This document shows, in pieces, positions 1 through 64,000 of a stretch of DNA of 64,000 nucleotides. Positions within the stretch are counted from its first letter, which is position 1; each line of letters starts with the position of its first letter. This DNA comes from Blastocatellia bacterium (GTDB lineage: Bacteria > Acidobacteriota > Blastocatellia > Pyrinomonadales > Pyrinomonadaceae). The translations under genes were made by a program, and so were the position numbers. Location of the stretch: NCBI GenBank assembly GCA_003168335.1, contig PMSM01000002.1, positions 484,899-548,898 of the forward strand. The letters run 5' to 3'. The notes under the pieces were generated by a model that was not told the DNA's origin, made no database searches, and saw only the letters and a list, made by a program, of their open reading frames with translations.

Positions 1-2
1 AA

Positions 3-293
3 GCCAGAAAGCTGCGTTACTACACCGGCGCGATCTACAACAACCTGCGCGAGATGGCGGAAGAACTTTCAATCCTCAAGGAAGGTTATCGCGCGCAGTG
101 GCTGGCAGAGAACCGGCCGTACTGGCTGGACAGTGTTTCAGCTCGCTACGATCAGATGATTTCGATCTGGCTCATGAAGAGCCGCGCGGTGGATGAAGCC
201 CTGCGAAAGTACGAAACGACTTCGACGCTGCCGAACCCGGAGGAATTTGGATTGGGAACGCGGCCGCCAGTCGCGCCGGCACCGAACCGTTAG
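3..293 (+). CDS. C-terminal fragment of an unidentified protein (5' end lies outside the window)
   Basis: Frame 3 is open from the window edge (ARKLRYYTGAIYNNLREMAEEL...) to the stop at 291-293. The visible residues carry no diagnostic motif. Confidence 0.4.
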   Translation, partial: ARKLRYYTGAIYNNLREMAEELSILKEGYRAQWLAENRPYWLDSVSARYDQMISIWLMKSRAVDEALRKYETTSTLPNPEEFGLGTRPPVAPAPNR

Positions 294-300
294 CAAATGC

Positions 301-420
301 GATCCGCGGATTACACGGATTACTCAGATGCCGAAACGAATGAAATGATGATGCCCTTTCGTCGCCGCCTATTTTGACTCTCCACATTCGCGTCTGTGTA
401 ATCTGCGTAATCTGTGGATG
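301..420. repeat. E-type (GATTAC/GTAATC-unit) inverted-repeat element, copy 1
   Basis: Left arm GATCCGCGGATTACACGGATTACTCAGATG, right arm CGTCTGTGTAATCTGCGTAATCTGTGGATG. It ends 10 nt before the start at 430. Confidence 0.75.
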
Positions 421-429
421 AACTGATTC

Positions 430-1551
430 ATGCTCAATAGAGATAATCGTCTCGTCTCGCTCGACGTCTTCCGCGGCATCACGATCGCCGGCATGGTGCT
501 GGTGAACAATCCCGGTTCGTGGGCGCACATCTACTGGCCCCTGGACCACGCCGAATGGAACGGCTGGACGCCGACCGATCTGATCTTTCCGTTCTTTCTG
601 TTCATCGTCGGGGTGGCGATACCGCTCGCTTTTGGCAAGCGCATCGAACGCGGTGACAGCCGTCGCGCGCTCTTCCTCAAAGTCCTTTATCGTTCGGTGG
701 TCATTTTTCTGCTCGGAGAGTTCCTTGCCGGCTTCCCATATTTTCATTTCTCAACGATTCGCATTCCCGGAGTGCTGCAACGGATCGCGGTCTGTTATTT
801 CTTCGCGTCGATCATTTTCTTGACCACTCGGGCGCGCACGCTGGCGCTTATCGCCGTCGTGTTACTGGTCGGGTATTGGTTGTTGATGAAGCACGTGCCG
901 GTGCCCGGCTACTACGTCGGTGATTTGACCAAGGAAGGAAGCCTGGCTTCGTACATTGATCGAAGCATCTTTGGCTCGCACATTTGGAAGCAGGGAATTG
1001 TCTACGATCCCGAAGGACTGTTGAGCACCATGGGCGCGCTGGCGACGACTCTGTTTGGCATACTGACTGGTAACCTGATCCGATCCAAAGATAGAACACC
1101 GATCGAGAAGGTCGCCCACATGTTCATCGCCGGAGTGTGTTGTGTAATCGTCGGCTGGATCTGGAACGCCTGGTTTCCGATCAATAAATCGCTCTGGACC
1201 AGTTCATATGTTTTCTTTACTGGCGGGTTGGCGCTCCAATTTCTCGCTTTGTGTTACTGGTTGATTGATATCAAGGGCTACCAGCGTTGGACGAAGCCAT
1301 TCGTGATCTTTGGAGTGAACGCGATTGTGTTGTTTGAGGGGACCGGAATCATGGCGCGGCTGATGGGCCTGATCAAAATTCCGCGCCCGGATGGCAGTCG
1401 CCCGTCGGTACAGGCCTTTATCTACAACAACGCATACGCATCATGGCTGGCACCGAATCGAGCTTCGCTGGCCTTCGCAATTTCGTTCATTCTCTTGTGG
1501 CTGTTCTTCATGTGGCTGCTTTACCGGAAGAACATCATCATTAAGATTTGA
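430..1551 (+). CDS. Heparan-alpha-glucosaminide N-acetyltransferase-like membrane acyltransferase (DUF1624/DUF5009 family)
   Basis: The N-terminus RLVSLDVFRGITIAGMVLVNNPGSW...W.PTDLIFPFFLFIVG is typical of the HGSNAT-like family. The rest of the 373-aa product has many hydrophobic segments. Confidence 0.7.
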   Translation: MLNRDNRLVSLDVFRGITIAGMVLVNNPGSWAHIYWPLDHAEWNGWTPTDLIFPFFLFIVGVAIPLAFGKRIERGDSRRALFLKVLYRSVVIFLLGEFLAGFPYFHFSTIRIPGVLQRIAVCYFFASIIFLTTRARTLALIAVVLLVGYWLLMKHVPVPGYYVGDLTKEGSLASYIDRSIFGSHIWKQGIVYDPEGLLSTMGALATTLFGILTGNLIRSKDRTPIEKVAHMFIAGVCCVIVGWIWNAWFPINKSLWTSSYVFFTGGLALQFLALCYWLIDIKGYQRWTKPFVIFGVNAIVLFEGTGIMARLMGLIKIPRPDGSRPSVQAFIYNNAYASWLAPNRASLAFAISFILLWLFFMWLLYRKNIIIKI

Positions 1552-1630
1552 TGGGGCGCGGACATCCTTGTCTGCACGGGGTGCGCAGCATGCTCAGCCT
1601 CAGGTTTTTCTAACGGCGCCGGTAGAGATC

Positions 1631-1794
1631 GCGGCTCCGCCGCAGCACATTGCGGAAAGGCTCTGCCTTTCCGGCACGTCTTTTGAGAATTGGTGAGAGG
1701 CTATGCCTCGAACGGAGGCGTAGCCTCCTATTATTTTCAAGGAGTGGTGGACGGTAAGGCGAAGCCTTACCGCAATGTGCGGCGGCATAGCCGC
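1631..1794. repeat. A-type composite palindromic element (BIME-like), copy 1
   Basis: Architecture: [GCGGC-nnn-GCCGC][GCGGAAAGGC-nnn-GCCTTTCCG] ... central GAGGC-nnn-GCCTC pair ... [CGGTAAGGC-nnn-GCCTTACCG][GGCGGC-nnn-GCCGC]. It fills most of the 1552-1795 spacer. Confidence 0.85.
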
Positions 1795-1795
1795 G

Positions 1796-3547
1796 TCAAT
1801 GTCGGACGGTATTACTAACAGGTGGGCCGCACAGAGTGGGCGTTCGATTCGCCGCGCAATACCCCGGCCCGCGCAACACCTGTCCCGCCAGCGCCGGCGT
1901 CCGCTGCCCGTTATCTACTTCGATCTGTCCGTTAACGATTACAAAGTTGATCCCAACAGGATATTGATTCGGCTCTTCAAAGGTTGCGCGATCAATCACC
2001 GTCTGCGGATCAAAGATCGTGAGGTCCGCGAAATAGCCTTCACGAATCAAACCGCGATTCTTCAAACCAAGATTAGAAGCGGGCAAACCGGTCATCTTGT
2101 GAATCGCAAATTCCAGCGGCATCAGATGCTGGTCGCGCACGTAACGGCCGAGGATGCGCGGATAAGTGCCCCAACCGCGCGGATGCGACTTCGATCCAGC
2201 CAACGGACCGTCGGTCGCGCGCGCGCCGCTATCAGTGCAAATGCTGACAAACGGCGACTTCAAAGCGGCTTGCATGTCGCTTTCCTGCATCATGAAAAAG
2301 ATCGCGCCCGTCTGCCCGTGATCCGCGATGATGAAATCAAAGAGAGCATCAAGCGGATCTTTCTTTTCCCCGGCTGCGAATTGCCAAAGCCATTTGCCTT
2401 GCCAGCGTTCTAGATCGCGATTCACGACGGAGCCGATTAAGATGCCGCCCGGTCCACCACTCCCGAGATAAATGTTTTCCCAGGTCTTTGAGTCAGCGCT
2501 GATTTCCCACTTTAAACGTTTGCGCGTTTCGGCATCTTTCAAACGCGCAACCATTTTGTCCGTGCCACCTTCCAAAGCCCACGGCGGCAGGCAAGCGCTC
2601 AATGACGTACTGCCGGCAACGTATGGATAAACGTCGGCGGTGATCTTCAGCCCCTGTCGACGCGCGGCCGCGATGCGGCGGAGCATTTCCGGCATGCGGC
2701 CCCAGTTCTTCTTGTAAGCGGTCTTAAAGTGCCAGATCTCCGCGGGGATCCGCGCGCGGCGAGCGATCTCGAAAACCTCCTTCATCGAATCGTCAATTGC
2801 ATTGGCCTCGCTGCGCTGATGCGTGATGTAGATGCCGCCGTACTGCTGCGCGACTTTCGCCAGCTCGACGATTTCATCAGTCTTTGCGAAACGCGCGGGG
2901 ACATACTGCAAAGAAGTTGAGACACCCAGCGCGCCATCTTTCATCGCGTCAGCGACAAGCTTCTTCATTTGCGCTAACTCAGGCGGCGTAGGCGGACGAT
3001 CGTCGTAGCCAATGACATACTCGCGTACCTGCGTCGCGCCCACGAACGTGCCAAGATTGACGCCGGCGCCCTGTTTCCCCAGCCGCTGAAAATACTCAGC
3101 CAGCGTGCGCCAATCAACCGTCAGGTTGTAGCGCCGGTTGAAATCCTCCTGCTCTTTGAGAGTGCGATCGTTGATGGGCGCGATTGATTCACCTTCGCCG
3201 GTGATCTCTGTCGTTACCCCCATCATGACCTTGCTCATCGCGCGGGGATCGATCAGCACAAATTGCTCTGACTGCCCCAGCATGTCTATGAAGCCGGGCG
3301 CGACTACTTGTCCGCGGGCGTCGATGACGCGTTTGCTCGTCGCGCCGCTGAGATTGCCGACGCGGGCGATCCGTCCGCCTTTGATGGCGACATCGGCTGG
3401 GAAGGCGGGCCTTCCCGATCCATCGATGACGCGCCCGTGCCGAATGATGATGTCGTATTCGGCGGGTGCGGCGGTGCTGGTAGACGGCTGAGAAGACACG
3501 AGAAGCATGGTCGCCAGAGTTACCGCGAGTGAAATTCTGCGTATCAT
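1796..3547 (-). CDS. Secreted N-acyl-D-amino-acid deacylase (D-aminoacylase, amidohydrolase superfamily)
   Basis: Signal-peptide-like N-terminus, then YDIIIRHGRVIDGSG...DVAIKGGRIARVG...VAPGFIDMLGQSE, the D-aminoacylase beta-barrel/metal-site pattern. 583 aa. Confidence 0.75.
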   Translation of the reverse strand: MIRRISLAVTLATMLLVSSQPSTSTAAPAEYDIIIRHGRVIDGSGRPAFPADVAIKGGRIARVGNLSGATSKRVIDARGQVVAPGFIDMLGQSEQFVLIDPRAMSKVMMGVTTEITGEGESIAPINDRTLKEQEDFNRRYNLTVDWRTLAEYFQRLGKQGAGVNLGTFVGATQVREYVIGYDDRPPTPPELAQMKKLVADAMKDGALGVSTSLQYVPARFAKTDEIVELAKVAQQYGGIYITHQRSEANAIDDSMKEVFEIARRARIPAEIWHFKTAYKKNWGRMPEMLRRIAAARRQGLKITADVYPYVAGSTSLSACLPPWALEGGTDKMVARLKDAETRKRLKWEISADSKTWENIYLGSGGPGGILIGSVVNRDLERWQGKWLWQFAAGEKKDPLDALFDFIIADHGQTGAIFFMMQESDMQAALKSPFVSICTDSGARATDGPLAGSKSHPRGWGTYPRILGRYVRDQHLMPLEFAIHKMTGLPASNLGLKNRGLIREGYFADLTIFDPQTVIDRATFEEPNQYPVGINFVIVNGQIEVDNGQRTPALAGQVLRGPGYCAANRTPTLCGPPVSNTVRH

Positions 3548-3624
3548 TATCTCACCAATCTTGTTTCCGGATTTGCAGGACGAGAAATCCTAATCGTTCG
3601 GTTCCGAAGTGTCCAGCTTTGCTT

Positions 3625-3778
3625 GGGAGCGCGGACATCTCGTCCGCACAGCCTGCGCAGCCCGCCCCGTTCCCAGTTCTTGGTGAGTCCTTCGCGCTAC
3701 GCGCTCAATGCGGAACGAGACGAGCACCCCAACGGGGCTGCCCTGCCGGGGACCCCGGCCCGTCCGCGCTCCCAGCTA
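3625..3778. repeat. C-type composite palindromic element, copy 1
   Basis: Left arm GGGAGCGCGGACATCTCGTCCGCAC. The right arm in inverted orientation is GGGGACCCCGGCCCGTCCGCGCTCCC. Confidence 0.75.
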
Positions 3779-3841
3779 CGCGTGGCGCATTTCTGGCGGA
3801 TGACTTTTCCTGATTGACTACGTAGAATTCAACTCCAAATT

Positions 3842-5353
3842 ATGACCGATGCAAACAGAGCTGGAAACACTCAGCCAGTAACGCTGGCAGAGGTTGCCAA
3901 AGCGGTTGGCGGCGAACTTAGCGGCGACGAGCGCGTCCTGGTAACCGACGTAACTCATAACTCGCGCGAGGCGAGACCTGGAAGTCTGTTCGTTGCGATT
4001 CGCGGCGAGCTGTTCGATGCGCACAAGTTTGTGCCGCAGGTAATAGACCAGGGCGCGGTGGGAGTTCTGTCAGAACTGGAAAGACCTGCCGGTTTCAACG
4101 GGGCCTGGGTCCAGGTCGAAGATGTCCGTCGCGCGATGGCCCTGGCGGCGGCCGCTGTCCACCATCATCCCTCGCGCGAGCTGCAACTCGTGGGCATCAC
4201 CGGGACGAATGGGAAGACAACTACCGCTTATCTGGTCGCTTCGATCCCGGAAGCCGCAGGCGAGCCGGTGGCCATGACGGGCACGGTCGAATACCGCCTC
4301 GGCAAAGAGCGTAAGAAAGCCGGACGCACCACGCCGGAAGCGACAGACATGCAGCGACTGCTGCGCCAGGCCGTTCGGATTGGCTGCCGCACAGCGGTGA
4401 TGGAGTGCTCTTCACAGGCGATGGATTTTCATCGTTGCGATGAACTCGACTATGCCGTGGCCGCCTTTTCCAATCTCACGCGTGACCATTTGGATTATCA
4501 CAAGACGATGGAGAACTACTGGTACGCGAAGCAGCGTCTGTTCGACGGGCGGCTCGGGTCCAGACCGACGACTTCGGTCATCAATGTCGATGATCCTTAC
4601 GGAGTCCAGCTTGCGGGCCGACTGGAGCAGGAAGGGCTGCGGGTGGTTCGCTACGCGGTCAAGTCAGATGCCGAGGTCACCGCCAGCAATCCGGAATTTT
4701 CCTTATCCGGCATGCGGTTTCGTTTGCACACTCCCGCGGGCGAGCGCGACTTTCATTCGCCTTTGGTTGGGCCGCCGCATATCTACAACACGCTCACGGC
4801 GGTGGCGAGCGGCCTCGCGCTTGGTTACAGCCTCGATGTGATCGCTAAGGCTTTGGAGAAGTGCACCGGAGCGCCGGGACGATTCGAGCGCGTCGCGCAC
4901 ACAGGCGATTTTGCCGTCGTCGTGGATTACGCGCACAGCGACGATGCGCTGCTGAATGTGCTGCGCACCGCGCGTGAAGTGACGAAGGGCAGGATCATCA
5001 CGGTGTTCGGTTGCGGAGGCGATCGCGACGCATCGAAGCGCGCACCAATGGGCGAGGCGGCAGGATCGCTGAGCGATGTAGTGATTCTTACTTCGGATAA
5101 TCCGCGCACTGAAGATCCAAACAAGATTCTGGCTGACGCGGAAGTCGGCATTCAAAAGACCGGCAAGCCTTACGAAAAGATCGCCGATCGCCGCGCAGCA
5201 ATCAATCACGCCATCGCGCAGGCCCGCACTGACGATCTGGTTCTGATCGCCGGCAAAGGTCACGAGGATTATCAGATCATCGGGCGCGAAGTTTTTCACT
5301 TTGATGACAAAGAAGTCGCGCGTGAAGCGCTGGCCGAGAACCGCTCGCGGTAA
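3842..5353 (+). CDS. murE: UDP-N-acetylmuramoyl-L-alanyl-D-glutamate--2,6-diaminopimelate ligase
   Basis: Mur ligase P-loop GITGTNGKTTT, DYAHSDDAL, GCGGDRD and the DAP-specific motif SDNPRTEDP. 503 aa. Confidence 0.9.
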   Translation: MTDANRAGNTQPVTLAEVAKAVGGELSGDERVLVTDVTHNSREARPGSLFVAIRGELFDAHKFVPQVIDQGAVGVLSELERPAGFNGAWVQVEDVRRAMALAAAAVHHHPSRELQLVGITGTNGKTTTAYLVASIPEAAGEPVAMTGTVEYRLGKERKKAGRTTPEATDMQRLLRQAVRIGCRTAVMECSSQAMDFHRCDELDYAVAAFSNLTRDHLDYHKTMENYWYAKQRLFDGRLGSRPTTSVINVDDPYGVQLAGRLEQEGLRVVRYAVKSDAEVTASNPEFSLSGMRFRLHTPAGERDFHSPLVGPPHIYNTLTAVASGLALGYSLDVIAKALEKCTGAPGRFERVAHTGDFAVVVDYAHSDDALLNVLRTAREVTKGRIITVFGCGGDRDASKRAPMGEAAGSLSDVVILTSDNPRTEDPNKILADAEVGIQKTGKPYEKIADRRAAINHAIAQARTDDLVLIAGKGHEDYQIIGREVFHFDDKEVAREALAENRSR

Positions 5354-5368
5354 CGGATGCCAGTGCTT

Positions 5369-5533
5369 GCGGCTTTGCCGCCCGAGGTGCGGAAAGCCTT
5401 TGGCTTTCCGTGAACGCCGGAAGTTGCGGAGGCTACGCCTCCCACACACTCGCGAGGCGTAGCCTCGCTGAATTCTCCAGGTAAGAGCATCGGAAAGGCA
5501 GAGCCCTTCCGCACATCAGGCGGCATAGCCGCC
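5369..5533. repeat. A-type composite palindromic element, copy 2
   Basis: Same architecture. Left arm GCGGCTTTGCCGCCCGAGGTGCGGAAAGCCTTTGGCTTTCCG, centre GAGGCTACGCCTC...GAGGCGTAGCCTC, right arm CGGAAAGGCAGAGCCCTTCCGCACATCAGGCGGCATAGCCGCC. Confidence 0.9.
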
Positions 5534-5544
5534 GCCTTTGGCTC

Positions 5545-6861
5545 ATGAAAACAAATTCAGCCGCAACCCCAAAGACCTCGCCCGAAGGCCTGCTCCGCGG
5601 TATCCGCAAGTGGGACCTGGTGGCGGTGGCCATCAACGGCATTATCGGCGCTGGGATTTTTGGTTTGCCGGCGAAAGTCTATGCACTGATCGGAACGTAC
5701 AGTCTGATCGCGTTCGTAGCTTGCGCGATCGTCGTCACCCTGATCATCCTTTGTTTCGCTGAGGTCGGTAGTCGTTTCGACGAAACGGGCGGACCATACC
5801 TTTACGCGCGGGAGGCATTCGGTCCAACCGTGGGTTTCGAAGTCGGCTGGCTGAGCTGGTTGGCGCGGCTGACGGCGTTTGCCGCTAACTGCAACCTGAT
5901 GGTGAGCTATCTGGCCTTCTTTTGGCCCGGCGCCAGTGCTCCGCTTCAGCGAGCAATCATCATCACCGTGGTCGTCATTTCGCTGGCCGCGATCAATTTC
6001 ATCGGCGTGCGCCAGGCGGCGATTGCCAGCGATTTCTTCACCATCGGCAAGCTGATCCCGCTGCTAATTTTCGTCGCAGCAGGACTCTTCTTTCTCAGGC
6101 CGAACGCTTATGCCTTTGGTCCTCGACCGTCCGCCGGCGCGTTTTCACAATCGGTCTTGCTACTCATTTTTGCTTTCACCGGATTCGAGATGGCGGCGAT
6201 CCCGGCCGGCGAGGTGCGCGATCCACGCCGCAATTTACCGCGAGCGCTACTTATCGCCACCGGAGTAGTCGCCACGACTTACATTCTGGTTCAGATCGTT
6301 TGCGTCGGGACGCTGCCACAGTTGGCGAGTTCGACCAAACCGCTGGCCGACGCGGCGCAAAACTTCATGGGCACAGCCGGCGCCGCAATCATTTCCGCCG
6401 GAGCGATCATTTCGATCGCCGGGAACTTGAACATTCTGGTCCTTTCGGGATCGCGTCTGCCGTTCGCTTTCGCCGAGCAGAAACAATTGCCCCAGTTGGT
6501 TGCCCGTATCCATCGCCGATTCCTGACGCCGCACGTCGCGATCGCGATCACTGCATCGGCGATGTTGATACTGACGCTGAAAAGTTCGTTTGTCGCAGCT
6601 TTGACAATTAGCGCCATCGCCCGGCTGGTTACTTATGCGGTGACTTGTGCCGCGCTCCCAGTGTTGCGGCGGCGGACGGGAGTGCCGGCTGCGATGTTCC
6701 GAGTTCGCGGCGGGCCGATCATCGCGGTGGCCGCGTTAATCCTCGCGGTTTGGCTGCTGGCGAATAGCACTTTGAGAGAGGCTTATCAGGCGGGGATCGC
6801 TGCATTGGTCGGGTTGGTGATCTACTTTGCTTATCGAACCTATCGGACACGCGCTTCCTGA
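5545..6861 (+). CDS. APC-family amino acid permease
   Basis: 438-aa polytopic protein. N-terminal WDLVAVAINGIIGAGIFGLPA is the APC signature region. Confidence 0.8.
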   Translation: MKTNSAATPKTSPEGLLRGIRKWDLVAVAINGIIGAGIFGLPAKVYALIGTYSLIAFVACAIVVTLIILCFAEVGSRFDETGGPYLYAREAFGPTVGFEVGWLSWLARLTAFAANCNLMVSYLAFFWPGASAPLQRAIIITVVVISLAAINFIGVRQAAIASDFFTIGKLIPLLIFVAAGLFFLRPNAYAFGPRPSAGAFSQSVLLLIFAFTGFEMAAIPAGEVRDPRRNLPRALLIATGVVATTYILVQIVCVGTLPQLASSTKPLADAAQNFMGTAGAAIISAGAIISIAGNLNILVLSGSRLPFAFAEQKQLPQLVARIHRRFLTPHVAIAITASAMLILTLKSSFVAALTISAIARLVTYAVTCAALPVLRRRTGVPAAMFRVRGGPIIAVAALILAVWLLANSTLREAYQAGIAALVGLVIYFAYRTYRTRAS

Positions 6862-6954
6862 GTCACGCGGGCGCTCTCGGCAAATCCGGCGCGTGGTGTA
6901 TGATCCCGTCATTCGCAAAAATGGGACAGCGACTCTCGACGATAGCTCTCAGCA

Positions 6955-9933
6955 ATGGCCATAAGCCCTCAACAGATTGGAAAGCAAGACGCGCTGATCA
7001 AAGAGCTTCGCAAAATTGTCGGTCGCGAAAATGTTCTGGCTGAGCCCGAAGAGCTGCTCGTCTATGAATGCGATGGCTTGCCTCAGCACAAACATCCGCC
7101 CCGCGCCGTAGTCTTCCCGACCTCAACTGAAGAAACTTCGGAAGTCCTCAGCCTGCTCTCGGAAGAAGGGGTGAGTTTCGCGCCGCGTGGGGCGGGCACA
7201 GGACTTTCCGGTGGCGCGCTCGCAGTCGATCGTGGGGTGGTGATCGAGCTTGCCCGCATGCGCGCGATTTTGAAAATCGACACTGAAAATCGCCTGGCCG
7301 TAGTCCAGACTGGACTGGTGAACGCGCATCTTTCGCGCGCGGTCGCACCGTACGGCCTTTACTATGCGCCCGATCCTTCGAGCCAACCTTCGTGCACGAT
7401 TGGAGGGAACATCGCCGAGAACGCCGGCGGTATTCATTGCTTGAAATATGGCACCACAACTGATCACGTGGTCGGCGCTCGAGTGGTCCTGGCCGACGGT
7501 TCTGTCGTCGATCTCGGCGGAGGTTCGCCCGGCTATGATCTGCTCGGTGTCTTCGTGGGCTCGGAAGGGACGTTTGGGATCGCGACCGAGGCGACCGTGA
7601 AACTTTTGCCGGTTCCGCCGGCGGTGCGGACGCTACTGGCTGACTTTACTGATGTTGATGATGCCAGCCGCGCGGTCTCAGCAATTATTTCGGCGGGCAT
7701 GCTGCCGGCCGCGCTGGAAATGATGGACAACGCGATCATCCGCGCCGTCGAAGCCAGTATCTTCGCCGCCGGATTACCTGTAGATGCCCAGGCAGTCCTG
7801 CTCCTCGAGTTAGACGGCATCGAAGCCGGCATCGATGATGACGCGGCGCAGGCTGAAAGCATTCTGAGCCACCACGGCGCGCGTTCAGTGCGTCGCGCGA
7901 CGGATCCGAACGAGAGAAATAAACTTTGGGCCGCGCGCAAAGGAGCGTTCGGCGCCGTCGGTCGTTTAAGTCCCGACATCATGATTCAAGATGCGGTCGT
8001 GCCGCGCTCGCGTCTTCCCGAAGTCCTCGCTGAAACTTATCGCATCAGCGCGCACTACAACCTGCAACTGGCGAACGTGTTCCATGCTGGTGATGGCAAT
8101 CTGCATCCGCTGATCTGTTTTGACCTGCGTCGCGGTGACGATCTCGAACGGGTGCGGCAAGCCGGGCGCGAGATCATGGAAACCTGTGTGCGCGCCGGCG
8201 GTTCAATCACCGGAGAGCACGGTGTCGGCCTCGATAAGATCAGCTACCTGCCTTTGATTTTCAGCGATGATGACATGGACGCGATGCTGCAAGTGCGTGC
8301 CGCGTTCGATCCTTCGGGGCTGTGCAATCCCGGCAAGATTATTCCGTTGCCGCGTGGATGCGGCGAAGCACGGGCGGTGGCGACTCAACCAGTGTCGGAA
8401 CCGGGAGCGGACCGGGGTCCCCAAGCGGGCAGCCCGGTGGTGGATGCGACCGGGTCAAAGCTGGGAGCATCTCATCCGCAAAGGCGCGACAACTCGACCA
8501 GTTCGACAAGCTTAAGTTCGTCGGACGCCCCGCGTGACCGAACCGCACAGAAGCACGCTCTGATTTCCACCAAACTTAATGAAGCGAGGATTGCCCGCGA
8601 ATTCTCGCGCATCGTCGGCGACCAAAGCGTGCGTAGACTTTCAGATTCCATTGCGACTTCGCAAAGCACCGCGCCGGCTGCGGGGCGATCACTTGAACGA
8701 TTCCTTGAAGTAGCGCCGCAATCGACGGAAGCCGCTGCTCAAGTGATGCAACTGGCTATGAAGCAAGACCTGGCCGTGGTTCCGGCTGGGGCGGCTACCT
8801 GGATCGATGTCGGCAACCTTCTCAGTCGTTCGGATTTATTAGTTACGACGCGGCGCATGACCCGAGTGCTGAAGCACGAGCCGGCGGATCTGGTCGCCAC
8901 CGCGGAAGCCGGGTTGACACTCAACAGTTTTCAAGAGCACCTGGCGCAAGCGGGACAGTGGTTGCCGATTGATCCGCCTGATGATGCCAATGGTGGACGC
9001 GCCACCCTGGGCGGCGTGGTCGCTACCGGATTGGGCGGCCCCCACAGTTTCGGTTTTGGCTTGCCCAGGTCATTCGTGATTGGCATGAGGGTGGTGCTCT
9101 CCGATGGCCGCGCGATCAAAGCCGGAGGGAGTGTCGTCAAAAATGTTGCGGGCTATGATCTTTGTAAACTATTCACTGGAAGTTACGGGACGCTGGGCTT
9201 AATCACTGAGTTGACCTTCAAGCTGCGACCGCTGCCGGCCGAAAGCCGAACCGTCATGGCTTCGGGATCACTGGCGTCGCTGATCAACGCAGGCCGCAAG
9301 GTCTACAGTAAGTTCGCCCCGGTCGCCATTGAATTAATCTCCAGCCGCCTGGCGAAAGATTTGGAAATCGTAAACGAGCTTGAGACTGCCTTGATGATGC
9401 GATTTGTTGGATCGGCGCGGTCGGTTGTGGCGCAAACTGCACAGGCCCTCAAACTTTTCCGTGACGATGGTGTTCGGTGCGCAACGCTCGATGAGGAGTC
9501 TCAGCCGTGGAGCAAATTGAGCGCCGTGCCTTTGCAGTCTCACGACGATCTGAGGTGGCGGGTCGCTTTGCGACCTACCGATCTGGTTTCCTTTCTGAGC
9601 GACATAAGTGCCCTGGAAAATGATGAAGCGTCGCACTTAGGGCTGCGCTGGCATGCCGGGTTGGGCGATGGCCGCCTGCGCGCAATTGCTCGTGCTCCGG
9701 TGTATCATCGCGAAGCCGTGCGCGCCCTGGAACGTCTCCGGCAGAAAGCCGAAAGCCTCGGCGGCAGCCTGGTCGTTGAAAGCGCGCCAATCGAGATCAG
9801 GAATGAATTCGATGCCTGGGGCGATTTTGGTTCGGTGGCTGAGTTGATGCAGCGAATTAAGCTTGAGCTCGACCCACAGAATTTACTGTCGCCGGGGCGA
9901 TTTGGTCGCGGGGACGGAAGGACAATCAGGTAG
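6955..9933 (+). CDS. glcDE: Fused FAD-linked glycolate oxidase subunits GlcD (N-terminal) and GlcE (C-terminal)
   Basis: The N-terminal ~465 aa have the GlcD pattern (FAD-binding PCMH domain RGAGTGLSGGA, C-terminal GEHGVG...CNPGKIIP). A low-complexity linker of ~70 aa follows, then a second PCMH FAD-binding domain (VVPAGAATW...VKNVAGYDLCKLFTGSYGTLG) typical of GlcE. Confidence 0.85.
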   Translation: MAISPQQIGKQDALIKELRKIVGRENVLAEPEELLVYECDGLPQHKHPPRAVVFPTSTEETSEVLSLLSEEGVSFAPRGAGTGLSGGALAVDRGVVIELARMRAILKIDTENRLAVVQTGLVNAHLSRAVAPYGLYYAPDPSSQPSCTIGGNIAENAGGIHCLKYGTTTDHVVGARVVLADGSVVDLGGGSPGYDLLGVFVGSEGTFGIATEATVKLLPVPPAVRTLLADFTDVDDASRAVSAIISAGMLPAALEMMDNAIIRAVEASIFAAGLPVDAQAVLLLELDGIEAGIDDDAAQAESILSHHGARSVRRATDPNERNKLWAARKGAFGAVGRLSPDIMIQDAVVPRSRLPEVLAETYRISAHYNLQLANVFHAGDGNLHPLICFDLRRGDDLERVRQAGREIMETCVRAGGSITGEHGVGLDKISYLPLIFSDDDMDAMLQVRAAFDPSGLCNPGKIIPLPRGCGEARAVATQPVSEPGADRGPQAGSPVVDATGSKLGASHPQRRDNSTSSTSLSSSDAPRDRTAQKHALISTKLNEARIAREFSRIVGDQSVRRLSDSIATSQSTAPAAGRSLERFLEVAPQSTEAAAQVMQLAMKQDLAVVPAGAATWIDVGNLLSRSDLLVTTRRMTRVLKHEPADLVATAEAGLTLNSFQEHLAQAGQWLPIDPPDDANGGRATLGGVVATGLGGPHSFGFGLPRSFVIGMRVVLSDGRAIKAGGSVVKNVAGYDLCKLFTGSYGTLGLITELTFKLRPLPAESRTVMASGSLASLINAGRKVYSKFAPVAIELISSRLAKDLEIVNELETALMMRFVGSARSVVAQTAQALKLFRDDGVRCATLDEESQPWSKLSAVPLQSHDDLRWRVALRPTDLVSFLSDISALENDEASHLGLRWHAGLGDGRLRAIARAPVYHREAVRALERLRQKAESLGGSLVVESAPIEIRNEFDAWGDFGSVAELMQRIKLELDPQNLLSPGRFGRGDGRTIR

Positions 9934-10097
9934 CGGCTTCGTCGCCCCGATGTGCGGAAAGCCTATGGCTTTCCGGCAGTCATTACTAGAAGATTTCAGA
10001 GGCTACGTCTCTGAACGCGAGGCGTAGCCTCACGAGATAAGACAAGGGACGCGCGCCGGAAAGGCAGAGCCTTTCCGCACATCAGGCGGCAGAGCCG
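9933..10097. repeat. A-type composite palindromic element, copy 3
   Basis: Same architecture, lying between the glcDE stop and the ggt start. Confidence 0.9.
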
Positions 10098-10125
10098 TTT
10101 TCTAAACCGAGCGAGAGGAATTTTG

Positions 10126-11889
10126 ATGATGAGAGTGACCAGAACTCGCGGAACTATTCGGCTAATCACGACAGCTATTCTTTCTGTCGCGATCACAGCA
10201 TCGCTGACCTTCCAGCCAGACCATGGCATTACTACCCACGCCGCCTCGCGCGAACCCGTGCGGGCGCGGCACGGAGTGGTCGCCGCGACGAATGAGATCG
10301 CTTCGAACGTGGGCGTGGACATCATGAAGCGCGGTGGCAACGCCGTCGATGCCGCGATCGCAGTTGCTTTCGCGTTGGCGGTAACACATCCGGCCGCCGG
10401 CAACCTGGGTGGTGGCGGCTTTATGATGATTCGCTTGAAGGATGGACGCACCACCGCGATTGACTATCGCGAGATGGCGCCCGCCGCTGCGACCCGCAAC
10501 ATCTATCTGGATCAGAACGGAAATGTAATCGAAGGCGAAGGCGGTTCGATCGAAGGGTATCGTGCCGCGGGCGTTCCGGGCACCGTGCGCGGAATGGAAT
10601 TGGCGCTGAAGAAATACGGCTCAGGCAAACTTACCTGGACTCAATTGATTGAACCCGCGCGGCGCCTGGCGGCCAATGGTTTCACGGTCAACTACAATCT
10701 GTCGCGTTCGTTGCGTGGAAGTCGTGAATACCTTTCAAAGTACGCCGAGACAAAACGCATCTATCTAAACAACGGCAAGTTCTACAATGAAGGTGATGTG
10801 TTTGTGCAGCCCGATCTCGCGGCTACGTTTGCGCGTTTGCAGCAACGCGGACCTAATGAATTCTATAAAGGACATACGGCGCAGTTGATTGCCGCGGACA
10901 TGAAACGTCACCAGGGCCTGCTCACTTTGGACGATCTGCGCGGATACGTTGCCAAAGAACGCCAACCTTTGCGCGGCAATTATCGTGGTTACGAAGTGAT
11001 TTCGATGCCTCCGCCTTCATCCGGCGGCGCCGTGCTGATCGAGATGCTCAACATCCTGGAGGGATACGATTTCAAGAAGATGGACTGGGCGTCTTCAGAT
11101 CGCTATCACCTGATGACGGAAGCCATGCGCCGGGCGTTTGCCGACCGCGCGGAGTACATGGGCGACACCGATTTTGCGAAAGTGCCGATAGCGGGTTTGA
11201 TAGATAAAAAGTACGCCGCGCAACTGCGCACAACCATCAACCCCGAACGCGCTTCGTCGAGCGAACAAGTGAAGGCCGGGAAGCCAGCCGGTTATGAATC
11301 AGAAGAGACCACACACTTCACCGTCGTCGATACGGATGGGAACGCGGTCGCGAACACTTACACGCTGAATAATTCGTACGGCTCGGCGGTGGTGGCAAAA
11401 GGGACTGGTCTCATCATGAATGACGAGATGGACGACTTTGCCGCCAAGCCCGGCACGGCTAATCTCTACGGCCTGATCCAGGGCGAGCGCAACGCCGTCG
11501 CTCCGCGCAAACGCCCCCTGTCCGCGATGACGCCGACGTTTGTGCTGCGCAAAGACGGCAGCCTCTGGTTCACGGTGGGCAGTCCCGGTGGGCCAACCAT
11601 CATTAACACCGTCCTCGATGTGATCACGAACGTGATCGACTACGGCATGAATATTCAGCAGGCCATTGATGCGCCGCGCATCCATCATCAATGGCTGCCG
11701 GACGAGTTGGTCTTCGAGCCCTACGGATTGTCAGGGGACACACAGAACGCCTTGATCGCTCGCGGCCACAAGCTCGCGAAGCCCCGTTACCTGGGCGATG
11801 CCGAAGGGATCATGATTGAAGAAAAAACGGGCATGCGTTTGGGTGCGACTGATCCACGACGGAGTGATGGGTTGGCGGTTGGGTATTAG
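10126..11889 (+). CDS. ggt: Gamma-glutamyltranspeptidase
   Basis: Signal peptide, GGNAVDAAIA, GNLGGGGFM, and the autoprocessing/catalytic Thr context EETTHFTVVDTDGNAV, plus GSPGGPTII. GAGAGGA lies 7-8 nt upstream of ATG 10126 (the ORF track starts at TTG 10123). Confidence 0.9.
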   Translation: MMRVTRTRGTIRLITTAILSVAITASLTFQPDHGITTHAASREPVRARHGVVAATNEIASNVGVDIMKRGGNAVDAAIAVAFALAVTHPAAGNLGGGGFMMIRLKDGRTTAIDYREMAPAAATRNIYLDQNGNVIEGEGGSIEGYRAAGVPGTVRGMELALKKYGSGKLTWTQLIEPARRLAANGFTVNYNLSRSLRGSREYLSKYAETKRIYLNNGKFYNEGDVFVQPDLAATFARLQQRGPNEFYKGHTAQLIAADMKRHQGLLTLDDLRGYVAKERQPLRGNYRGYEVISMPPPSSGGAVLIEMLNILEGYDFKKMDWASSDRYHLMTEAMRRAFADRAEYMGDTDFAKVPIAGLIDKKYAAQLRTTINPERASSSEQVKAGKPAGYESEETTHFTVVDTDGNAVANTYTLNNSYGSAVVAKGTGLIMNDEMDDFAAKPGTANLYGLIQGERNAVAPRKRPLSAMTPTFVLRKDGSLWFTVGSPGGPTIINTVLDVITNVIDYGMNIQQAIDAPRIHHQWLPDELVFEPYGLSGDTQNALIARGHKLAKPRYLGDAEGIMIEEKTGMRLGATDPRRSDGLAVGY

Positions 11890-11912
11890 GCTTGAAATCT
11901 TCTGGAGGCTCA

Positions 11913-12107
11913 ATGAAGTTTAGCGAACTTGTACGCCTGCTTGAGAAGAACGGTTTTCATCTGCTGAAAGAGAAGGGCTCAATTCGTTACTATGCTAAGC
12001 CAGGGTACGACAAGTTGGTTAGAGTTGATTTTCATGGCACGAAGGAAGTTCCGACAGGTACTTGTCATGCTATTCTGAAGGCAGCCGGGATTAAGGAAAG
12101 GAGTTGA
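11913..12107 (+). CDS. hicA: HicA-family mRNA interferase toxin
   Basis: The 64-aa product MKFSELVRLLEKNGFHLLKEKGS...FHGTKEVPTGTCHAILKAAGI fits the HicA/YcfA pattern. GGAGG precedes ATG 11913 (the ORF-track start 11892 is an upstream TTG). Confidence 0.8.
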   Translation: MKFSELVRLLEKNGFHLLKEKGSIRYYAKPGYDKLVRVDFHGTKEVPTGTCHAILKAAGIKERS

Positions 12108-12111
12108 CGCG

Positions 12112-12360
12112 ATGATCGACCTTAAGTACTCGCTGTTTATCGAGGCGACGTCGGATCCAAGTTTCTTTGGGTTTTATTCGCCTGATCTCGAAGGCTTCAC
12201 GGGCGTGGGCCACTCAATCGAAGACTGTCTATATAAGGCGAAGTGGGGAATGGAAGAGCACGTCGCTCTCCTTGCCGATCAGAAGTTGCCCATTCCCAAA
12301 GCTAATCCAAATCCAACCGTAGTTGTTCAGAATGAAGCAGAGCTAGCTCCGGCCGCTTAG
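12112..12360 (+). CDS. hicB: HicB-like antitoxin (N-terminal HicB fold only, no obvious DNA-binding tail)
   Basis: The 82-aa product starts 4 nt after the hicA stop. YSLFIEATSD.SFFGFYSPDLEGFTGVGHSIEDCLYKAKWGMEEHV fits the HicB/UPF0150 N-domain pattern. Confidence 0.7.
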   Translation: MIDLKYSLFIEATSDPSFFGFYSPDLEGFTGVGHSIEDCLYKAKWGMEEHVALLADQKLPIPKANPNPTVVVQNEAELAPAA

Positions 12361-12374
12361 CTCCATGAAGAAAC

Positions 12375-13733
12375 ATGGCCTCGGCCCAACCATCCAGCCT
12401 CGCGACTGCTCTGGCATCTGAACAAGAAAAACTTCTCGCCTGCGTGCACTGCGGGCTGTGTCTCGAAGCGTGCCCGACTTACGTGGTTACCGGCGACGAG
12501 AACGACAGCCCGCGCGGACGTCTCTACCTGATGCGCGCCGTGGAAGAAGGACGGCTCGCGGTTGAGTCGGCGACCTTCGAAAATCACATCGATCGTTGTC
12601 TTGGCTGCCGCGCCTGCGAAGCTGCCTGTCCGGCCGGGGTTGAATATGGCCAACTGCTGGAAGCAGCCCGCGCCGAGATTACGCGATCGCAACCCAAGCC
12701 CGGCGGCATCCACGCGTTGCTGAAATTTGTTTTGCGGCACGTTTGGCTGAAGCCGAAGCGTTTGCGCGCTGCTTTCGCGCTGGCTCGCTTTGTGCGTGAT
12801 TCACGTTTGGCCAGGCTCTTACTGCGCAGCGGATTGGCGCGCGGGATCTCGTCCGAGTTTGAGTTCGCCTTAACCTTGCTGGACAGTTCATCATCAATCA
12901 TCGACAAGAATTACAGAGCCAGTAATGACCAAGCATTGCCGGCGCGCAGGATGCCCGCGCACCGCCCGCAAGATGCGGGCGCTCCGGTGGTCCTGCTCTT
13001 CAAAGCCTGCGTCACCGAGGGTTTGTTTCAGAGAGTCAACGCAGCCACCGCGCGTGTGCTCGAAGCAAACGGTTGCCAGGCGCAGGGGCCGTCCGGCCAG
13101 GTTTGTTGTGGCGCTTTGCATGCGCATGCCGGCGAGTTGGATGGCGCACGCACGTTAGCGCGACAGAATATCGATGCGTTTGGCGAAAGCGACACGCCCG
13201 TCATTACCAACGCTGGCGGCTGTGGCGCGATGCTCGCCTCCTACGGACATCTGCTCGCCGAAGATGAAAAATACGCCCAGCGGGCGCGGAACTTCAGCGC
13301 GCGGATTCGCGACATCGGCCAGCAACTCGAGACGGACGGGTTTCGTAATGGCGCGGCGATTGGAGTCGAGCGAACAACTTACGATGCTTCCTGTCACCTG
13401 CTGCACGGACAGCATGGCTCAGCGGCAGCTTTGCAAATGCTTTGGGCGATTCCGAATTTGAACTTCGTGCTCTTGAAAGACAGTGAAGTCTGTTGTGGAG
13501 GCGCCGGCGTTTACAACTTGCTTGAGCCGGAATTGTCAGAACAGGTGCTGGCAGAGAAGCTAAAGCGGATTGAAGACAGCGGCGCCACGGTCCTGGCCAC
13601 GGGTAACGCGGGGTGTCACATGCAGATTGCCGCCGGCGCGCGTTTGGCGGGCATGTCTTTGCGAGTTTGTCATCCGGTTGAACTGCTTGACGAATCGTAT
13701 CAGCGTGCCGGGTTATATGAATCAGAGAGGTGA
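12375..13733 (+). CDS. glcF: Glycolate oxidase iron-sulfur subunit
   Basis: Two ferredoxin-type clusters (CVHCGLCLEACPTY and CLGCRACEAACP) are followed by two CCG (Cys-rich) domains (VCCGA..., VCCGGAG...). Confidence 0.85.
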   Translation: MASAQPSSLATALASEQEKLLACVHCGLCLEACPTYVVTGDENDSPRGRLYLMRAVEEGRLAVESATFENHIDRCLGCRACEAACPAGVEYGQLLEAARAEITRSQPKPGGIHALLKFVLRHVWLKPKRLRAAFALARFVRDSRLARLLLRSGLARGISSEFEFALTLLDSSSSIIDKNYRASNDQALPARRMPAHRPQDAGAPVVLLFKACVTEGLFQRVNAATARVLEANGCQAQGPSGQVCCGALHAHAGELDGARTLARQNIDAFGESDTPVITNAGGCGAMLASYGHLLAEDEKYAQRARNFSARIRDIGQQLETDGFRNGAAIGVERTTYDASCHLLHGQHGSAAALQMLWAIPNLNFVLLKDSEVCCGGAGVYNLLEPELSEQVLAEKLKRIEDSGATVLATGNAGCHMQIAAGARLAGMSLRVCHPVELLDESYQRAGLYESER

Positions 13734-13736
13734 CGG

Positions 13737-14171
13737 ATGAATGAATCCCCGACCCAAAGGCGTCTGGCGATGGCCGGCGCGTTGCTCTTCTTCATTGGAA
13801 TGCTGTCCGGCTTGTGGGCGGGCGTGGCCCTGACCGGCAAAGTGAAAGTTGGCATTCCGCATTTGGCGCTGGCGGCGCATCTGAACGCGTTGCTCGGCGG
13901 GCTTTGGCTGCTGGCAGTAGCCTGGACCTTTCAGTTCCTGCATTATGGCGCAGCGGGCCTGCGCCGGTTGGCGTTCGCGGTTGCGGTTCCCGCCTGGGCC
14001 AACTGGCTCGTTACGCTGATTGCTTCTTTCCTGGGAGTCAGGGGACTCGAGTACACCGGTGACATGAAGAACAACGCGATCGCATTTGCGCTGCAGGCGT
14101 TTGTGGTCCTGCCGACCCTGGTGGCGTGCGGTTTTTGGGTGTGGGGCTTTCGCGCGCGCCGAGGCCGGTGA
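13737..14171 (+). CDS. Small integral membrane protein of unknown function
   Basis: 144 aa with four hydrophobic segments. It starts 4 nt after the glcF stop. No motif recognised. Confidence 0.45.
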   Translation: MNESPTQRRLAMAGALLFFIGMLSGLWAGVALTGKVKVGIPHLALAAHLNALLGGLWLLAVAWTFQFLHYGAAGLRRLAFAVAVPAWANWLVTLIASFLGVRGLEYTGDMKNNAIAFALQAFVVLPTLVACGFWVWGFRARRGR

Positions 14172-14177
14172 AGGGAA

Positions 14178-15401
14178 CTATTGAAACGCGACGTGACCCC
14201 CGACGATTGTCAGCCGCAGATTCCGAGCTTCATCCAGAGCCACCAGATCCGCGCGCTTCCCTTCCTCAATCGATCCGCAATCAACATCGATTCCCAGCAG
14301 GCGCGCAGGATTCAGTGAGGCCATGCGCGCTACGTCGGATTCAAAAATTCCGAGCGAGAGCATCATGCGGACCGCGTCCAGCATGGTGATAACTGAACCC
14401 GCAATGCTGCCGCGGGCGTTTTGAGTCCGGCCGTCTTTCACCACAATCTTCTCGTCCCAGATGTGATACTCGCCGTCGCCAAGCCCGGTGGGCGCAATGG
14501 CATCGCTGATCAAAGAAACTCGGTCCGCGGTCTTGCTGCGCAGAATTAACTTGAGTATGGAAGGGTCGACATGGATTCCGTCGGCGATCACGTCACAGGT
14601 GACCTGATCGTGAATCAGGCCCCAGCCCACCGGCCCAGGCGCGCGATGATGCAACGGCGCCATGGCATTCATGAAGTGGGTCATATGATGGGCGCCGGCC
14701 CGCAGTGCTTCGTCGAGAACGTCGACTGTGGCGCGCGTATGCCCGATTGAAATGATCCATCCGCGCCGGTGAAGTTCGTGGATCAGGGCAACGCCGCCCT
14801 CGATCTCCGGCGCGAGGGTCATCATGTGGATCGCGCTTTCGTGCTTGATTGTCGGGAGCGCATCAAGGTCGGCCGCATTTTGATAAGGGCGAAAGTGCTC
14901 GCGATGAAGCGCGCCGCATTGTTCGCTGTTAACAAACGGACCTTCATAGTGAACGCCAAGAACGCGCGCTGGTGGCACAGACTTCAGTCTGTGATCGCGA
15001 GCGCCGGAATCAGCACAGACTGAAGTCTGTGCCACCGCCTTTTCAATCGCGTGGATCGCTTGTTCGTATTGCTCAATCGTCGAGGGCACCAGCGTCGGCA
15101 ACCAGGCAGTGACCCCCTTACTTGCCAGAAACATTCCGACTCGGCCCAGGTCGTCCGCGTTCGCGGCCATCGTGTCGACACCGGCGGCGCCGTGAATGTG
15201 GAGGTCTATGAATCCGGGGAAGAGAGTGAGGCCGTCCAGATCGACTACGGCATCGGCCGCCGGCAACTGAGGTGTTTCCGAATCAAAAACTCGGACGATG
15301 TGACCTGCTTCGATCAGCACAGCGCCCTGCTCGATCACGCGATCGTGACCGATGATCCGCGCGCCGCGCAATAGAAGCGAGTTGGTCGAATCTGGTGCCA
15401 T
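14178..15401 (-). CDS. nagA: N-acetylglucosamine-6-phosphate deacetylase (carries an in-frame palindromic insertion)
   Basis: GFIDLHIHGAAGVD metal site, LPTL, LGVHYEGPF, SIGHT, THFMNAM, DGIHV and GSIAGS motifs of NagA. 407 aa. Confidence 0.9.
   Translation of the reverse strand: MAPDSTNSLLLRGARIIGHDRVIEQGAVLIEAGHIVRVFDSETPQLPAADAVVDLDGLTLFPGFIDLHIHGAAGVDTMAANADDLGRVGMFLASKGVTAWLPTLVPSTIEQYEQAIHAIEKAVAQTSVCADSGARDHRLKSVPPARVLGVHYEGPFVNSEQCGALHREHFRPYQNAADLDALPTIKHESAIHMMTLAPEIEGGVALIHELHRRGWIISIGHTRATVDVLDEALRAGAHHMTHFMNAMAPLHHRAPGPVGWGLIHDQVTCDVIADGIHVDPSILKLILRSKTADRVSLISDAIAPTGLGDGEYHIWDEKIVVKDGRTQNARGSIAGSVITMLDAVRMMLSLGIFESDVARMASLNPARLLGIDVDCGSIEEGKRADLVALDEARNLRLTIVGGHVAFQ
14971..15036. 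repeat. Perfect 66-bp nested palindrome inside the nagA coding sequence
   Basis: GGTGGCACAGACTTCAGTCTGTG (14971-14993) is the exact reverse complement of CACAGACTGAAGTCTGTGCCACC (15014-15036), with a 20-nt spacer. Each arm is itself a hairpin (CACAGACT-nn-AGTCTGTG). Confidence 0.95.
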
Positions 15402-15481
15402 GTTGTTGAGCTATTAAAACACGATCAGACCCCAAACGTACGAATGCCCGCAGCGTTTTCGCCACGGGCATCCGGTTAGGT

Positions 15482-15500
15482 CTAACGCTCAAAGCGTTAG
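15482..15500 (-). terminator. Hairpin immediately after the TonB-dependent receptor stop codon
   Basis: CTAACGCT-CAA-AGCGTTAG is a perfect 8-bp stem abutting the stop at 15501-15503. A second hairpin (GCCCG...CGGGC) follows at ~15445-15475. There is no clear U-tract. Confidence 0.35.
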
Positions 15501-18500
15501 CTAGAAGATGAACTTCGCCCCCAGTTGAATCGTGCGCGGGTCGCGCACGACGCTGACATTGCCGTACGTAGCAGACGTGACATTCACGATTATCGTCTGG
15601 AAGTTCGTGTGATTGAAAATGTTGAAGGCTTCCGCGCGAAGCTGCACCTGCAGCGATTCGCCAAAGCGAAAGTTCTTACTCATCGTGAAGTCAACACGCT
15701 GGGTTGGTGGGCCATTGATAACGCCACGACCTCCGTTGCCGATGACGTTGGTCACGCCGGTCGTAAGTACCGTGGGGTTGAGCTGGAAACAAGCGGTGTT
15801 GAAGTACTGCTGGAGCGTATGCGGTGCATTAGCGTTTGGATCGCACAGGACGTTCGGCCTCGCGCCGGCGACCAGGGCCGGGACGAATCCCAGGCCGGCC
15901 GCGTCGAAGGAGGAAGTTGCCGGCGTGAACGGTATGCCGCTGCGGTAGGCGAGGATGCCTGATGCTTGCCACCCGCCCAAAAGCTTGCCGGCAAACCCTT
16001 CCTGATTGCGGTAGAACGGCAGCTCATAGACGTAATTTATAGTCAGAACATGTCGCCGATCGAGTGTCGCCCTGCCATAGTCAGCCTTGTTGTTGTAAGA
16101 GTTCTGCGAAGCGGTCGAGCGATCCGTTTGATTGTCCGTCATGTTTCGCGACCACGTGTACGCGAGGCTGACCTGCGAAGAGCCGGTGAACCTCCGCTGC
16201 GCGCTCACCTGTAGGCTGTGATAATTCGAGTTGAACTGCGGCGTAATGATCGCAATCGATCGATAACCCCGGTACGGCCGGATTTGATCGAGGATCGCGG
16301 TGTTGGCGGTCGAAGTAAACGCAGCCCCGGGGTTCTGGCAGGGAATCGTTGGCGTAGTTGAAGCGCCCGCGGCGCAAAGCGTCGCCAGTGCCTTTCCCGC
16401 GGGAACTTCATTCAATTCGTAAGTGCCAATCAGATGTGTGCCCTTCGAACCGAAGTAGCCAGCGGTCACTACGGTCTTACCGTCTTTCCCGAACTGATGC
16501 TGCAGGTCCAGATTCCAATGCTGCATGTAGGGATCCTTCCACTCGGGTTGCACGGCCCGCACGCTCAGCGCGGTTAGCGCGGCTGCCGGACTGACAACAA
16601 TTCCGGTGGGAACGGGCAGATCAAGACGGGGTGTGGTTGCGGCCGTTCCCGATGGCAGAGCGCTCGCCGTAAATGTTTCCTGATAGGGCACGTTCTGACC
16701 AATATTCTGTTCGTACGTACCATTCAGAACTTGATCATAGTAAATGCCATAACCCATGCGAACCGACGAAGTGCCTTTGCCAAACGGATCCCAGGCAATG
16801 CCAAAACGCGGACCCAGATCGTTCTTGGGGGCCTTTACGACCTTATTCCCATAGGGCGAAATTGTTGGCGTACAGTTGTTCGGGCCAGTTTGATAGTTCT
16901 GCGCATTTACTGTAATGCCGTCGCAGAAATTGCCCGTACCAACCACGCGATTGCCGGCGCCCGTGACCAGCGGGGCCGTGGCGGGATTGAACAAGGCGGG
17001 ATCAAAATTTGACAGGCGGCCGTTTCTGTCCTCCGGCGAGCCGAAATATGAATAGCGCAGCCCATAGTAGACTGTGATATTGGGCCGTATCTTCCATTCA
17101 TCCTGGCCATAAAACTCGATGGTCTTCTGCCGCAAATCAGCCGTGTAATCAAAGTGCGCCTGAGTAAAAGTCACATTGCTTCCCATCAGGAAGTTTGCGA
17201 AATTCTGGAAGTTCGTACGGCGCGCAGAATTCGGCTCACCCACCGCAGCGTTTGGAGCCAGCACGCTGGTTTGCTGGGCGCTGTTGGCAGTCGTGTTGAG
17301 GAAACCGCTGAACGTGCCTTCGTTGCTTCCCGCCAGCGCGTTTTCGTTCTTGCGGTAGAGGGAATACTGCCCGCCGAATTTAAAAGCGTGCCGGCCTCTG
17401 GTCCAGGCAACGTCACTCGCGAAATTCGCTTTGTAGGAGAAGTTGTTGTAAGGGCCAAAGCTTTGCAACGCACTGAAGCCGTTTCCTGAGATAGTCGGAA
17501 CGCGATCGCGCGTGTTGGCATAAGCTAGGGGCGGCGTGATCGGTGAATTGGCTAACGCCAGGGTGCCAATGTTGCTGCTCAGAATCGCGCCGTAGCCATA
17601 AGTAAAGCGACCGACGATGACCAGATTTGAACTCGCGACATACGTTGACTGGAACGTGTGGGCTTTCCCTGGCGAATCAGTCGCCGTCGTGGAAACACCT
17701 GGCAATCCCGAGCCTGATGAAAATAATGAATTAACGTCCGTTGTCGGGATCTTGTCATGTTCATAGCGATAATACATCGACAACTTGTTGCTGAAGCTGT
17801 AGTCAAGCTTGAGAATCTCTTGGCGGAAATCCGCTTTACCCAGCGCGGGAAATAAAAGAGCGCGAGTGACCGGATCAGTGGGCAAAGGGAGCTGGTTGTA
17901 GATTGAATTTAGGTACTGTTGAGCGATCGGGTTGATCGCCACCTTAGACGATAACGGCTGGCCAGCCAGAAGGACGTTCGTGCACGGGACAGCTCCCGTC
18001 GTTAACGCGGTAAAGGCACTCACACAGACGTCCATTGGGAAAATTCCCTGGCGCATGTTCAGGTCAGGGACGGTTGAAGAGAGCGTGGGATAGCGAAGGT
18101 CGTGGCGCTGTTCTTCTGAAAAGAAGAAGAACGCTCGCTTGATTGTCTTGGTCGAAGCTCCACCCTCTGCAAGCCGCGGAAGGATGATAGGTCCGCCGAC
18201 GGTTCCACCAAAATTGTTGTACTTGAAGGGGGACCGGTTAGCTTTGCCGTTTGTGTCTCTGCCGAAAGCCGGGCTCGAGATAGTGTTTGATAAGAAATCG
18301 TTGGCGTTCAGTTTCTCACTCCGGTGGAATTCAAATATCGAGCCGTGAAAATGATCCCCTCCGGACTTTGTAACCACGTTGACTTGACCGCCGCCACTGC
18401 GTCCTGACTCCGCGAGGAACATTGACCGCAGGACAACAAACTCAGCAATCGAGTCCACGCTCGGATATGCCTGAATCGTGATGTTCGAGCCACGGTCGGT

Positions 18501-19130
18501 GATATCCGCACCATCGACGGTGTAAGTGTTTTGAGCGCTGCGCGCGCCGTTAACCGAGATATTAATCGTGTTGGCCTGACCGGTCGGATTGGTCGTTCCC
18601 ACATACACCTGATCGGACAGGTTGTCGGAGACGCCCGGGGCGAGCGTAACGAGCTGCACCCAGTTGCGATTGTTCAGCGAAAGCTCACGCGCCTGGTCGC
18701 CGCTGATAACGGTCGCGGCCGTCGGGGTTCTCAATTCAACCGCCAGGGGGTTTGCTTCAACTGTTACTACTTCGCTGATGTTACCCGGTTCGAGAGACAG
18801 CTCCAGGCCACGTTTTTGACCGACGTCCAGTTTAACCTTGGTTTCGATGTGCTTCTTGAAGTTCGGCGCTTCAACGGCTATGTCGTAAGAGCCGGACGGC
18901 AGGTCCGGGGCAGAGAAAGCGCCGCTGTCGTCGGTTGTCACCGTTCGAGCCACGACTTTCTTTTCAGCGTCAGTGATGGTCACGGTCGCACCGGCAACCG
19001 CGGCGCCGTTGGGATCTTTCACCCTCCCGTTGATCGAGCCGTTTATTTCCTGGGCCGAGGCGACGAAAACAAAACTAAAGAGAGCAAGTGCTGCAAACAC
19101 AACGCGCAGAAACTGATGGTGGTGTCTCAT
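15501..19130 (-). CDS. TonB-dependent outer-membrane receptor with N-terminal carboxypeptidase-regulatory-like domain (Oar-like)
   Basis: Signal peptide, GRVKDPNGAAVAGATVTITD (CarboxypepD_reg), a plug region and a very long beta-barrel ending in the aromatic C-terminal residue ...GAKFIF. AGAGGA precedes the ATG. Confidence 0.85.
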   Translation of the reverse strand: MRHHHQFLRVVFAALALFSFVFVASAQEINGSINGRVKDPNGAAVAGATVTITDAEKKVVARTVTTDDSGAFSAPDLPSGSYDIAVEAPNFKKHIETKVKLDVGQKRGLELSLEPGNISEVVTVEANPLAVELRTPTAATVISGDQARELSLNNRNWVQLVTLAPGVSDNLSDQVYVGTTNPTGQANTINISVNGARSAQNTYTVDGADITDRGSNITIQAYPSVDSIAEFVVLRSMFLAESGRSGGGQVNVVTKSGGDHFHGSIFEFHRSEKLNANDFLSNTISSPAFGRDTNGKANRSPFKYNNFGGTVGGPIILPRLAEGGASTKTIKRAFFFFSEEQRHDLRYPTLSSTVPDLNMRQGIFPMDVCVSAFTALTTGAVPCTNVLLAGQPLSSKVAINPIAQQYLNSIYNQLPLPTDPVTRALLFPALGKADFRQEILKLDYSFSNKLSMYYRYEHDKIPTTDVNSLFSSGSGLPGVSTTATDSPGKAHTFQSTYVASSNLVIVGRFTYGYGAILSSNIGTLALANSPITPPLAYANTRDRVPTISGNGFSALQSFGPYNNFSYKANFASDVAWTRGRHAFKFGGQYSLYRKNENALAGSNEGTFSGFLNTTANSAQQTSVLAPNAAVGEPNSARRTNFQNFANFLMGSNVTFTQAHFDYTADLRQKTIEFYGQDEWKIRPNITVYYGLRYSYFGSPEDRNGRLSNFDPALFNPATAPLVTGAGNRVVGTGNFCDGITVNAQNYQTGPNNCTPTISPYGNKVVKAPKNDLGPRFGIAWDPFGKGTSSVRMGYGIYYDQVLNGTYEQNIGQNVPYQETFTASALPSGTAATTPRLDLPVPTGIVVSPAAALTALSVRAVQPEWKDPYMQHWNLDLQHQFGKDGKTVVTAGYFGSKGTHLIGTYELNEVPAGKALATLCAAGASTTPTIPCQNPGAAFTSTANTAILDQIRPYRGYRSIAIITPQFNSNYHSLQVSAQRRFTGSSQVSLAYTWSRNMTDNQTDRSTASQNSYNNKADYGRATLDRRHVLTINYVYELPFYRNQEGFAGKLLGGWQASGILAYRSGIPFTPATSSFDAAGLGFVPALVAGARPNVLCDPNANAPHTLQQYFNTACFQLNPTVLTTGVTNVIGNGGRGVINGPPTQRVDFTMSKNFRFGESLQVQLRAEAFNIFNHTNFQTIIVNVTSATYGNVSVVRDPRTIQLGAKFIF

Positions 19131-19226
19131 GATTTTTCCTCTTTACTGGAAGACGATTTAGACCAACTGACCAACTGTTGGACCGTTGCCCAACGGCCTC
19201 GCCGAACATTTGCGGGAAGGCCGGTA

Positions 19227-19254
19227 ATTCTATTAGGCCGAGACTTACAATCAA
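19227..19254 (-). promoter_or_regulatory. Candidate promoter TTGATT-16 nt-TAGAAT for the TonB-dependent receptor gene
   Basis: On the minus strand, TTGATT is at 19254-19249, a 16-nt spacer follows, and TAGAAT is at 19232-19227. This would give a ~90-nt leader before ATG 19130. Confidence 0.35.
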
Positions 19255-19715
19255 AACTAAAAGAATTTATTAGACCGATAAACTGCCTTGATAGGCGGGG
19301 GGCATCATACTCTTTCAGAATCAAGCCTGCCAGATTTTTCAGAATAATGGATGCTTCCTTCAGATTTTCGGACGAGCAGTCCCCGGAAAAACCGATTGGC
19401 GACTCGAATCGATGCCCTTGATCCTTACTCTGCAAAGGAAATACTTGCATGATGCAGTGATCTTCTCTTACCGCCAGCTCGAAAAGCTATCGCGCGCGCG
19501 CTGGATACATTATCGTAGGCAAATGCTGTGCTCACTAAACACAGTCGTGTGAGGGAGGCGAAAACAAACGACATCGTCTTCCTGATCGCGGTCATGCAAC
19601 AACCAGTAAGCTCGGCTCGGCTCGAAGCTACTTGTTCAGAGAGACGGAAGACTAAACTTAAACGGACGGTTTCGAATCGGACGCGAACTGTGACTGGAGC
19701 CGGCGGGCGCAAGCT

Positions 19716-20402
19716 TTAGCCGCAAACATACGCCTCATGAACGCCGCTCAAGAAATCCCAAAGAGATTTCGCTCCTTGTTGAGCAGCTGCGACTGTCTCG
19801 TCGCGAGCCTGATCGGTGTCGCATGCGTCAGTCATGATTTTCATCTCGATCTGACGGTGGACTTGATCCGCTGACTCGTGGACGGTAAAGAATGACACGG
19901 TCCTGGCATCGTCTATTCCGTAATACTGTTTCAAACCAACTCGTTTCGTCTTAGCCACCTCTGGAATTTGAGACTCGTAGGCATAGAGGACTGCCACCCC
20001 AAGCCGATAATCAGTGTTCGCGGTCAGTGACTTGAGACTGTTCACAGATTCCCTGGTCGAGGGTAGTAGCTCTGCGGTTCTGACCTGGGCCCGACTCACT
20101 CCGAGGCCTTCGGCAAAACGCAGCCACAACTCCGGGTGATTGTCTTCTCCGCGTTCTTCTTCGATCAGGTTCTCGAGGAGTAGCTGTCTAACCGGCAGAT
20201 TATCACAACGGGAGTGTACGGCACTTACATAAGTCGGAAAGGCGCAAACGTGCGCATAGTATTGCTTGGCGTACTCAGCCAGCGTGGTGTCGCTGAGCTT
20301 TCCTTCGTTCCAGAGCTGATAAAAAGGATGCCTCAACATTGCATACTGGCCAATCGCCTCGTCGATTCTTTGCGGCAACAACTGCTGTCGTGTCATGTTC
20401 AC
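19716..20402 (-). CDS. CADD/PqqC-like heme-oxygenase-like diiron protein (putative pABA/folate-related)
   Basis: HPFYQLWNEGKLS..LAEYAKQYYAHVCAFPTYVSAV...LLENLIEEERGEDNHPELWLRFAEGLG matches the CADD family core. By eye the gene is more AT-rich than its neighbours. Confidence 0.75.
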   Translation of the reverse strand: MNMTRQQLLPQRIDEAIGQYAMLRHPFYQLWNEGKLSDTTLAEYAKQYYAHVCAFPTYVSAVHSRCDNLPVRQLLLENLIEEERGEDNHPELWLRFAEGLGVSRAQVRTAELLPSTRESVNSLKSLTANTDYRLGVAVLYAYESQIPEVAKTKRVGLKQYYGIDDARTVSFFTVHESADQVHRQIEMKIMTDACDTDQARDETVAAAQQGAKSLWDFLSGVHEAYVCG

Positions 20403-20492
20403 CCTCCTGATGAGATAAGTCCGATGTTCGAGTGGCGAGATTATAGAACACTCTCGCCGCTTCGTTACTGAATTTCTTTTGAGGTCTGCGCC

Positions 20493-22955
20493 CTATTCGT
20501 AAAGCAAATATTTCCTGCGGGTCCGGTTAAAGCTTTCCAGCGCTGTAGCCCACGAACGAACAACGTCAGCGGCGGGCTCTCCGCGCCGCAAACGCTCGAG
20601 CGTGTCCGCGTTAACCAGCAGGCGCGAATAATTGTCGATCTTCCAGTCGGCGGGAAATAAACTGTGCAACGCCACCGCGATCTCGACGCCGGTGAGCACA
20701 GATTGGAACTGCGAGCGATTGGTTATCAACAGGTTTATGCCACCGCACTCTTCGTTCTTGAAGACCGACGACCTGGGTGTGAAGCGAACGGCAATGAAGC
20801 GCACGCCGGCAATTCTGCGGGCATTCAAATAGCTCGCCAGCTTCTGCCCATCCAACCAGGGCGCGCCCATCACTTCGAAGGGCGTGTCCGTTCCGCGGCC
20901 CACGGAAAGGTTGGTCGTTTCCAGTAAGCCAACGCCCGGATACAGCGCGGCTTCCGTCAGGCTGCGCATGTTGGGTGAAGGATTGATCCAGACGAGACCC
21001 GTCGCGTCGAACCACATCGATCGCTGCCAACCTTCCATCTTGATAACGCGTAAATCCGCGCCGATGTGGCGCTCGTCATTATAGAGTCGTGCCAATTCGC
21101 CAATCGTCAATCCATGCCGAACCGGCAACGTGTGGTAAGCAGTGAAAGAAAGTTTATCTGCGTCGGCAATTGGCCCTTCGACATCGTTGCCGTTAATCGG
21201 ATTGGGACGGTCGAGCACAAATACCGGTAGCCTGGCTTTGCCAGCTTCTTCCATCACGTAGCCCAGGGTCGCGATGTAGGTGTAGAAACGCACGCCGACG
21301 TCCTGAATGTCGTAAACCAGCGCGTCGAGGTCTTTCAACTGGTCGGCTTTTGGGCGGCGCGATTCGCCATAAAGTGAATAGATCGGCAACCCGGTCTGTT
21401 CGTCTTTCGTGTCTGAAACTTTCTCGTCCGCGAGTCCACGAATGCCGTGCTCAGGTGAAAAGAGCGCCGACAATTTGACGCCCGGCGCTTTGAAAAGAAT
21501 GTCGATAGTCGATCGGCCGGCACGATCCCGTCCCGTCTGATTGGTGACCAAACCAATTCGCAAACCCGCAAGCTGTTTGAAGCCATCGCGCTCGAGCACA
21601 TCGATCCCGGTCAACACTTGTGCGTCGGCAACGGGACCAGGGTTAACGATTGTTCGCGCGCTGTTTGAATTCAGGCGAGCAAGACTCGCGAGCACTTCCG
21701 CCGCTGCGCCTGCCGATTCTTCGCGGGCTTTCGTTACCGTAGTGTCGGTGATTGAACTCGCAACGATCGACGCCACTCGTCCGCGCAACGGCCCTACATC
21801 TCCCTTGCCATCCGGATGCACGCGATTACTCAGAACGATCACGAACGAATCGCTCGCCGGATCGATCCACATCGATGTCCCGGTGAAGCCGGTGTGGCCA
21901 AACGAACCGAGCGGGAACAGATCCCCTTTGTTGGTCGAGAAGCTGGTCGCTATGTCCCAGCCCAATCCACGCGCCGATCCGTTTTCGGCAATTGCCCGGG
22001 GTCGCGTCATCGTCGCTACTCCCATCGGACTGAGAATTCGCACGCCGTTGTAAATGCCTCCGTTCAAAATCATCTGGCAAAAGATCGCCAGATCATTGGC
22101 CGTAGAGAACAAACCAGCGTGCCCCGCGACTCCGTTCATGCGAAACGAAGTGGGGTCGTGCACCTGTCCGCGCAACCACTGCTCGCCTTGCGGTCCGGCG
22201 TTCTCACCACTGTCACCGAGATAGTTCATCTGGCCGCGCCGTTTCTCGGTCGGTGCGATTCGGGATCTCAGTCCAGCGTCTGGGTTAAAGCCGGTATCGC
22301 GCATTCCCAGCGGCCCAAAAATATTTTCCCGCGCGAACTGATCAAGCGTCTGTCCGCTTACTCGATGCACTACTTCGCCCAAAGCGATGTAGTTGATGTC
22401 ACTGTAGACAAAGCGCGCACCCGGTTGATTGCGCAGGGGTTCGCGATACAGCCTCTTGATCGCTTCGTCGTACCCCGTCCAGCGCTCTCGCAAATCGAAA
22501 TCAGGAGCAAACCCGGCCGTATGGGTCAGCAGTTGCTCGATCGTGATCGCATCTCGGCCTCCGCCCTTCATTTCGGGTATGAACGTGACCACCGGATCGC
22601 TCAGACGCACTTTGCCCTGCTCGATTAGAATCATGATGCTGGTTGTCGTGGCAACTATCTTGGTCAGACTGGCGAGGTCGAAAATCGTGTCCGCCGTCAT
22701 CGCTTCGCGCTGCGGTTCGACCGCGCGTGAACCGTAAGCTTTGCGCCAGGCGATGCGGCCGTGGCGGGCGACCAGCACCACCGCGCCGGGCAATTCTTTC
22801 TTTTCGATTGCAGCCTGGACGACCTGATCCATACGGGCCAGGCGTTCGGCGGACATGCCGACAGCGGCGGGCGCGGTTTGCGGCAGTTGCGCTGCGATGG
22901 TTTGCGCCAGCAGAACTACCAGCGCGATGGAAAGCCTGATATGCTGGGCCATCAT
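20493..22955 (-). CDS. Secreted fusion: beta-lactamase-fold serine hydrolase (AmiE/PBP4*-like) + DUF1343 exo-beta-N-acetylmuramidase (NamZ-like)
   Basis: Signal peptide. The N-domain has SLTK (FDLASLTKIVATT), YSDINY and HTGFTG. The C-domain has LVTNQTGRDRAGRSTIDILF...LFSPEHGIRG...VYDIQDVGVRFYTY, typical of DUF1343. The start overlaps the nagZ stop (ATGATGA). Confidence 0.8.
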   Translation of the reverse strand: MMAQHIRLSIALVVLLAQTIAAQLPQTAPAAVGMSAERLARMDQVVQAAIEKKELPGAVVLVARHGRIAWRKAYGSRAVEPQREAMTADTIFDLASLTKIVATTTSIMILIEQGKVRLSDPVVTFIPEMKGGGRDAITIEQLLTHTAGFAPDFDLRERWTGYDEAIKRLYREPLRNQPGARFVYSDINYIALGEVVHRVSGQTLDQFARENIFGPLGMRDTGFNPDAGLRSRIAPTEKRRGQMNYLGDSGENAGPQGEQWLRGQVHDPTSFRMNGVAGHAGLFSTANDLAIFCQMILNGGIYNGVRILSPMGVATMTRPRAIAENGSARGLGWDIATSFSTNKGDLFPLGSFGHTGFTGTSMWIDPASDSFVIVLSNRVHPDGKGDVGPLRGRVASIVASSITDTTVTKAREESAGAAAEVLASLARLNSNSARTIVNPGPVADAQVLTGIDVLERDGFKQLAGLRIGLVTNQTGRDRAGRSTIDILFKAPGVKLSALFSPEHGIRGLADEKVSDTKDEQTGLPIYSLYGESRRPKADQLKDLDALVYDIQDVGVRFYTYIATLGYVMEEAGKARLPVFVLDRPNPINGNDVEGPIADADKLSFTAYHTLPVRHGLTIGELARLYNDERHIGADLRVIKMEGWQRSMWFDATGLVWINPSPNMRSLTEAALYPGVGLLETTNLSVGRGTDTPFEVMGAPWLDGQKLASYLNARRIAGVRFIAVRFTPRSSVFKNEECGGINLLITNRSQFQSVLTGVEIAVALHSLFPADWKIDNYSRLLVNADTLERLRRGEPAADVVRSWATALESFNRTRRKYLLYE

Positions 22956-24871
22956 TTTTTGGGGCGCGCTTTCAGTTGGATTCCGGTGCCGCGAGGATAC
23001 AGACCCGGCAGCGAAATCGGCAAGTGGCCAGTGACATCGATTTGTCCCAGCAGCGCTTCGGCACTCGCTTCCTGCAGGCTCTGCATGTCGCCATACGCGA
23101 CGAGATATGTTTGTAGTTTGGGAAAACTGCCCAGCAGATAGGGATTGCCAAAGCTGATTCCGACTATCGGCGTCTGGCGATCAATTAAGGTCGCCAACAC
23201 CTTTGCGCCGGGTTCGGGCAGAGCGACACTGCGGGCCTGACCGGTACGCACACGGCCATACAGGGAAGCAATCACCAGATCCGCGCGGCCGGCCAGGTCG
23301 AGGGCTTTTTTCACCTCCGCCTCGGACGAGCGATCGTCGAGGACGATCGTTACTACTTTTCGCCCTGAGCGGGCCAGGGTAGACACGAAAGGCTGAGTAA
23401 TAAATGAGCGGTCGTCACCGTTGGTGATGGCGAGGTTGAAAACGGTTGCCGTCGGCGGAAGGTTCAGTGGCAGCAGTGCGGCGTCGTTGCGAACCAGAGT
23501 GATGGCATGCGCGGCGATCTCATCAGCCAGTTCCAAAGTCTCCTTGCCTCCCACAATTCGATCTATCTCATCCAATGGCGTGATGCGTTGCTCGATCAAT
23601 CCCAGATCGTATTTCGCAGCCAGGACTTTTCGCGCGGACTCTTCGATGCGCTTCTCAGTTAGCCTGCCTTTCTTGACCGCATCGCGCACGCCGCGAAAGG
23701 CTGCATCCGTATCGGCAGGCTTCAAAAGTAAATCCGCGCCCGCCTCCAGCGCGCGGATCGATGCCTCTTCCTGAGTAAAGTAGAGCGTAAGGCCGCTCAT
23801 GCTCATCGCGTCGGTCACGATCAGTCCGTCGAAGCCTAGTTCGTTACGCAGAATCTTGTTCATGACCGGTGAGAGTGTGGTTGGCATCGTTCCTTTCTCA
23901 GACACAATTTCCCCGGCCTCGTCAGTCTCAATCGGTCCCAGCTTCACATCCCGAGGCAGTGGTGTGATGGCCGTCGGATCGATCAACGGCAAGCCGATAT
24001 GACCATCCATGACCGCGCCAACGCCGGCGTTGACCGCGGCGCGGAAGGGGACCAGTTCGACTGAGTTCAAGCGCTCGCGGGTGACATCAATCTCCGGCAG
24101 GCCGCGATGCGAATCGGTCGCCGTGTCACCGTGTCCGGGAAAATGTTTGGCCGTGGCAATCACTCCGCCGCGTTGCGCGCCCAAGACGAAGGCTGCGACC
24201 AGTTTGGCTACTTCCGCGGGATCCTCGCCATACGAACGCACGTTGATGACCGGATTGGCGGCGTTGTTGTTTACGTCGGCGACCGGGGCGTAAATCTGCT
24301 GCACGCCCAGCGCTCGTGCTTCGCGCGCGGTCAATTCGCCCTGCCGTCGCGCGTAATCCGGATTAGCCGTGGCGCCGACGGCCATGTTCCAGGGGAAGTT
24401 CACCGTATCGTCAAAGCGCATGCCCGCGCCCGCTTCCAGGTCTGAAGAAATCAGCAAAGGGATCTTTGCGAGTTGCTGCATCCGATTGACCAGCATTACG
24501 GACTCGTAAACCGGTCCTCGAAACAGGACGATCCCCCCGACATGGTTGTCCATCACTTGATGGCGGAGATCCTTGAATGCTTCACTGTTCTGATTCAAGA
24601 ACGTTGCGTTGAGACCGACCGCAATCAGTTGGCCAATCTTCTCTTCGATCGACATGCGCTTGAGTTCTTTGTCGGCCCACTTAAGTGCAGCTGAAGACGG
24701 TTTTCGAGAGTACGGCTTGAATGAGTTTTCGCGCAGCGGGGCGTTTAAAAACGCCAGCCGTGGCTCGATGCGAGGTGTCATGCTCCGCGCCATCAGCGGC
24801 GACGTTTGAATAATCAGCACCGCCAGCATCAAGGGCGTGGTGAGTCGACGAATCGTTCCAGTGGTTATCAT
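22952..24871 (-). CDS. nagZ: Secreted two-domain GH3 beta-N-acetylglucosaminidase
   Basis: Signal peptide, GH3 motifs KHFPGHGDTATDSH and VTDAMSM, plus a C-terminal alpha/beta-sandwich domain. At 639 aa it is similar in size and architecture to Bacillus NagZ/YbbD. Confidence 0.85.
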   Translation of the reverse strand: MITTGTIRRLTTPLMLAVLIIQTSPLMARSMTPRIEPRLAFLNAPLRENSFKPYSRKPSSAALKWADKELKRMSIEEKIGQLIAVGLNATFLNQNSEAFKDLRHQVMDNHVGGIVLFRGPVYESVMLVNRMQQLAKIPLLISSDLEAGAGMRFDDTVNFPWNMAVGATANPDYARRQGELTAREARALGVQQIYAPVADVNNNAANPVINVRSYGEDPAEVAKLVAAFVLGAQRGGVIATAKHFPGHGDTATDSHRGLPEIDVTRERLNSVELVPFRAAVNAGVGAVMDGHIGLPLIDPTAITPLPRDVKLGPIETDEAGEIVSEKGTMPTTLSPVMNKILRNELGFDGLIVTDAMSMSGLTLYFTQEEASIRALEAGADLLLKPADTDAAFRGVRDAVKKGRLTEKRIEESARKVLAAKYDLGLIEQRITPLDEIDRIVGGKETLELADEIAAHAITLVRNDAALLPLNLPPTATVFNLAITNGDDRSFITQPFVSTLARSGRKVVTIVLDDRSSEAEVKKALDLAGRADLVIASLYGRVRTGQARSVALPEPGAKVLATLIDRQTPIVGISFGNPYLLGSFPKLQTYLVAYGDMQSLQEASAEALLGQIDVTGHLPISLPGLYPRGTGIQLKARPKK

Positions 24872-24895
24872 GTGTCTCCGAATGAATTTCCCAGA

Positions 24896-26404
24896 TCAAC
24901 TGTCAGGAAGCAGCGGAGGATTCTTTGCCGGCCCTGTTATTAAGCTGACCGCATAGCCAACTGACGAACATATGATCGTCCCCGTCAACACGTACCAGGT
25001 CCATGCTAGTGGCGTCCTGAGCCATACATACAACATAACGCCGAGGGCCACGGCCATTCCGGCCATCACGCCTCTTTGGTTGGCGCGCTTCGTTAGGACG
25101 CCCAGCAAAAAAGCTCCCAACATGGCTCCGTACGGCAACGACGCTATCGTAAGCGCAGTATTGAGGACCGACTTTGTGAAACTCTTTGATGCTATTGCGA
25201 TGACGATCAGCACCAGGCCCCACCCTACCGTGAACCAACGTGACAATCGCAAGAGAGATTCGTCCGATACCTGAGGATTGACCAGCGGTCTATATAGATC
25301 GAGGGCCGTGCTCGATGAAAGCGAATTCAAGGAACCGCTGAGATTAGACATCGCAGCGGCAAAAATGGCAGCGATAACCAGTCCGGATATCCCGTGTGGC
25401 AATTGGCGAACGATAAAGAACGGAAAAATCTGATCGTTGCTCTCCAGCGTGGGTCTTGGTGCACCAGTTTGGTAGTAGGCATAGAGCATGACACCGATCA
25501 GGAGGAATAGAACGAACTGAAACAGCACGACGAATCCACTCAGAATAATTGCCTTCTGGCTGTCTCGTTTATTTCGGCAGGTAAGTAGTCTCTGGACCAG
25601 TAGTTGATCAGTTCCATGCGAGGCCATGGTTAGGAATGTGCCCCCCAGGAGGCCGGCCCAGAAAGTAAACGGCACCGTCAGGTCGAATTTGAACGAGACC
25701 ATCTGAAACTTGTTTGCCGCCGCGGCCTGCGCCGCAATTGCATTCCACCCGCCCGGCACCAGATGCAGCAGTTCGTAGGCTGCCAGCAGAGAGCCCCCAA
25801 CGTAAATTATTAGCTGAATCAAATCGGTCCAAATTACCGCGGCGATGCCACCTTCAAAGGTGTAAACCATGGTCAGCAGTCCGACGATGATAATCGACCA
25901 AAGCCACAGGTAAGGCAGCTGCGGCATGCTGGCACCAAGGACTGCACTGAGCACGAGCGAAGCCGAGAAGATTCGTATCCCTTCGCCCATCGCACGCATC
26001 CCCAGAAACAACGAAGCCGCAAAGTTCTTTGTTTGCGGCCCAAATCTTCTCCGCAGGAGTTCATATGCCGTTAGCAACTCGCCGCGAAAGTACGCTGGAA
26101 TAAAGAGGAAGCTAATGATAAAGCGCGCCACGATATAGCCGAGGACCACCTGCAGGTAGGTGAAGTTACCGCCCTGTTCCGGTCGGGCATAGTTTGCGTA
26201 GGCGATAGCTGGAACACCGATCAGAGTGATCGTGCTGGTCTCGGTGGCCACGATCGAGAGGCTGATGATTATCCAGTGAGTGTTCTTGGCGCCTATAAAA
26301 TAGTCTTTGACGGTCCGTTGCGATCGCCTAAACATCATGCCGAAGATCGTGATCCCGGCGAGATAGATCAGCAGCACCGCGTAGTCTATGGTGGAGAAGC
26401 CCAT
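24896..26404 (-). CDS. Sodium:solute symporter (SSF) family transporter
   Basis: 502-aa polytopic protein with an SSF-type pattern (GG..AVIWTD.IQ, HGTDQ.LVQR). Confidence 0.8.
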   Translation of the reverse strand: MGFSTIDYAVLLIYLAGITIFGMMFRRSQRTVKDYFIGAKNTHWIIISLSIVATETSTITLIGVPAIAYANYARPEQGGNFTYLQVVLGYIVARFIISFLFIPAYFRGELLTAYELLRRRFGPQTKNFAASLFLGMRAMGEGIRIFSASLVLSAVLGASMPQLPYLWLWSIIIVGLLTMVYTFEGGIAAVIWTDLIQLIIYVGGSLLAAYELLHLVPGGWNAIAAQAAAANKFQMVSFKFDLTVPFTFWAGLLGGTFLTMASHGTDQLLVQRLLTCRNKRDSQKAIILSGFVVLFQFVLFLLIGVMLYAYYQTGAPRPTLESNDQIFPFFIVRQLPHGISGLVIAAIFAAAMSNLSGSLNSLSSSTALDLYRPLVNPQVSDESLLRLSRWFTVGWGLVLIVIAIASKSFTKSVLNTALTIASLPYGAMLGAFLLGVLTKRANQRGVMAGMAVALGVMLYVWLRTPLAWTWYVLTGTIICSSVGYAVSLITGPAKNPPLLPDS

Positions 26405-26421
26405 TTGGATCTTTTCGGTTG

Positions 26422-27336
26422 CTAGCCCGACGCGAGCAGCGTGATTGCCTGCGCGACTACGCCTTTCGTTTCCTGCAATGCTCTCTTTGCTTCCGCGGCC
26501 GTGCGGCCGGTCTTGCTCATTACCAGCGCCACCGGCAAATCATCGCCGGCTTCCGCGAGGACTTTTTTGGCTTGCTCTTCGTCCAGTCCCGATTCAAGTT
26601 GCAGAATGCGCAAGGCGCGCGCGCGCAACTTAACGTTGCGCGTTTGCACATTCGTCATGCGATTGCCGGTGACGTAGCCGAGCCGAATCATCGTCGCAGT
26701 CGAGATCATATTGAGCACCAGCTTCTGTGCGGTCCCGGCTTTCAAACGCGTCGAACCGGCGATAACTTCCGGACCAACAACTGGAACTATGCTGATCTCC
26801 GCGGCCTTTGTGATCGAAGATCCGGGCACGCAGGTGATCGCCACCGTGAAGGCGCCGAGTTTTCGTGCCTGCTCAACCGCGCCCACCGTGTAGGGTGTTC
26901 GCCCCGATGCTGCAATGCCGACCAACGCGTCTTGCTTTGTGAAACCGCGCGCCTGGAGATCGCGGGCACCGGCGGCTGCATCGTCTTCGGATGCTTCGAC
27001 GGCGCGATAACACGCTTCGTATCCGCCCGCCATGATCCCCTGTACCAGTTCCGGGGAGACGCCGAAGGTCGGCGCACATTCCGCGGCGTCGAGCACGCCG
27101 AGCCTTCCTGATGTTCCCGTGCCGAGGTAAAAAAGCCGGCCGCCTTTATTAAGTCGGGTGACGATTCCGTCCACCGCTCGCGCAACCTCAGGCAAGACCT
27201 GCGCGACTGCGGCCGCTACGCGCGCATCTTCTTCGCTCATCAGACGCAGAATCTCCGTAGTCGGCAAAGAACTGATTTGCGCCGTGCGCGGATTTTCTTG
27301 CTCAGTTAATGGAGTGGACTCAGGAGCTTCTGGCAT
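26422..27336 (-). CDS. murQ: N-acetylmuramic acid 6-phosphate etherase
   Basis: SIS domain with LFYLGTGTSGRLGVLDAAECAPTFG, IAASGRTPY and STRLKAGTAQK.VLNMIST, as in MurQ. Confidence 0.9.
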   Translation of the reverse strand: MPEAPESTPLTEQENPRTAQISSLPTTEILRLMSEEDARVAAAVAQVLPEVARAVDGIVTRLNKGGRLFYLGTGTSGRLGVLDAAECAPTFGVSPELVQGIMAGGYEACYRAVEASEDDAAAGARDLQARGFTKQDALVGIAASGRTPYTVGAVEQARKLGAFTVAITCVPGSSITKAAEISIVPVVGPEVIAGSTRLKAGTAQKLVLNMISTATMIRLGYVTGNRMTNVQTRNVKLRARALRILQLESGLDEEQAKKVLAEAGDDLPVALVMSKTGRTAAEAKRALQETKGVVAQAITLLASG

Positions 27337-27399
27337 TTCGAGAAAGGTAATTCGCGGACATTATCGGATGTTCACTAATGAAAGTACCGAAACGTGCGC

Positions 27400-28389
27400 T
27401 CAGACCGCAACCGGCAATCCATGCAGATGCTCTTGCGCCAGGCGGCCGGCAGCGACCGTGGGCGAAAAGCTTGGGGCGGCAATAAAAGCCTTCTGGGCGA
27501 CGCGCGCTATTTCCTCGCGCAATGGTGCGATCACAAATTCACCGGCGGCGAAAACACCCCCGACGAAAGCTACCTGAAAGCGCTCCGGCTCCATTTTCAA
27601 CTTGCGAACTACGGTTGCCGCTGCTTTGCCCAGCTCTTTTCCTGCTTCGGTCAAAATATTACGAGCCACGGTGTCCCCCCCCCGCGCCGTTTCAATAACG
27701 CGTTTGCTAAAGCCGGCTATCCGATCGTTGGTGATCGTCGGGGCGTAGATCGCAGTTGATAGATCATCGGCTGTGGCCACCTGAAAATATTCACATGCGG
27801 CTGCGGTCAATGCCGTCCTGGGCCCACGCTCATCACTTGCATGCGCCACCGCCTGCAGCGCACGTCTGGCGATCCATGATCCGCTGCCTTCGTCGCCGGC
27901 GACCGGGCCCCAGCCTCCGGCATACACGTGCTTGCCCTGCCGGTTGACGCCGCAGCAAATTGATCCGGTGCCGGAAATTACGACAATTCCCGGCGCACCG
28001 TCAGTGGCGCCATACAAAGCGATGTCGCCGTCAGTCATCAGCTCGATGTTTTTGATCTCCAGCGTTTCGATTAAGACTTCGCGCATGCGCGTGCGGATGT
28101 CTTTGCGTCTGACACCGGCGAGGCCAATTCCGGCGGCAATCAGATCATCACGATCGATCCGAGCCGCAGAGCACGCCTTGTCGATAGCTTCGCGAATGGC
28201 CGCGGCGCCGTTGGCAATCCCCACGCGTAACGGATTTGAGGGGCCAGATGTGCCTTCACCCAACACCCGATCGCCGTCAAGAATCGCCGCTCGAGTTCGG
28301 GTCCCGCCGCCGTCAACGCCTACAACCAGTTTCCGCAACGGAGCCAGCCGCCGCGGTACCAGGTCCACAGTTGTTTGCGTTGTCGTCAT
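27400..28389 (-). CDS. BadF/BadG/BcrA/BcrD-type sugar kinase (GlcNAc/MurNAc kinase, MurK-like)
   Basis: ASKHA N-terminal phosphate-1 motif VGVDGGGTRTRAAI, then ISGTGS and GGWG..AGDEGSG. It sits directly upstream of murQ. Confidence 0.7.
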   Translation of the reverse strand: MTTTQTTVDLVPRRLAPLRKLVVGVDGGGTRTRAAILDGDRVLGEGTSGPSNPLRVGIANGAAAIREAIDKACSAARIDRDDLIAAGIGLAGVRRKDIRTRMREVLIETLEIKNIELMTDGDIALYGATDGAPGIVVISGTGSICCGVNRQGKHVYAGGWGPVAGDEGSGSWIARRALQAVAHASDERGPRTALTAAACEYFQVATADDLSTAIYAPTITNDRIAGFSKRVIETARGGDTVARNILTEAGKELGKAAATVVRKLKMEPERFQVAFVGGVFAAGEFVIAPLREEIARVAQKAFIAAPSFSPTVAAGRLAQEHLHGLPVAV

Positions 28390-28431
28390 TACGGTCTTTC
28401 GATGTCTGCTGAAGCTGTAGGGATTTCTATT

Positions 28432-28446
28432 CTAGGAACGCCCTAG
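28432..28446. promoter_or_regulatory. Candidate LysR-type T-N11-A dyad in the divergent murK-like/lysR spacer
   Basis: CTAGGAACGCCCTAG is CTAGG-N5-CCTAG and contains T-N11-A. It lies immediately 5' of a TATAAT (28448-28453) upstream of the LysR gene. Confidence 0.35.
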
Positions 28447-28506
28447 CTATAATGGAAACTAAAAGATCTTATCCACGTAATAAACCTCGTTGATGCAGAG
28501 GAAATC

Positions 28507-29457
28507 ATGGACATCAGACAACTAAAGGCATTTGTAGCGATAGCGGAGAGCGGCACTTTCACTGCGGGAGCCGTGCGGGTCCATGTAACGCAGGCGGCCA
28601 TCAGCATGCAGATCCGGCAATTGGAAACCGAGACCCACGCGCAGCTTTTCATCCGTGCTCCACGGCGCGTGATTCTTACAGAGGCGGGCGAGAAACTGCT
28701 CGAGCGCGCGTACACAATCCTGCGCGAGCACGATGCGGCCTTGGAAGAACTCGCCGCGCTCACCGGCGCTCATCGCGGGCGACTCCGCATTGGCAGCGCA
28801 TCAGCGATGGTCAGCGCCGATCCTTTGCCGCAGATTCTCAAAGAGCTGCGCGGGACGCATGCCGGCGTCGAGACCTCTGTCGGTTCGGGAACCAGCGAGT
28901 CGTTGGTGAAACAGGTACTGGCGGGCGAGCTCGACGCGGCTTTTGTGTCCTTGCCTGTCGAGGCGCGCGGAGTGCAAACAGAACTTTTGAGCGAGGATTA
29001 TTTGGTAGCGATTGCCTCGCCTCGCCACCCGATGGCAAAACAAAAGATCGTCAGCGCCTACGCGCTGGCGGGTGAGAAGCTGATTCTCGGAGAGCGCGGC
29101 GGCAATACCCGACGACTCATCGATCAGTTTTTTGCCCAGGCCGGCGTGACGCTAAAGGTCACAATGGAGTTGAGCCGGCTGGCGGCCATCAAGCGCATGG
29201 TGGAAGAAGACATGGGCGTCGGCATCGTGCCCTTGCGGTCAGTTCAGGAAGAAGTGCGGAGCGGAAGCCTGGTGCGTTGGTGGATCGAAGGCGCGCAAAT
29301 CAACTGGCAACTCGGCGTGGCGCGGCTCGTCGGTGGTTACGAATCGCCGATCCATCTAAAGTTCCTGCAACTTTGCCGCGAACATTTCGCCCAACCCGCG
29401 GCGGTGACTCCGCCCTCACGGCAGAAACAAAAACAAAAGAAAAAAGCGGCCGTTTAG
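28507..29457 (+). CDS. LysR-family transcriptional regulator
   Basis: N-terminal wHTH MDIRQLKAFVAIAESGTFTAGA..VHVTQAAISMQIRQLE plus a substrate-binding domain. It is divergent from the murK-like operon. Confidence 0.85.
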   Translation: MDIRQLKAFVAIAESGTFTAGAVRVHVTQAAISMQIRQLETETHAQLFIRAPRRVILTEAGEKLLERAYTILREHDAALEELAALTGAHRGRLRIGSASAMVSADPLPQILKELRGTHAGVETSVGSGTSESLVKQVLAGELDAAFVSLPVEARGVQTELLSEDYLVAIASPRHPMAKQKIVSAYALAGEKLILGERGGNTRRLIDQFFAQAGVTLKVTMELSRLAAIKRMVEEDMGVGIVPLRSVQEEVRSGSLVRWWIEGAQINWQLGVARLVGGYESPIHLKFLQLCREHFAQPAAVTPPSRQKQKQKKKAAV

Positions 29458-29524
29458 AGGCGGGCAGGCAAGGCCCGCCTGGTAACGCTATTGGATCGTG
29501 GCGGGCAGTAGCCCGCCTCTAAAC
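29452..29524. repeat. GTTTAGAGGCGGGC-type inverted repeat spanning two convergent stop codons
   Basis: GTTTAGAGGCGGGCAGGCAAGGCCCGCC ... GGCGGGCAGTAGCCCGCCTCTAAAC. The TAG of the LysR gene (29455-29457) and the TAG of the aminotransferase gene (complement of 29519-29521) both lie in the arms. Confidence 0.85.
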
Positions 29525-30634
29525 AGCATACTGGCTCAGCCCCGCGATCAATCTCTCAATATCCTCTTCGTCATTAAAAAAATGCGTCGCGACCCGAATG
29601 CCCTGCGGCTTTTCGGTAACCACAACTCCGCGGCGAAAAAGATGGCGGACTACTTCACCGGGCTTCTCGACTTCGATCAGTGTTTCCGCTGAACGCGCGG
29701 TTTCATTCTGCAGGGGCGAGAGAACCTTCCAGCCATTTTCGGCCAGCCGTGACGTAAGCCTCCGATTCAACTCCAGCACGCGCGCCTGGATGTTCGCGGC
29801 TCCGCACGCGGTCATTAAATCGACTGAAGCGCCGAGCGAAAAGATTCCCGCGAAATGCGGACAGCCAAGCTCGACCCGCGCCGCAGCATCGTGACGCGGA
29901 CGAAACTCGTCGTTGCGCATGTCGAAAGGCTGCTCGACACTCAGCCAGCCGATGGAACGCGGCAGCGATTGGTTGAGCAGTTCACGGCTGAGATAAACAA
30001 AACCCGAACCGTATCCGGCGAGCAGCCATTTGTGGCCGGTCGCGCACAGCGCGTCGATCTTCATGCGCTTCACATCGATCTCAAACGCGCCGGCGGATTG
30101 ACTCGCGTTAATGACCAGGGCGTGTTTGCCTTTTACTTCTCCGACTTTTTCCGGATCGATGCGAAAGCCGTTCGAGAATTGCACGTGACTGAGCGCGATG
30201 ACGCCAGTGTCGTGCGTCATCGCGCCGGCGATGTCCTCGATTCGCACTTCGCCTTCGACCGCCGGGAGCAGGTGAACGGGAATCCGGCGATGCATCCAGG
30301 GCAGTGTGGTGACGGGAAACTCAAGCTCGCTGGAGATAACTTCACCGCGATCTTCCAGCGCATCCACGATCACGTTCATGCCCGACGAGGTATTCGTCGT
30401 AAACGCGATCTCTTCCGGTTCGGCATTGATGAAGGCGGCAATGTTTTTTCGGATCGTTTCTCGATCAGCGAGCCAGCGATTCCAATGGACGTCGCCGTCG
30501 CTCATCATCTTTCCGTAGTAACCGGAAGCGGCTTCGAAAGATGCGCGCGACACCGGCCCCGCCGCCGCGCTGTTGAGATAGGCGAGCTTTTCCGTTACCG
30601 GAAATTGTTTACGGATGTCGACCCAGTTGATCAT
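29519..30634 (-). CDS. Class V aminotransferase / cysteine-desulfurase-like PLP enzyme
   Basis: LAYLNSAAAGP..., ALSHVQFSNG and the PLP-lysine context DALCATGHKWL. I trimmed the start to Met44 (ATG at 30634) because the longer ORF runs through an intergenic repeat. Confidence 0.7.
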   Translation of the reverse strand: MINWVDIRKQFPVTEKLAYLNSAAAGPVSRASFEAASGYYGKMMSDGDVHWNRWLADRETIRKNIAAFINAEPEEIAFTTNTSSGMNVIVDALEDRGEVISSELEFPVTTLPWMHRRIPVHLLPAVEGEVRIEDIAGAMTHDTGVIALSHVQFSNGFRIDPEKVGEVKGKHALVINASQSAGAFEIDVKRMKIDALCATGHKWLLAGYGSGFVYLSRELLNQSLPRSIGWLSVEQPFDMRNDEFRPRHDAAARVELGCPHFAGIFSLGASVDLMTACGAANIQARVLELNRRLTSRLAENGWKVLSPLQNETARSAETLIEVEKPGEVVRHLFRRGVVVTEKPQGIRVATHFFNDEEDIERLIAGLSQYAV

Positions 30635-30692
30635 GTCGATGACGAAGATTACACGATGAGGTGAGCGGGGCGGTAGCCCGAGGGAGTTCTCA

Positions 30693-30940
30693 GAAGCGCC
30701 AACGGCGCGCAATGCAATAGCCTGGGGCAACGCCCCAGGATTGGGAATCCCCACGTGAAACAAAGCGCTGAAAGCGCGAAATAGACGTTGAAGGTTGTTC
30801 TTTCGATCTATTAGGTCGACGGTTTATGTTCGCCGTTTGATGCGCACGTTTCATGTCGCGCTTTCAGCGCTTGCGTGTTCTCTGATTGTCTACCTGGGGC
30901 GTTGCCCCAGGCTATTACATTTCGCGCCTTCGGCGCTTAA
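30693..30940. repeat. F-type ~250-bp composite inverted repeat, copy 1
   Basis: The left half is GAAGCGCC-AAC-GGCGCGCAATGCAATAGCCTGGGGCAACGCCCCAGG...AGCGCTGAAAGCGCG. It is mirrored by CGCGCTTTCAGCGCT...CCTGGGGCGTTGCCCCAGGCTATTACATTTCGCGCC-TTC-GGCGCTTAA. Confidence 0.85.
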
Positions 30941-30945
30941 TTGTG

Positions 30946-33024
30946 TTAGGCCCCTTCAAACCACATCGTCGCCAGCGGCGGCAGAGTGATCACAGCCGAA
31001 TAATCGAGCCCATGCGCCGGAACCTTCTCAGCCTTGATGCGCTTCACCACTCCGAACCCCCCACCACAGTATTCTTCGTGATCGGTGTTCAGCAGTTGCT
31101 TGTACGTACCCGCGCGCGGCAATCCGAGGCGATGGCCTTCGCGTACCACGGGTGAAAAGTTGCCAACACAGATAATTTCTTTGCCGGTCGCAGGCGAGAT
31201 GCGACGAAACGCGATAACATTTTCAGGAGCGTTATCAACTTCGATCCATTGAAAGCCTGAAGCCTCGGCGTCGGCTTCCCACAACGCGCCGTGTTTCTTG
31301 TAAAGCTTGTTCAGATCGCGAATCAATAATTGGACGCCCCTATGAATCGGCGTCTCAAGCAGATGCCAGTCGAGACTCTCAGTCTCGTTCCATTCGCGCC
31401 ACTGGCCAAACTCGCTGCCCATGAACAGAAGCTTCTTGCCCGGATGCGCCCACATGTAAGCGTAAAGCGCGCGCAGGTTCGCAAACTTCTGCCATTCATC
31501 GCCAGGCATCTTGTTCAGCAGAGAGCCTTTCATGTGCACGACTTCATCGTGAGAGAAAGGCAGAATGAAGTTCTCGCTCCACGCGTACAGCAAACCAAAG
31601 GTCAGCGCAGTGTGATTACCGCCGCGAAACAGCGGATCCGTTTGAAAGTACTTGAGTGTGTCGTGCATCCAGCCCATGTTCCACTTGAAATCAAAGCCGA
31701 GCCCGCCGGCATAAACCGGATGACTGACCGCGGGCCACGCGGTTGATTCTTCGGCAATCATCAAAGTGCCGGGACACTCACGGTGGGTCACTTCGTTCAG
31801 CTCTTTGATCAGAGAGATCGCTTCCAGGTTTTCACGCCCGCCAAACTCATTTGGCACCCACTCGCCTTCCTTGCGGCTGTAATCCAGATAGAGCATTGAC
31901 GCGACCGCATCGACGCGCAATCCATCCAGATGAAACTCGCGCAACCAGAACAGCGCGTTGGCGATGAGAAAGTTGCGAACTTCATTACGGCCATAGTTAA
32001 AAATGTACGTGCCCCAATCGGGATGCTCACCCTTGCGCGGATCCTGATGTTCGTAGAGCGCCGTGCCGTCGAATCGCGCCAGCGCAAATGCGTCTTTCGG
32101 AAAGTGCGCGGGCACCCAATCCATGATCACGCCAAGGCCGCGTTGATGCAGATGATCAATTAAGAAACGAAGATCATCAGGGGTGCCATAACGGGATGAC
32201 GCAGCAAAGTACGCGCTCACCTGATATCCCCATGAAGGACCATACGGATGTTCCTTTAACGGCAAGAATTCGACATGGGTGAAGCCATCCTCGACCAAAT
32301 AGTCAGCGAGCAGCGGCGCGATCTCGCGATAGGTCAGCGGCCGGTTGTTCTCTTCCGCAATTCGCCGCCACGATCCCAAATGGACTTCGTAGATCGAAAG
32401 CGGTTCGCGCCAGGCCCGTCGGTTTTTCCGCTTATTCATCCAGGCGCGATCGCGGAATTTATATTTCGAATTGAAGACAATTGACGAAGTGCTGGGCGGG
32501 ACTTCCATCGTGAAGGCGTAAGGATCGGCCTTGAGAAATGTGCGCCGGCCAGACTTGATCTCATATTTGTAGAGTTCGCCCGCGCGCAAGCCGGGAACGA
32601 AAAGTTCCCACACGCCTGAGCTGCCCAGCCGGCGCAACGGATTCGTCGCGCCGTTCCAATCGTTGAAGTTACCAACGACGCTAACGCTTTTGGCATTCGG
32701 CGCCCACACGGCAAACGCGACCCCGGGCAGGCCTTCGTGCGTCATGACATGCGCGCCAAGTTTTTCATAGATGCGTTCGTGTTTGCCTTCGCCGAAGAGA
32801 TGCAGGTCGAGTTCGCCGAGCGTGGGTGAGAAGTCGGTTAATGATTTGTCTGGTCGCGGTCTTAACGCGCGCGTCGTGCTTTGCGTCTTTGCGCCTTTGC
32901 GTGAGGGCTTCGTCTTCGCCTCGATTTGATCGGGCACTAACATAATGCCCTCGCTTACGCGCGGGCTACTGACCCGGCGTTGCTTCGCGCTTGTCTTCGC
33001 TTTGGGTGTTTTCTTGCCGCTCAT
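30946..33024 (-). CDS. glgB: 1,4-alpha-glucan branching enzyme
   Basis: CBM48 + GH13 pattern: VWAPNA..VSVVGNFNDW, GVIMDWVPAHF, LDGLRVDAVASMLY, MIAEESTAWP and LPFSHDEVVH. Confidence 0.9.
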   Translation of the reverse strand: MSGKKTPKAKTSAKQRRVSSPRVSEGIMLVPDQIEAKTKPSRKGAKTQSTTRALRPRPDKSLTDFSPTLGELDLHLFGEGKHERIYEKLGAHVMTHEGLPGVAFAVWAPNAKSVSVVGNFNDWNGATNPLRRLGSSGVWELFVPGLRAGELYKYEIKSGRRTFLKADPYAFTMEVPPSTSSIVFNSKYKFRDRAWMNKRKNRRAWREPLSIYEVHLGSWRRIAEENNRPLTYREIAPLLADYLVEDGFTHVEFLPLKEHPYGPSWGYQVSAYFAASSRYGTPDDLRFLIDHLHQRGLGVIMDWVPAHFPKDAFALARFDGTALYEHQDPRKGEHPDWGTYIFNYGRNEVRNFLIANALFWLREFHLDGLRVDAVASMLYLDYSRKEGEWVPNEFGGRENLEAISLIKELNEVTHRECPGTLMIAEESTAWPAVSHPVYAGGLGFDFKWNMGWMHDTLKYFQTDPLFRGGNHTALTFGLLYAWSENFILPFSHDEVVHMKGSLLNKMPGDEWQKFANLRALYAYMWAHPGKKLLFMGSEFGQWREWNETESLDWHLLETPIHRGVQLLIRDLNKLYKKHGALWEADAEASGFQWIEVDNAPENVIAFRRISPATGKEIICVGNFSPVVREGHRLGLPRAGTYKQLLNTDHEEYCGGGFGVVKRIKAEKVPAHGLDYSAVITLPPLATMWFEGA

Positions 33025-33052
33025 TTTGAATGAACAACCGCTACCTGATGCC

Positions 33053-33199
33053 GGGAGCGCGGACGGCCCGTCCGCACAGCGCGCATAGCGCGCTCAGTCT
33101 GTCGCCCGCTAAAGCGGGCTCTTCCAATTACAATGGCGCTGATCCCCGGGTTCCGCTGCGCTCCACCCGAGGCTAAACTCTGCCGTCTGCTTCGCAGAC
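33053..33199. repeat. C-type arm followed by a string of short hairpins
   Basis: GGGAGCGCGGACGGCCCGTCCGCAC, then AGCGCGC-ATA-GCGCGCT, GCCCGCT-AAA-GCGGGC and GTCTGC-TTC-GCAGAC. Confidence 0.7.
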
Positions 33200-33305
33200 T
33201 GGTTGAATCGCTACGTCATTAATGTTTCAAGGCTAGCTTCCGAGTTCTGTTTCGCGCAACCCGTCGTTACCAATATGGCCGCTATTCCGCGATCTCGTTG
33301 AATCG

Positions 33306-34877
33306 TCACGTTACCAATATTTCTTTGGTCTGTTGATCTGTTTTCGCCGGCTCGACGAACCGTCGATAAATATCAGCACCAGAGCCTAACGCGGTTACAT
33401 TACTCTTCGCTTCATCAAGAACTTCCAGAAAGCGATCGCGCACCGGAGGCAAGCGCAGTTGCAGCATCAAGTCAATCGCGCGACCAGCGTACTTCAGAAT
33501 CTGAATTGTTTCGATGCCCGAGATGTCGTTAAAGAACCAGCCGCAACTTGTATACATCAAGACCAGCATCCGTTGTAATTCCAGATACGTCAGCCCACGC
33601 CATTGTTCTTCCGCCGACAGCCAACGGCCGGCGTGTTCATAAAGAAACTGTTCGCGCGAATGGTTCTGATCGAGAATCAGGTCGATGCTGTTATCGCGCG
33701 CCTGCCACGGATCGAGAAAAAGATTTCCGCGCGTCGCTTCAAAGTGCCCGGCATTCTCATCTCGTAAAACATCCAGCGCCTGTCGCAGTGGCGTGCGCCA
33801 TCGTTGGTTCCATCCCGCTTCACCGCCGGTGTGACAACCGCAGTCGCGGATCCAGCGACCGACGCCGTGGGGGCAACTCCAGGAAGTTCCTTTGCCATCG
33901 GGACCGTTATTGATCTCGACGTCGAATATCGGTGGATGCTGATCGAGATATTCTCCATAGTTGGTAATCCGGAAACCGTGCGTCGGCGCTTCGACTTTGA
34001 GGGCGTGCGCCAGACAAATATCGCCAAACTTGAAGTGATGACCATAGGTTTCGCCATCGGTCGCGATGTTTATCATCTCTCTGTCGTGAGCAGTCTGCGC
34101 AAATCGATCCACCAGTTCGCGGCTCGACCTCAGCAGGTTTTCAAAAGCAATCGCCCGAGAGGTCGGCCCCTCGTAGAAGAAAACTGCCATCGATCGGCCC
34201 GAGCCATCACGATGAGAATAATGATAGGCGACACTTGTATCGATACTATTCTCATCGACCGTGCGCCAATCTGCACTATCTACCCGGTCGCTACAGCTCC
34301 CGGTTCTGTAACGATCCCGCACCTGCGCGGCTTGATGCGGCGCGAGGATAACGAACCGCACGCCTTCATCGATCAAGGCACCTAACACCCGGTCATTACC
34401 CGCCGTTTCAGGAAGCCACAGCGCTTCCGGATCACGGTCGAAGCGATCACGAAAGTCGGCGATGCCCCAGCGAATCTGTGTGTGTCGATCACGTTCGTTG
34501 CACAGCGGTAAGATTGCATGGCCATAAGCCTGAGCAATCGCATTGCCATGACCGCCGCGAGCGAGCGCGCTTTCGTGATCGGCGTCGATGATACTTGCGT
34601 ATGTACCGGGGTGATTGCTCTTGAGCCAGCCCAGCAGGGTCGGCCCAAAGTTGAAGCTGATGTTGGCATAGTTATTAACGATTCGCTCTTGAGCTGTCGT
34701 GGCAGCGGTCGCTGGTTCGTTGATGCGTACGCAAGCATTGGGCTGGTAGCACTCGGAATAAATCCGCTCGTTCCAATTGTGAAAAGGCGCGGCACCCGGT
34801 TCCGCCTCAACAACTCCCGTCCACGGGTTCTCACGCGGTGGTTGGTAGAAGTGGCCATGGATAATGAGTGCCGGCAT
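33306..34877 (-). CDS. Glycoside hydrolase family 57 protein with DUF3536-type C-terminal region
   Basis: N-terminus LIIHGHFYQPPRENPW is the GH57 signature. ...TDGETYGHH holds the catalytic Glu context. Confidence 0.75.
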   Translation of the reverse strand: MPALIIHGHFYQPPRENPWTGVVEAEPGAAPFHNWNERIYSECYQPNACVRINEPATAATTAQERIVNNYANISFNFGPTLLGWLKSNHPGTYASIIDADHESALARGGHGNAIAQAYGHAILPLCNERDRHTQIRWGIADFRDRFDRDPEALWLPETAGNDRVLGALIDEGVRFVILAPHQAAQVRDRYRTGSCSDRVDSADWRTVDENSIDTSVAYHYSHRDGSGRSMAVFFYEGPTSRAIAFENLLRSSRELVDRFAQTAHDREMINIATDGETYGHHFKFGDICLAHALKVEAPTHGFRITNYGEYLDQHPPIFDVEINNGPDGKGTSWSCPHGVGRWIRDCGCHTGGEAGWNQRWRTPLRQALDVLRDENAGHFEATRGNLFLDPWQARDNSIDLILDQNHSREQFLYEHAGRWLSAEEQWRGLTYLELQRMLVLMYTSCGWFFNDISGIETIQILKYAGRAIDLMLQLRLPPVRDRFLEVLDEAKSNVTALGSGADIYRRFVEPAKTDQQTKEILVT

Positions 34878-34937
34878 AGAATTTGGAGTGCGGCGACTTG
34901 TCGCCGCTTTTTTAATATGCAGCGGGTAAAGAGAAAA

Positions 34938-35927
34938 TCAAAGCGGTGACGAGTCACCGCACTCCAAAGCCAGCCATGCGGCGCCCAACAATCCCGCATC
35001 GTCCCCACACTTTGCGCGCTCAATCCGGCATCGCTGCGCCGGAACCGGGAACGCCCGTTTCCTGACCTCTGCGCGCGCATGCTGCGCAAACACCTCCCAG
35101 GCCGCCGACACGCCGCCACCGATGACGATCATTTCGGGATTGAAGATGTTGACGAAATTCGCCATCGCGATGCCGAGATAAACTCCCGCTCTTTGGAAGA
35201 CGTCGAGCGCCAGCTCATCACCTGCGATCGCTGCGTTACAAATTCTTTCGGAGGTTAGTTCAGTTGCGTTGATTGAGTGCAGCAGGGAATTCGGGTGTTG
35301 GGCCAGCGACTCGCGCGTCAGGCGCACAATCGCGGTCGCGGAAGCGTAAACCTCAAGGCAACCAGTATTGCCGCACTTACACTGAGCGCCACCGAAAGGC
35401 TCTACGGTGGTGTGACCGAGTTCACCGGCGGTGCCATCAGGGCCACGCCAAAGTTTGCCATCCAGGATGATTCCGCCACCAACACCGGTCCCGAGCGTGA
35501 GGCAAATGATCGTGTGATGGCCGCGAGCCGCGCCCTGCCACCTCTCGCCGAGGGCTGAGGCATTTGCATCGTTCTCAAGGAGCACCGGCCGGTGGAGTGC
35601 GCTCTCCAGCGCGGGTCCGAGTTTGTATCCCTGCACAGACCTAAGGTTTGGCGCGTTGACCACCAATCCGGTTTCAATGTGAACGGTGCCGGGGACGACG
35701 ACCGAAACCGACTGGATGCGCGCACCGCGCTTCAGGGCTTGGGCTTCGCAATCGCGCACGGCAGCGGCGACCCGCGCAACGACGTCCTCGGGCTTGTCAG
35801 ATTGCGGCGTGGAATTTCTTACACGTTCGTGAAGGCACCCATTGCGATCGATGTTGGCGGCGCGCAGGTTTGTGCCGCCCAGATCGACGGCGCAAACCAG
35901 TTCATCTTCCTTCGAACCATCGTTCAC
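34938..35927 (-). CDS. ROK-family glucokinase
   Basis: VCAVDLGGTNLRAA, LENDANASALGE and the zinc motif CKCGNTGCLEVYAS. GTG start 3 nt after the stop of the upstream permease. Confidence 0.85.
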   Translation of the reverse strand: MNDGSKEDELVCAVDLGGTNLRAANIDRNGCLHERVRNSTPQSDKPEDVVARVAAAVRDCEAQALKRGARIQSVSVVVPGTVHIETGLVVNAPNLRSVQGYKLGPALESALHRPVLLENDANASALGERWQGAARGHHTIICLTLGTGVGGGIILDGKLWRGPDGTAGELGHTTVEPFGGAQCKCGNTGCLEVYASATAIVRLTRESLAQHPNSLLHSINATELTSERICNAAIAGDELALDVFQRAGVYLGIAMANFVNIFNPEMIVIGGGVSAAWEVFAQHARAEVRKRAFPVPAQRCRIERAKCGDDAGLLGAAWLALECGDSSPL

Positions 35928-35930
35928 GCG

Positions 35931-37097
35931 CTACGCTTTTCTTCTTCCGAACATATCGAACCCGACCGCAGCCACCAGCACTCCGCCCTTAACCACGTAC
36001 TGCGCCCAGTTCTCGACATTCAAGAGTGACATGCCGTTATCCAGGCTAGCCAGAATCAACGCACCCAGCACCGCGCCGAAGACTGTACCTCGGCCGCCCA
36101 TCAAACTCGTGCCGCCAATGACGCATGAAGCGATCGCGTCGAGCTCCATTAAACTCCCTGCATCCGGCGACGCGCTGCCGACGCGCGCCGTGTGCAGAAT
36201 CGAAGCCAGCCCGGCCAGTGCTCCCATCACACAGAACGCAGCGAGGATGTACCGCCGCAAATTGATTCCGGAAAGACGGGCCGCGTCCGGGTTGCCGCCG
36301 ATCGCGTAAAGGTAACGACCGAAGGTCGTGTTGGCGGTTAGAAACGAACCGGCGAGCGCAACCGCGAGCAGAAAGATCACCGGAATGGGAACGCCCCCCG
36401 CTTTGTTCATCAGAAAAATGAACGCGACGATGACGACCGATGGGAACAGGATACGTGTAGCAATCGCGGCGGCGCTCAGCACTTTCAACCCGTGACGTTG
36501 GCGCGCGCGGTTGCGTCGAATGTTCGTCCACGCAATGGCGGCAATGCCCGCGATCGCCAGGCCGAAACCGATGCGCGGATCGATAAAGTCGCGGCCCAGT
36601 GAGCGAAAGAAAGGATGCTCGACGGGAATGGTCGCGCCCTTTGTCAGCTTGAGAATAACTCCGCGCCACGCTTCCAGTCCGCCGAGAGTCACGATGAACG
36701 CGGGAATGTTGACGTAAGCCACCAGGGTCCCCTGGATCGCTCCGATTAACAATCCGACGACGATTGCGGCCGCGAGCGAGGGAACCACTCCCCAGCCCTG
36801 ACTCATCGCCGCGATGCCCCCGGAAAGACCAACCACGGCTCCTACCGAAAGATCGATGTTGCCGCAGACGATCACCATCAACATGCCGACGGCCAGCACG
36901 CCGGTCACGGCCATCTGCTGCAGTAGTTTCGAGAAGTTGACCGCGCCGAGGAACAGGCCGTAAGGATGATATTGATCGATCGTGGCCCATTGAAAGAAAA
37001 GCCAGATCACGATCAGCGCGAGCAGCATCGTGTAAGCTCGCAGCGCTGAGGTGCGAATCTTGAATCTGCCGGTACGTGTGTTGGCTGAGTCAGTCAT
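35931..37097 (-). CDS. Sugar ABC transporter permease (XylH/branched-chain type)
   Basis: 388-aa polytopic protein of the XylH/RbsC-like BPD_transp_2 type (GNIDLSVGAV..., GGTSL.GGRGTV.G). Confidence 0.8.
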   Translation of the reverse strand: MTDSANTRTGRFKIRTSALRAYTMLLALIVIWLFFQWATIDQYHPYGLFLGAVNFSKLLQQMAVTGVLAVGMLMVIVCGNIDLSVGAVVGLSGGIAAMSQGWGVVPSLAAAIVVGLLIGAIQGTLVAYVNIPAFIVTLGGLEAWRGVILKLTKGATIPVEHPFFRSLGRDFIDPRIGFGLAIAGIAAIAWTNIRRNRARQRHGLKVLSAAAIATRILFPSVVIVAFIFLMNKAGGVPIPVIFLLAVALAGSFLTANTTFGRYLYAIGGNPDAARLSGINLRRYILAAFCVMGALAGLASILHTARVGSASPDAGSLMELDAIASCVIGGTSLMGGRGTVFGAVLGALILASLDNGMSLLNVENWAQYVVKGGVLVAAVGFDMFGRRKA

Positions 37098-37118
37098 CTT
37101 GAGAACTGATCATGTTCT

Positions 37119-37144
37119 GTTTAGAGGCGGGGCTACTGCCCGCC
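37119..37144. repeat. Solo copy of the GTTTAGAGGCGGG hairpin unit
   Basis: GTTTAGAGGCGGGGCTACTGCCCGCC lies between the ABC ATPase and permease genes. Confidence 0.75.
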
Positions 37145-37186
37145 ATTCTCTCGGCGCACAATCGGCTTGCCAAGGTTCTTTCAATC

Positions 37187-38716
37187 TCACGCCGCGCGAC
37201 GCGCATGTCCGGTCGCGCACGACATCACCGCTTCCGGAGTCGCTTCACCGCGCGTGAACTCTCCGGTGATGCGTCCTTCATACAAGACGATCACGCGATC
37301 TGAGAGACCGAGCACTTCGGGTAACTCAGATGAAACCAGAACGATGGCCAGGCCTCTTTCCGCCAGCTTATTGATCTGGGCATAGATTTCCTGTTTGGCG
37401 CCGACATCGATGCCGCGCGTCGGTTCGTCGAGAAAGAGCACCCGCGGGTTCGTCAACAACCATTTCGCCAGCACGACCTTTTGTTGATTTCCACCGGACA
37501 GCGTTCCCGCGATCGTAAAAACTGAATTTGCCTTGATGCGCAGTTCGCGCGCGGAACGTTCACCGGCAGCGGCTTCGGCATCTTCATTGGTCACAAACCG
37601 GCCGGAGAGTTTGCGCAGCCCGGCCAGCGTCATGTTCTTCAAAATTGTCTGGTCGAGGATGAGTCCATAACGCTTTCGATCCTCGGTTACAAAGCCGATG
37701 CCATGTTTGATCGCGTCAGAAGGTTGATTGATCTGAACCGGCTTTTGATCGACAAGTATCTCAGCAGACTTGCGACCAGGATGGGCGCCAAAAATTGCCA
37801 TTAGCAACTCGCTTCGTCCTGATCCCATCAGGCCGGCAATCCCCAGCACCTCGGCCTTCCGAGCCGTGAATCCGACGCGATCGACGAGCAGCTTGCCCGG
37901 AACTCCCGGGTCCTCGACCGTGACGTTGCGCGCTTCGAAGATAACATCGCCGCGCTCATGTTTGACTTCGGGAAAAATCTGGCCGACTTCGCGTCCGACC
38001 ATCTTTGCGATCACCCGAGCTTCGTCCAGATCCGATGTCGCTTCAGTGCCAATCGTCCGGCCGTCGCGCAGCACGGTGATGCGATCGCTGATGCGGAAGA
38101 CCTCGTCCAGCTTGTGCGAGATGTAAATCATCGCGACGCCGCGCGCGCGCAGTTTATTCAGAATGCCAAAGAGCGTTTCGACTTCCGCATCGGTTAGCGC
38201 CGCGGTTGGCTCGTCAAGCACGACGATGCGCGCATCCTGCGACAACGCCTTGGCGATCTCGACCAGTTGTTGTTGGCCGATACCGAGGTTGCGCACGGGC
38301 GTGAGCGGATCGATGGCGAGATGAAGATCGTCGAGCAGTTGCTGTGCGCGGCTATAGAGTTTTTCCCAGTTGATGACGCCGAAACGGCGCGGCTCGCGAC
38401 CGAGAAAGATGTTCTCAGCCACGCTCACATCTTTCACCAGCGAGAGTTCCTGATAAATGACCGCGATCCGGGCTTTCTCGGCGTCCCGAACATTCGCAAA
38501 GCATCGCGCGGAGCCATCCAGAAAAATCTCGCCATCATATTCAGGATGAGGATAGACGCCGGCGAGAATTTTGATCAGCGTCGATTTACCCGCGCCGTTT
38601 TCACCGACCAATGCATGAATCTCGCCTGGGCTCAGATCGAAACTAACTCCATCAAGCGCACGAACACCCGGAAAGGACTTCGTGATCTGTTTCATCTCAA
38701 GTAGTGGAGCCTGCAT
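37187..38716 (-). CDS. Sugar ABC transporter ATP-binding protein (tandem ABC domains)
   Basis: Walker A GENGAGKST, signature LSGGNQQKV, Walker B LDEPT (twice). 509 aa, XylG/RbsA-like. Confidence 0.9.
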   Translation of the reverse strand: MQAPLLEMKQITKSFPGVRALDGVSFDLSPGEIHALVGENGAGKSTLIKILAGVYPHPEYDGEIFLDGSARCFANVRDAEKARIAVIYQELSLVKDVSVAENIFLGREPRRFGVINWEKLYSRAQQLLDDLHLAIDPLTPVRNLGIGQQQLVEIAKALSQDARIVVLDEPTAALTDAEVETLFGILNKLRARGVAMIYISHKLDEVFRISDRITVLRDGRTIGTEATSDLDEARVIAKMVGREVGQIFPEVKHERGDVIFEARNVTVEDPGVPGKLLVDRVGFTARKAEVLGIAGLMGSGRSELLMAIFGAHPGRKSAEILVDQKPVQINQPSDAIKHGIGFVTEDRKRYGLILDQTILKNMTLAGLRKLSGRFVTNEDAEAAAGERSARELRIKANSVFTIAGTLSGGNQQKVVLAKWLLTNPRVLFLDEPTRGIDVGAKQEIYAQINKLAERGLAIVLVSSELPEVLGLSDRVIVLYEGRITGEFTRGEATPEAVMSCATGHARRAA

Positions 38717-38784
38717 GATCTTGATGTCCGCTGTTGGGCTGGGCCAGTTTTGCCAAGACCCTTCAACGTGGGCGTCCGGCGTTT

Positions 38785-38843
38785 AGAGTGCCAACTTTAG
38801 TTGGGTCTTTGCCGCGAAAAAGCCCAACTAAAGTTGGTACTCT
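38785..38843. repeat. 21-bp-arm inverted repeat between the ABC substrate-binding and ATPase genes
   Basis: AGAGTGCCAACTTTAGTTGGG ... CCCAACTAAAGTTGGTACTCT, with one mismatch and a 17-nt spacer. Confidence 0.85.
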
Positions 38844-38891
38844 GTACACCGCTAGCGTTGCTCGTGCAATCTACTGCCCACTGCTTACTGC

Positions 38892-39956
38892 TTACTGCTT
38901 GGGCCACTGATCCTTCGGCACGTTCTTATAAACGTCTTCCAGCTTGTGATAGCCGTCCTTGATGACGGTATCCATCACGTTGCTCTTGTCCAGCACCTGT
39001 GGCAGGTGAAGGATCGAAGGAACATCTTTCTTGCCGTTGTTGATAGTCTCCTTCGTTTCAACTTTTTCACCGCGAGCGAGTTTGACTGCTGCATCGACAG
39101 CGCTGAAGGCGAGCGGCTGGATCGGTTTGTAAACCGTCATCGTTTGACTGCCCTGAACAATTCGCTGCACGGCGTCGAGGGCGGCGTCCTGTCCGGTCAC
39201 CAGGACCTTACCAACCAGCTGCGGCGGCAGAGCTGAGATCGCGCCGCCGGCAGTGCCGTCATTCGAGGCCACAATCGCCTGGATATCGTTGTTGTTTTTC
39301 GTCAGAGCGTCTTCGGTTATGCGCAGCGCTTCGCTGGCCAGCCACTCGCGCGCGAATTGTTTAGTTACGATCTTGATGTCGCCGCGATCCACCGCCGGCT
39401 GCAACACGCTCATCTGGCCCTCGACCAGCAGGATCGCGTTGTTGTCCGTCTGCGAGCCGCCAATCAAAACGTAATTGCCTTTGGGCTTATGATCGAGCGC
39501 GTACTGCGCCTGCATCTGCCCGATCTTCACAACCTGGTGCGCCACGTAAAGATCAACATCAGAATTGCGGATCAGACGGTCGTAACTGATGACCGGAACG
39601 TTCTGGCGATGTGCGGCCTCGACAATTGAGGCGGCAATCTGTCCGTTGTGCGGCGCGACGATCAAAACGTCGACGCCCTTGGTGAGAAGGTTGTCGCACT
39701 GTTTCGTCTGCACGGCATCGTCGCCGTTGGCGACTTGTATTTCACACTCGGCACCGACTTCTTTGCACCGTTGTTCGAACAGGGCCTTGTCGCGCTGCCA
39801 ACGTTCTTCTTTCAGCGTGTCCATAGAAATGCCTATGCGCACGGGGCCGGTGCCTTTGGCTCGTTTGCCGGCGTCGCCCCCGGGTCCCTTGACGCAGGCG
39901 GTCAACAAAAGCGCAGCGAGCAACAGTAAGAAAATTGGGCGGGTTCTTGTGTTCAT
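38892..39956 (-). CDS. Periplasmic monosaccharide-binding protein (XylF-like)
   Basis: Lipoprotein-like signal (LLLTAC). IGISMDTLKEERWQRDKALFEQRCKEVGAE...GVDVLIVAPHN parallels E. coli XylF as I recall it. Confidence 0.8.
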   Translation of the reverse strand: MNTRTRPIFLLLLAALLLTACVKGPGGDAGKRAKGTGPVRIGISMDTLKEERWQRDKALFEQRCKEVGAECEIQVANGDDAVQTKQCDNLLTKGVDVLIVAPHNGQIAASIVEAAHRQNVPVISYDRLIRNSDVDLYVAHQVVKIGQMQAQYALDHKPKGNYVLIGGSQTDNNAILLVEGQMSVLQPAVDRGDIKIVTKQFAREWLASEALRITEDALTKNNNDIQAIVASNDGTAGGAISALPPQLVGKVLVTGQDAALDAVQRIVQGSQTMTVYKPIQPLAFSAVDAAVKLARGEKVETKETINNGKKDVPSILHLPQVLDKSNVMDTVIKDGYHKLEDVYKNVPKDQWPKQ

Positions 39957-40065
39957 GTGTGCATCCTTCTTAGCAACAAGTGTTCAATTCAGGGCTCCGT
40001 TGGGGGCCGGATGTTTATAGCCGTCCAGATCGTATTATTCAAGCGGGGATAAGATAGCAGGTCTG

Positions 40066-40440
40066 CTAGTGCTTAAAGTGCTGCACGTAACTCGCCAGCG
40101 AAGAAATCTGTGCCTTCGTCAGCTTCTTGCCAAACGCCGGCATGTTCTTCCTTCCGCGCGTGATTGCATTAACGAATTCACCTGAGTTGTGTTTAGCCCA
40201 CCAGTTGCCGTCGGTAAAATCCGGAGCATTGAAGATTCGACCCATAGACGTGTCGCCCGAGCCGTCGGCTCCGTGGCACTTCGTACATTTTTGTTTGAAC
40301 AAAGCTTCGGTTGGCGGAGGTACGCCCGCGGACGGCGAAACGGTGAAGGCGTGATCACGCGCGGCCTGGTTTAACGTTAACGAATTGACGACCAGAAAAA
40401 TTCCGACGACGAAGAGAATCAACTTGAGCAGAAGCTTCAT
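40066..40440 (-). CDS. Membrane-anchored/secreted class I c-type cytochrome
   Basis: N-terminal hydrophobic segment, a single CTKCHG haem-binding motif and a distal Met region (RKNMPAF). Confidence 0.7.
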   Translation of the reverse strand: MKLLLKLILFVVGIFLVVNSLTLNQAARDHAFTVSPSAGVPPPTEALFKQKCTKCHGADGSGDTSMGRIFNAPDFTDGNWWAKHNSGEFVNAITRGRKNMPAFGKKLTKAQISSLASYVQHFKH

Positions 40441-40499
40441 GTTCAGCAGCGAGACTGTGCAAGATAGACGAGCGGCAGAAACGGCGACTCATGCTTGGG

Positions 40500-40565
40500 T
40501 CAGAAGCCCGACCGTGAGGGAGGGCTTGTCGATGGATGGGCCCTCCCTCACGGTCGGGCTTCTGA
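40500..40565. repeat. Perfect 26-bp-arm inverted repeat (GCCCGACCGTGAGGGAGGGC unit)
   Basis: TCAGAAGCCCGACCGTGAGGGAGGGC (40500-40525) and its exact reverse complement (40540-40565). A half copy sits at 53381-53401. Confidence 0.95.
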
Positions 40566-40708
40566 CAACTGATTGTCGCCAATTTGTGCCGGGCCCATAA
40601 TACTATGAACGATGAACGGGGTTCTAACAGAGACGCATACCCACATCGCCTCGCCACCTAACCGTTCGCGTTCCAGGATCTTGATCTGAGATCTGAAACT
40701 GGAGATGT

Positions 40709-40737
40709 TTGACACTCAATCGACGAGTAACTAGAAT
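40709..40737 (+). promoter_or_regulatory. Sigma-70-type promoter TTGACA-17 nt-TAGAAT upstream of the mini-GntR gene
   Basis: TTGACA at 40709-40714, a 17-nt spacer and TAGAAT at 40732-40737. It lies 34 nt upstream of GTG 40771. Confidence 0.55.
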
Positions 40738-40770
40738 ACGCGCCACTCATAAAACTGGAGGACAAATCGA

Positions 40771-41067
40771 GTGACTCTCAAGATCCGGATCAACAGGAAA
40801 AGTGTCGAATCGATGACCAGGCAGATCACTGATCAGCTCGGAAGTTTGATCAGCGGCGGGGCGATGGCGGTCGGAAGTCTGCTGCCAAGCGAGCGCGCGC
40901 TGGCTAATTCGCTGGGAGTTGCGCGCAACGTTGTGCGCGGCAGTTATGAATATTTGGAGAAAGCCGGCGTCGTCCAGCGCGAAGGAAGAAAAGGACGGCG
41001 AGTGCGCGCGAAAACCTCACGCAAGAAAACCACCAGGACCGCGAAGACGGCAGCCAAGAAACGCTAA
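40771..41067 (+). CDS. Mini GntR-type winged-helix protein with a Lys/Arg-rich tail
   Basis: LPSERALANSLGVARNVVRGSYEYLEKAGVVQREGRKG is a GntR wHTH and no effector domain follows. GGAGGA lies 8 nt upstream of GTG 40771, and a near-consensus promoter sits upstream. Confidence 0.6.
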   Translation: MTLKIRINRKSVESMTRQITDQLGSLISGGAMAVGSLLPSERALANSLGVARNVVRGSYEYLEKAGVVQREGRKGRRVRAKTSRKKTTRTAKTAAKKR

Positions 41068-41108
41068 CGGCGAGTCGGTTTGCTCTGGCCTGATCCTTTT
41101 GATTGACA

Positions 41109-42464
41109 CTAAACAGCTTTGATTGGCGGCGCGGCTTCGTCACCAAGCGCCAGGATCTCGCGGCGAATGGCCGCTCGCTCGGCCAGCAAACGGACGAACG
41201 CACGCCGGCGCGTTACGAACAGCGCCAAGGCGACAAAACTCCCGAAAAAACTATCAATCTCTTCAAAGAAGCGCACGGCGACGTAACCGCAAAATGGGGT
41301 GACAATCAACGCGGCCACGCCGGCGAACCAGCCAACCAGGCACCAGGAAACCACCGCGATCCCGATCCACGTTAACGGAAAAAGGAGCATCGCGGAGAGG
41401 ATCTTGAAGGTCGAAACTACGTCCTGTTCATGACGCGCTAACCGCCGCGAAAGATAACCGGCGAATCGGTAAGCGGGGTAGTGAACGGCGGTGCCGAACA
41501 AAGCCAGCGGCGCCAGCCCGGCGCAAGTGAGCACCTGCGCAAGTAGTCTGAAGATTGTGCGGGCTGCGGTTGGCGGCAGCGAAAGGTCGGCAGAATCGAT
41601 TCCCGCCTGTTTCATTTCATATTCAAAGCGAGCAATGCGCGCTTCGATAGCATCGATTCGCCGGGGAGAATGAGCACGATAAAACGCATAGCCTTCGAGA
41701 AACCTTTGGCGCAGTTCGAGCGAACGCGCCAGGAGCTGTTCTTCATCATGTTCGCCGACTTCAGCGGCGGAAAAGATTTGCTCCGCTCTTCCGATCAAAG
41801 ACAGGGCTTCTTCCTGTTCGGCGTGCAGCATCACTTCACGCAGAGCTTTTTCGATCTTATCTGAAAGCTGACGCACGGCCTCGCGCGGTGGCGTGCCGTC
41901 GGGTTCGAGCGTGATGGGTGCAACCGGCAAACCTTCCGCGAAGTACAGCAGAGCTGAGCTGCGGAACGTCGTCTTCTCAGTGTAGTAAAGTCCAACCGGG
42001 ACGATTTTCAGATCGAGTGCTTCGCCCGACGACGCGGCCGCCAGCGCGATGCGCGCCGCGCCAGTCTTCAAAGTTTTCAAACGAGGCTCGTCGTGCGACA
42101 CGCCCTCGGGGCAAATGCCAATCGTGATTCCGCGCGCCAACAGTTGGCGGGCCGCGACAAACGATTCCGTGTTGCGGGAAACGTCCTGGCCTTCATCCTG
42201 GCGCCGGTATGCGGGCAGGGAATCGAGCGCGCGCACCAGGGAGCCTATTACCGGCATGCTAAACAACGGCGCCTTCGCGAGAAAGGCGACCCGTCGCGGC
42301 GCCAGACAGAGAAGGAACGCCGGATCGACCAGCGCGTTTGGATGATTGAGGACAAAGATAACCGCGCTGTCACGCGGCACATTTTCGAGGCCGGTCACCT
42401 CGATGCGGCGAAAATAAACCCGCAAAGCCACTCTCAATACGGCGCAAATGATTCGCCTTATCAT
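41109..42464 (-). CDS. PlsC-type (lysophospholipid/glycerol-3-phosphate) acyltransferase with C-terminal membrane domain
   Basis: Acyltransferase HX4D block NHPNALVDP, then ICPEG.SHD. The C-terminal ~200 aa contain several TM helices. Confidence 0.7.
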   Translation of the reverse strand: MIRRIICAVLRVALRVYFRRIEVTGLENVPRDSAVIFVLNHPNALVDPAFLLCLAPRRVAFLAKAPLFSMPVIGSLVRALDSLPAYRRQDEGQDVSRNTESFVAARQLLARGITIGICPEGVSHDEPRLKTLKTGAARIALAAASSGEALDLKIVPVGLYYTEKTTFRSSALLYFAEGLPVAPITLEPDGTPPREAVRQLSDKIEKALREVMLHAEQEEALSLIGRAEQIFSAAEVGEHDEEQLLARSLELRQRFLEGYAFYRAHSPRRIDAIEARIARFEYEMKQAGIDSADLSLPPTAARTIFRLLAQVLTCAGLAPLALFGTAVHYPAYRFAGYLSRRLARHEQDVVSTFKILSAMLLFPLTWIGIAVVSWCLVGWFAGVAALIVTPFCGYVAVRFFEEIDSFFGSFVALALFVTRRRAFVRLLAERAAIRREILALGDEAAPPIKAV

Positions 42465-42496
42465 TTAGGTGCGGAAACGCTTGCGCGGCAAGCGGG

Positions 42497-42690
42497 TAAC
42501 CGCGAAGCGGTTAAAGAAAATAGCCGTGGGCAACGCCCACGGATCCTAAGCCATACTATTGTTGCTGACCCTGAAAGGGTCATATCCGTTATGCGACCCT
42601 TTCAGGGTCGGGAATCTCATCCAATCTGATCCGGGGGCGGCGCTGCGCTTGCCCCCGGCTATTGTATTTCACGCTTTCAGCGTGAAGAGG
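42497..42690. repeat. F-type composite element, copy 2 (stems compensated)
   Basis: TAACCGC-GAA-GCGGTTA, AATAGCCGTGGGCAACGCCCACGG, TGACCCTGAAAGGGTCA / CGACCCTTTCAGGGTCG, CCGGGGGC...GCCCCCGGCTATTGTATTTCACGCTTTCAGCGTGAA. Confidence 0.8.
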
Positions 42691-42728
42691 CGTTCGCGCT
42701 GCGCGCTCAAAAGGGCTTCTGATACCAG

Positions 42729-43217
42729 CTAGCCCGGCGTCCACTCCATCTGAAAATGCGTGCCGGTTTCGCTGGTACGCACAAAGCCCGAACGCTCGAA
42801 CAGATTGACGGCGCGGTTGAACCTGATGACTTGCAAGCGCAGCGGTTTTTTAGCGAGCCTCGCTTCGTCCTGCAATTTTCGAATCAGGACGGCGCCGATC
42901 CCGCCGTTCCGATGTTCCGGCAGCAACGCCACGTCGATGCAGCGAATCTCGTGTTCGCGACGCTCCACAGTCAGCCGGCCGGCAGGTTTACCTTCCCACA
43001 AGATTATCTCGTCGCCTGCGCGTTTGTATTCACTCTCATAGAAATGCTGCTGCGCTTCGTATTGCATTCCGAGAAACTCGCTGATGCGATCCTCTTTCCA
43101 GCCGAGTCCCCGCAGATCGTCGCCGCGACTGCTCTTGTAAATTTCAAGGAGAATCTCTTCATCGCCGGCTGTAACCGGCCGGACGCTAATCGAGTTTGCG
43201 CTGTTGGCGTCGGTCAT
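42729..43217 (-). CDS. GNAT-family N-acetyltransferase
   Basis: The acetyl-CoA binding block is LLPEHRNGGIGAVLIRKL. Start trimmed to Met45 (ATG at 43217). Confidence 0.7.
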   Translation of the reverse strand: MTDANSANSISVRPVTAGDEEILLEIYKSSRGDDLRGLGWKEDRISEFLGMQYEAQQHFYESEYKRAGDEIILWEGKPAGRLTVERREHEIRCIDVALLPEHRNGGIGAVLIRKLQDEARLAKKPLRLQVIRFNRAVNLFERSGFVRTSETGTHFQMEWTPG

Positions 43218-43514
43218 AGCGAGCGATTCTAATCGAACAGCCGGGTTTTGGATACGCGAAACCGTGCAGGGCATTGTTCTAATGGCTTCGTGCTTTCTTT
43301 GAGCTTGGACAAGAACGATCCACGAAATCACAGGAAATCGCACGAACAAAACCTGGCTTTGCTTCGTGGGTATTCGGGGATCGTTTCACCGGCCAAAGAA
43401 ACCTCTCACAGATCGGACACACCACAGTGAATGTCCAGTCGCTAATCCGGCCCAAAGGTGCGATAATGCGCGCGCTTTCCCAAACAACTTGAACGAAATC
43501 CGGAGAGGTTATTT

Positions 43515-45554
43515 ATGCAGCGCTTCTTTGTTCTGTCAGTCATCAGTTTGCTCGCGTTCGCGTCGGTCGCGTTTGCCCAGGAACGCCGGTTCACCATCGA
43601 TGATTTGCTGAAAGTTCGTCGCGTCGGAGACCCGCAAGTGTCGCCGAAAGGCGATCTGGTGGCCTTTACCATCACGGACGTGGACCAGACTGCGAACAAA
43701 AGCACGACGCAGATTTACGTCGTCCCACTGGGCGGTGGAGAGACGCGCCAACTGACGAATGACGAACACTCTTCCGCGTCGCCGCGCTGGTCGCCGGATG
43801 GAGAGAAGCTGGCGTTCATCTCAGCGCGCGATGGAGAGAGCCAGATTTGGACCATAGATGTTTCCAGCGGGGCTTTGAAAAAAATTACCGGCCTTTCGAC
43901 TGGGGCGGGCGATCCCGTCTGGTCGCCGGATGGCAAGTGGCTCGCGTTTGCCTCTGACGTTTATCCGGAATGCAAAGATGACGCGTGCAACAAGAAGCGC
44001 GCCGAAGAAGTTGCCCAGAGCAAAGTGAAGGCCCATGTCGCCGAGCGCCTCCTTTATCGTCATTGGAAATTCTGGCTGGACGGAATCAGAAGTCACGTGT
44101 TTGTTGTCTCGTCATCTGGAGGTGAAGCGCGCGACCTGACACCCGGCGATTACGACGCGCCGCCATTCAGTTTGGGGGGGCCGACAGACTACGCCTTCTC
44201 GCCTGACTCGAAAGAACTTGCCTACGTCAGCAATCACGACAAAGTAGAAGCCATTTCGACCAACGCCGACGTCTGGTTGGTTTCGGTCCGCGGCGGCGCC
44301 GCGCGAAACATCACCGCCGCCAACCACGGCTATGACGGCTCGCCAAAGTTCTCAGCCGATGGCCGCTTCATCGCCTATCGCTCGCAGATTACACCGGGTT
44401 ACGAAAGCGATCGCTTTCGCTTGATGCTTTACGATCGCAAGACCGGCGTTGCGAAATCAATTTCTGAGCCGCTGGATTCCAATGTGGATGAATTCACCTT
44501 CACCGCAGACAGCAACTGGATCTACATCGGCGCGGAAGAGCGAGCCCGAGGGGCGGTGTATTCAGTGTCAGTTAGCGGCGGGCCGGTGAAGAAGGTATTG
44601 GGTGAGGGTTTCAGTAGCGATATCAATGTGACCAAAGACGGCAAGACTTTGGTTTTCTCGCGCAGCTCAATGACGCGTCCCAGCGAGATCTTTACCGCCG
44701 CGGCTGACGGCGGTGGGCCGATGGCCTTGACCAAAACGAACGACGCGTTCATTTCATCATTTAATCTCAAATCGGCCGAGGAAGTGACGTGGACCGGAGC
44801 AACGGGAACCAAGATCGCCGGCTGGATCATCAAGCCCGCGAACTTCAATTCAAAGAAGAAATATCCGCTCGCAGTGCTGATTCACGGTGGACCGCAGGGC
44901 GCGTGGAACGATAACTGGGGGTTTCGCTGGAACCCGCAGATTTTTGCCAACGCGGGGTACGTCGTCTTCATGCCGAATCCGCGCGGTTCGACCGGCTATG
45001 GCCAACAGTTGGTCAGTGAAATATCCGGCGATTGGGGCGGCAAGGTTTTCGTCGATATCAAAAACGGTGTGGCCCAGACAGCGGCGCTGCCCTATGTCGA
45101 TAAGAATCGCATTGGCGGCGCCGGAGCGAGCTATGGCGGTTACATGATCGATTGGATCGAAGGACACAACGACGATGCGCGGTTCCAGTTCAAGGTGCTC
45201 GTATCGCATGATGGCGTTTACAATCTCACCAGCATGACCGGCGCCACCGAAGAACTCTGGTTTACTGACTGGGAATTCAAAGGCACGCCATGGACCAACA
45301 AGGCAATGTACGAGCGTTGGTCACCGCACAATTTCGCTGCCAACTTCAAGACGCCGATCCTGATCATCACCAACGGGCTCGACTATCGCGTGCCTGAGGG
45401 CCAGGGCCTGGAGCTGTTCACCGCCGTGCAGCGGATGGGCGTAGAATCAAAGCTCGTCGATTTTCCTGACGAAGGTCACTGGGTAGGGAAGCCGGCAAAC
45501 TCGGCTTTCTGGTACAACACGGTGCTTGGTTGGCTGGATAAGCATTTGAAATAA
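43515..45554 (+). CDS. Secreted S9-family serine peptidase (beta-propeller + alpha/beta hydrolase)
   Basis: Signal peptide, repeated TolB-like propeller motifs (SPRWSPDGEKLAF, PVWSPDGKWLAF), nucleophile elbow GASYGGYM, and a C-terminal D...H (FPDEGHW). Confidence 0.85.
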   Translation: MQRFFVLSVISLLAFASVAFAQERRFTIDDLLKVRRVGDPQVSPKGDLVAFTITDVDQTANKSTTQIYVVPLGGGETRQLTNDEHSSASPRWSPDGEKLAFISARDGESQIWTIDVSSGALKKITGLSTGAGDPVWSPDGKWLAFASDVYPECKDDACNKKRAEEVAQSKVKAHVAERLLYRHWKFWLDGIRSHVFVVSSSGGEARDLTPGDYDAPPFSLGGPTDYAFSPDSKELAYVSNHDKVEAISTNADVWLVSVRGGAARNITAANHGYDGSPKFSADGRFIAYRSQITPGYESDRFRLMLYDRKTGVAKSISEPLDSNVDEFTFTADSNWIYIGAEERARGAVYSVSVSGGPVKKVLGEGFSSDINVTKDGKTLVFSRSSMTRPSEIFTAAADGGGPMALTKTNDAFISSFNLKSAEEVTWTGATGTKIAGWIIKPANFNSKKKYPLAVLIHGGPQGAWNDNWGFRWNPQIFANAGYVVFMPNPRGSTGYGQQLVSEISGDWGGKVFVDIKNGVAQTAALPYVDKNRIGGAGASYGGYMIDWIEGHNDDARFQFKVLVSHDGVYNLTSMTGATEELWFTDWEFKGTPWTNKAMYERWSPHNFAANFKTPILIITNGLDYRVPEGQGLELFTAVQRMGVESKLVDFPDEGHWVGKPANSAFWYNTVLGWLDKHLK

Positions 45555-45562
45555 AGGCGACT

Positions 45563-45659
45563 CAGCCACGGATTAACGCAGATGGGCACAGATAAGACAA
45601 ATTGACTGGTCGCCTTTTTCTTATCCCTATCCGCGTCCATCCGTGTGAATCTGTGGCTG
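45563..45659. repeat. E-type inverted-repeat element, copy 2
   Basis: CAGCCACGGATTAACGCAGATGGGCACAGATAAG ... CTTATCCCTATCCGCGTCCATCCGTGTGAATCTGTGGCTG. Confidence 0.8.
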
Positions 45660-45682
45660 CGGTTTGAGAGTTGAGGTGCGTC

Positions 45683-46138
45683 ATGCCGGGTTGGCTTAAG
45701 GCATTACTCATCGTTGCCATCGTCGTCGTCATGCTCGTGGTCGGAGTTGTTGCGGGCGGAGGCTACTTGTTTGTGCGCGGCAAGGATGCGCTGATCGCGA
45801 GCAGCAGGGCCATCACCACAGAAGGCACGGACTTTGGCCATCAGACGGACAATCAGGGATGCGTCAACGAATCAGTATCGCGTTATAAGAAAGAGCCCGG
45901 CTTCACCAGCTCGATATCGACGGCCATGTTTCTGACGGCCTGTCTTGATGCCAGCCGGCCAACCCGAGGCTTTTGTGCCGAGGTGCCAAACCAGCGCAAC
46001 TATTCGAAAAGCCCCGTATGGCGCATCGAGCAATGCCGTCACTTCGATCTTGCGTCAGACAAATACTGCCCGGAATTCTTTGGCCCGGTCCAGCAGTTCT
46101 GTGAGCGGACGCTTAAACCAAGCAGTCCCGGGTGGTAA
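45683..46138 (+). CDS. N-terminally anchored Cys-rich protein, paralogue 1 (unknown function)
   Basis: MPGWLKALLIVAIVVV... TM anchor followed by an ~110-aa domain with six Cys. It aligns along its full length with the next gene. GAGGTG precedes the ATG. Confidence 0.6.
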   Translation: MPGWLKALLIVAIVVVMLVVGVVAGGGYLFVRGKDALIASSRAITTEGTDFGHQTDNQGCVNESVSRYKKEPGFTSSISTAMFLTACLDASRPTRGFCAEVPNQRNYSKSPVWRIEQCRHFDLASDKYCPEFFGPVQQFCERTLKPSSPGW

Positions 46139-46280
46139 TGAGCTTGATTAAACACAAAGCCACAAAGGCACTAAGGGCAAATGGAAATCGTATGGAATAG
46201 TCGCTCTTGTGGCTTTGGGTCTTGTGGTGAAAGTTTTATCCGCCTTAATCCGCGGCTTGTTCTGAGAAGGGAGAACGAAA

Positions 46281-46754
46281 ATGCCAGGTTGGCTTAAAGC
46301 TTTACTCGCCGTCGCTATCGTCGTCGTGCTGCTGGTCGTTGGAGTTGTAGTCGGCGGAGTTGTCTGGTGGTCCCGTAACAAAGACAAACTGATGGGCCGG
46401 GCCAAAGAGGTGATGACCGAAGGCCGCGAATATGGGCGCAACACCGACAACCAGGGATGCGTTGACGAATCCGTCGCGCGTTACAAGAAAGAACCCGGCT
46501 TCAGCAGCGTGATCTCGACCAGCCTCTTCACCAGAACCTGTCTCGATGCCAGCCGTCCAACTCCCGGGTTTTGCAGTGACGTGCCGAAATCATTGGAGTT
46601 CATGAAGAGCGGTGAATGGCGCACGGCGCAGTGTCGACGCGTCGCTCTCTCGACCGACAGTTATTGCAAGCAACTGTTCCAGCCGGTGCAGGAGTTCTGT
46701 GAAAAAAAGGCGCGCACCTCGCGCAACGACAACGGTAATTCAAATAGTCAATGA
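46281..46754 (+). CDS. N-terminally anchored Cys-rich protein, paralogue 2 (unknown function)
   Basis: MPGWLKALLAVAIVVV..., with the same six Cys positions and shared blocks (TDNQGCV.ESV.RYKKEPGF, CLDASRPT.GFC, PVQ.FCE). AAGGGAGA precedes the ATG. Confidence 0.6.
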   Translation: MPGWLKALLAVAIVVVLLVVGVVVGGVVWWSRNKDKLMGRAKEVMTEGREYGRNTDNQGCVDESVARYKKEPGFSSVISTSLFTRTCLDASRPTPGFCSDVPKSLEFMKSGEWRTAQCRRVALSTDSYCKQLFQPVQEFCEKKARTSRNDNGNSNSQ

Positions 46755-46848
46755 GCCTTGAGATTCTACGAATGCCGAAGTCCTGGTTCGTGGCGAGTGA
46801 AGCTCCGGAGCTTTCGTTTCAATAAACTTCGGTTGCAAGGACCTCATC

Positions 46849-47313
46849 ATGACAACCCTTACCAAGAAAATAATCGCCGGCGTCGTAGTCGTGCTGTTGC
46901 TGGTCGTCATAGCTCTCGCCGCTGTCTTAATCGGCGCGGGTTTTTATGGATGGAAAGCCGCGCAGAGGGCAGGCAACGAGGCAGCTTCCATGCAGGACCT
47001 GAAGACGATCGCGGCAGTCGAGATCCAATATTACAACGGGCATAGTCAGACATTCGGAACGCTCGATCAGTTGATCAAGGAAAATATGCTGACCGCTAAG
47101 TTTTCCGGGAATCCAGCAGCTGTCGACGGTTATATCTTCATCTTGAGCGTAAGTCCTAAGACAGTGAACCAACCAAGTTCGTACATCCTGAACGCCGATC
47201 CCCAGAGTGACAACGCGGGCAAGAACCATTTTTGCATCGACTCGAACAGCTTGACGATACATGTCAATTCAGATCGGCCCGCTGGCGCCAATGATCCTCC
47301 ACTTGGCGACTGA
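46849..47313 (+). CDS. Membrane-anchored pilin/pseudopilin-like protein lacking a prepilin cleavage motif
   Basis: A TM helix is followed by AAQRAGNEAASMQDLKTIAAVEIQYY, the conserved alpha1-C segment of type IV pilin/GspG-like proteins. There is no G/FTLIE leader motif. Confidence 0.5.
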   Translation: MTTLTKKIIAGVVVVLLLVVIALAAVLIGAGFYGWKAAQRAGNEAASMQDLKTIAAVEIQYYNGHSQTFGTLDQLIKENMLTAKFSGNPAAVDGYIFILSVSPKTVNQPSSYILNADPQSDNAGKNHFCIDSNSLTIHVNSDRPAGANDPPLGD

Positions 47314-47334
47314 TCTTATTCATTTCGGCAACCG

Positions 47335-48075
47335 TTGATTTCTGAACCCACCATCGATCGGCTTGCCCTGCGGACTCGGCCGTCGGGTCCGAGCCTGATG
47401 CGTCAGAACTGGGGCAAGCTCTTGTTTATCCATTGGCCGATAGACGCGGAGCTGCTCGCGCCGCTGCTTCCGGCGCAACTTTCAATCGACACTTTTGATG
47501 GCAAGGCATGGATCGGTGTCGTTCCATTCACGATGTGGGGGGTTCGCGCGTCGTTCCTGCCGCCGATTCCCGGCACCAGCGCCTTTCATGAACTCAACGT
47601 GCGCACGTACGTTCACTTCAAAGGCGTGCCGGGTGTTTGGTTCTTCTCGCTGGATGCGGCGAATAGCTTAGCGGTGTGGGGCGCGCGCCAGTTTTACTAC
47701 CTGCCGTACTTCAATGCAGAGATGTCTCTCCGGCAGCAGGGAAACACGATCAGATACAGTGCGACGCGCCACGATGCGCGCGGCGCGCCCGCGGAATTAA
47801 ACGCCGCGTGGGCGACTGGCGAGCCTCTGGCGCGCGCGCGACCCGGCTCGATCGAATTCTTTCTGACTGAACGCTACTGTTTGTATTCCTCTCATCGCGA
47901 TCGGCTTTATCGTTCGCGCATCTTTCATCAGCCGTGGCCGCTGCAGAGTGCGACTCTCGATGCTTATCAATCGACGATGATCCGCTCTCTCGGGATTCCA
48001 GAACCGGCAGGCGAGCCTTTGCTCCATTATGCGGAATCGATAGGCGTTAATATTTGGCCCTTGCGGAAGGCGTGA
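47335..48075 (+). CDS. DUF2071 (YqjF-like) family protein
   Basis: RQNWGKLLFIHWPID...L.PLLP..L.IDTFDGKAWIGVVPFTM is the DUF2071 N-terminal pattern. The TTG start is uncertain. Confidence 0.65.
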   Translation: MISEPTIDRLALRTRPSGPSLMRQNWGKLLFIHWPIDAELLAPLLPAQLSIDTFDGKAWIGVVPFTMWGVRASFLPPIPGTSAFHELNVRTYVHFKGVPGVWFFSLDAANSLAVWGARQFYYLPYFNAEMSLRQQGNTIRYSATRHDARGAPAELNAAWATGEPLARARPGSIEFFLTERYCLYSSHRDRLYRSRIFHQPWPLQSATLDAYQSTMIRSLGIPEPAGEPLLHYAESIGVNIWPLRKA

Positions 48076-48135
48076 TCTTTCAACGTTGCTTCAAAGTTTC
48101 TGAGACCAGTCCAACCAGCCATCGAAGATAGCGGG

Positions 48136-48340
48136 ATATTGTAGCCCACAGCGCCAGCTGTGGGTACCAAGGCGCTTTGAAATAAAGAAGCCCGCGGAGT
48201 GGGCGGCAGAAAATAGCATTTGGCGAGCTGTAGCGTTCCGGTTATGTCGCTCGCTTCGCGAGCTTGATTCTACCTTTGCATACTCCACCCACAAATGGCG
48301 CTGTGGGCTATTGGTATTTCGCCCGCGGCGCGGGCTCGAT
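48136..48340. repeat. F-type-related composite element, copy 3
   Basis: ATATTGTAGCCCACAGCGCC-AGCTGTGGG on the left is mirrored by GGCGCTGTGGGCTATTGGTATTTCGCCCGCGGCGCGGGC on the right. It lies between convergent genes. Confidence 0.7.
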
Positions 48341-48354
48341 CCAATTTTCTGCCG

Positions 48355-49161
48355 TCACACCCGTCGCGCGATCACAAACAGCTCATCCGAGCCCAACAGA
48401 AAAGGTTCGAACTTTAGCGAGCCGTACAGACTGAGCACCTCAAACCCTGCGCGCTCCAGCATTCTTCTTATCTCGGCGGTCGTGTAAATCCAATGCTTCG
48501 CCAGGCGGCTCTCGCTTTGTCCGTTGCGCTCAAAAACATATTCGGTGTCGATACAGCTCTCTTCCGCCAGATACTGCTCCTTAATCGTCAAGAGAATGTC
48601 TTCTATTTGATGCGAGGCTTCTGTTTCAAACTTGGTTAAGGCCGACTCTGCGGCCATGCCGGTTTCAACAACGAACCGCGCGCCGGGCTTTAACGCCCGC
48701 GCCACGCCGCCAAGGAAACTTTCCATGTCCGAGTACGCGAGAAAGCCAAAGCTGTTTCCGAAGCAGTACGCACCACCGTAGATCGCTTCGCCTGTGATCT
48801 TGCGCATGTTGCCGAGCACGAACTCGAGTTCGGAGTTGGCGGGTGCCGAGTTAGCGAGCGTCTTGTCAGTACCACCTGCGTCAGCGGGTGGGCTCAAGCG
48901 AGACATCGCCTCTTGAATGAACTCTTTCGAAATATCCATTCCGGTCACGTGATATCCACGGCTCGCCAGCTCAAACGAAAGTCTTCCATTTCCACACGGC
49001 ACATCAAGCAGATGTGAACCAGCGTCGCACTGAAGCACCTTGATCAGAAAGTCCGCTTCATCTTTTGTTTGCTTCGGCGAGATGGCTTTCCGCCACAGGT
49101 CGAGCGAGACGCCGTGAAAGAAGTTTTCGTGCCAGTTGGATGGGATGGTCATTAGTAGCAC
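48355..49161 (-). CDS. Class I SAM-dependent methyltransferase
   Basis: Motif I LLDVPCGNGRLSFELASRGYHVTGMDIS, then a post-I acidic residue and motif II/III spacing. Confidence 0.8.
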   Translation of the reverse strand: MLLMTIPSNWHENFFHGVSLDLWRKAISPKQTKDEADFLIKVLQCDAGSHLLDVPCGNGRLSFELASRGYHVTGMDISKEFIQEAMSRLSPPADAGGTDKTLANSAPANSELEFVLGNMRKITGEAIYGGAYCFGNSFGFLAYSDMESFLGGVARALKPGARFVVETGMAAESALTKFETEASHQIEDILLTIKEQYLAEESCIDTEYVFERNGQSESRLAKHWIYTTAEIRRMLERAGFEVLSLYGSLKFEPFLLGSDELFVIARRV

Positions 49162-49277
49162 TTCACGGCTGTATCAGCGTGGGAAATTGACTGGCCGGAT
49201 CAGACTCCGAGTCCTGTGATGGCTGACATGGCGGCCTTGCTGGGAGGCGAGAAATGTTGGTGAACACGAAAGCTGTG

Positions 49278-49883
49278 TCACGGTCTGGGCTCGCCAAAAG
49301 TAACTTGTCCCTTCTCGACCAATAACCTCATAATCCAAATCGTGGACTTGTTTGGATTGAGCTCAAACGAGGTGACGATCCCTTGAACCACTCCGAAGTC
49401 ACCTTCATGTTGACGATCTAATTTGTCCTTAAGCTTGACGCGCTCGAAGGCAAAGATATTGGTCCCTTTCGTGTTCGCAGCCGCTCCAAACAAGTCGCCG
49501 GACCCTTCAACGCAAAACGCATTCATCGGGGCTGGGCACTTTGTCAGGAATTTGGTTGCTGGTAACACGACGTCCTTTCCGACGGAATCAGTGAGAATCT
49601 TTCCCAGTTCTTCGTGCGTCATTGTTCTCTGGCTGACCCTTCCGGCCGACGCAAAGATCAGGATGTAGCGAAGTCGAGCCATCGACTTGTTTTCGTCCTC
49701 TTGCTTCAACTGTTTCAGGTATGTCTCTGAAAGCTCGGCGGACTTGCTCCAATCCTCACCTTCCAACGCGGTATATAAGCGCTCCCATTCCTGTTCGGAT
49801 ATGGCTACGGACTTTGATTGTTGACCTTGAGCTGCCAGGGTGCAGATGGCCAATACTAAGAACGTCAGAACTGCTTTTCTCAC
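49278..49883 (-). CDS. Secreted hypothetical protein
   Basis: Signal peptide MRKAVLTFLVLAICTLAAQG. No recognisable domain. By eye it is more AT-rich than the surroundings. Confidence 0.45.
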   Translation of the reverse strand: MRKAVLTFLVLAICTLAAQGQQSKSVAISEQEWERLYTALEGEDWSKSAELSETYLKQLKQEDENKSMARLRYILIFASAGRVSQRTMTHEELGKILTDSVGKDVVLPATKFLTKCPAPMNAFCVEGSGDLFGAAANTKGTNIFAFERVKLKDKLDRQHEGDFGVVQGIVTSFELNPNKSTIWIMRLLVEKGQVTFGEPRP

Positions 49884-49962
49884 CGCTTCACCTCACGTCA
49901 CGCGATGTCATCTGTTGATTGTGACCTCAGACCTTCATCGTCAGCGGATGTTCTTTGATCTT

Positions 49963-50127
49963 CGGCTATGCCGCCTGATGTGCGGAAGGCCTCCGGCCTT
50001 CCGGAATGCTATCTTGATTCACTTTGGGGCTGCGCCCCCCGTTCTACGAGGCGTAGCCTCGCATGAATAGTAGAAGTAAGTCTTGCGGAAAGGCAGAGCC
50101 TTTCCGCACATCAGGCGGCAAAGCCGC
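49963..50127. repeat. A-type composite palindromic element, copy 4
   Basis: Same architecture. The left arm stem is CGGAAGGCC/GGCCTTCCG, and the centre is partly degenerate (GGGGCTGCGCCCC...GAGGCGTAGCCTC). Confidence 0.85.
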
Positions 50128-50135
50128 AAACGATT

Positions 50136-51362
50136 TCACTCCGCCCGTTCCAACGGCGGCAGCACCGCGATGAAATCCTCGGCAAAGCGCCGTCCGTAGT
50201 CATCAAGTAACTCGTTGACCCGTTCGAGTTTTGGCGAGCGCACGATCAGGCCGGCGTGATGTTTCTTCTGCACGCGATAGACGACCTCGGGATCGTTGTA
50301 ATTGGTCGTGTCCGGATACTCCTGTCGCGCCAGCGAAAGAATAATTCCCGCATGTCCCTGGCGCGGCTTCAATTTGATTCGCGCGCCCGAGCCCGCAGCC
50401 ACTTCCAGCCGCGCCCACTCACGCCAAAGGTTTATACCCGACGCAGCTTCCAGAACATCAGCGATATGTGCGCCGCCGACGCGCGACGCAATCTCGAGAA
50501 AGTAGAACTCGCCATTGGTTTCGCTCTTGATGAACTCAGCATGAGTGGCGCCGGCGTCCAATTTCATCGCCTTGATCAAGCGGCGATTAATTTCTGAGAG
50601 CTGCTGCTTGTCCGCGGAGTCATGCGCGATCGTTTGCGAGACGTACGCGCCCCCGCCATGGGCCACCTGCAAAGGCGGCCGGCCATATTTGTTTACGCCC
50701 GCGAAGACAACTTTGCCTTGATCGACCAGCGAATCGACGTGGAAGACTTCGCCAGACACAAACCGCGCCAGTAAATGATACGAGGCGCGCTCGCGCAGAC
50801 TTTCGCGTTTGTTCAACTCTTCAATTACGGCCCAAACTTCTTCAGCACTCTCCAATTTACGAATCCCGATCGCGGAAGCATCGGAACGCGGCTTCAGCAC
50901 CCACGGTGGCGGAATTCGATCGAGATACGCACTAATCTCATCGTTATTGATCGCCGGCACGAAATCCGGGACCTTAATTCCCGCGTCACGCGCTGTGACG
51001 CTCATCGACAGTTTGTCGCGGAAGGTTTTGGCTGTGCTGCTGCTCATGCCCGGCATACACAGGTGTTCGCGCGCCAGCGCGGCGATGACGACATCGAATT
51101 CTTCCAGGGCCACGATGCGATCCGGTCTGGTAGTGCTCGCGATATGGCTGACCAGATCGAGGAAGAGTTCAACCGGCGCATCGTTGGGAACCGCGAAAAG
51201 GTCGGCGAGCGCGTCACGCGGCCAATCTTCGTGCAGCATCTTCTCTCTGGTGATCAGGATGACATTGCAGCCCTGCGCCTGGCATTCGCGCATGAAGTCG
51301 CCGCCTTTGAAAAAGGTGGCGAAGCAAATGATGTTGAGAGCTTTTGTTTGTCCCTTTGCCAT
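50136..51362 (-). CDS. ATP-grasp family carboxylate-amine ligase
   Basis: ATP-grasp core: WVLKPRSDASAIGIRKL, HAEFIK and FYFLEIASRVGGAHI. The start is uncertain, at ATG 51362 or 51398; the maximal ORF to 51470 approaches an intergenic repeat. Confidence 0.7.
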   Translation of the reverse strand: MAKGQTKALNIICFATFFKGGDFMRECQAQGCNVILITREKMLHEDWPRDALADLFAVPNDAPVELFLDLVSHIASTTRPDRIVALEEFDVVIAALAREHLCMPGMSSSTAKTFRDKLSMSVTARDAGIKVPDFVPAINNDEISAYLDRIPPPWVLKPRSDASAIGIRKLESAEEVWAVIEELNKRESLRERASYHLLARFVSGEVFHVDSLVDQGKVVFAGVNKYGRPPLQVAHGGGAYVSQTIAHDSADKQQLSEINRRLIKAMKLDAGATHAEFIKSETNGEFYFLEIASRVGGAHIADVLEAASGINLWREWARLEVAAGSGARIKLKPRQGHAGIILSLARQEYPDTTNYNDPEVVYRVQKKHHAGLIVRSPKLERVNELLDDYGRRFAEDFIAVLPPLERAE

Positions 51363-51499
51363 GATCGAAGTTGCGTCAATATACAACTTTGCTGGCATTT
51401 GGTCAGCAATCGTGTAAACTGGCCGCTCTTTTTGGAGTGCGTGGGGCGCAGCGGCGCCCAGGTCCGACAAACTTTAGGAAACTCTGATCAAGTACTTTC

Positions 51500-51682
51500 G
51501 ACGCGTAGCGTCGGTATGAATTTAGCCCGGCCTTTCAAGGCCGGGAAGAGGCAACGAGGTGTTCGCGTCGCGTAGCGACGCCTGAAACCAAGGGATTCAA
51601 CCGTCGCTACGCGACGAGAACAGAGACTAACCTGATCCCGGCGTTGAAACGCCGGGCTAAGTTCATGCGGACGCTATGCGTC
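51500..51682. repeat. ~183-bp nested palindromic element between the divergent ATP-grasp and CoA-ligase genes
   Basis: The outer arm GACGCGTAGCGTCGGTATGAATTTAGCCCGGCCTTTCAAGGCCGGG is mirrored by CCCGGCGTTGAAACGCCGGGCTAAGTTCATGCGGACGCTATGCGTC. The inner pair is CGTCGCGTAGCGACG / CGTCGCTACGCGACG. Confidence 0.9.
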
Positions 51683-51806
51683 CAAGACACTTAGTCAGAG
51701 GTTCCTTTAGTTTGTCATTGAGTTCCGTGGGCGAATGTTCCATCGAGAGAGATCGACACACTGAAGTTTGTCGGACAACAATGCCGCCGCACTCCAAATT
51801 CGACCT

Positions 51807-53393
51807 ATGATCTTTCGCGGACCATATCCGGACGTTGCGATCCCTGAAGTCTCAATCACCGACTTCATTCTGCAAACAACGGGCAGATTCAAAGACAAGC
51901 CGGCGCTCATCGATGGGCCGAGTGGTCGCAGTCTGACTTATGGCCAATTCGAAGACGCAGTGCGACGCACGGCTGCCGGCCTGGCTCGGAAAGGATTTCG
52001 CAAGGGCGACGTCTTCGGAATCTTCAGCACGAATTGTCCCGAGTACGGCGTGGCTTTCCACGCCGTGGCCATGCTCGGCGGCATTAGTACGCCGGTGAAT
52101 CCGCTGTACACCGCCGAAGAGGCGGCATTCCAACTGAAGAATTCGGGCGCGAAGTTGCTGGTTACCTCGCCGCAGTTCGTCGCGAAGGCGCGCGAGGCCG
52201 CAGAGCTATCAGGGATCGAAGAGCTGTTCGTCTTTGCTGAAGCTGAAAACGCTACGCCATTCGATTCGTTGCTGGAAAGTGACGGCGATGTGCCGCGGGT
52301 CGAGATCAACGCGCGCGAAGATCTGGTGGCGTTGCCCTATTCCAGCGGCACGACCGGATTGGCAAAGGGAGTGATGCTCACCCATTACAATCTCGTCGCG
52401 AACATGTGCCAGATGGATGGGCTCGACTACTTTCATCAGCACGATACATTGCTGTGCGTTTTGCCGCTGTTTCACATTTATGGTCTGGTCGTCGTGCTGA
52501 ACATGGGGCTGCACCAGGGTGCGACAGTGGTGATGATGCCGCGCTTCGACCTGGAACAATTCCTGACTTTGATTCAAAAATATCGCGTCACTCTGTCACA
52601 CATCGTCCCTCCGATCGTGCTGCAGCTGGCCAGGGACCCCATCGTTAATGACTATGATCTGTCGAGCTTGAGGATGATCTTCTCAGGCGCGGCGCCGCTG
52701 GGTGTGGATCTTTCCCGCGAATGTATGAAACGCGTCGGCTGTAGCATTCGTCAGGGCTATGGCCTGACGGAAACCAGTCCGGTCACGCACAGCAGTCCGC
52801 CGAATCCGGACGACATGAAACTAGGAGCGGTCGGCACGGCCGCGCCGAACACCGAGTGCAAGCTGATCGACCTGGCGACAGGCGAAGAGCTGGGTCCGAA
52901 TCAGGAAGGTGAGCTGTGGGTGCGCGGGCCGCAGGTCATGAAAGGCTATCTCAACAATCCGGAGGCCACCGCGCGGACCATCGATGCCGAGCGCTGGCTG
53001 CACACCGGGGACATCGGTTACGCGGATGAAGACGGGCACTTTTTCATCGTCGATCGCTTGAAGGAGTTGATTAAGTACAAAGGTTTTCAGGTCGCGCCGG
53101 CGGAGCTGGAGGCCGTTCTGCTTTCGCATCCGGCCATCGCTGACGCGGCGGTGATTCCCTGCGCGGATGAAGAGGCCGGTGAAGTGCCGAAGGCTTTCGT
53201 GGTTCTGAAAGGCGAAGCGTCGGCGGAAGAGATCATGGATTTTGTCGCCGAGCGCCTGGCACCGCACAAGAAAATTCGGTTCGTTGAGTTTATTTCACAG
53301 ATTCCCAAGTCTGCTTCCGGCAAAATCCTGCGCCGCGTTCTGGTTGAGAAAGAACGGGCGAAAAGAAAGAATGGGGCAGTAGCCCGACCGTGA
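51807..53393 (+). CDS. 4-coumarate-CoA-ligase-like acyl/aryl-CoA ligase (ANL superfamily)
   Basis: A3 motif YSSGTTGLAKGVMLTH, A5 GYGLTETSP, A8 GDIGY.DEDGHFFIVDRLKELIKYKGFQVAPAELE and A10 PKSASGKILRR. Start set at ATG 51807 (MIFRGPYP...). Confidence 0.85.
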   Translation: MIFRGPYPDVAIPEVSITDFILQTTGRFKDKPALIDGPSGRSLTYGQFEDAVRRTAAGLARKGFRKGDVFGIFSTNCPEYGVAFHAVAMLGGISTPVNPLYTAEEAAFQLKNSGAKLLVTSPQFVAKAREAAELSGIEELFVFAEAENATPFDSLLESDGDVPRVEINAREDLVALPYSSGTTGLAKGVMLTHYNLVANMCQMDGLDYFHQHDTLLCVLPLFHIYGLVVVLNMGLHQGATVVMMPRFDLEQFLTLIQKYRVTLSHIVPPIVLQLARDPIVNDYDLSSLRMIFSGAAPLGVDLSRECMKRVGCSIRQGYGLTETSPVTHSSPPNPDDMKLGAVGTAAPNTECKLIDLATGEELGPNQEGELWVRGPQVMKGYLNNPEATARTIDAERWLHTGDIGYADEDGHFFIVDRLKELIKYKGFQVAPAELEAVLLSHPAIADAAVIPCADEEAGEVPKAFVVLKGEASAEEIMDFVAERLAPHKKIRFVEFISQIPKSASGKILRRVLVEKERAKRKNGAVARP

Positions 53394-53413
53394 GGGAGGG
53401 CTCAAACACACAA

Positions 53414-53806
53414 ATGAACACACCAGTTTCACCTGATACAATCGCGCACGCAGTGCGCACATATTTTTTGGCCATTCGCGCGATGGACGCCGAAGCTTTC
53501 GCCAACGCTTTCGCTGAAGACGGCACGACGTTCGATCCCGTGGGTTCGCCCGCGATTACCGGCCGCGCGGCATTGCGCGAGTTCTTTCAATCGATCTGCG
53601 GGAACTTCAAGAGCGTCGGCCTGACTGAAGATTCGGTTTTCGTCGCCGGCAACGGCGCGGCCGTGAAGTGGACGGGATACGGCACCAGCACCAGCGGAAA
53701 AGAAGTGAACTTCGAAGGCGTCGATGTCATTGAAGTGAACCAGGACGGCAAGATTCAAACGATCCATGCTTACTGGAACCCGGCCGGGATGATCGCGCAG
53801 TTGTAA
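53414..53806 (+). CDS. NTF2/SnoaL-like fold protein
   Basis: ~130 aa with the typical pattern (VRTYF.A....D..AF...FAEDG...DP.G......G..A...FF). It overlaps or abuts the CoA-ligase stop, which suggests coupling. Confidence 0.6.
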   Translation: MNTPVSPDTIAHAVRTYFLAIRAMDAEAFANAFAEDGTTFDPVGSPAITGRAALREFFQSICGNFKSVGLTEDSVFVAGNGAAVKWTGYGTSTSGKEVNFEGVDVIEVNQDGKIQTIHAYWNPAGMIAQL

Positions 53807-53822
53807 GAGGCTCCATTCTGCT

Positions 53823-53950
53823 GGGAGCGCGGACGTCCCGTCCGCACCGCGCCGCAGGCGCGCATGTTTTTTCGCTAACATGTAAGAGGTTAATAACCAT
53901 CATCATTTTTCGCGCTTCGCGCTCAGTGCGGACGAGACCTCCGCGCTCCC
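53823..53950. repeat. C-type composite palindromic element, copy 3
   Basis: GGGAGCGCGGACGTCCCGTCCGCAC + GCGCC-GCA-GGCGC ... GCGC-TTC-GCGC + GTGCGGACGAGACCTCCGCGCTCCC (the inverted arm). Confidence 0.85.
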
Positions 53951-54076
53951 AGCAAGGCGATGCTCGGTCCAACGATGTGGAATGTTCCATTACCGGGATT
54001 AGTTGAGTCTTGACGCGCTTTGCCCGGCACTCTAATCTCAACTTTTCCGCAATCACTCGAAGAAGGTTCTATTTCA

Positions 54077-55516
54077 ATGTCACCAGTCATGACCGCCGCG
54101 CCCGCATGGACCATTCCGGGATTTCTCGAATCCCGGGACAACAATCATCTCTTCATTAGCGGCGCGGACGCGACTGCGCTTTCTTATAAGTACGGCACTC
54201 CGCTGTTCGTTTTTTCCGAGCCACGCATCCGCGCCAACATTGCTCGCCTGCAAGCAGCAGCAAAGCAAGTCGAGCGCCCGATCAAATTTTGCTATGCGTC
54301 AAAGGCAAACTCGAACATGTCCGTGCTGAAGGTTGTCCGCGATACGGGCATCGACATCGAGGTCAACAGCGGCGGCGAACTGTACAAGGCGCTGCGCGTC
54401 GGCTTTCGTCCTGACCAGATTATCTTTAACGGCACCAGCAAAACGGATGCAGAGCTGGATGAAGCAGTGCGCGCGGGCATCTATTCCATCAATGTCGATT
54501 CGATCTATGAAATCGAGTTGGTCGAAGACGCGGTGCGTCGCGCCCGCGCCGAACTGAATGCCGGTCTGCCGCCGGCGCGAATAGCCTTGCGGCTGGTGCC
54601 GGAGATTGGCACACGTTCGCATCTTGGTTTGCAGACGGCGCTGCTGACTTCAAAGTTCGGCATCTCTTCGTCGGAAGTCCTGGATGCATTTCGACGCGGC
54701 TTGCAGAATCCGGACCTGATCCATGTGTGCGGCATACACATTCACGTTGGTTCGCAAACACCCGACGTCGAACCATTTGCCGAGGCGTTTCGGAGCATGT
54801 GGAACCACCTGATGACGATTCATCGCGAGACGGGCCTCACCCTCGAGCACATCAATCTCGGCGGCGGCATTCCGGTGAATTATCTGCGCGATCGTTCGCA
54901 AGCGGATGAACTTCCCGAGCACGAACGCGACATGCTGGGCGCTGATCTCGAGCCGTCGGCGGTGCTGACCGCAGCCTTACGGGTGGCGCGCGAATCGGCG
55001 CGCGATGCGGAAGCCGAACACTTGCTCGAGGGCGTGACGATCCTCCTGGAACCTGGTCGCAGCGTTATCGCCGACGCGGGCGTCGTGCTGACGACGGTGC
55101 GCAATATCAAGCGCCGCCCCGAAACGAACGACGTGTGGCTGTTGACTGACGCGGGTTATAACCTGCTGCTCTCGATGAACAATTACAAGTGGTACTACCA
55201 TCTGATTTCCGCATCCAGGGCTGCTGAACCGACTGACGCAGAATATAAAGTCGCGGGTCCGCTGTGCGATTCGGGTGACGTTTACTTTGATATCGAACGC
55301 CACGGTCGCCTGCCCGACTATCGCCGCTTGCCGCTTGAGGTAAAGCCCGGTGAGGTCCTGGCGCTGTTGAACTCCGGAGCTTATTCGCTGGCGCAAATGT
55401 TTCCCTACAACGGCAGGCCGTTGCCCGCGGCGGTGATGATTCGCGAAGGCGGTAGAGCGGATCTGATTCGCAAGCGAGACTCGTACGAGGATCTGCTTAC
55501 GAATGATGTTTGGTAA
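54077..55516 (+). CDS. Fold-III PLP-dependent decarboxylase (Orn/DAP/Arg decarboxylase family, LysA-like)
   Basis: PLP-lysine context FCYASKANSN, then HIHVGSQ, NLGGGIPV, EPGRS.IADAG and GPLCDSGD. Start set at ATG 54077. Confidence 0.8.
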   Translation: MSPVMTAAPAWTIPGFLESRDNNHLFISGADATALSYKYGTPLFVFSEPRIRANIARLQAAAKQVERPIKFCYASKANSNMSVLKVVRDTGIDIEVNSGGELYKALRVGFRPDQIIFNGTSKTDAELDEAVRAGIYSINVDSIYEIELVEDAVRRARAELNAGLPPARIALRLVPEIGTRSHLGLQTALLTSKFGISSSEVLDAFRRGLQNPDLIHVCGIHIHVGSQTPDVEPFAEAFRSMWNHLMTIHRETGLTLEHINLGGGIPVNYLRDRSQADELPEHERDMLGADLEPSAVLTAALRVARESARDAEAEHLLEGVTILLEPGRSVIADAGVVLTTVRNIKRRPETNDVWLLTDAGYNLLLSMNNYKWYYHLISASRAAEPTDAEYKVAGPLCDSGDVYFDIERHGRLPDYRRLPLEVKPGEVLALLNSGAYSLAQMFPYNGRPLPAAVMIREGGRADLIRKRDSYEDLLTNDVW

Positions 55517-55524
55517 AAATCTAC

Positions 55525-55596
55525 CCACAGCTTACACGGATTACGCAGACGGCGCTGAAATTAGATAGTGCTTAATTCTATCCGTGTAATCTGTGG
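55525..55596. repeat. E-type inverted-repeat element, copy 3
   Basis: CCACAGCTTACACGGATTACGCAGACGG ... CTATCCGTGTAATCTGTGG. It overlaps the GTG start that the ORF track uses for the APC transporter. Confidence 0.8.
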
Positions 55597-57053
55597 ATAG
55601 TTCAACGAACTTGAAACCAGAAACTCGAAACTTGAAACTCTCCAACGGGCAATTAGTCCGCGGTCTCGGTCTGACGGCGGCGATCTCAGTCAACGTCGCC
55701 AACATCATCGGCACGGGCGTCTTTCTTAAGGCGCGTGTGATGACCTGCAACGTCGGCTCGCCGTGGACGGCACTTTCGGTTTGGGTGGTGGCCGGTTTGC
55801 TCTCGCTCGCCGGTGCCCTGACTTACGCGGAATTACTCGCGATGATGCCTGAGGCCGCCGGCGAGTACGGCATCATCCGCAAAGCCTACGGCCCGGCGTC
55901 GGGGTTCATCTATGGCTGGACGCAGTTCGTGATTGCTCGCACAGCTTCAGCGGCGGCGCTCGCGGTTGGCTTTGCGATCTTTCTCAACGATTTGCTGAGG
56001 GGCGCGCTCAAAACGATCTATTTCACCATTCACCTGCCACATGGATTCGAAATCTCATTCGGCCGTTTGCAACTAGTCGCGCTCGGCACGATCGCAATCA
56101 CTACTTTGATCAACTGCGCCGCGGTGAAAGTGAGTGGGCACTTTGCCACCGTGCTGACTTCCTTGAAAGTCCTACTCGTGATAGGCGTCGGCGTCGGGGC
56201 TTTCATTTACACCGGCGGCCACTGGTCGAACCTCTCTCTGTCGAATATCGGCGGCACTTGCGAAAGCGTCGCCGTGACGGGTGGCGGGCTGGCCGGGTTT
56301 GGCGCGGCGATGCTGGGCGCGCTGTGGGCCTATGACGGCTGGAACAACATCACGTTCATGGCCGGCGAAGTGAAGCACCCGGAACGAAATCTCCCGCTCG
56401 GTTTGATCGGCAGCATGCTGATCGTGATGACGCTTTATCTCTTCGTCAATTTTGCTTACTACCACGCGCTCACGCCGACGCAGATTGCGAGCGTGCCGGC
56501 TTCTTCGTCAGTCGCGGCCGAAGTCGTGAAGAAGTTTCTGGGGCCGGCCGCGGTGAGTTTGATGGCCATGGGATTGATGATTTCGTCGTTCGGCGCGCTG
56601 CAGGCTTCGATGTTGGCGACCGCGCGCGTGCCTTACGCTTTGGCGCGCAACCGTTTGTTTTTCCAGAGCCTCGCGCGCCTCTCGCCGCGCACGCATGTGC
56701 CGGTGCGCTCGCTCGTCGTGCAAGGCTTCTGGGCCGGCGTCGTTGCGCTCTCGGGCTCGTTCGATACGCTGACCGACTATGCGATCTTTGCGCTGACGCT
56801 CTTCTACGGATTGGTCGCGGCGTCGGTCTTCATCTTTCGGCGTACCATGCCCGACGCCCCGCGCGCGTATCGCACCTGGGGTTATCCAGTCGTGCCAATC
56901 CTCTATTTGCTGGTCACCGGGGCGTTGGTTATCAACACAATCTGGAACGCGCGAAAGCAATCGGCGATCGGGCTGGGGCTGATTCTGATCGGATTGCCAG
57001 TCTATCTGATCTGGTCGAGCAGAAATCACTCTCGTGCAAACGAAGCATCTTGA
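55593..57053 (+). CDS. APC-superfamily amino acid/polyamine transporter
   Basis: Polytopic protein with VANIIGTGVFLKA and YDGWNNITFMAGEVK.PERNLP. The start is uncertain: GTG 55593 lies inside a repeat arm, and in-frame TTG codons lie at 55611 and 55632. Confidence 0.75.
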   Translation: MDSSTNLKPETRNLKLSNGQLVRGLGLTAAISVNVANIIGTGVFLKARVMTCNVGSPWTALSVWVVAGLLSLAGALTYAELLAMMPEAAGEYGIIRKAYGPASGFIYGWTQFVIARTASAAALAVGFAIFLNDLLRGALKTIYFTIHLPHGFEISFGRLQLVALGTIAITTLINCAAVKVSGHFATVLTSLKVLLVIGVGVGAFIYTGGHWSNLSLSNIGGTCESVAVTGGGLAGFGAAMLGALWAYDGWNNITFMAGEVKHPERNLPLGLIGSMLIVMTLYLFVNFAYYHALTPTQIASVPASSSVAAEVVKKFLGPAAVSLMAMGLMISSFGALQASMLATARVPYALARNRLFFQSLARLSPRTHVPVRSLVVQGFWAGVVALSGSFDTLTDYAIFALTLFYGLVAASVFIFRRTMPDAPRAYRTWGYPVVPILYLLVTGALVINTIWNARKQSAIGLGLILIGLPVYLIWSSRNHSRANEAS

Positions 57054-57089
57054 TCGCAGCTAAAAAACACTGTGCCTGCAGCCAGGACA

Positions 57090-57252
57090 GCGGCTCTGCC
57101 GCTCGATGTGCGGTAAGGCTGCGCCTTACCGGCACAGTCAACTTTGAATCTCTCTCGTTGCTTCGAGGCTGCGCCTCGAAGCAACGGAAACAAAGAGAGG
57201 CGAGCCAAGCCGGAAAGGCATAGCCTTTCCGCACATCAGGCGGCGAAGCCGC
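57090..57252. repeat. A-type composite palindromic element, copy 5
   Basis: Same architecture. The left stem is CGGTAAGGC/GCCTTACCG, and the centre is a single extended hairpin GCTTCGAGGC-TGC-GCCTCGAAGC. Confidence 0.9.
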
Positions 57253-57332
57253 AAAGCAATCTTAACGTCGATCGGAGCGCCACGCGTGTTGCTCGCGTTC
57301 ATTAATCAACGTTGTCGCGGGAGAATAAGCTT

Positions 57333-58310
57333 ATGCAGCCGAGAACGTTTACGCTGACAGTCTTATTACTGTTTTTAGCCGTTGCTTCGACCAATGGTCA
57401 GCAATTGTTGTTCACTCGATTGAGCTCCGAAAGTGGGGCGCATGCAACGACCAGCTTGCAGAACCTCGTCAACGAAGCGGCGCATGCGGCATTAACAAAA
57501 TTTGCCGACAAGAAACTCACTGAGAATCAGCTCTCAATTACCCTGATTGATTTGCGTGATCCAAAGCATCCGGTAATGGCCAGCTTTCGCGGCAACGAAC
57601 GCGTTTATCCGGCCAGCGTGGTGAAGCTTTTCTATTTTGTGGCGGTGCATCGCTGGCTTGAGGAAAAGAAGATCCAGGAGACGGATGAGCTAAAGCGCGC
57701 CGTGCGCGACATGATCGTAGATTCATCGAATGAAGCAACGCAGTATGTTGTCGACGTGCTGACGCAAACAACCGGCGGTTACGAGTTGCCGCCGCCAGAG
57801 ATGGAAACGTGGCAGTACAAACGTAATGTTGTGAATCGCTACTATGCGTCACTCGGCTTCAAGAACATCAACGTCAATCAAAAAACGTTTTGTGAAGACG
57901 CTTATGGCCGCGAAAGAGTTTCACGCGGTACGAATGGCGAGAACCGAAACAAACTGACGACTGAGGCGACCGCACGTTTGCTCTCAGAAATCGTCACGGG
58001 GCGTGCCGTTAATCCAGCGCGCACCGCGCAAATGATGGAATTGCTGAAGCGGGATTTTTCCGGCACGTCGAAAGACGCCGACGATCAGGGGCACGGTTTC
58101 ACCGGGATCGCTTTGCAGGGAATCACCGGCGCTAAGCTCTGGTCGAAAGCAGGCTGGACCAGTACGACGCGCCACGATGCCGCTTATGTCGAATTACCAA
58201 ACGGAGCGAAGTTTGTGCTGGTTACCTTTACCACCGATCACGCGAACGAGCGTGAGATTGTCCCGACTGTGGCGCGAGTTGTGATCGATGGGATTGGTTC
58301 GGTGAAGTGA
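57333..58310 (+). CDS. Secreted class-A beta-lactamase-fold serine hydrolase
   Basis: Signal peptide. S-x-x-K (PASVVKLFY), S-x-N-like (DSSNEAT) and K-T/A-G-like (KAGWTS) motifs occur in the correct order. Confidence 0.65.
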   Translation: MQPRTFTLTVLLLFLAVASTNGQQLLFTRLSSESGAHATTSLQNLVNEAAHAALTKFADKKLTENQLSITLIDLRDPKHPVMASFRGNERVYPASVVKLFYFVAVHRWLEEKKIQETDELKRAVRDMIVDSSNEATQYVVDVLTQTTGGYELPPPEMETWQYKRNVVNRYYASLGFKNINVNQKTFCEDAYGRERVSRGTNGENRNKLTTEATARLLSEIVTGRAVNPARTAQMMELLKRDFSGTSKDADDQGHGFTGIALQGITGAKLWSKAGWTSTTRHDAAYVELPNGAKFVLVTFTTDHANEREIVPTVARVVIDGIGSVK

Positions 58311-58330
58311 TTCAGCGACAACGTATTGCT

Positions 58331-58436
58331 GGGAACGCGGGCGCCTCGCCCGCACCAGCGAGGCGCAGCCTCGCTGAATTAGTAAAAGCAACTCCGGAAA
58401 GGCATAGCCTTTCCGCACATCGAGCGGCAGAGCCGC
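58331..58436. repeat. Hybrid element: C-type arm + B hairpin + A-type arm
   Basis: GGGAACGCGGGCGCCTCGCCCGCAC (C-type with a compensated stem), then CAGCGAGGC-GCA-GCCTCGCTG, then CCGGAAAGGCATAGCCTTTCCGCACATCGAGCGGCAGAGCCGC. It ends 8 nt before the PhyH start. Confidence 0.8.
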
Positions 58437-58443
58437 AGCCTCC

Positions 58444-59319
58444 ATGATCGAGGATCTCTCAAACCGCCACGGGCCCATCGGCGATCTCTTCATGGCTCCC
58501 GGGACCATTGAAGAATGGCAACCGTATCGCCTCACCGAAGACCAGATCGCATTCTTTCACGAGTACGGTTATCTCGCCGGCATTCGGGTGCTCAACGACG
58601 AACAGGTTGAAGCGCTCCGCGCAGAACTAACTCAACTGATCGATCCTGATCATCCCGGCCACGAACTCTTCTACGAGTTTCATGCCAATGAATCAACGGA
58701 CCCATCGACCGCACTCTTTCATGCTTTGGGCGCGTGGCGCATCGCACCCGGCTTTCATGATCTGCTTTGGAATCCGGCATTCATGATGCCTGCATCCCAA
58801 ATACTGGGCGGTGCCGTGCGCTTCTGGCACGATCAGCTTTTCTGCAAACCTGCGCATCATGGCGGTGTCGTGGCCTGGCATCAGGATTATTCCTACTGGA
58901 CGCGCACGCAGCCGATGGCCCATCTGTCGTGCTGGATTGGCCTTGATGATTCCACCCGCGAGAACGGATGCGTGCACTATGTTCCGGGCAGTCACAGGTG
59001 GAACCTGCTGCCGATCACCGGCCTGGCAAATGACATGCACGCAATTGAGAGTGTGCTAGCCGTCGAGCAGAGGGCTCAGTTCAAGCCGGTGCCGATTGAA
59101 TTAAGGAAGGGCGAGTGCTCATTCCATCATCCGTTGATGGTTCACGGCTCGTATGAAAACCTGAGCGATCACCGCCGACGCGGCGCGGTAATTAACGTTT
59201 TTCGCGATGGCGTTTGTTCGGCTTCGAATGATGAGCTGCTGGCAGGCGTGCCGCCAATTCCCGTCGGAGAAAAAATGGATGGCCGATTCTTTCCGCTCCT
59301 GCTCGATCCAACCGCATAG
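58444..59319 (+). CDS. Phytanoyl-CoA dioxygenase (PhyH) family Fe(II)/2-oxoglutarate oxygenase
   Basis: HxD facial triad context [10 protein letters not shown], distal HYVPGSHRW and a C-terminal HGS...R. Confidence 0.75.
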
Positions 59320-59325
59320 CACGCT

Positions 59326-60087
59326 TCACTTCATAACGATTCCGAAATCCTGGCGCAGAATGTTTGCATATTCTTCCTGACTCGCAACCGGGCGCTCACG
59401 GCGATCACCGCCTTCAGTCGTAATGAAAAGCATCTCGCTGAGTGTGATTCGTCCCCTCGGGGTTAGTCGCGAGCAGAGGCGCGCTTTGGTGAAGTGCGAG
59501 AGGGGTGACGTCTGTTGATACTCGCACATCCCGGCATAGTCGGAATACTGATACGGCTTTAGCGTGAAGCTATACTGGGGCTTCCACTCATCGTTCGGGT
59601 CAACATCGTTACGTTGCATCACCAGCAGGCGTTCTCCATCAACGACGACGCGATAAGCGCGGTTGCCCTGCACCTGGGCATCGCGCTTATCAAGCAACAA
59701 GGGCTCGACAAACGAGTCGCCAAAGCCAACGTCCACCAGCCACCTCCCGGCGATCGGGACCATTAGCGCCATGTGAGCAAAGTCCGGACTAAAGTTGCCC
59801 TCCGCATTGGCAACCTGGGCCGACAGCATCGCAACCTCGAATCCCAAAGCGCGCAGCAGGGCGGCAAACAAACCGTTAAGCTCGTAGCAAAAGCCTCCCC
59901 GACGCCGGCTTACAATCTTCTGGAATAACGCTTCGTCATCGAGCACGATCGGTTCACGCGCGTGGATACTCAAATTCTCGAATGGCACTGTCAGCAGGTG
60001 CGCGACTTGAAGCTGACGCAGGGTTTCCGCGGTTAGCGCGAGAGGTCCGTCATAGTTGAGCCGTTCCAGGTAAGTCTCAACGTTCAT
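59326..60087 (-). CDS. Arylamine N-acetyltransferase
   Basis: The N-terminus YLERLNY...P..L..L...HL...PFENL and the catalytic Cys context RRGGFCYELNGLF are NAT hallmarks. Confidence 0.85.
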   Translation of the reverse strand: MNVETYLERLNYDGPLALTAETLRQLQVAHLLTVPFENLSIHAREPIVLDDEALFQKIVSRRRGGFCYELNGLFAALLRALGFEVAMLSAQVANAEGNFSPDFAHMALMVPIAGRWLVDVGFGDSFVEPLLLDKRDAQVQGNRAYRVVVDGERLLVMQRNDVDPNDEWKPQYSFTLKPYQYSDYAGMCEYQQTSPLSHFTKARLCSRLTPRGRITLSEMLFITTEGGDRRERPVASQEEYANILRQDFGIVMK

Positions 60088-60197
60088 TTACTTTCTCTTC
60101 GAAGGTCAATTGGTACTGCCGCGCATTATACCTCGCGCCCTTTGGAACAATTTCCAGCAGGACGAAGTCTAACTCGATATCGAGGAGGACAGCCACC

Positions 60198-60710
60198 ATG
60201 ACCACTGCAAAACCCACTGCGCATCACCCGGAAGCATCCGCCGTCCAAGCCAGGCCGCACATCAACGTCACGCCGCTGATTGATGTGCTGCTCGTAATGT
60301 TGATTATCTTCATGGTTGTGTCGCCTTTGAAGCCGGCACGATTTCTGACGAAGGTGCCATCAAAGCCCGACCGCAACGATCGAGTCGAAGCACCGCCGCT
60401 TGGTCTGGTCGTCACTATCAAGTCCGACCGGAGTCTGATGCTGAACAGAACGAGCGATGTTGGTTCGGTCTATGACACCAGCAAGCTGAGCAACATGCTC
60501 GTCGACGTATTCCAGCAGCGCTTAAAGAACCGCGCGTACAGCGACCAGTTGCGCGATCGAATCGATCTTCCTGAGGAAATGCGCATCGAGAGGACCGTTT
60601 TCATCAAGGCCCCGCGGTCTATTCCTTACGCTGATGTGGTGCGCGTGCTCGACGGCATCAAAGGCGCGGGCGCTGGTCCGGTGGGGTTGCAAATCGACGA
60701 TCTGAATTAG
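60198..60710 (+). CDS. exbD: ExbD/TolR-family biopolymer transport protein (no adjacent exbB/tonB)
   Basis: INVTPLIDVLLVMLIIFMV TM signature followed by a periplasmic domain. GAGGAGGA precedes the ATG. Confidence 0.8.
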   Translation: MTTAKPTAHHPEASAVQARPHINVTPLIDVLLVMLIIFMVVSPLKPARFLTKVPSKPDRNDRVEAPPLGLVVTIKSDRSLMLNRTSDVGSVYDTSKLSNMLVDVFQQRLKNRAYSDQLRDRIDLPEEMRIERTVFIKAPRSIPYADVVRVLDGIKGAGAGPVGLQIDDLN

Positions 60711-60738
60711 ACCCTTCAGAACCCGGGCCCTGGTTAGA

Positions 60739-60836
60739 CTCCCTCTCCCTCTGGGAGAGGGTTGGGGAGAGGGCTTGAGATCGAGACCACCTAGCTACGC
60801 CCCTCTTCCCTAACCCTTCTCCCAGCGGGAGAAGGG
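60739..60836. repeat. GGGAGAGGG-type hairpin pair
   Basis: CCCTCTCCC-TCT-GGGAGAGGG (60741-60761) + TTGGGGAGAGGG, mirrored by CCCCTCTTCCC-TAA + CCCTTCTCCC-AGC-GGGAGAAGGG (60814-60836). Confidence 0.85.
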
Positions 60837-60921
60837 AACAGTAACGCGGACTCAAAATTTCCTCGCCAACAACGCTCATCTCTGCTATTCTGCGTTTCAT
60901 CGATAATACAGGATTGCAAGC

Positions 60922-61947
60922 ATGCGCTACGTCGAAAATCCGCCAAATCCCTGGTTGACCCATTCTGTCGAGTGGATCGGCGAGCCACCTGCCGCCAGGA
61001 TTGAAGTCTTTGAAGAGACTGAGACGCGCTCGATCATCAGCAGCAACGACAGTCCGGACGTGGCTTTCGATCATTCGATCAATTGCTATCGCGGCTGTAC
61101 CCACGGCTGTACCTATTGTTTCAGCCGGCCCACGCATGAATATCTTGGCTATGGCGCGGGCACTGATTTTGAAAGAAAGATCATCGCGAAGGTGCGGGCG
61201 CCTGAGCTGCTGCGCAAGGAATTGATGAAGCCTTCTTGGCGAGGTGACGAGATCGTTTTTTCGTTTACCTCAGACCCCTACATTCCGCTCGAAGCGAATT
61301 ACAAGCTGACCCGTCGCTGTCTGGAAGTCTGCGCTGAGTTTCGCAATCCCGTCGGCATCGTCACCAAGTCGGCTTTGATTCGTCGCGACGTTGATGTGCT
61401 GCAGAAACTTTCGGCAGAGGCCAGTGTCGGAGTCTACTTCTCGATTCCGTTTGCGGACTACGCCACGGCCCGCGCGGTCGAGCCTTTCGCGCCCTCGCCT
61501 AACGCTCGCTTCGAAGCGATGAAGACTTTGGCCGACGCCGGCATCCAGGTTGGGATCGGCATTGCGCCGACGATTCCCGGATTGTCGACCGACATTCCGG
61601 GGCTGTTGCAGCGCGCCAAAGACTGCGGCGCCACCAAAGCGTTCCTTAATATGTTGCGTCTGCCCGGCAGCGTGGCTCCTTATTTCGAACAACGGCTGCG
61701 GGAAAAGCTGCCGACCAAAGCCGACCGCGTGTTGAATCGTATCCGCGATGCGCGGGGTGGTCGGCTTAACTCCAGCGTTTTCGGTGAGCGCATGCGCGGC
61801 CGGGGCCAGTACTGGGAAGCGCAGCATAAGTTGTTCGAAGTGTATTCCAAGCGGCTCGGATTCAATGAGCATCGTGCCGGCAGCGAGCGCCACACCAGGG
61901 CAAATACTTTTCGCCGGCCCACCGCGCAGGGCTCTCTGTTTGGGTGA
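60922..61947 (+). CDS. PA0069/Rv2578c-type radical SAM protein
   Basis: CxxxCxxC cluster site [15 protein letters not shown] preceded by NPW... and followed by SDPY. This is the typical architecture of the family. Confidence 0.75.
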
Positions 61948-62161
61948 GGCACGACTTCAACCGCCCGCGACCTCCGTTCCTTTGGGGTCCCTCAACAAAC
62001 TCCCCGACCTTCCTGCGGCACCCGATATTATGATTCCCTACTGCTTTTCTACTTAAACGCTACTTAAACTCTATCTGTGGAAACCTAACGGCATTGACTG
62101 TTATCTTATCCGTGGGGTTGACTCAAGCGGCCCTGGAGAGGTAAAAGGACAGTCGCCTCGA

Positions 62162-63376
62162 ATGTTTATTCCCGTTCGCGAACTCTGGTGGTTAGCCGCA
62201 GGCGGCGCAGGTTACGGTGCGCGTTACATGAAGTTGCGCCTCGACGCCGCGGTGACTGCGCATCGGCGTGGCCGCATTTCCGATCCCACTGGAGAACTGC
62301 TGCGTCTGCAAACTCTCTACGGCTACAATCCGCACTCTTTGGTGAGCATCGCGCCCGGAGCTCTGCTGTGGTCAACGCCGGACGTCGACGGCGCGATCAT
62401 CTATGGCGAGTTCGGCCGGGTCTGGCTGGCCGCAGGCGATCCCCTGGCTCCTTTGGAAGACATGGCCGAACTGGCGCGCCAGTTCGCCTCGTTCGCCAGG
62501 ACCAGGAACCGCGTGGTCGCTTTCGTGCCGAGCAGTGCCGGGTTCGCCCGCATGGTTGTGCCGAATGATTTCAACGCCGTGAAGGTTGGCGCGTCTCCTT
62601 ACTTCGATCTTCAGACCTGGAGTCCGCGCGGCGACTCTGCCAAGAAAATGCGCGCGGGCGTGAATCAGGCGCGCCGGGCCGGCGTCGTAGTTGAAATGGT
62701 TCCCAACGCCGTCGATGAGTTGCTGAAGAAAGAGACAGCTCAGCTTTGCCTGGACTGGTTGGGCTCGCGTCGCACGGCGACGACCTTTGGCTGGCTGATT
62801 GCGCTCGATCCTTTCCTGCATTCGGAATACAAGAAATATTTCGCCGCGCGGGTCAACGGCAAACTCGTGGGCTTTCTTGCCGCCAGTCCCATCCCTGCGC
62901 GCAAAGGCTGGTACCTGGAAGATGTCCTGCGCGAGCCCGATGCGCCGCACGGCACCTCGACACTTTTGGTGGTTGAAGCGTTGGCAAAGTTGAAAGCCGA
63001 GGGTGCCGTGTTGGCCACGCTGGGAACATCTCCGCTGACGACCGATGGCCCTAACGATCTGCCCACCGAACATCGAGTAGTCTCGCGCGCTCTCACAGTG
63101 GCTTCGCACCGGCTGGGCGGTTTCTATAACTTCGAAGGACTGCGTCGCTTCAAAGGAAAGTTCGTGCCGAGCTGGTGGGAGAGCGAGTATGCTCTGGGCC
63201 AGGGCGGCGTGGCCATGCCGCCGCGCATAGGCCATGCGATCGTGCGCGCACTGGTGCCGGGCGGCCTCACGCAAATACTCACGCGCCAAGCTCTGCGAGT
63301 CATTCGTGGCTCAGCCAAGTTGGAAAATGTAACCAAATCCCGCTCTTCATCGTCTAAACCTGCGAGTAAGAAGTAA
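62162..63376 (+). CDS. Stand-alone DUF2156 protein (aminoacyl-phosphatidylglycerol synthase C-terminal-domain-like)
   Basis: LQTLYGYNPHSLVSI.PG...W......GAIIYGEFGRVWLAAGDPL and FYNFEGLRRFKGKF.P.W match the MprF/LPG-synthase catalytic domain pattern. The start is uncertain (ATG 62162 or 62228). Confidence 0.65.
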   Translation: MFIPVRELWWLAAGGAGYGARYMKLRLDAAVTAHRRGRISDPTGELLRLQTLYGYNPHSLVSIAPGALLWSTPDVDGAIIYGEFGRVWLAAGDPLAPLEDMAELARQFASFARTRNRVVAFVPSSAGFARMVVPNDFNAVKVGASPYFDLQTWSPRGDSAKKMRAGVNQARRAGVVVEMVPNAVDELLKKETAQLCLDWLGSRRTATTFGWLIALDPFLHSEYKKYFAARVNGKLVGFLAASPIPARKGWYLEDVLREPDAPHGTSTLLVVEALAKLKAEGAVLATLGTSPLTTDGPNDLPTEHRVVSRALTVASHRLGGFYNFEGLRRFKGKFVPSWWESEYALGQGGVAMPPRIGHAIVRALVPGGLTQILTRQALRVIRGSAKLENVTKSRSSSSKPASKK

Positions 63377-63499
63377 TGTTTGTAGCGCCAGCTGTAGCTT
63401 GCGCCATTCGCGCCCCTCCAAGTTGAACGCGGATCTCGTGGAAGTTTTCATCTGGGAAGCTTCGCGTTCTTTGCTTGTCCGCGGTGAAAGATTCTTCTT

Positions 63500-64000
63500 G
63501 TGAACGTTACCGGACGACTAAAGCAGCGCTACATCGCTTCCCGCGTTGCCCACCGGTATCCGCATGCCCGGTCGAAATTCGTTACCGTTGACGAAGCGCG
63601 TCTGCACTTTGTGATCAAAGGCGCCGGCCGTCCTATCGTTTTGATTCACGGCAATCCCGGTTCTTGTCGGGATTGGGCGAGGTTGTACGGGCCGCTCTCG
63701 ACGCGTTATTGCGGGTTCGCCTTCGATCGCCCCGGCCACGGTCACAGCGACCGTCCCAATCACCGCCCCATTACGGTCGATGTCCAGGCGCAGATGCTGC
63801 ACACCGCGCTCAAGGCACTCAACGTCGAACAACCGATTCTGGTTGGTCATTCATGGGGTGGAGCTTTGGCCCTGGCGTACGCGCTGGAGTTTCAGGACGA
63901 TATGGCCGGCCTGGTGCTGCTCGCGCCCGCGGCTTATGAGAGTGATGACGGTGTTTCGTTCCTGACCAAGCTGCCCGCGCTGCCCATCGTCGGCGATCTG
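63500..64000 (+). CDS. Alpha/beta hydrolase (3' end outside the window)
   Basis: The frame is open from GTG 63500 to the window edge. HFVIKGAGRPIVLIHGNPGS... and the nucleophile elbow LVGHSWGG are present. The gene is not in the ORF track because it is truncated. Confidence 0.7.
   Translation, partial: MNVTGRLKQRYIASRVAHRYPHARSKFVTVDEARLHFVIKGAGRPIVLIHGNPGSCRDWARLYGPLSTRYCGFAFDRPGHGHSDRPNHRPITVDVQAQMLHTALKALNVEQPILVGHSWGGALALAYALEFQDDMAGLVLLAPAAYESDDGVSFLTKLPALPIVGDL

Follow-up and report, generated by a model that had tools for sequence, protein, structure and literature searches.

The ~165-bp composite palindromes in this DNA are, as judged from their sequence and that of their relatives, RAYT-less derivatives of the REPIN type. 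They are a hitherto undescribed member of the well-known REP/REPIN-RAYT repeats, and the element family is widespread in Pyrinomonadaceae/Blastocatellia. We consider it likely that the composites are non-autonomous, REPIN-like elements served by a RAYT encoded outside the window, by which we mean the whole 64-kb stretch that was analysed.

The window contains 11 arm units, of which ten pair up as five full ~165-bp composites and one belongs to a half copy (Table 1), far beyond chance. The five composites can be aligned end to end and share one common architecture. A covariance model of the arm (R1) was built from the 11 window arms aligned in one orientation. An unfiltered R1 search of the entire window recovers exactly 11 arms (56.8-71.4 bits; runner-up 20 bits), arranged as five inverted pairs and one unpaired arm. 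An initial annotation had proposed five full copies of one architecture at these positions, and both the alignment and the R1 search bear this out. The hairpins themselves greatly exceed their expectation in dinucleotide-preserving shuffles: CGGAAAGGC-nnn-GCCTTTCCG (up to three mismatches) was found 10 times (expected 0.10), GAGGC-nnn-GCCTC 8 times (expected 0.09), and GCGGC-nnn-GCCGC 9 times (expected 0.56). According to the ORF list, all 11 arms are intergenic, the spacers that hold them are very short, and the copies lie flush with gene ends, as had been described.

Table 1. Copies of the composite element in the 64-kb window, with R1 scores of their arms and their genomic setting.
Element	Position	Strand	Arm score (bits)	Arms and linkers	Central hairpins	Setting
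Full composite, second subfamily, type II linker	1631..1794	.	59.9 and 56.8	left-arm linker CAATGTGCT; right-arm linker CAATGTGCG	1697-1709 and 1715-1727	flanked by converging gene ends (430-1551, +; 1796-3547, -)
Full composite, type I linker	5369..5533	.	66.0 and 66.2	left arm 5369-5410: GCGGC-TTT-GCCGC, CCGAGGTG, CGGAAAGCC-TTT-GGCTTTCCG; right arm 5491-5532	5429-5441 and 5454-5466	spacer between Mur-ligase gene (3842-5353) and amino-acid permease gene (5545-6861)
Full composite, type I	9933..10098	.	61.9 and 68.6	left arm 9933-9975; right arm 10057-10098	one, perfect, 10019-10031	TAG stop codon of FAD-oxidase gene (6955-9933) shares a base with the start of the left arm
Full composite, type I	49963..50127	.	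64.2 and 71.4	left-arm stem variant AAGGCC; right arm 50086-50127	GGGGC-TGC-GCCCC and GAGGC-GTA-GCCTC (50048-50060)	between two minus-strand genes (49278-49883; 50136-51470)
Full composite, type I	57090..57252	.	67.1 and 70.9	left-arm stem variant TAAGG; right arm 57211-57252	single long hairpin around GAGGC-TGC-GCCTC (57165-57177)	
Half element, type I	about 58328..58436	+	69.8	right arm 58395-58436; no left arm	58330-58342 and 58360-58372	stops 7 nt upstream of ATG at 58444

Two of the copies differ from how they had first been read. The feature at 58394-58436, taken for a solo arm, does contain a right arm, but next to it the central hairpins GGGCGCCTCGCCC and GAGGCGCAGCCTC are retained, so that the whole is a half element. 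The copy at 1631-1794 had been counted as an ordinary member; it has the common architecture but represents a distinct subfamily, in which both arms carry the linker CAATGTGC(T/G), not CACATC. The copies are not assembly duplications, a concern raised by the same annotation, because their flanks differ and the window locus is present at 100% identity in two independent metagenome assemblies (JGI 3300037261 and ENA ERZ27254062). A search of a plasmid collection returned no match, and the element has no match in Rfam at gathering score. At a permissive Rfam threshold, only plant miRNA precursor models matched the long hairpin, far below threshold, and these were set aside as spurious. One shared plus-strand polarity of all six copies, which would hint at a connection with the direction of replication, was considered and rejected: their inner regions align equally well in the same and in the flipped orientation, and the symmetric spacings between arms and central hairpins (63 composites) also contradict an orientation bias.

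The arms have a uniform, three-part design. In each, an invariant linker of 8-9 nt joins a 9-bp hairpin to a 5-bp one, and a composite places two such arms, inverted, around one or two small GC-tipped hairpins. Read from the inside outwards, the order is a small hairpin (GAGGC, GGGGC, GCGGC or TGGGC, then nnn and the complement), ~17-25 weakly conserved nucleotides, the 9-bp hairpin (CGG-NNNNN-C, loop, complement), the linker, and the 5-bp hairpin GCGGC-nnn-GCCGC. In this reading direction all three loops conform to R-N-A, with A as the third base in 147/150 and 150/150 arms for the two arm hairpins and in 90/92 central hairpins. When its first base is G, this loop corresponds to the GNA DNA mini-hairpin, which is very stable. 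The inner regions hold 92 perfect small hairpins, compared with 4.5 in shuffles. Across the 150 best arms the linker C-ACATC does not vary; since the loci were picked with a pattern that contains C-ACATC, it is the partner arms that provide the informative evidence. The conserved unpaired stretch is CACATC in arms of type I (on the other strand, GATGTG beside the 9-bp stem) and TGTGC in arms of type II. A GTAG (or GT[AG]G) tag at the 5' foot of the hairpins, the hallmark of classical RAYT substrates, is absent from the arms.

The family extends well beyond the window. A 24-nt arm pattern matched at least 115 stretches in species-representative genomes, and among the matches listed (80 records) almost all are Pyrinomonadaceae/Blastocatellia MAGs, of many species. 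We counted 184 arms in 100 related loci; 223 arms from at least 115 related loci and the window combine into 85 doublets, whose inner distance is mostly 64-89 nt. The two arms of a copy are unlike in 43/63 cases. An excess of heterodimers was nevertheless rejected, as identical arms occur in 20/63 copies versus 12.4 under random pairing, an excess that presumably reflects species-specific variants. Arms also occur in tandem, direct-orientation arrays of three to seven units, with a period of ~61-62 or 100-104 nt, which recall clustered BIMEs. Four of these arrays (L205 2498-2915, L144 1478-1732, L166 2799-2970 and L170 789-960) lie directly upstream of RAYT genes; a fifth, detected in a repeat scan (L037 178-428), has no known RAYT.

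Compensatory change maintains the stems. Covariation was assessed on 150 arms from 100 loci in many related genomes, a set that excludes the window's own arms. Stem cells are paired (Watson-Crick or wobble) in 98.1% of cases, versus 90.4% in shuffled alignments and 33-49% with slid partners. Double-sided changes affect 8/14 pairs and 139 cells, and none of 500 shuffles reaches any of these measures. At least a dozen stem sequences occur, every one with its exact complement. The initial annotation had argued from the few window copies that structure is kept by compensatory changes in the stems, and this now has statistical backing. The minimum-energy fold of the whole element is a single long hairpin in which arm pairs with arm. 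At the five variable stem positions, however, the two arms of a copy are 74.6% identical, while local pairing is ~98%, so that the local hairpins are the conserved structure. Among ~1,350 main-stem cells there are ~4 G-T wobbles, ~9 A-C pairs and 8 other mismatches. As wobble is not favoured among these rare mismatches, the constraint probably acts at the level of DNA rather than RNA.

The same arms bracket a RAYT gene in related genomes. The window itself contains no RAYT by tblastn or by six-frame profile search, in agreement with the initial annotation, which had proposed a REP/BIME-like family that a RAYT with its gene elsewhere might target. In related Pyrinomonadaceae/Blastocatellia, a RAYT flanked by these hairpins, both arms and small central hairpins, was indeed found, which supports that proposal. 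Five loci identified through the repeat alone have arms 595-725 nt apart that enclose an ORF of ~185 aa. Two of the enclosed ORFs score 92.3 and 88.7 bits with NCBIfam model NF047646 REP_Tyr_transpos (cut-off 80) and also match Pfam Y1_Tnp; both fail the IS200 model (30 and 25 bits versus a cut-off of 55). Alignment of the protein family reveals the motifs DHLH and YIHxNP, and motifs of the type DHLH/Y---NP are class 2 (RAYT) signatures (PMC6006769). Among solved structures, the best match of the RAYT profile is E. coli TnpA_REP (4ER8, E = 7e-5); a structure search with a single RAYT sequence gave a lone match to a repeat protein, which is spurious. Public pipelines already label these proteins RayT.

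The arrangement around the gene mirrors that of the composites. At locus L099 the order is arm, 17 nt, GGAGGC-nnn-GCCTCC, RAYT, GAGGC-nnn-GCCTC, 22 nt, arm, and these hairpins, arms and spacings equal those at the ends of the window composites. A second set of loci was assembled by protein only: 83 RAYT loci, comprising three exact-protein look-ups and 80 metagenome loci, all from samples other than that of the window. The 80 metagenome loci (251 kb) hold 237 R1 arm matches. An upstream arm is present in 65 of the 72 testable RAYT loci, mostly 30-38 nt before the start codon, and a downstream arm in 60/80. Several of the apparent misses have another arrangement or arms detected by the covariance model only; a few have no arm at all. 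In 63/80 loci a GC-tipped 5-3-5 hairpin directly adjoins the ATG (0-nt gap), and another stands at the end of the ORF in 59/81. Because the ends of the composites share the architecture of those that flank RAYT genes, the composites appear to be the two ends of a RAYT unit joined without the gene. This link is drawn from relatives, some of them with only ~85% nucleotide identity.

The RAYT gene looks fixed at one locus and vertically inherited. Downstream sequence was sufficient at 56 loci, and at 38 of them the RAYT is followed directly, in the same orientation, by the same 460-aa amidohydrolase gene. These amidohydrolases are 80-95% identical, and the RAYTs are 66-86% identical to the query. 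It is this recurring neighbour that suggests a fixed, inherited locus, although the contigs on which it is seen are fragmentary.

On these grounds we propose the following mechanism. The element would consist of two inverted, REP-like structured ends, joined where a RAYT gene would otherwise be. A single-copy, class 2 HUH/Y1 RAYT (DHLH, YIHxNP), at a fixed chromosomal locus outside the window, would bind and cleave these ends after reading their local hairpins, and probably the linker as well, in single-stranded DNA. Through such an enzyme the gene-less doublets could have spread among short intergenic spacers, been maintained there, or both, with no duplication of target sites.

An RNA-level host element, acting as a terminator, attenuator or 3'-end mRNA stabiliser and tied to RAYT merely by history, is an unlikely explanation, although several features would suit it. 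Roles of this kind have been suggested for certain enterobacterial REP/BIME elements. All copies lie in very short spacers, mostly between co-directional genes or at convergent gene ends, but the element is symmetric on both strands, and the 49963 copy, which stands among minus-strand genes, resembles the copies between plus-strand genes. The RNA fold of the full element is very stable (-100 kcal/mol, z = -9.3); G-T wobble is nonetheless as rare in the main stem as the other mismatches. A hairpin followed by a T-run is found in the 1631 copy and is missing from the other four full copies: a terminator scan of positions 1-11000, which cover three copies, accepted only the centre of the 1631 copy, and sequence inspection of the remaining copies found no T-run after their hairpins. 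Two orthologous copies are better conserved than the neighbouring coding DNA, which would be compatible with a function in RNA, but such a function leaves both the invariant linker and its match to the RAYT clade unexplained. The terminator or mRNA-stabiliser role that the initial annotation had suggested thus found little or no support.

An active insertion sequence of the IS200/IS605 type, with a mobile, multi-copy tyrosine transposase gene and miniature derivatives, is very improbable. The composites resemble internal deletions of a gene-bearing unit, as such derivatives would, and like IS608 and ISDra2 the present system combines a Y1 HUH enzyme (here a protein of the Y1_Tnp fold family) with the lack of a target-site duplication. 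IS200/IS605 elements also have subterminal hairpins that are recognised in single-stranded DNA. Work on IS608 established, however, that their left and right ends lie on the same strand, whereas the ends here are inverted copies of each other. The gene is found beside the same amidohydrolase in 38/56 loci from many populations and is therefore taken as not multi-copy, within the limits of fragmentary contigs. In addition, the protein passes the RAYT equivalog model and fails the IS200 equivalog cut-off, and its catalytic motif is the class 2 Y---NP, not Y---Q (motif table of PMC6006769).

A classical MITE, that is, a deletion derivative of a DDE-type IS moved by cut-and-paste through its terminal inverted repeats, would likewise be short, gene-less and present in many copies between terminal inverted repeats, but is the least likely reading, given that target-site duplications do not exceed chance (66 composites), that the sole gene type found between arms is the HUH/Y1 RAYT, and that hairpin modules, not simple inverted repeats, make up the ends.

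Linker type follows RAYT clade. The type I linker reads C-ACATC-RR, while arms beside more distant RAYTs carry a type II linker, C-NN-TGTGC-K, and a third linker, CAAGGATT, occurs at one locus. When the RAYT proteins were clustered by average linkage into three groups, linker type agreed with protein cluster without exception (58 type I, 11 type II, 1 type III). This points to the linker as a determinant of specificity; as the gene and its flanking arms are physically linked, shared descent could explain part of the match. Within the window, the type II linker is found only in the 1631 copy, in both arms, and the other copies are of type I. The presence of a type II copy beside type I copies suggests two or more cognate RAYTs in the source genome, one for the type I copies and probably a second for the copy at 1631.

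The pentamer TGTGC is common to both linker types, on opposite strands (e.g., window 5381-5390 and 1673-1782). In type I it precedes the 9-bp hairpin, on its 5' side, along the strand whose loops read T-N-Y; in type II it precedes the 5-bp hairpin, likewise on the 5' side, along the strand whose loops read R-N-A. The type I linker is enclosed by a short inverted repeat, CCGC...GCGG, and thus an inversion of the linker could, speculatively, connect the two types.

A more far-reaching possibility, which we offer tentatively, is that Blastocatellia carry two or three orthogonal REPIN-RAYT pairs. Their specificity would reside in the 8-9 nt single-stranded linker (CACATC, TGTGC or CAAGGATT) and not in a GTAG foot, the tip GGC-R-N-A-GCC would be invariant in all three hairpins, and the copies would persist at orthologous spacers across species, changing more slowly than the flanking genes. 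If true, the family would be a tractable model of HUH enzymes that read composite DNA structures, and an instance of long-term, possibly host-beneficial REPIN maintenance outside the Proteobacteria.

Copies both come and go and persist at orthologous sites. The comparison of orthologous spacers that the initial annotation had recommended reveals filled and unfilled sites among relatives (L060 and L123-L126). The element occupies the Mur-ligase/permease spacer of the window and of L123 (permease 91% identical) but not that of L124-L126 (84-87%), one of which carries a different palindromic repeat there. In the spacer between the FAD-oxidase gene and GGT, the element is present in the window, in L123 (right arm decaying) and in L125 (both arms), and L124 retains one degenerate arm. 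In the syntenic relative L060, the spacer at 58.3 kb contains another palindromic repeat, not the half element. The element-less orthologous spacers of L124-L126 are too diverged to align, and consequently they offer no clean empty site from which the exact ends and the target could be defined. Where both flanks of a composite are readable, 49/66 have no target-site duplication, and the rest have 2-3 nt, which is the chance level. The bases just beyond the outer hairpin are purine-rich, roughly R-A-A.

Conservation of the copies relative to their flanks, an observation on three cases only, varies. The ortholog of the 5369 copy in L123 is 95.2% identical, versus 83-85% for the flanking genes, and that of the 57090 copy in L060 is 91.4% identical, versus 80.6-88.1%. 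A third orthologous copy is decaying (79% versus 89% for its flanks). The two copies that are better conserved than their flanks can be explained by selection at the level of the host, or by gene conversion, no less well than by recent transposition.

The other long palindromic repeat, GTCAGTACC-CC(C/T)GCG ... GGTACTGAC, was seen at L060 5240-5330, L007 4650-4770 and L124 ~5280-5390. It fills spacers that hold the composite element in the window, and in L007 it lies inside a composite. Intergenic spacers seem to be common landing sites for several repeat families.

The family shares its organisation with the REPIN-RAYT systems of Pseudomonas fluorescens and enterobacteria (Bertels & Rainey 2011, PMC3116915; Bertels et al. 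2017, PMC5581495). In both, what is repeated is a pair of inverted palindromic units set a fixed distance apart, with many intergenic copies that persist at orthologous sites. In both, the RAYT, a single gene in the known systems, is flanked by its own units, at a locus that is fixed there and looks fixed here, and repeat families pair with RAYT clades. The differences lie in the ends, a three-hairpin module with an invariant linker (CACATC or TGTGC) here and one GTAG-tagged hairpin there, in the length of the element (~165 bp here), and in the host, a member of the Acidobacteriota (Blastocatellia). In PMC5581495, abundant repeats were tied only to RAYT groups 2 and 3.

The label BIME-like, used in the initial annotation, holds for organisation but not for sequence. 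As with E. coli REP/BIME and TnpA_REP (4ER8; PMC3479197), there are inverted pairs of extragenic palindromes in short spacers within or after operons, and the cognate enzyme is of the HUH/Y1 type, with 4ER8 the best solved match of the RAYT profile. Unlike in E. coli, there is no GTAG foot, there are no Y/Z types or BIME linker motifs, and the repeat sequences are not similar to enterobacterial BIMEs.

Within the Acidobacteriota, the closest parallel concerns TIRtrons and TIRYTs. Di Nocera et al. (2013, PMC3733652) described them from Koribacter versatilis, Terriglobus, Acidobacterium and Granulicella, as RAYT-like genes between inverted repeats without GTAG; some of the repeats are self-complementary, and some form moderate families arranged as dimers. 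The Blastocatellia RAYT profile matches K. versatilis aba 3477 with a probability of 98.6% and ~28% identity. This low protein identity and the different acidobacterial class set the present system apart from the TIRYTs, the repeats being compared by description. The Blastocatellia RAYT also has an extra segment of ~20 aa (DHLKEHGHNASLQKLRHE). In alignments with K. versatilis aba 3477 and aba 1552 this segment has no counterpart, and to E. coli TnpA_REP it is only distantly similar. A full-text search of the literature found no paper that joins REPIN, RAYT and Blastocatellia.

Analyses of abundant REPIN-RAYT populations have dealt mostly with Gammaproteobacteria, and the present one belongs to the Acidobacteriota, a dominant and poorly cultured soil phylum. 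Its richer-than-usual ends, with three hairpins and a linker that track the RAYT clade, suggest a mode of substrate recognition that can be tested. The repeats probably also contribute to assembly breaks in Pyrinomonadaceae metagenomes; many RAYT contigs are ~1-2 kb long, and some arm matches are cut by contig ends. Covariance model R1 can be used for repeat annotation, and the repeats are potential lineage markers.

The window also holds a second, unrelated repeat, at 3624-3665, 33052-33093 and 53822-53863, always as single units. It comprises GGGAGC, GCGGACG-nCC-CGTCCGC, ACA and GCGCGC-ATA-GCGCGC, a layout equal to that of the arms (a long hairpin, then a short linker and a short hairpin whose loop is R-N-A), and may represent a further REP family served by an enzyme of its own. 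Two Acido-Lenti-1 RNAs score above the Rfam gathering threshold (30695-30739, minus strand; 30893-30937, plus strand). They are inverted, ~150 nt apart, and a similar 26-mer lies at 42519-42544. The two RNAs agree with an acidobacterial source. A tandem duplication (45683-45990 and 46281-46588; 598-nt period, 77-81% identity) resembles two adjacent paralogous small genes that begin MPGWLKALL. Comparison with L060 reveals two further differences: one spacer has ~420 nt extra in L060 (L060 2036-2534 versus window 55516-55593), and the window has an extra minus-strand gene (59326-60087, within 59309-60261) that is absent from L060 (6234-6533).

Follow-up and report, generated by a model that had tools for sequence, protein, structure and literature searches.

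The uptake of N-acetylmuramic acid (MurNAc) without a PTS has been described in diderm bacteria: Tannerella forsythia has a namZ1-murT-murK-murQ cluster, present also in Bacteroides, together with ampG (10.1101/2021.12.02.470905; PMC5790795). Bacillus subtilis carries the operon murQ-murR-murP-amiE-nagZ-namZ (PMC8054146). A locus in a soil bacterium of the Pyrinomonadaceae (Blastocatellia, Acidobacteriota) resembles both. It shares with T. forsythia and Bacteroides the diderm, PTS-free route of predicted MurNAc import (PMC5790795; 10.1101/2021.12.02.470905), a BcrAD_BadFG kinase, MurQ, a clustered periplasmic NamZ and a transporter of the sodium symporter superfamily, the symporters being alike at the level of the superfamily. 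It differs from them by the lack of AmpG, lytic transglycosylase and glycosyltransferases, by the fusion of NamZ to a β-lactamase-fold domain, by a two-domain NagZ of the Bacillus type, by a LysR-type regulator (LTTR) and by the predicted co-regulation of a unit of TonB-dependent receptor (TBDR) and nagA; the MurK of Clostridium resembles the kinase more closely than does that of T. forsythia. The exported trio of NagZ, an AmiE-type enzyme and NamZ, plus MurQ, is the likeness to B. subtilis (PMC8054146), whereas symporter and kinase stand in place of the PTS protein MurP and an LTTR in place of the RpiR-type MurR, amiE and namZ are fused, nagA is linked, and the diderm envelope has an outer-membrane receptor. 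The divergent layout of regulator and operon recalls murR / murQ-murP-yfeW of E. coli (PMC5061867), which encodes in its murQ operon a PBP4B-type protein (YfeW, 31 % identical to the N-terminal domain of our fusion) and a MurQ with 48 % identity, but relies on a PTS for uptake and on RpiR-type regulation and has no NamZ, exported NagZ or TBDR. Caulobacter crescentus couples an outer-membrane TBDR to nagA for amino sugars (PMC13046382); that system is for GlcNAc and has a GntR-type regulator, with PTS and NagB in the cluster and no MurNAc enzymes, and the present TBDR is of the Oar/CarboxypepD_reg type. Oar of Myxococcus xanthus has this CarboxypepD_reg N-terminal domain and large barrel and was implicated in the export of the protease PopC (PMC6434023). 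The original prediction regarded the combination as undescribed. This is only partly right, since the core of symporter, kinase, MurQ and NamZ is known from T. forsythia and Bacteroides and β-lactamase::NamZ fusions are widespread. For the LysR-controlled regulon, the link to the TBDR and the fusions as functional evidence no description was found in the literature, and these are possibly undescribed.

Gene content and enzyme assignments

The window, the whole stretch of 64 kb that was analysed, has all genes of the locus on the minus strand except the LysR gene (Table 1). All nine predicted genes were found in place, and profile-based family assignments gave the identities that had been proposed. 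The LysR gene is divergent from a five-gene operon of kinase, murQ, symporter, NagZ and fusion, with gaps of 63, 17 and 24 nt from the kinase through the GH3 gene, followed by a 4-nt overlap of GH3 and fusion genes. This overlap (ATGA, reading AAATGATGGCC) had been foreseen, but as a literal 'ATGATGA', which is wrong. The CADD gene follows the fusion after 90 nt, the TBDR gene lies 585 nt past CADD and nagA another 99 nt further. The array is co-directional as claimed, but TBDR and nagA probably form a transcript separate from the core operon. N-termini resembling signal peptides were present only in the GH3 protein, the fusion and the TBDR. The scanned ORFs of at least 180 aa included no nagB, in line with the prediction, and neither ampG nor anmK was seen in the 64-kb window. 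The window also contains murE; the organism builds its own wall.

Table 1. Genes and promoter elements of the locus (positions within the window)
Feature	Position	Strand	Description	Family or sequence
nagA	14178-15401	minus	GlcNAc-6-phosphate deacetylase, 407 aa	TIGR00221
TBDR	15501-19130	minus	Oar-like, 1209 aa	CarboxypepD_reg + Plug + OMP_b-brl_4
CADD	19716-20402	minus	CADD-family 4-aminobenzoate synthase homologue, 228 aa	TIGR04305
β-lactamase::NamZ	20493-22955	minus	fusion, 820 aa	Beta-lactamase, NamZ_N, NamZ_C
GH3 NagZ	22952-24871	minus	two-domain, 639 aa	GH3 N- + C-terminal domains
Symporter	24896-26404	minus	SSF symporter, 502 aa	SSF, TIGR00813
murQ	26422-27336	minus	MurNAc-6-phosphate etherase, 304 aa	TIGR00274
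Kinase	27400-28389	minus	BadF-type sugar kinase, 329 aa	BcrAD_BadFG
LysR	28507-29457	plus	LysR-type transcriptional regulator, 316 aa	HTH_1 + LysR_substrate
Promoter module 1	28456-28483	minus	LTTR box at 28469-28483	TTATTACGTGGATAA, then GATCTTTTAGTTT
Module 1, predicted -35	28453-28458	minus		TTTCCA
Module 1, predicted -10	28429-28434	minus		TAGAAT
Promoter module 2	19254-19281	minus	LTTR box at 19267-19281	TTATCGGTCTAATAA, then ATTCTTTTAGTTT
Module 2, predicted -35	19249-19254	minus		TTGATT
Module 2, predicted -10	19227-19232	minus		TAGAAT

The family assignments of MurQ (367 bits, cut-off 302) and NagA (298 bits, cut-off 226) pass the curated thresholds of their models, and MurQ keeps the Glu83 and Glu114/Asp115 positions. 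The kinase (161 bits to BcrAD_BadFG, DGGGT phosphate motif at residue 26) has as best solved relative 8zo3, an 'N-acetylmuramic acid/N-acetylglucosamine kinase' (E 1.8e-37), and its gene neighbours murQ in loci of Pyrinomonadaceae and Pirellulales. Specificity for GlcNAc is also conceivable, since the Shewanella NagK model scored 148 bits, under its cut-off of 370 and on par with Clostridium MurK, and the match to T. forsythia MurK was weak (E 1.6e-5); we regard it as a candidate MurNAc or MurNAc/GlcNAc kinase. The symporter (SSF 135 bits) has ten hydrophobic stretches, some long enough for two helices, and its best solved relative, 5nv9, was deposited as 'putative sodium:solute symporter'. 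In 27 of 80 genome loci a homologue with 37-50 % identity is encoded no more than 10 kb from the fusion gene, frequently together with murQ; these loci belong to Acidobacteriota, Planctomycetota and one MAG labelled Janthinobacterium. By analogy to MurT it is a candidate MurNAc importer. The CADD protein (275 bits, cut-off 200; solved relatives 9pj4, 8va9 and 1rcw, '4-aminobenzoate synthase'/CT610) is missing at this position in five related loci (L005, L010, L085-L087) and present in eight others; we take this pABA-synthase homologue as a passenger gene without a role in the pathway.

The GH3 protein matched B. subtilis YbbD/NagZ (3bmx) over the full length (residues 66-634 versus 35-637, E 6e-66) and carries at residues 242-255 the NagZ signature KHFPGHGDTATDSH, including the Asp-His motif of BsNagZ (PMC5615308). 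We class it as a secreted two-domain β-N-acetylglucosaminidase, a NagZ like YbbD of B. subtilis. The fusion protein consists of a PBP4B/AmiE-like serine β-lactamase-fold domain (residues ~40-390; Beta-lactamase 263 bits) and a NamZ part of family GH171 (~445-820; NamZ_N 280 bits, NamZ_C 150 bits). The latter matched the Bacteroides structure 4k05 at 1e-73 and is a predicted exo-β-N-acetylmuramidase. Among 32 diverse fusions S96-x-x-K99, Y184 and H354-x-G356 were invariant, E502 and R687 nearly so. Clustered at 50 % identity, fusions of this type make up well over 100 groups and come from seven or more phyla, and a GH3::β-lactamase fusion is present in one locus (L028). As functional evidence of the Rosetta-stone type, these fusions would link NagZ, the β-lactamase-fold domain and NamZ.

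For the β-lactamase-fold domain a different activity is possible but unlikely, namely that of a PBP4B-like DD-carboxypeptidase/endopeptidase or of an esterase, the peptide being stripped by another enzyme. The curated model best matching the domain is PBP4B, at 211 bits below the equivalog cut-off of 385; PBP4B has been reported to act as a DD-carboxypeptidase and not as an amidase (cited in PMC5061867). Solved relatives of the domain are carboxylesterases, and the serine-enzyme motifs SxxK, Y-S-D and HxG are compatible with carboxypeptidase, esterase or amidase alike. NamZ enzymes, however, are inactive on peptide-bearing glycans (10.1101/2021.12.02.470905), AmiE has in B. subtilis the same operon position beside NagZ and NamZ (PMC8054146), and since hundreds of genomes have the domain joined to NamZ, and L028 has it joined to NagZ, it would most simply be the missing amidase.

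Promoter module and conserved gene order

A T-N11-A dyad in the spacer between LysR and kinase genes had been predicted. It is present, but trivial as stated: the 117-nt spacer contains 14 T-N11-A strings. One of these, TTATCCACGTAATAA (28469-28483), is a real conserved element. The 28-nt module TTAT-N7-ATAA-NN-TCTTTTAGTTT occurs in exactly two copies in 64 kb (expected 0.00), one upstream of the kinase gene and one upstream of the TBDR gene, which align with each other; TTAT-N7-ATAA alone has only two matches in 64 kb (expected 0.16). Both sites are conserved in relatives. At the kinase site (12 loci) the dyad arms TTAT/ATAA are constant and the inner 7 nt variable; at the TBDR site (26 loci, TBDR 55-99 % identical) the box centre keeps a constant distance of 131-141 nt to the TBDR start, with a conserved leader of ~95 nt between promoter and start codon. 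In 2.48 Mb of related DNA, 49 of 86 boxes had a recognised gene start no more than 450 nt downstream, that of a TBDR in 38 cases and of the kinase in 11, and 46 of the 54 extended modules precede a TBDR or kinase gene. The divergent LysR/kinase pair is retained in the five loci without CADD as well as in four rearranged loci (L125, L129, L131, L132). A single LysR-type regulator seems to act on both units via the shared module.

The order LysR, kinase, murQ, symporter, GH3, fusion is kept in Pyrinomonadaceae relatives (fusion 69-89 % identical). Pirellulales share the set of kinase, murQ, symporter and fusion, and in Terriglobia murQ or the symporter gene is near the fusion. Among genome loci of at least 20 kb (n = 41), 20 had at least one partner near the fusion and 21 had no recognised partner within 10 kb. 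The TBDR was recognised by its domains CarboxypepD_reg, Plug and OMP_b-brl_4 (619 bits), the Plug match of 22.4 bits being just below the cut-off of 23.9. In 52 of 57 loci the gene after the orthologous TBDR is nagA, and in 17 of 29 the fusion gene precedes the TBDR; these TBDR-anchored loci stem from a scan of close relatives in which the recognisable clusters resemble Pyrinomonadaceae loci, so that the cases are not independent. The four rearranged loci have the order LysR, fusion, TBDR, nagA; gaps were measured in three of them and came to 275-299 nt. In Terriglobia, Oar-type TBDRs are located inside murQ/NamZ operons, one with murQ, TBDR, GH20, NlpC/P60-SH3, MR_MLE epimerase and fusion, another with TBDR, symporter, murQ and fusion. 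That receptor and nagA belong to the same system as the murQ block, the most speculative step of the original prediction, is hence supported despite the separate unit by three independent lines: the conserved promoter module that precedes each of the two units, the synteny of TBDR, nagA and fusion in two different gene orders, and the Oar-type TBDRs embedded in Terriglobia murQ/NamZ operons.

Proposed MurNAc scavenging pathway

With the gene identities, motifs, fusion architecture, common cis-element and conserved synteny established here, and all functions deduced from sequence and context, we consider it likely that the locus forms a regulon of two transcription units for scavenging peptidoglycan (MurNAc). 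The evidence favours the four-step salvage pathway originally put forward over other readings, and every gene assignment holds. Unit 1 would run from 28389 to 20493, perhaps with read-through of CADD, and provide symporter, MurK-like kinase and MurQ for the cytoplasmic and membrane steps as well as NagZ and the AmiE-like::NamZ fusion as Sec-exported exo-enzymes; unit 2, from 19130 down to 14178, would provide the Oar-type TBDR and NagA. Fragments of peptidoglycan, whether environmental or from own wall turnover, would reach the periplasm, the larger ones via the TBDR. There NagZ would remove the terminal GlcNAc, the β-lactamase-fold domain would cut the stem peptide from MurNAc and the fused NamZ domain would free MurNAc, an order based on the NagZ-AmiE-NamZ sequence of B. 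subtilis and on the fusions. The symporter, by its association with these genes, may take up MurNAc and the kinase may form MurNAc-6-P, which MurQ would convert to GlcNAc-6-P and D-lactate; NagA would yield GlcN-6-P from GlcNAc-6-P. The LysR protein would bind TTAT-N7-ATAA just upstream of the predicted -35 at both promoters and presumably respond to a pathway intermediate.

The receptor and nagA might instead serve the uptake of GlcNAc or chitin oligosaccharides, their co-regulation reflecting only the convergence at GlcNAc-6-P, while the receptor carries no peptidoglycan fragments and small muropeptides and MurNAc enter through porins. GlcNAc-induced clusters of TBDR and NagA are documented in Caulobacter, and TBDR-nagA pairs are typical of GlcNAc or chitin-oligomer uptake too (PMC13046382). 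NagA takes GlcNAc-6-P of any origin, the GH3 NagZ and the Terriglobia GH20 could trim chitooligosaccharides as well, and the kinase is similar to NagK-type enzymes. We nevertheless judge this improbable: within the window the TBDR gene has no companion genes for a chitinase or a GlcNAc transporter and no nagB, the fusion gene is directly ahead of the TBDR in four loci, and the Terriglobia TBDR lies between murQ and genes for the murein-peptide enzymes NlpC/P60-SH3 and an Ala-Glu-epimerase-like protein as well as the NamZ fusion, which have no role in chitin use. A mere recycling of own wall turnover in the periplasm, with an unrelated nutrient as TBDR substrate, seems decidedly unlikely. The recycling pathways known from B. 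subtilis and E. coli contain equivalents of all these enzymes (PMC8054146, PMC5061867), the murE gene fits an organism building its own wall, and adjacency of the TBDR alone is weak evidence because Oar-type TBDRs abound in these loci and a second paralogue is often close by; but the common conserved promoter module speaks against an unrelated TBDR, TBDR and murQ are linked in a second class of Acidobacteriota, and recycling and scavenging are not mutually exclusive. Export of NagZ and the AmiE::NamZ fusion through the Oar-type TBDR for digestion outside the cell is very improbable, since characterised TBDTs almost all import, the cytoplasmic NagA partner suits nutrient uptake better and no sequence feature here separates export from import, even though the founding Oar, of the same CarboxypepD_reg and β-barrel architecture, is needed for protein secretion, not import (PMC6434023), intact peptidoglycan is too big for TBDR passage and the B. 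subtilis enzymes work extracellularly (PMC8054146). As a likely MurNAc scavenging regulon, the locus presents a testable candidate for how cell walls may be scavenged in soil.

Gene content and neighbourhood of the locus

Profile searches and the ORF listing recovered every gene of the originally predicted muropeptide salvage array at its position (table). Between the kinase and the fusion of a β-lactamase-fold domain with NamZ, the gaps are 63, 17 and 24 nt, followed by a 4-nt ATGA overlap. Beyond the fusion they measure 90 nt (to the CADD-family gene), 585 nt (to the Oar-like TonB-dependent outer-membrane receptor, TBDR) and 99 nt (to nagA). The predicted start-stop overlap of nagZ and the fusion gene exists, but its literal form ATGATGA was slightly wrong, because the junction reads AAATGATGGCC. 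Signal-peptide-like N-termini were present in the GH3 protein, the fusion and the TBDR, and no such sequence was seen in the kinase, MurQ and NagA. A terminator scan gave no excess (23 versus a shuffled expectation of 18.5) and no usable operon boundary. Rfam yielded no match inside the locus at gathering thresholds and none in the 585-nt gap at E <= 1. A 107-aa ORF at 19127-19450 was rejected as a gene: its translation is of low complexity, and it overlaps the TBDR start and covers the conserved promoter region. As predicted, nagB was not seen in the 64-kb window, nor were ampG and anmK, and profile searches of the locus and its surroundings detected neither a PTS nor an RpiR gene. The nearest homologues carry Blastocatellia or Pyrinomonadaceae annotation.

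Features of the locus and its surroundings in window positions
Feature	Position	Strand	Remark
NagX homologue	430-1551	+	209 bits, below cut-off
Secreted D-aminoacylase-family amidohydrolase	1796-3547	-	
murE, meso-DAP-adding ligase	3842-5353	+	above cut-off
glcD::glcE fusion	6955-9933	+	glycolate oxidase
γ-Glutamyltransferase	10123-11889	+	
glcF	12375-13733	+	glycolate oxidase
NagA	14178-15401	-	TIGR00221 298 bits, cut-off 226
TBDR	15501-19130	-	CarboxypepD_reg/Plug/OMP_b-brl_4, profile search
Non-coding DNA upstream of TBDR	19131-19380	-	
LysR box copy 2	19267-19281	-	137 nt upstream of TBDR start codon
CADD-family protein	19716-20402	-	profile search
Beta-lactamase + NamZ_N + NamZ_C fusion, 820 aa	20493-22955	-	profile search
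Two-domain GH3	22952-24871	-	profile search
SSF symporter	24896-26404	-	SSF + TIGR00813
MurQ	26422-27336	-	TIGR00274 367 bits, cut-off 302
BcrAD_BadFG kinase	27400-28389	-	PF01869 161 bits
LysR box copy 1	28469-28483	-	in LysR/kinase spacer
LysR-type regulator	28507-29457	+	HTH_1 + LysR_substrate, divergent from kinase
Class-V aminotransferase	29519-30763	-	SufS/kynureninase-like
Acido-Lenti-1 RNA motif (RF01687)	30695-30739	-	
Acido-Lenti-1 RNA motif (RF01687)	30893-30937	+	
Glycogen/sugar block	30946-39956	-	GH13 branching enzyme, GH57, ROK glucokinase, sugar ABC transporter

The CADD-family protein matches 4-aminobenzoate synthases among its solved relatives and is therefore affiliated to folate metabolism, not to wall metabolism. 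Some Pyrinomonadaceae loci (the window and the homologous loci L096, L098, L117, L136, L137, L150 and L156) have its gene between the fusion gene and the TBDR, with no obvious tie to cell-wall catabolism. On the other side of nagA lies glcF, and the two genes are convergent in nearly all TBDR loci. The GlcDEF enzyme of E. coli oxidises D-lactate too, and D-lactate is the by-product of MurQ. The class-V aminotransferase gene lies directly beside the LysR gene in those relatives that extend that far (L010, L085-L087). Between it and the glycogen-branching-enzyme gene sit the two oppositely oriented Acido-Lenti-1 copies, scoring 40 and 48 bits at a gathering score of 37. The murE gene and the glycogen/sugar block are ordinary context.

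Enzymes of the predicted MurNAc pathway

The alignment of the GH3 protein with B. subtilis NagZ/YbbD (3bmx) is full-length (residues 66-634 against 35-637). The NagZ-specific consensus KH(F/I)PG(H/L)GXXXXD(S/T)H holds the Asp-His dyad (PMC5615308), and the corresponding motif KHFPGHGDTATDSH was found at residues 242-255. With this motif, two domains and a signal-like N-terminus, the protein has the features of a YbbD-type NagZ. In the fusion, both NamZ domains are near complete (NamZ_N model positions 1-202 of 203, NamZ_C 2-152 of 152), and the NamZ part matched the Bacteroides DUF1343 structure 4k05 at 1e-73. An alignment of 32 fusions, 37-49 % identical to that of the window, revealed S96, K99, Y184, H354 and G356 as invariant, E502 (SPEHG) and R687 (GRGT) as nearly invariant. 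In BsNamZ, Glu92 at the end of β2 is the putative catalytic glutamate and Arg279 the arginine of the C-domain (PMC8054146). E502 and R687 are candidate counterparts, matched by motif context and not by alignment with BsNamZ. With both domains full-length and the putative catalytic Glu and Arg present, the C-terminal part is a predicted member of the NamZ/GH171 family. The N-terminal domain (PF00144, 263 bits) contains the SxxK, Y-x-(N/D) and (K/H)-x-G motifs of the serine β-lactamase fold. It is 31 % identical to E. coli YfeW/PBP4B and stayed below the PBP4B equivalog level (NF002968, 211 bits, cut-off 385); yfeW is the third gene of the E. coli murQ-murP-yfeW operon (PMC5061867). The name AmiE-like for this domain is a candidate assignment from context.

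Among the cytoplasmic enzymes, MurQ and NagA passed their curated equivalog cut-offs. MurQ is 48 % identical to EcMurQ and has LDAAEC and SED aligned with the catalytic Glu83 and Glu114/Asp115 (E. coli numbering). The kinase has the traits of the MurK family: it is a BcrAD_BadFG/ASKHA kinase with a DxGxT motif (DGGGT at residue 26), and its gene adjoins murQ here and in Pirellulales. Its closest solved relative is 8zo3 (E 1.8e-37), deposited as N-acetylmuramic acid/N-acetylglucosamine kinase; T. forsythia MurK was a distant match (E 1.6e-5), and the NagK_SO3507 model gave 148 bits, under its cut-off. Specificity of MurK for MurNAc goes with a widened pocket that accommodates the lactyl ether, whose residues have been described (PMC10465942). 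The residue preceding the catalytic Asp, T in T. forsythia MurK, was dropped as specificity marker for lack of a reliable alignment to the T. forsythia structure. The NagK model against which the kinase scored best belongs to the same Shewanella nag cluster as NagX, a transmembrane glucosamine N-acetyltransferase with a homologue in the window.

The nearest solved relative of the symporter is 5nv9, deposited as putative sodium:solute symporter. T. forsythia MurT is a member of the sodium symporter superfamily (PMC5790795), and the SSF protein shares with it this affiliation (SSF, TIGR00813) and the clustering with murK/murQ. Two SSF sub-types, 42-46 % identical to each other, fill the same slot between murQ and nagZ: one in L005, L006, L086, L117, L129 and L131, the other in the window, L010, L085 and L087. 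They differ between genomes with fusion proteins 86-89 % identical, which looks like an in-situ replacement of the transporter gene.

Fusions of the β-lactamase::NamZ type are by no means rare: among the best 150 clusters at 50 % identity, well over 100 likely carry both domains, as judged from protein length and query coverage. A scan with one genome per species listed at least 600 matches; the best 80 of these loci span, by label, five orders or classes of Acidobacteriota, and further labels are Planctomycetota, Verrucomicrobiota, Myxococcota, Rokubacteria, Burkholderiales and Armatimonadota. Partner genes were located by tblastn. The order LysR, kinase, murQ, SSF, GH3, fusion is conserved in Pyrinomonadaceae, and Terriglobia have murQ, SSF or a second β-lactamase paralogue near the fusion. 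Relatives with fusion proteins 81-89 % identical retain this core, with the class-V aminotransferase beside LysR, and differ in the DNA beyond the fusion gene. In Pirellulales, kinase and murQ are divergent from SSF and fusion, often with a second NamZ next. These stand-alone NamZ paralogues right after the fusion (L016 7223-8218, L019 12361-13347, L030 7229-8194) are 36-44 % identical and recall the division of labour between T. forsythia NamZ1 and NamZ2. The order nagA, SSF, fusion occurs in three loci, one from a MAG labelled Janthinobacterium lividum and two from Terriglobia. At least one of SSF, murQ and kinase lies within 10 kb of the fusion in 20 of 41 loci with at least 20 kb available, all linked SSFs being 37-50 % identical to that of the window. 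In other phyla, roughly every second fusion gene lacks a recognised partner in its vicinity.

The receptor, nagA and a shared promoter module

The link of receptor and nagA to the murQ genes was the weakest point of the original prediction. It is now supported by three lines of comparative evidence: synteny of the TBDR, a shared promoter module and operons of Terriglobia. The TBDR has the domains of an Oar-like receptor (OMP_b-brl_4 619 bits, CarboxypepD_reg 71 bits, signal peptide), with the Plug domain slightly below its cut-off (22.4 against 23.9 bits). Among 80 metagenome loci with TBDR orthologues 53-99 % identical, a co-directional nagA followed within 3 kb in 52 of the 57 with enough downstream DNA, typically after about 70-250 nt. 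A co-directional fusion gene lay within 10 kb upstream in 17 of the 29 with enough upstream DNA. In L125, L129, L131 and L132 the arrangement differs, with GH3, SSF, murQ and kinase read from one strand and LysR, fusion, TBDR and nagA from the opposite one; fusion and TBDR are just 275-299 nt apart in the first three, those with enough upstream DNA. These counts are not independent events, because the scan covers close relatives whose recognisable clusters resemble Pyrinomonadaceae loci.

The regulator has HTH_1 and LysR_substrate domains and is transcribed divergently, and a conserved dyad that includes T-N11-A precedes its predicted target promoter. No AmpR model was among the best 25 of 54 NCBIfam matches. 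Of the predicted T-N11-A dyad in the spacer, one conserved site held up (box copy 1), but the bare pattern is uninformative, occurring 14 times in 117 nt. Short inverted-repeat searches of this spacer returned trivial palindromes and nothing else; the box was found by aligning the LysR/kinase spacers of nine loci, in which the arms of TTAT-N7-ATAA are fixed and the centre is variable. This dyad with variable centre is kept in 12 kinase promoters and 15 TBDR promoters. The window contains it twice (0.16 expected). The 28-nt pattern TTAT-N7-ATAA-NN-TCTTTTAGTTT has exactly two matches in the window, both on the minus strand (expected 0.00), and a TAGAAT -10-like hexamer follows both copies at matching distance. 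Related loci totalling 2.48 Mb contain 86 boxes, of which 49 fall within the 450 nt before a recognised gene start, a TBDR in 38 cases and the kinase in 11, and the distance from box centre to TBDR start is fixed at 131-141 nt in 26 loci. Extended modules precede a TBDR or kinase in 46 of 54 cases.

Another six precede unassigned ORFs. For five of these, the product is a secreted D-aminoacylase-family amidohydrolase, and its gene lies directly behind the module and shortly before the TBDR (L094/L095 about 7917-9722, L151, L160, L162). It is 42 % identical to the amidohydrolase of the window. This suggests a further regulon member, with D-amino-acid stem peptides as possible substrates. Upstream of the TBDR, the non-coding DNA is better conserved than the TBDR protein. 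It includes a block ...GATCCATTATTCTGAAAAA..., located before the box, and a ~95-nt leader that begins with GGCCTTCCCGC and holds a GGCC...GGCC hairpin; the region has no Rfam match.

The Terriglobia loci were counted as an independent lineage. L027 and L079 have the order murQ, Oar-type TBDR, GH20, NlpC/P60-SH3, MR_MLE-family epimerase, fusion. These genes are co-directional and closely spaced; compared with the TBDR of the window, theirs shows 35-36 % identity and neighbouring paralogues 22-26 %. L018 reads TBDR, SSF, murQ, fusion, NlpC/P60-SH3, epimerase. The NlpC/P60-SH3 and epimerase pair resembles YkfC/YkfB of B. subtilis, which degrade murein peptides. L028 contains a TBDR, genes for a GntR regulator and a MurA-like protein, murQ and, opposite the β-lactamase::NamZ fusion, a GH3::β-lactamase fusion. 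The latter (6873-9782, minus strand, beside murQ) encodes 969 aa with GH3(N+C) and Beta-lactamase domains; as a predicted NagZ::AmiE-like protein, it adds a second fusion that connects the three exo-enzymes.

The Oar-type TBDR may serve specifically to carry peptidoglycan fragments, either glycan strands or muropeptides, across the outer membrane, forming with LysR, exo-enzymes and NagA a 'peptidoglycan utilisation locus'; we give this tentative proposal rather less than even credence. No dedicated transporter of this kind was found described in the literature searched. The TBDR-nagA unit could instead be a GlcNAc/chitin-oligomer importer, joined to the MurNAc pathway solely at the GlcNAc-6-P end, a reading with a precedent in the TBDR-nagA type of Caulobacter (PMC13046382) and opposed by the Terriglobia operons and the fusions. 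An Oar-type receptor could also export the enzymes, as Oar is required for PopC secretion (PMC6434023), or the locus could recycle the cell's own wall instead of scavenging. That the β-lactamase-fold domain could be a DD-peptidase is likewise opposed by the Terriglobia operons and fusions.

Proposed pathway and relation to known systems

For peptidoglycan utilisation, the LysR-type regulator is predicted to bind TTAT-N7-ATAA at two promoters, closely preceding the predicted -35. The first would drive kinase, murQ, SSF, nagZ and the amiE-like::namZ fusion, and transcription might continue into the CADD gene; the second would drive TBDR and nagA. The TBDR most plausibly carries oligomeric fragments into the periplasm, where exported NagZ, β-lactamase-fold domain and NamZ would act one after another at the non-reducing end, removing GlcNAc, peptide and MurNAc, respectively. 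Stepwise action of NagZ, AmiE and NamZ was shown biochemically with three separate B. subtilis enzymes (PMC8054146). Peptide-bearing strands are not accepted by NamZ enzymes (10.1101/2021.12.02.470905), thus a fusion of amidase and NamZ would be favoured. The symporter would take in MurNAc for phosphorylation by the kinase, MurQ would form GlcNAc-6-P and D-lactate, and NagA would deacetylate GlcNAc-6-P.

The exported NagZ/AmiE/NamZ trio is likewise the solution of B. subtilis, but its murQRP-amiE-nagZ-namZ operon has the MurP PTS and the RpiR-type MurR, both absent here. The locus is a functional analogue, not a member, of this operon type. As in E. coli, a PBP4B-type gene accompanies murQ. 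The original prediction knew of no described system with this combination. This has to be narrowed, since T. forsythia murTKQ has the same replacement of a PTS by symporter and kinase, with namZ adjacent too (PMC5790795; 10.1101/2021.12.02.470905). It stands for other features: the literature searched held no description of AmiE-like::NamZ or NagZ::AmiE-like fusions, of an LTTR with defined operator replacing MurR, or of an Oar-type TBDR and nagA coupled to MurNAc genes by regulation and synteny. These apparently new features are supported by comparative genomics. The two fusion types would lend independent genomic support to the sequential NagZ, AmiE, NamZ mechanism put forward for B. subtilis.

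Soil carbon and nitrogen include a large pool of muramic acid and amino sugars from dead bacteria, which turns over slowly. To our knowledge, the consumers of peptidoglycan and the diderm route across the outer membrane are poorly known. Predicted NamZ-type exo-muramidases extend to Acidobacteriota, Planctomycetota, Verrucomicrobiota and others, beyond the earlier reported range of mainly Bacteroidetes. As a testable model, the locus combines a predicted regulator and two promoters that carry a defined operator with a candidate outer-membrane receptor and a putative amidase fused to a predicted muramidase. If the proposal is true, abundant soil Acidobacteriota (Blastocatellia, Terriglobia) could feed on bacterial necromass by means of a peptidoglycan utilisation locus.

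Follow-up and report, generated by a model that had tools for sequence, protein, structure and literature searches.

How does a perfect 66-bp palindrome come to be translated as part of a housekeeping enzyme, and why do related genomes still carry it? The question arises at nagA in a 64,000-nucleotide stretch of DNA from a Blastocatellia bacterium (the window), where a first-pass annotation had noticed a palindromic element lying in frame within the gene. The analysis leads us to the reading, which we hold at a probability of roughly 80%, that the palindrome is a REPIN (an inverted doublet of REP units) which an ancestor of a Pyrinomonadaceae/Blastocatellia clade acquired in nagA, and which was then tolerated and inherited vertically with some recombination. 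The features at the locus are as follows.

14178 to 15401, minus strand: nagA (N-acetylglucosamine-6-phosphate deacetylase, 407 aa), the intact ORF holding the element, identified by TIGR00221 and PDB NagA matches.
14971 to 15036, no strand: the REPIN, made of two inverted REP units whose heads point outward; it covers 66 bp or 22 codons, V123-P144 of NagA.
14972 to 14995, plus strand: REP unit 1, with GTGG head (14972-14975), stem-loop CACAGACT-TC-AGTCTGTG (14976-14993) and tail AT; encodes HRLKSVP(P) on the mRNA.
14994 to 15013, no strand: inter-unit spacer of 20 nt; encodes (C)ADSGARD.
15012 to 15035, minus strand: REP unit 2 in the opposite orientation, with GTGG head (15035-15032, minus), stem-loop as in unit 1 and tail CT; encodes VAQTSVC.

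The geometry that had been described for the palindrome was reproduced in full. The arms at 14971-14993 and 15014-15036 are complementary at 23 of 23 positions across a 20-nt spacer (I1 in the inverted-repeat search), each arm has a nested mini-hairpin (I14, 14976-14983/14986-14993; I10, 15013-15021/15024-15032), and all 66 bp are translated in frame on the minus strand inside the intact ORF. The outermost G/C pair (14971/15036) is not part of the REP consensus, and the CT tail of unit 2 is AT in the closest relative. At up to three mismatches, the 23-mer and its reverse complement are the sole matches in the 64 kb, and none of 100 shuffles contained a match. The proposed strong hairpin was borne out by folding, with -56.3 kcal/mol (z = -6.3) for the 106-nt sense RNA and -27 to -28 kcal/mol (z about -8.5) for the 66-nt DNA strands; the mini-hairpin of unit 1 alone reached -5.7 to -8.1 kcal/mol as DNA. 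The element lies between GAAAAGGCG and CAGCGCGC, and no direct repeat or target-site duplication is visible in these flanks. Scans of both strands found no promoter or terminator-like signal at the element, and no Rfam model was matched above threshold, the hits being to generic miRNA hairpin models. A candidate frameshift site 5' of the hairpin, GAAAAG, was rejected, being neither a slippery heptamer nor conserved in orthologues.

Across the element the protein reads ...AIEKAVAQTSVCADSGARDHRLKSVPPARVLGVHYEGPF..., and the remainder is an ordinary NagA. The full-length match to TIGR00221 scored 298 bits (cut-off 225.65), NagA structures were matched in the PDB with a best E-value of 4e-60, and the HxH and HxEGP motifs, two further His residues and the Asp are kept. 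H68, H70, E153, H221, H242, D274 and H277 are invariant in 57 orthologues, and divergence between relatives is concentrated at third codon positions. The gene lies in an amino-sugar recycling cluster together with a GH3 enzyme, NamZ, a transporter and an outer-membrane receptor; the 64-kb window holds no second nagA. On the preferred reading, NagA tolerates the extra peptide and the gene therefore remains functional.

The site of the element is the sole internal position with indels of at least three residues among 120 NagA orthologues. The loop segment ranges from 38 to 101 residues in length, and the insert falls where alignments to solved NagA structures have gaps. The segment had been expected to exceed the usual length by about the size of the element. 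It is longer, by 12-17 residues relative to solved structures and by 15-16 relative to the nearest insert-free orthologues (54 residues from PT to EGP, against 38-39), but not by 22; a clean insertion thus requires the loss of 5-6 ancestral loop codons as well. An AlphaFold2 model built with 57 orthologues gives a low-confidence loop at residues 128-141 between a helix and a strand, but with a mean pLDDT of 58, and NagA structures as its best PDB matches at a TM of about 0.4, the model is poor and was used for local secondary structure only. The natural variation in length shows that inserts are tolerated in the loop. Of the "surface loop" in the first-pass annotation, the variable loop is seen directly in the indels and lengths, and exposure at the surface is probable from the alignment gaps and length variation.

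What the element is becomes clear from its relatives elsewhere. From 176 units the family consensus is R-GTGG-CACAGACT-TY-AGTCTGTG-ATT, with G at -4 in 97% and T at -3 in 94%, neither of these positions having been part of the search pattern. In a scan of one genome per species, the matches listed put the family in at least 120 places, almost exclusively in Acidobacteriota MAGs and with several places to a genome, and the 18-nt core occurs in Blastocatellia/Pyrinomonadaceae, Bryobacterales, Terriglobia and Acidoferrum assemblies. Copies are found as single units and as inverted doublets. Of 40 close pairs, 36 are in +/- orientation with gaps of 13-77 nt, so that the 20 nt between the hairpin cores of the nagA doublet are typical of the family. 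The family is mostly extragenic, with 10 of 158 units in long stop-free stretches compared with 348 of 600 random positions.

The family is also associated with REP-associated tyrosine transposases (RAYTs). In two contigs, REP copies stand on both sides of a PF01797 gene, at 2743(+) and 3481(-) in L203 and at 2722(+) and 3473(-) in L204, as inverted 22-mers with zero or one mismatch. In a third, L085, the stop codon of a RAYT gene overlaps a REP doublet. The L085 fragment was found as one weak tblastn match to an E. coli RAYT query; Pfam gave no match for its 82 residues, and the C-terminus of a RAYT was identified through NCBIfam (NF047646, E = 1e-11), the PDB (4er8, TnpArep) and homologues, in agreement with the NCBI name. 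Both nagA arms have the GTGG head and the CACAGACT-TC-AGTCTGTG stem-loop that define a REP, and the doublet has the inverted REPs, short spacer and single long hairpin (DNA -27, RNA -56 kcal/mol) that define a REPIN. Because such units are dispersed and mostly extragenic, and flank RAYT genes on both sides in two contigs, we identify the nagA element as a REPIN. The earlier proposal of a REP/MITE-like palindrome in frame in a variable NagA loop is upheld on its REP side by the family match, the RAYT-flanking copies and the indel site. No RAYT gene was found in the 64-kb window, and no further family copy with up to four mismatches in 22 was found there or in about 450 kb of nagA neighborhoods of relatives. 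Elsewhere, family copies lie in frame in AddA-like helicases, a xanthine-dehydrogenase-like protein and a MoaD-MoaE linker. Of the ten units in long stop-free stretches, four were set aside as intragenic candidates, two because they lie upstream of likely true start codons (L037, L093) and two because their ORFs are spurious and GC-rich (L076, L117).

The claim that the element had landed in nagA needs to be divided. It is an inserted element, but the landing was not recent in the source genome, since orthologues of 70-97% amino acid identity share the insertion. The peptide AVAQTSVC...DHRLKSVP(L/P) occurs in dozens of NagA orthologues, and nagA genes as distant as about 75% DNA identity have the element between identical junctions. 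One such lineage, L123, shows two differences in the 46 arm positions, compared with a divergence of 0.26 for the rest of the gene and 0.47 for third codon positions; none of the 14 wobble sites in the arms has changed. Arm 2 ranks with the five best-conserved 23-nt windows of nagA. The spacer varies in sequence and length in the codon alignment; 17 of its 20 positions are identical in L205, the L123 lineage has a diverged version, and across the lineages carrying the element the spacers show a common relationship. In L121, L131, L132, L134 and L173 the arms have decayed at about the synonymous rate. The occurrence of the peptide in orthologues with non-palindromic DNA, which the first-pass annotation had held would speak against an insertion, was indeed observed in L121, L132 and L134; these are decayed copies of the nagA element, so the REP origin is not refuted.

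A purely selfish, tolerated relic would be expected to decay at about the synonymous rate, as has happened in some lineages; that others have kept their arms counts against the preferred reading.

One pair of arm changes in L121 may be compensatory, and three changes in L129/L130 produce G-U pairs; the other substitutions break pairing. Since most arm substitutions disrupt pairing, covariation lends no support to a conserved RNA structure. Arm conservation most likely reflects constraint on, or homogenization of, the REP sequence itself, which may be brought about by recognition by a RAYT or host REP-binding factor or by conversion from other copies. Selection for the peptide, or for a generic RNA helix, is the poorer fit.

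Two other REPIN families bear on the history of the loop, and both have copies in the window.

38777 to 38851, no strand: intergenic REPIN of a different family (GTTTAGAGTGCCAACTTTAGTTGG...), inverted repeat I6, outside long ORFs.
53819 to 53954, no strand: intergenic REPIN of a third family (CTGGGAGCGCGGACGTCCCGTCCGC...), inverted repeat I4.

The first-pass annotation took the nagA palindrome to be of the same kind as such intergenic palindromes. They do share an architecture, but they belong to distinct sequence families, and the nagA family is single-copy in the window. The family at 38777-38851 recurs in frame in the nagA loop of relatives ("type B", giving a segment of 62-70 residues); its window copy can be aligned with the L136 and L161 inserts over 79 nt that include the spacer. 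The third family, with five units in the window, occurs in the same loop as single units ("type C") and doublets ("type D"); alignments of the copy at 53819-53954 cover 43-54 nt with L135 and L149 (about 90% identity) and 25 nt with L157. Hairpins of these other families in the nagA loop fold at -56 to -125 kcal/mol.

Several explanations other than a single tolerated acquisition were weighed against these data. Assembly errors can produce perfect palindromes, but an artefact, or a nagA pseudogene, is barely conceivable here. A relative with a 97%-identical NagA has the palindrome in two independent assemblies (a 548-kb JGI contig and Logan SRR12354356), as do more than ten further orthologous contigs; the ORF is intact and above the equivalog cut-off, with its catalytic residues kept and its divergence mainly at third positions. 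It is also highly improbable that the peptide is a functional motif under amino acid selection and the palindrome incidental to it. VAQTSVC and HRLKSVP are conserved in many orthologues, as such selection would predict, but so are the 14 wobble sites of the L123 lineage, where wobble divergence elsewhere is 47%. Furthermore, the 22-mer is abundant between genes, other proteins contain it translated in different frames, and the segment is replaced by unrelated peptides or absent in other clades.

The strongest competitor, although still an unlikely one, is an insertion hotspot, in which REPs are targeted to the nagA loop, for example to an existing REP hairpin, and the copies in relatives are recurrent independent insertions. 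In different relatives this one loop is occupied by REPINs of three or more families (types A, B and C/D), the type B element of L136 adjoins a degenerate type A arm in a manner resembling nested insertion, the NagA tree interleaves types A and C, and REPs are reported as targets of other insertions in PMC3733652. However, type A copies have identical junctions and recognizably homologous spacers across lineages, which fits one origin, and random insertion followed by purifying selection would give the same pattern at the sole site that accepts indels. Recombination between alleles, for which a local patch of divergence in L121 gives an example, could also interleave the types; the interleaving and the patch together blur the picture of a single ancient insertion. 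Less probable again is domestication, in which the hairpin of the nagA mRNA or DNA is selected because it modulates expression (through translational pausing, mRNA processing or stability) or recombination of the loop. In its favor are an arm change far below the synonymous rate in several lineages, the great stability of the sense RNA hairpin (-54 to -56 kcal/mol), the lack of a nearby copy as conversion donor in the 64-kb window and the roughly 450 kb from relatives, and the repeated presence of strong hairpins of other families in the loop. Additionally, E. coli REPs near stop codons can reportedly stall ribosomes. Against it, changed arms mostly lose pairing without compensation, many orthologues with decayed arms or no insert keep an intact gene, and the conserved stretch is more than a helix, since it matches the family consensus exactly and has the limits of the REP unit; the site also has no slippery sequence, promoter or terminator signal or Rfam match. 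A bolder version, equally doubtful, would make the loop a long-lived REPIN "landing pad" whose hairpin is selected at the nucleic-acid level as a cis-acting element or as a site of RAYT-dependent, allele-shuffling recombination. If true, this would explain the consensus-like arms through about 25% DNA divergence, the occupancy by three families and the mosaic alleles.

We thus prefer a tolerated REPIN of vertical descent, and for its arrival we infer the following route. A non-autonomous inverted pair of a 22-24-nt GTGG-headed REP would have been mobilized as single-stranded hairpin DNA by a RAYT, a Y1/HUH tyrosine transposase, and acquired inside nagA by an ancestor of a Pyrinomonadaceae/Blastocatellia clade. 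The landing site would have been the loop between a helix and the HxEGP metal-binding beta-strand. The REP unit lacks stop codons in five of its six reading frames, and the copy that survived would be one that was in frame. The extra peptide (a net gain of about 16 residues), probably disordered, would have been tolerated by the enzyme, and vertical inheritance with some recombination between alleles would have followed.

These results document a RAYT-associated REP/REPIN family in Acidobacteriota and provide a traceable example of a REPIN translated as part of a housekeeping enzyme. The perfect, decayed, replaced and absent copies form a natural series in which the upkeep of REPs by selection, RAYT activity or gene conversion can be studied, and which could reveal how selfish palindromes give proteins peptide segments. 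For annotation, in-frame REPIN inserts should not be mistaken for assembly errors or pseudogenes, and their strong hairpins may affect PCR, sequencing and heterologous expression of the genes that bear them.

Among known systems, a MITE is likewise small, non-autonomous and inverted at its ends and can sit in frame in genes. The nagA element differs in that neither IS-derived terminal inverted repeats nor a target-site duplication can be seen, its arms being GTGG-headed REP hairpins; membership was rejected, as there is no flanking direct repeat and REP hairpins stand in place of IS ends. Its architecture of inverted REPs around a short spacer that fold into one long hairpin, together with RAYT genes flanked by REP, is that of REPINs (Bertels and Rainey 2011, PMC3116915), and its vertical persistence over long times resembles that reported for REPINs and RAYTs. 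The nagA copy is translated, unlike the extragenic populations of Pseudomonas and enterobacteria in PMC3116915.

The closest precedent is the work of Di Nocera, De Gregorio and Rocco (2013, BMC Genomics 14:522, PMC3733652) on GTAG-type intragenic REPs and REP dimers, in which a GTGG head variant was recorded in Opitutus terrae. A minority of those REPs are wholly intra-ORF in frame, more than half of these being dimers that code for 20-30 residues, and UvrD/RecBCD-type helicases are frequent hosts. The present family is alike in its short GT[AG]G-headed unit with a 6-9-bp stem, its single units and inverted dimers, its mostly extragenic location and its RAYT association; UvrD/RecBCD-type helicases are hosts here too (L013, L034), and a TAG stop codon can come from the head, of which L085 is an example. 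It differs in belonging to another phylum and another sequence family, and neither nagA nor Acidobacteriota REP families appear in the available portion of the supplements to PMC3733652. Two further points were not found in that paper, namely an orthologous insertion traceable through about 25% DNA divergence with its arms nearly unchanged, and one loop that holds several REPIN families in relatives. Rickettsia palindromic elements (RPEs; Ogata et al. 2000), as PMC3733652 summarizes them, are likewise palindromic repeats that add a peptide segment in frame while the gene stays functional, a likeness in behavior only. According to the same summary, RPE-1 is longer than REPs and its host is an obligate intracellular alphaproteobacterium; a cognate RAYT can be identified for the nagA family, and a sequence relationship with RPEs is not expected. 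In-frame intragenic REP dimers have thus already been described (Di Nocera 2013; Rickettsia RPEs), and what the nagA case adds is a repeat that has hardly changed in related lineages.

The palindrome within nagA consists of two fully complementary (100%) 23-nt arms with 20 nt between them, and a repeat finder placed a mini-hairpin of 8-9 bp, CACAGACT-nn-AGTCTGTG, within each arm.

14971-15036, nagA palindrome, plus-strand sequence GGTGGCACAGACTTCAGTCTGTG-ATCGCGAGCGCCGGAATCAG-CACAGACTGAAGTCTGTGCCACC, by direct reading

The minus-strand ORF 14178-15401 reads through the element as VAQTSVCADSGARDHRLKSVPP, bearing out the first-pass annotation of a 66-bp nested palindrome lying in frame in nagA. 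By direct reading of the sequence, five of the six frames of one unit are without stop codons. Folding gave -56.3 kcal/mol for the RNA of the region (z = -6.3 against shuffled sequence) and -27 to -28 kcal/mol for the palindrome as DNA (z about -8.5). No second copy of the arm 23-mer, at up to three mismatches, was found elsewhere in the 64-kb window, and 100 shuffles yielded no match. We conclude, at a probability of about 0.8, that the palindrome is a RAYT-type REPIN, an inverted doublet of short GTGG-headed REPs, which would have inserted in frame into a permissive loop of nagA and then been inherited.

The host gene appears to be intact. The ORF scored 298 bits against TIGR00221 (cut-off 225.65), and its best match to a NagA of solved structure was at E = 4e-60. 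Since this score exceeds the cut-off, the metal-binding and catalytic residues are invariant among orthologues, and no second nagA was found in the window, a pseudogene was ruled out. An assembly artefact was likewise ruled out, because two independent assemblies of a relative whose NagA is 97% identical contain the same palindrome, there with 25-nt arms. Within 12375-19130 of the window, nagA is found downstream of the gene for a 1209-residue CarboxypepD_reg/OMP beta-barrel receptor, and on a relative's contig (L201) its neighbors include GH3, NamZ and SSF transporter genes. This neighborhood looks like a cluster for amino-sugar or MurNAc recycling and scavenging. Together with divergence between nagA orthologues that falls mostly at third codon positions, the setting is consistent with a working gene.

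Evidence for the REP assignment came from scanning a single genome for each species of bacteria and archaea with the pattern GGCACAGACTNNAGTCTGTG, which matched in at least 120 places. Among the matches listed, nearly all were in Acidobacteriota MAGs (Pyrinomonadaceae/Blastocatellia, Bryobacterales, Terriglobia and Acidoferrum), often several per MAG, as single units and inverted pairs. The profile of 176 units is R-GTGG-CACAGACT-TY-AGTCTGTG-ATT, in which the head G (97%) and head T (94%) are conserved although absent from the search pattern. Heads point outward in 36 of 40 close pairs, with hairpin cores 13-77 nt apart; the nagA copy, with its 20-nt gap, is typical of these pairs. Only 10 of 158 units lie in long stop-free stretches, compared with 348 of 600 positions drawn at random from these loci, indicating that the family avoids coding sequence. 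The sole non-Acidobacteriota match among 80 listed by title, with a full GTGG head, is in a Candidatus Binatus MAG (NZ_JBAUYR010000059.1, 7627-7646) and could be due to chance, a binning error or horizontal transfer.

The family is also linked to a transposase. In a Blastocatellia MAG (L085), the terminal TAG of an ORF overlaps the TAGTGG head of a REP doublet. The 82-residue product matches the C-terminal half of NCBIfam NF047646, 'REP-associated tyrosine transposase' (E = 1e-11), as well as PDB 4er8 TnpArep; NCBI assigns it that name too, and PF01797 is present in its homologues. Two full-length RAYT homologues on long metagenome contigs have inverted copies of the 22-mer on both sides:

L203, 2743-3502, REPtron with the 22-mer at 2743(+) and 3481(-), 0-1 mismatch, RAYT gene between
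L204, 2722-3494, REPtron with the 22-mer at 2722(+) and 3473(-), 0-1 mismatch, RAYT gene between

The gene caller started the RAYT gene at a GTG codon at 3001, and the typical N-terminal motif YHRNLPHWHPPG lies about 150 nt upstream in L203 (its counterpart in L204 is YHRNLPHWHPPGR); the actual gene may be longer, or interrupted. This REP/RAYT arrangement is known (PMC2817692, PMC3733652, PMC3116915), and RAYT genes flanked by the same 22-mer thus give the nagA palindrome the defining anatomy of a REPIN. Together with the REP-family arms, these results support the earlier proposal of a REP/MITE-like element in nagA.

The proposal that the element landed in this genome did not hold, as the insertion is old and common to many orthologues of 70-97% identity with the same junctions. 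The nearest NagA proteins in a large protein collection are equal in length, and dozens at 70-97% identity contain AVAQTSVC-(5-9 residues)-DHRLKSVP(L/P). The segment from PT to EGP spans 54 residues in the window NagA and 38-43 in insert-free orthologues; the protein was therefore lengthened as first proposed, by a net gain of about 16 residues rather than 22. Among 80 metagenome loci, one genome locus and four look-ups compared as DNA, inserts of the window's family (type A) have identical junctions everywhere and related spacers. The closest metagenome nagA (L121:4001-5221) diverges by about 4%, with about 36 of about 60 differences clustered around the element (CDS nt 300-480) and one possible compensatory arm pair, which suggests either a recombination patch or a mutation burst confined to this region.

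Arm conservation is striking against this background. Compared with the window, the arms of the L123-L128 lineage show 2 changes in 46 positions, in each case at an outermost base, and all 14 arm wobble positions are identical, while the rest of nagA differs by 26% and third codon positions by 47%. Both units are perfect in the L205 lineage (76% DNA identity) as well, and its spacer agrees with that of the window at 17 of 20 bases. Alongside the catalytic HYEGPF motif, arm 2 is within the top five most conserved 23-nt windows of nagA. Selection on the peptide does not fit, since conservation extends to wobble sites and the peptide is missing from other clades. The conserved block coincides with the REP unit and is kept at the family consensus without covarying, which favors constraint on the REP sequence or homogenization from other family copies. 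Selection on a generic RNA helix fits less well. In the orthologue arms no convincing covariation was found, and the substitutions in decayed arms (L131, L132, L134, L154, L173 and L121) mostly disrupt pairing. In L131 (locus about 490-560) both arms carry the identical G-to-A change, CACAGACT to CACAAACT, which disrupts the long hairpin and could reflect conversion between arms acting as direct repeats.

It counts against homogenization that no donor copy was found in the 64-kb window or in about 450 kb of orthologous neighborhoods, yet type A nagA and further family copies appear together in at least two MAGs. JBGPWS01 contains the nagA copy (L055) and another family copy (L112). The OBJ2 MAG JBGQGG01 has family copies at L083 and L090 and also appears to hold the nagA of P0040, a NagA protein match whose gene carries a perfect type A insert in near-identical assemblies. 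That the element has been domesticated for a regulatory or recombination role is unlikely.

The insertion site appears to be a permissive loop. Residues 120-149 are the sole internal site with indels of at least three residues among 120 NagA orthologues, and in alignments to solved structures the extra residues sit in a gap directly before the HxEGP-carrying strand. Overall the AlphaFold2 model is of low quality (mean pLDDT 58; TM about 0.4 to NagA structures); locally it has a confident helix (109-127), a low-confidence loop (128-141) and a strand (149-153). In the (beta/alpha)8 amidohydrolase fold, helix-to-strand loops lie on the other side of the barrel from the active site.

In relatives this position is occupied by other long hairpins. 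Type B (a segment of 62-70 residues) can be aligned along 79 nt, including the spacer, to the window's intergenic element 38777-38851, and types C (single units) and D (doublets) align with 53819-53954. L136 has a degenerate type A arm followed by a type B element, short forms encoding GSLRSQ seem to be remnants of a type D unit, and types A and C are interleaved in a rough neighbor-joining NagA tree. Thus REPINs from at least three families have entered this loop or been exchanged there. It may be the protein's only tolerant site, or a resident REP may draw further insertions. The window's intergenic palindromes, first thought akin to the nagA element, belong to other families. The following lie outside long ORFs:

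1630-1795, 5387-5520, 9946-10086, 49963-50126, 57108-57240 and 58392-58420, nested-palindrome family with core (GTG)CGGAAAGGC-nnn-GCCTTTCCG
40499-40566, perfect 27-nt inverted repeat GTCAGAAGCCCGACCGTGAGGGAGGGC with a 14-nt spacer
51466-51716, large imperfect palindrome with 124-nt arms, 77% complementary, 3 nt apart

The first is by far the commonest and is probably another REPIN family; the 64 kb contain 13 of its units, for the most part in doublets spaced about 100 nt. The 27-nt repeat exceeds the nagA arms in length and has no relation to the other families.

The nagA-family 22-mer also lies in frame in further real genes, confirmed by Pfam:

L013:2-2755, AddA/UvrD-like helicase-nuclease
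L034:2310-6374, AddA/UvrD-like helicase-nuclease, orthologous to that of L013, with one 22-mer site common to both
L031:734-3106, minus strand, xanthine-dehydrogenase-like Mo subunit, 22-mer between MoCoBD_1 and MoCoBD_2
L043:6074-6841, MoaD-MoaE fusion, 22-mer in the linker

Insertions of this kind are already known, as Di Nocera et al. 2013 (PMC3733652) described REPs wholly within ORFs, often in UvrD/RecBCD-type genes and in over half of the cases as dimers that code for 20-30 residues, and likened them to Rickettsia palindromic elements. The same study reported GT[AG]G-headed REPs, the GTGG variant included, RAYT genes with REPs on both sides, and TAG stop codons supplied by REP heads. The portion of its supplements available to us makes no mention of nagA or of any Acidobacteriota REP family. 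To these known systems the nagA case adds a different host phylum, an insertion that can be traced through a series of orthologues with its arms strongly conserved, and a single loop occupied by several families.
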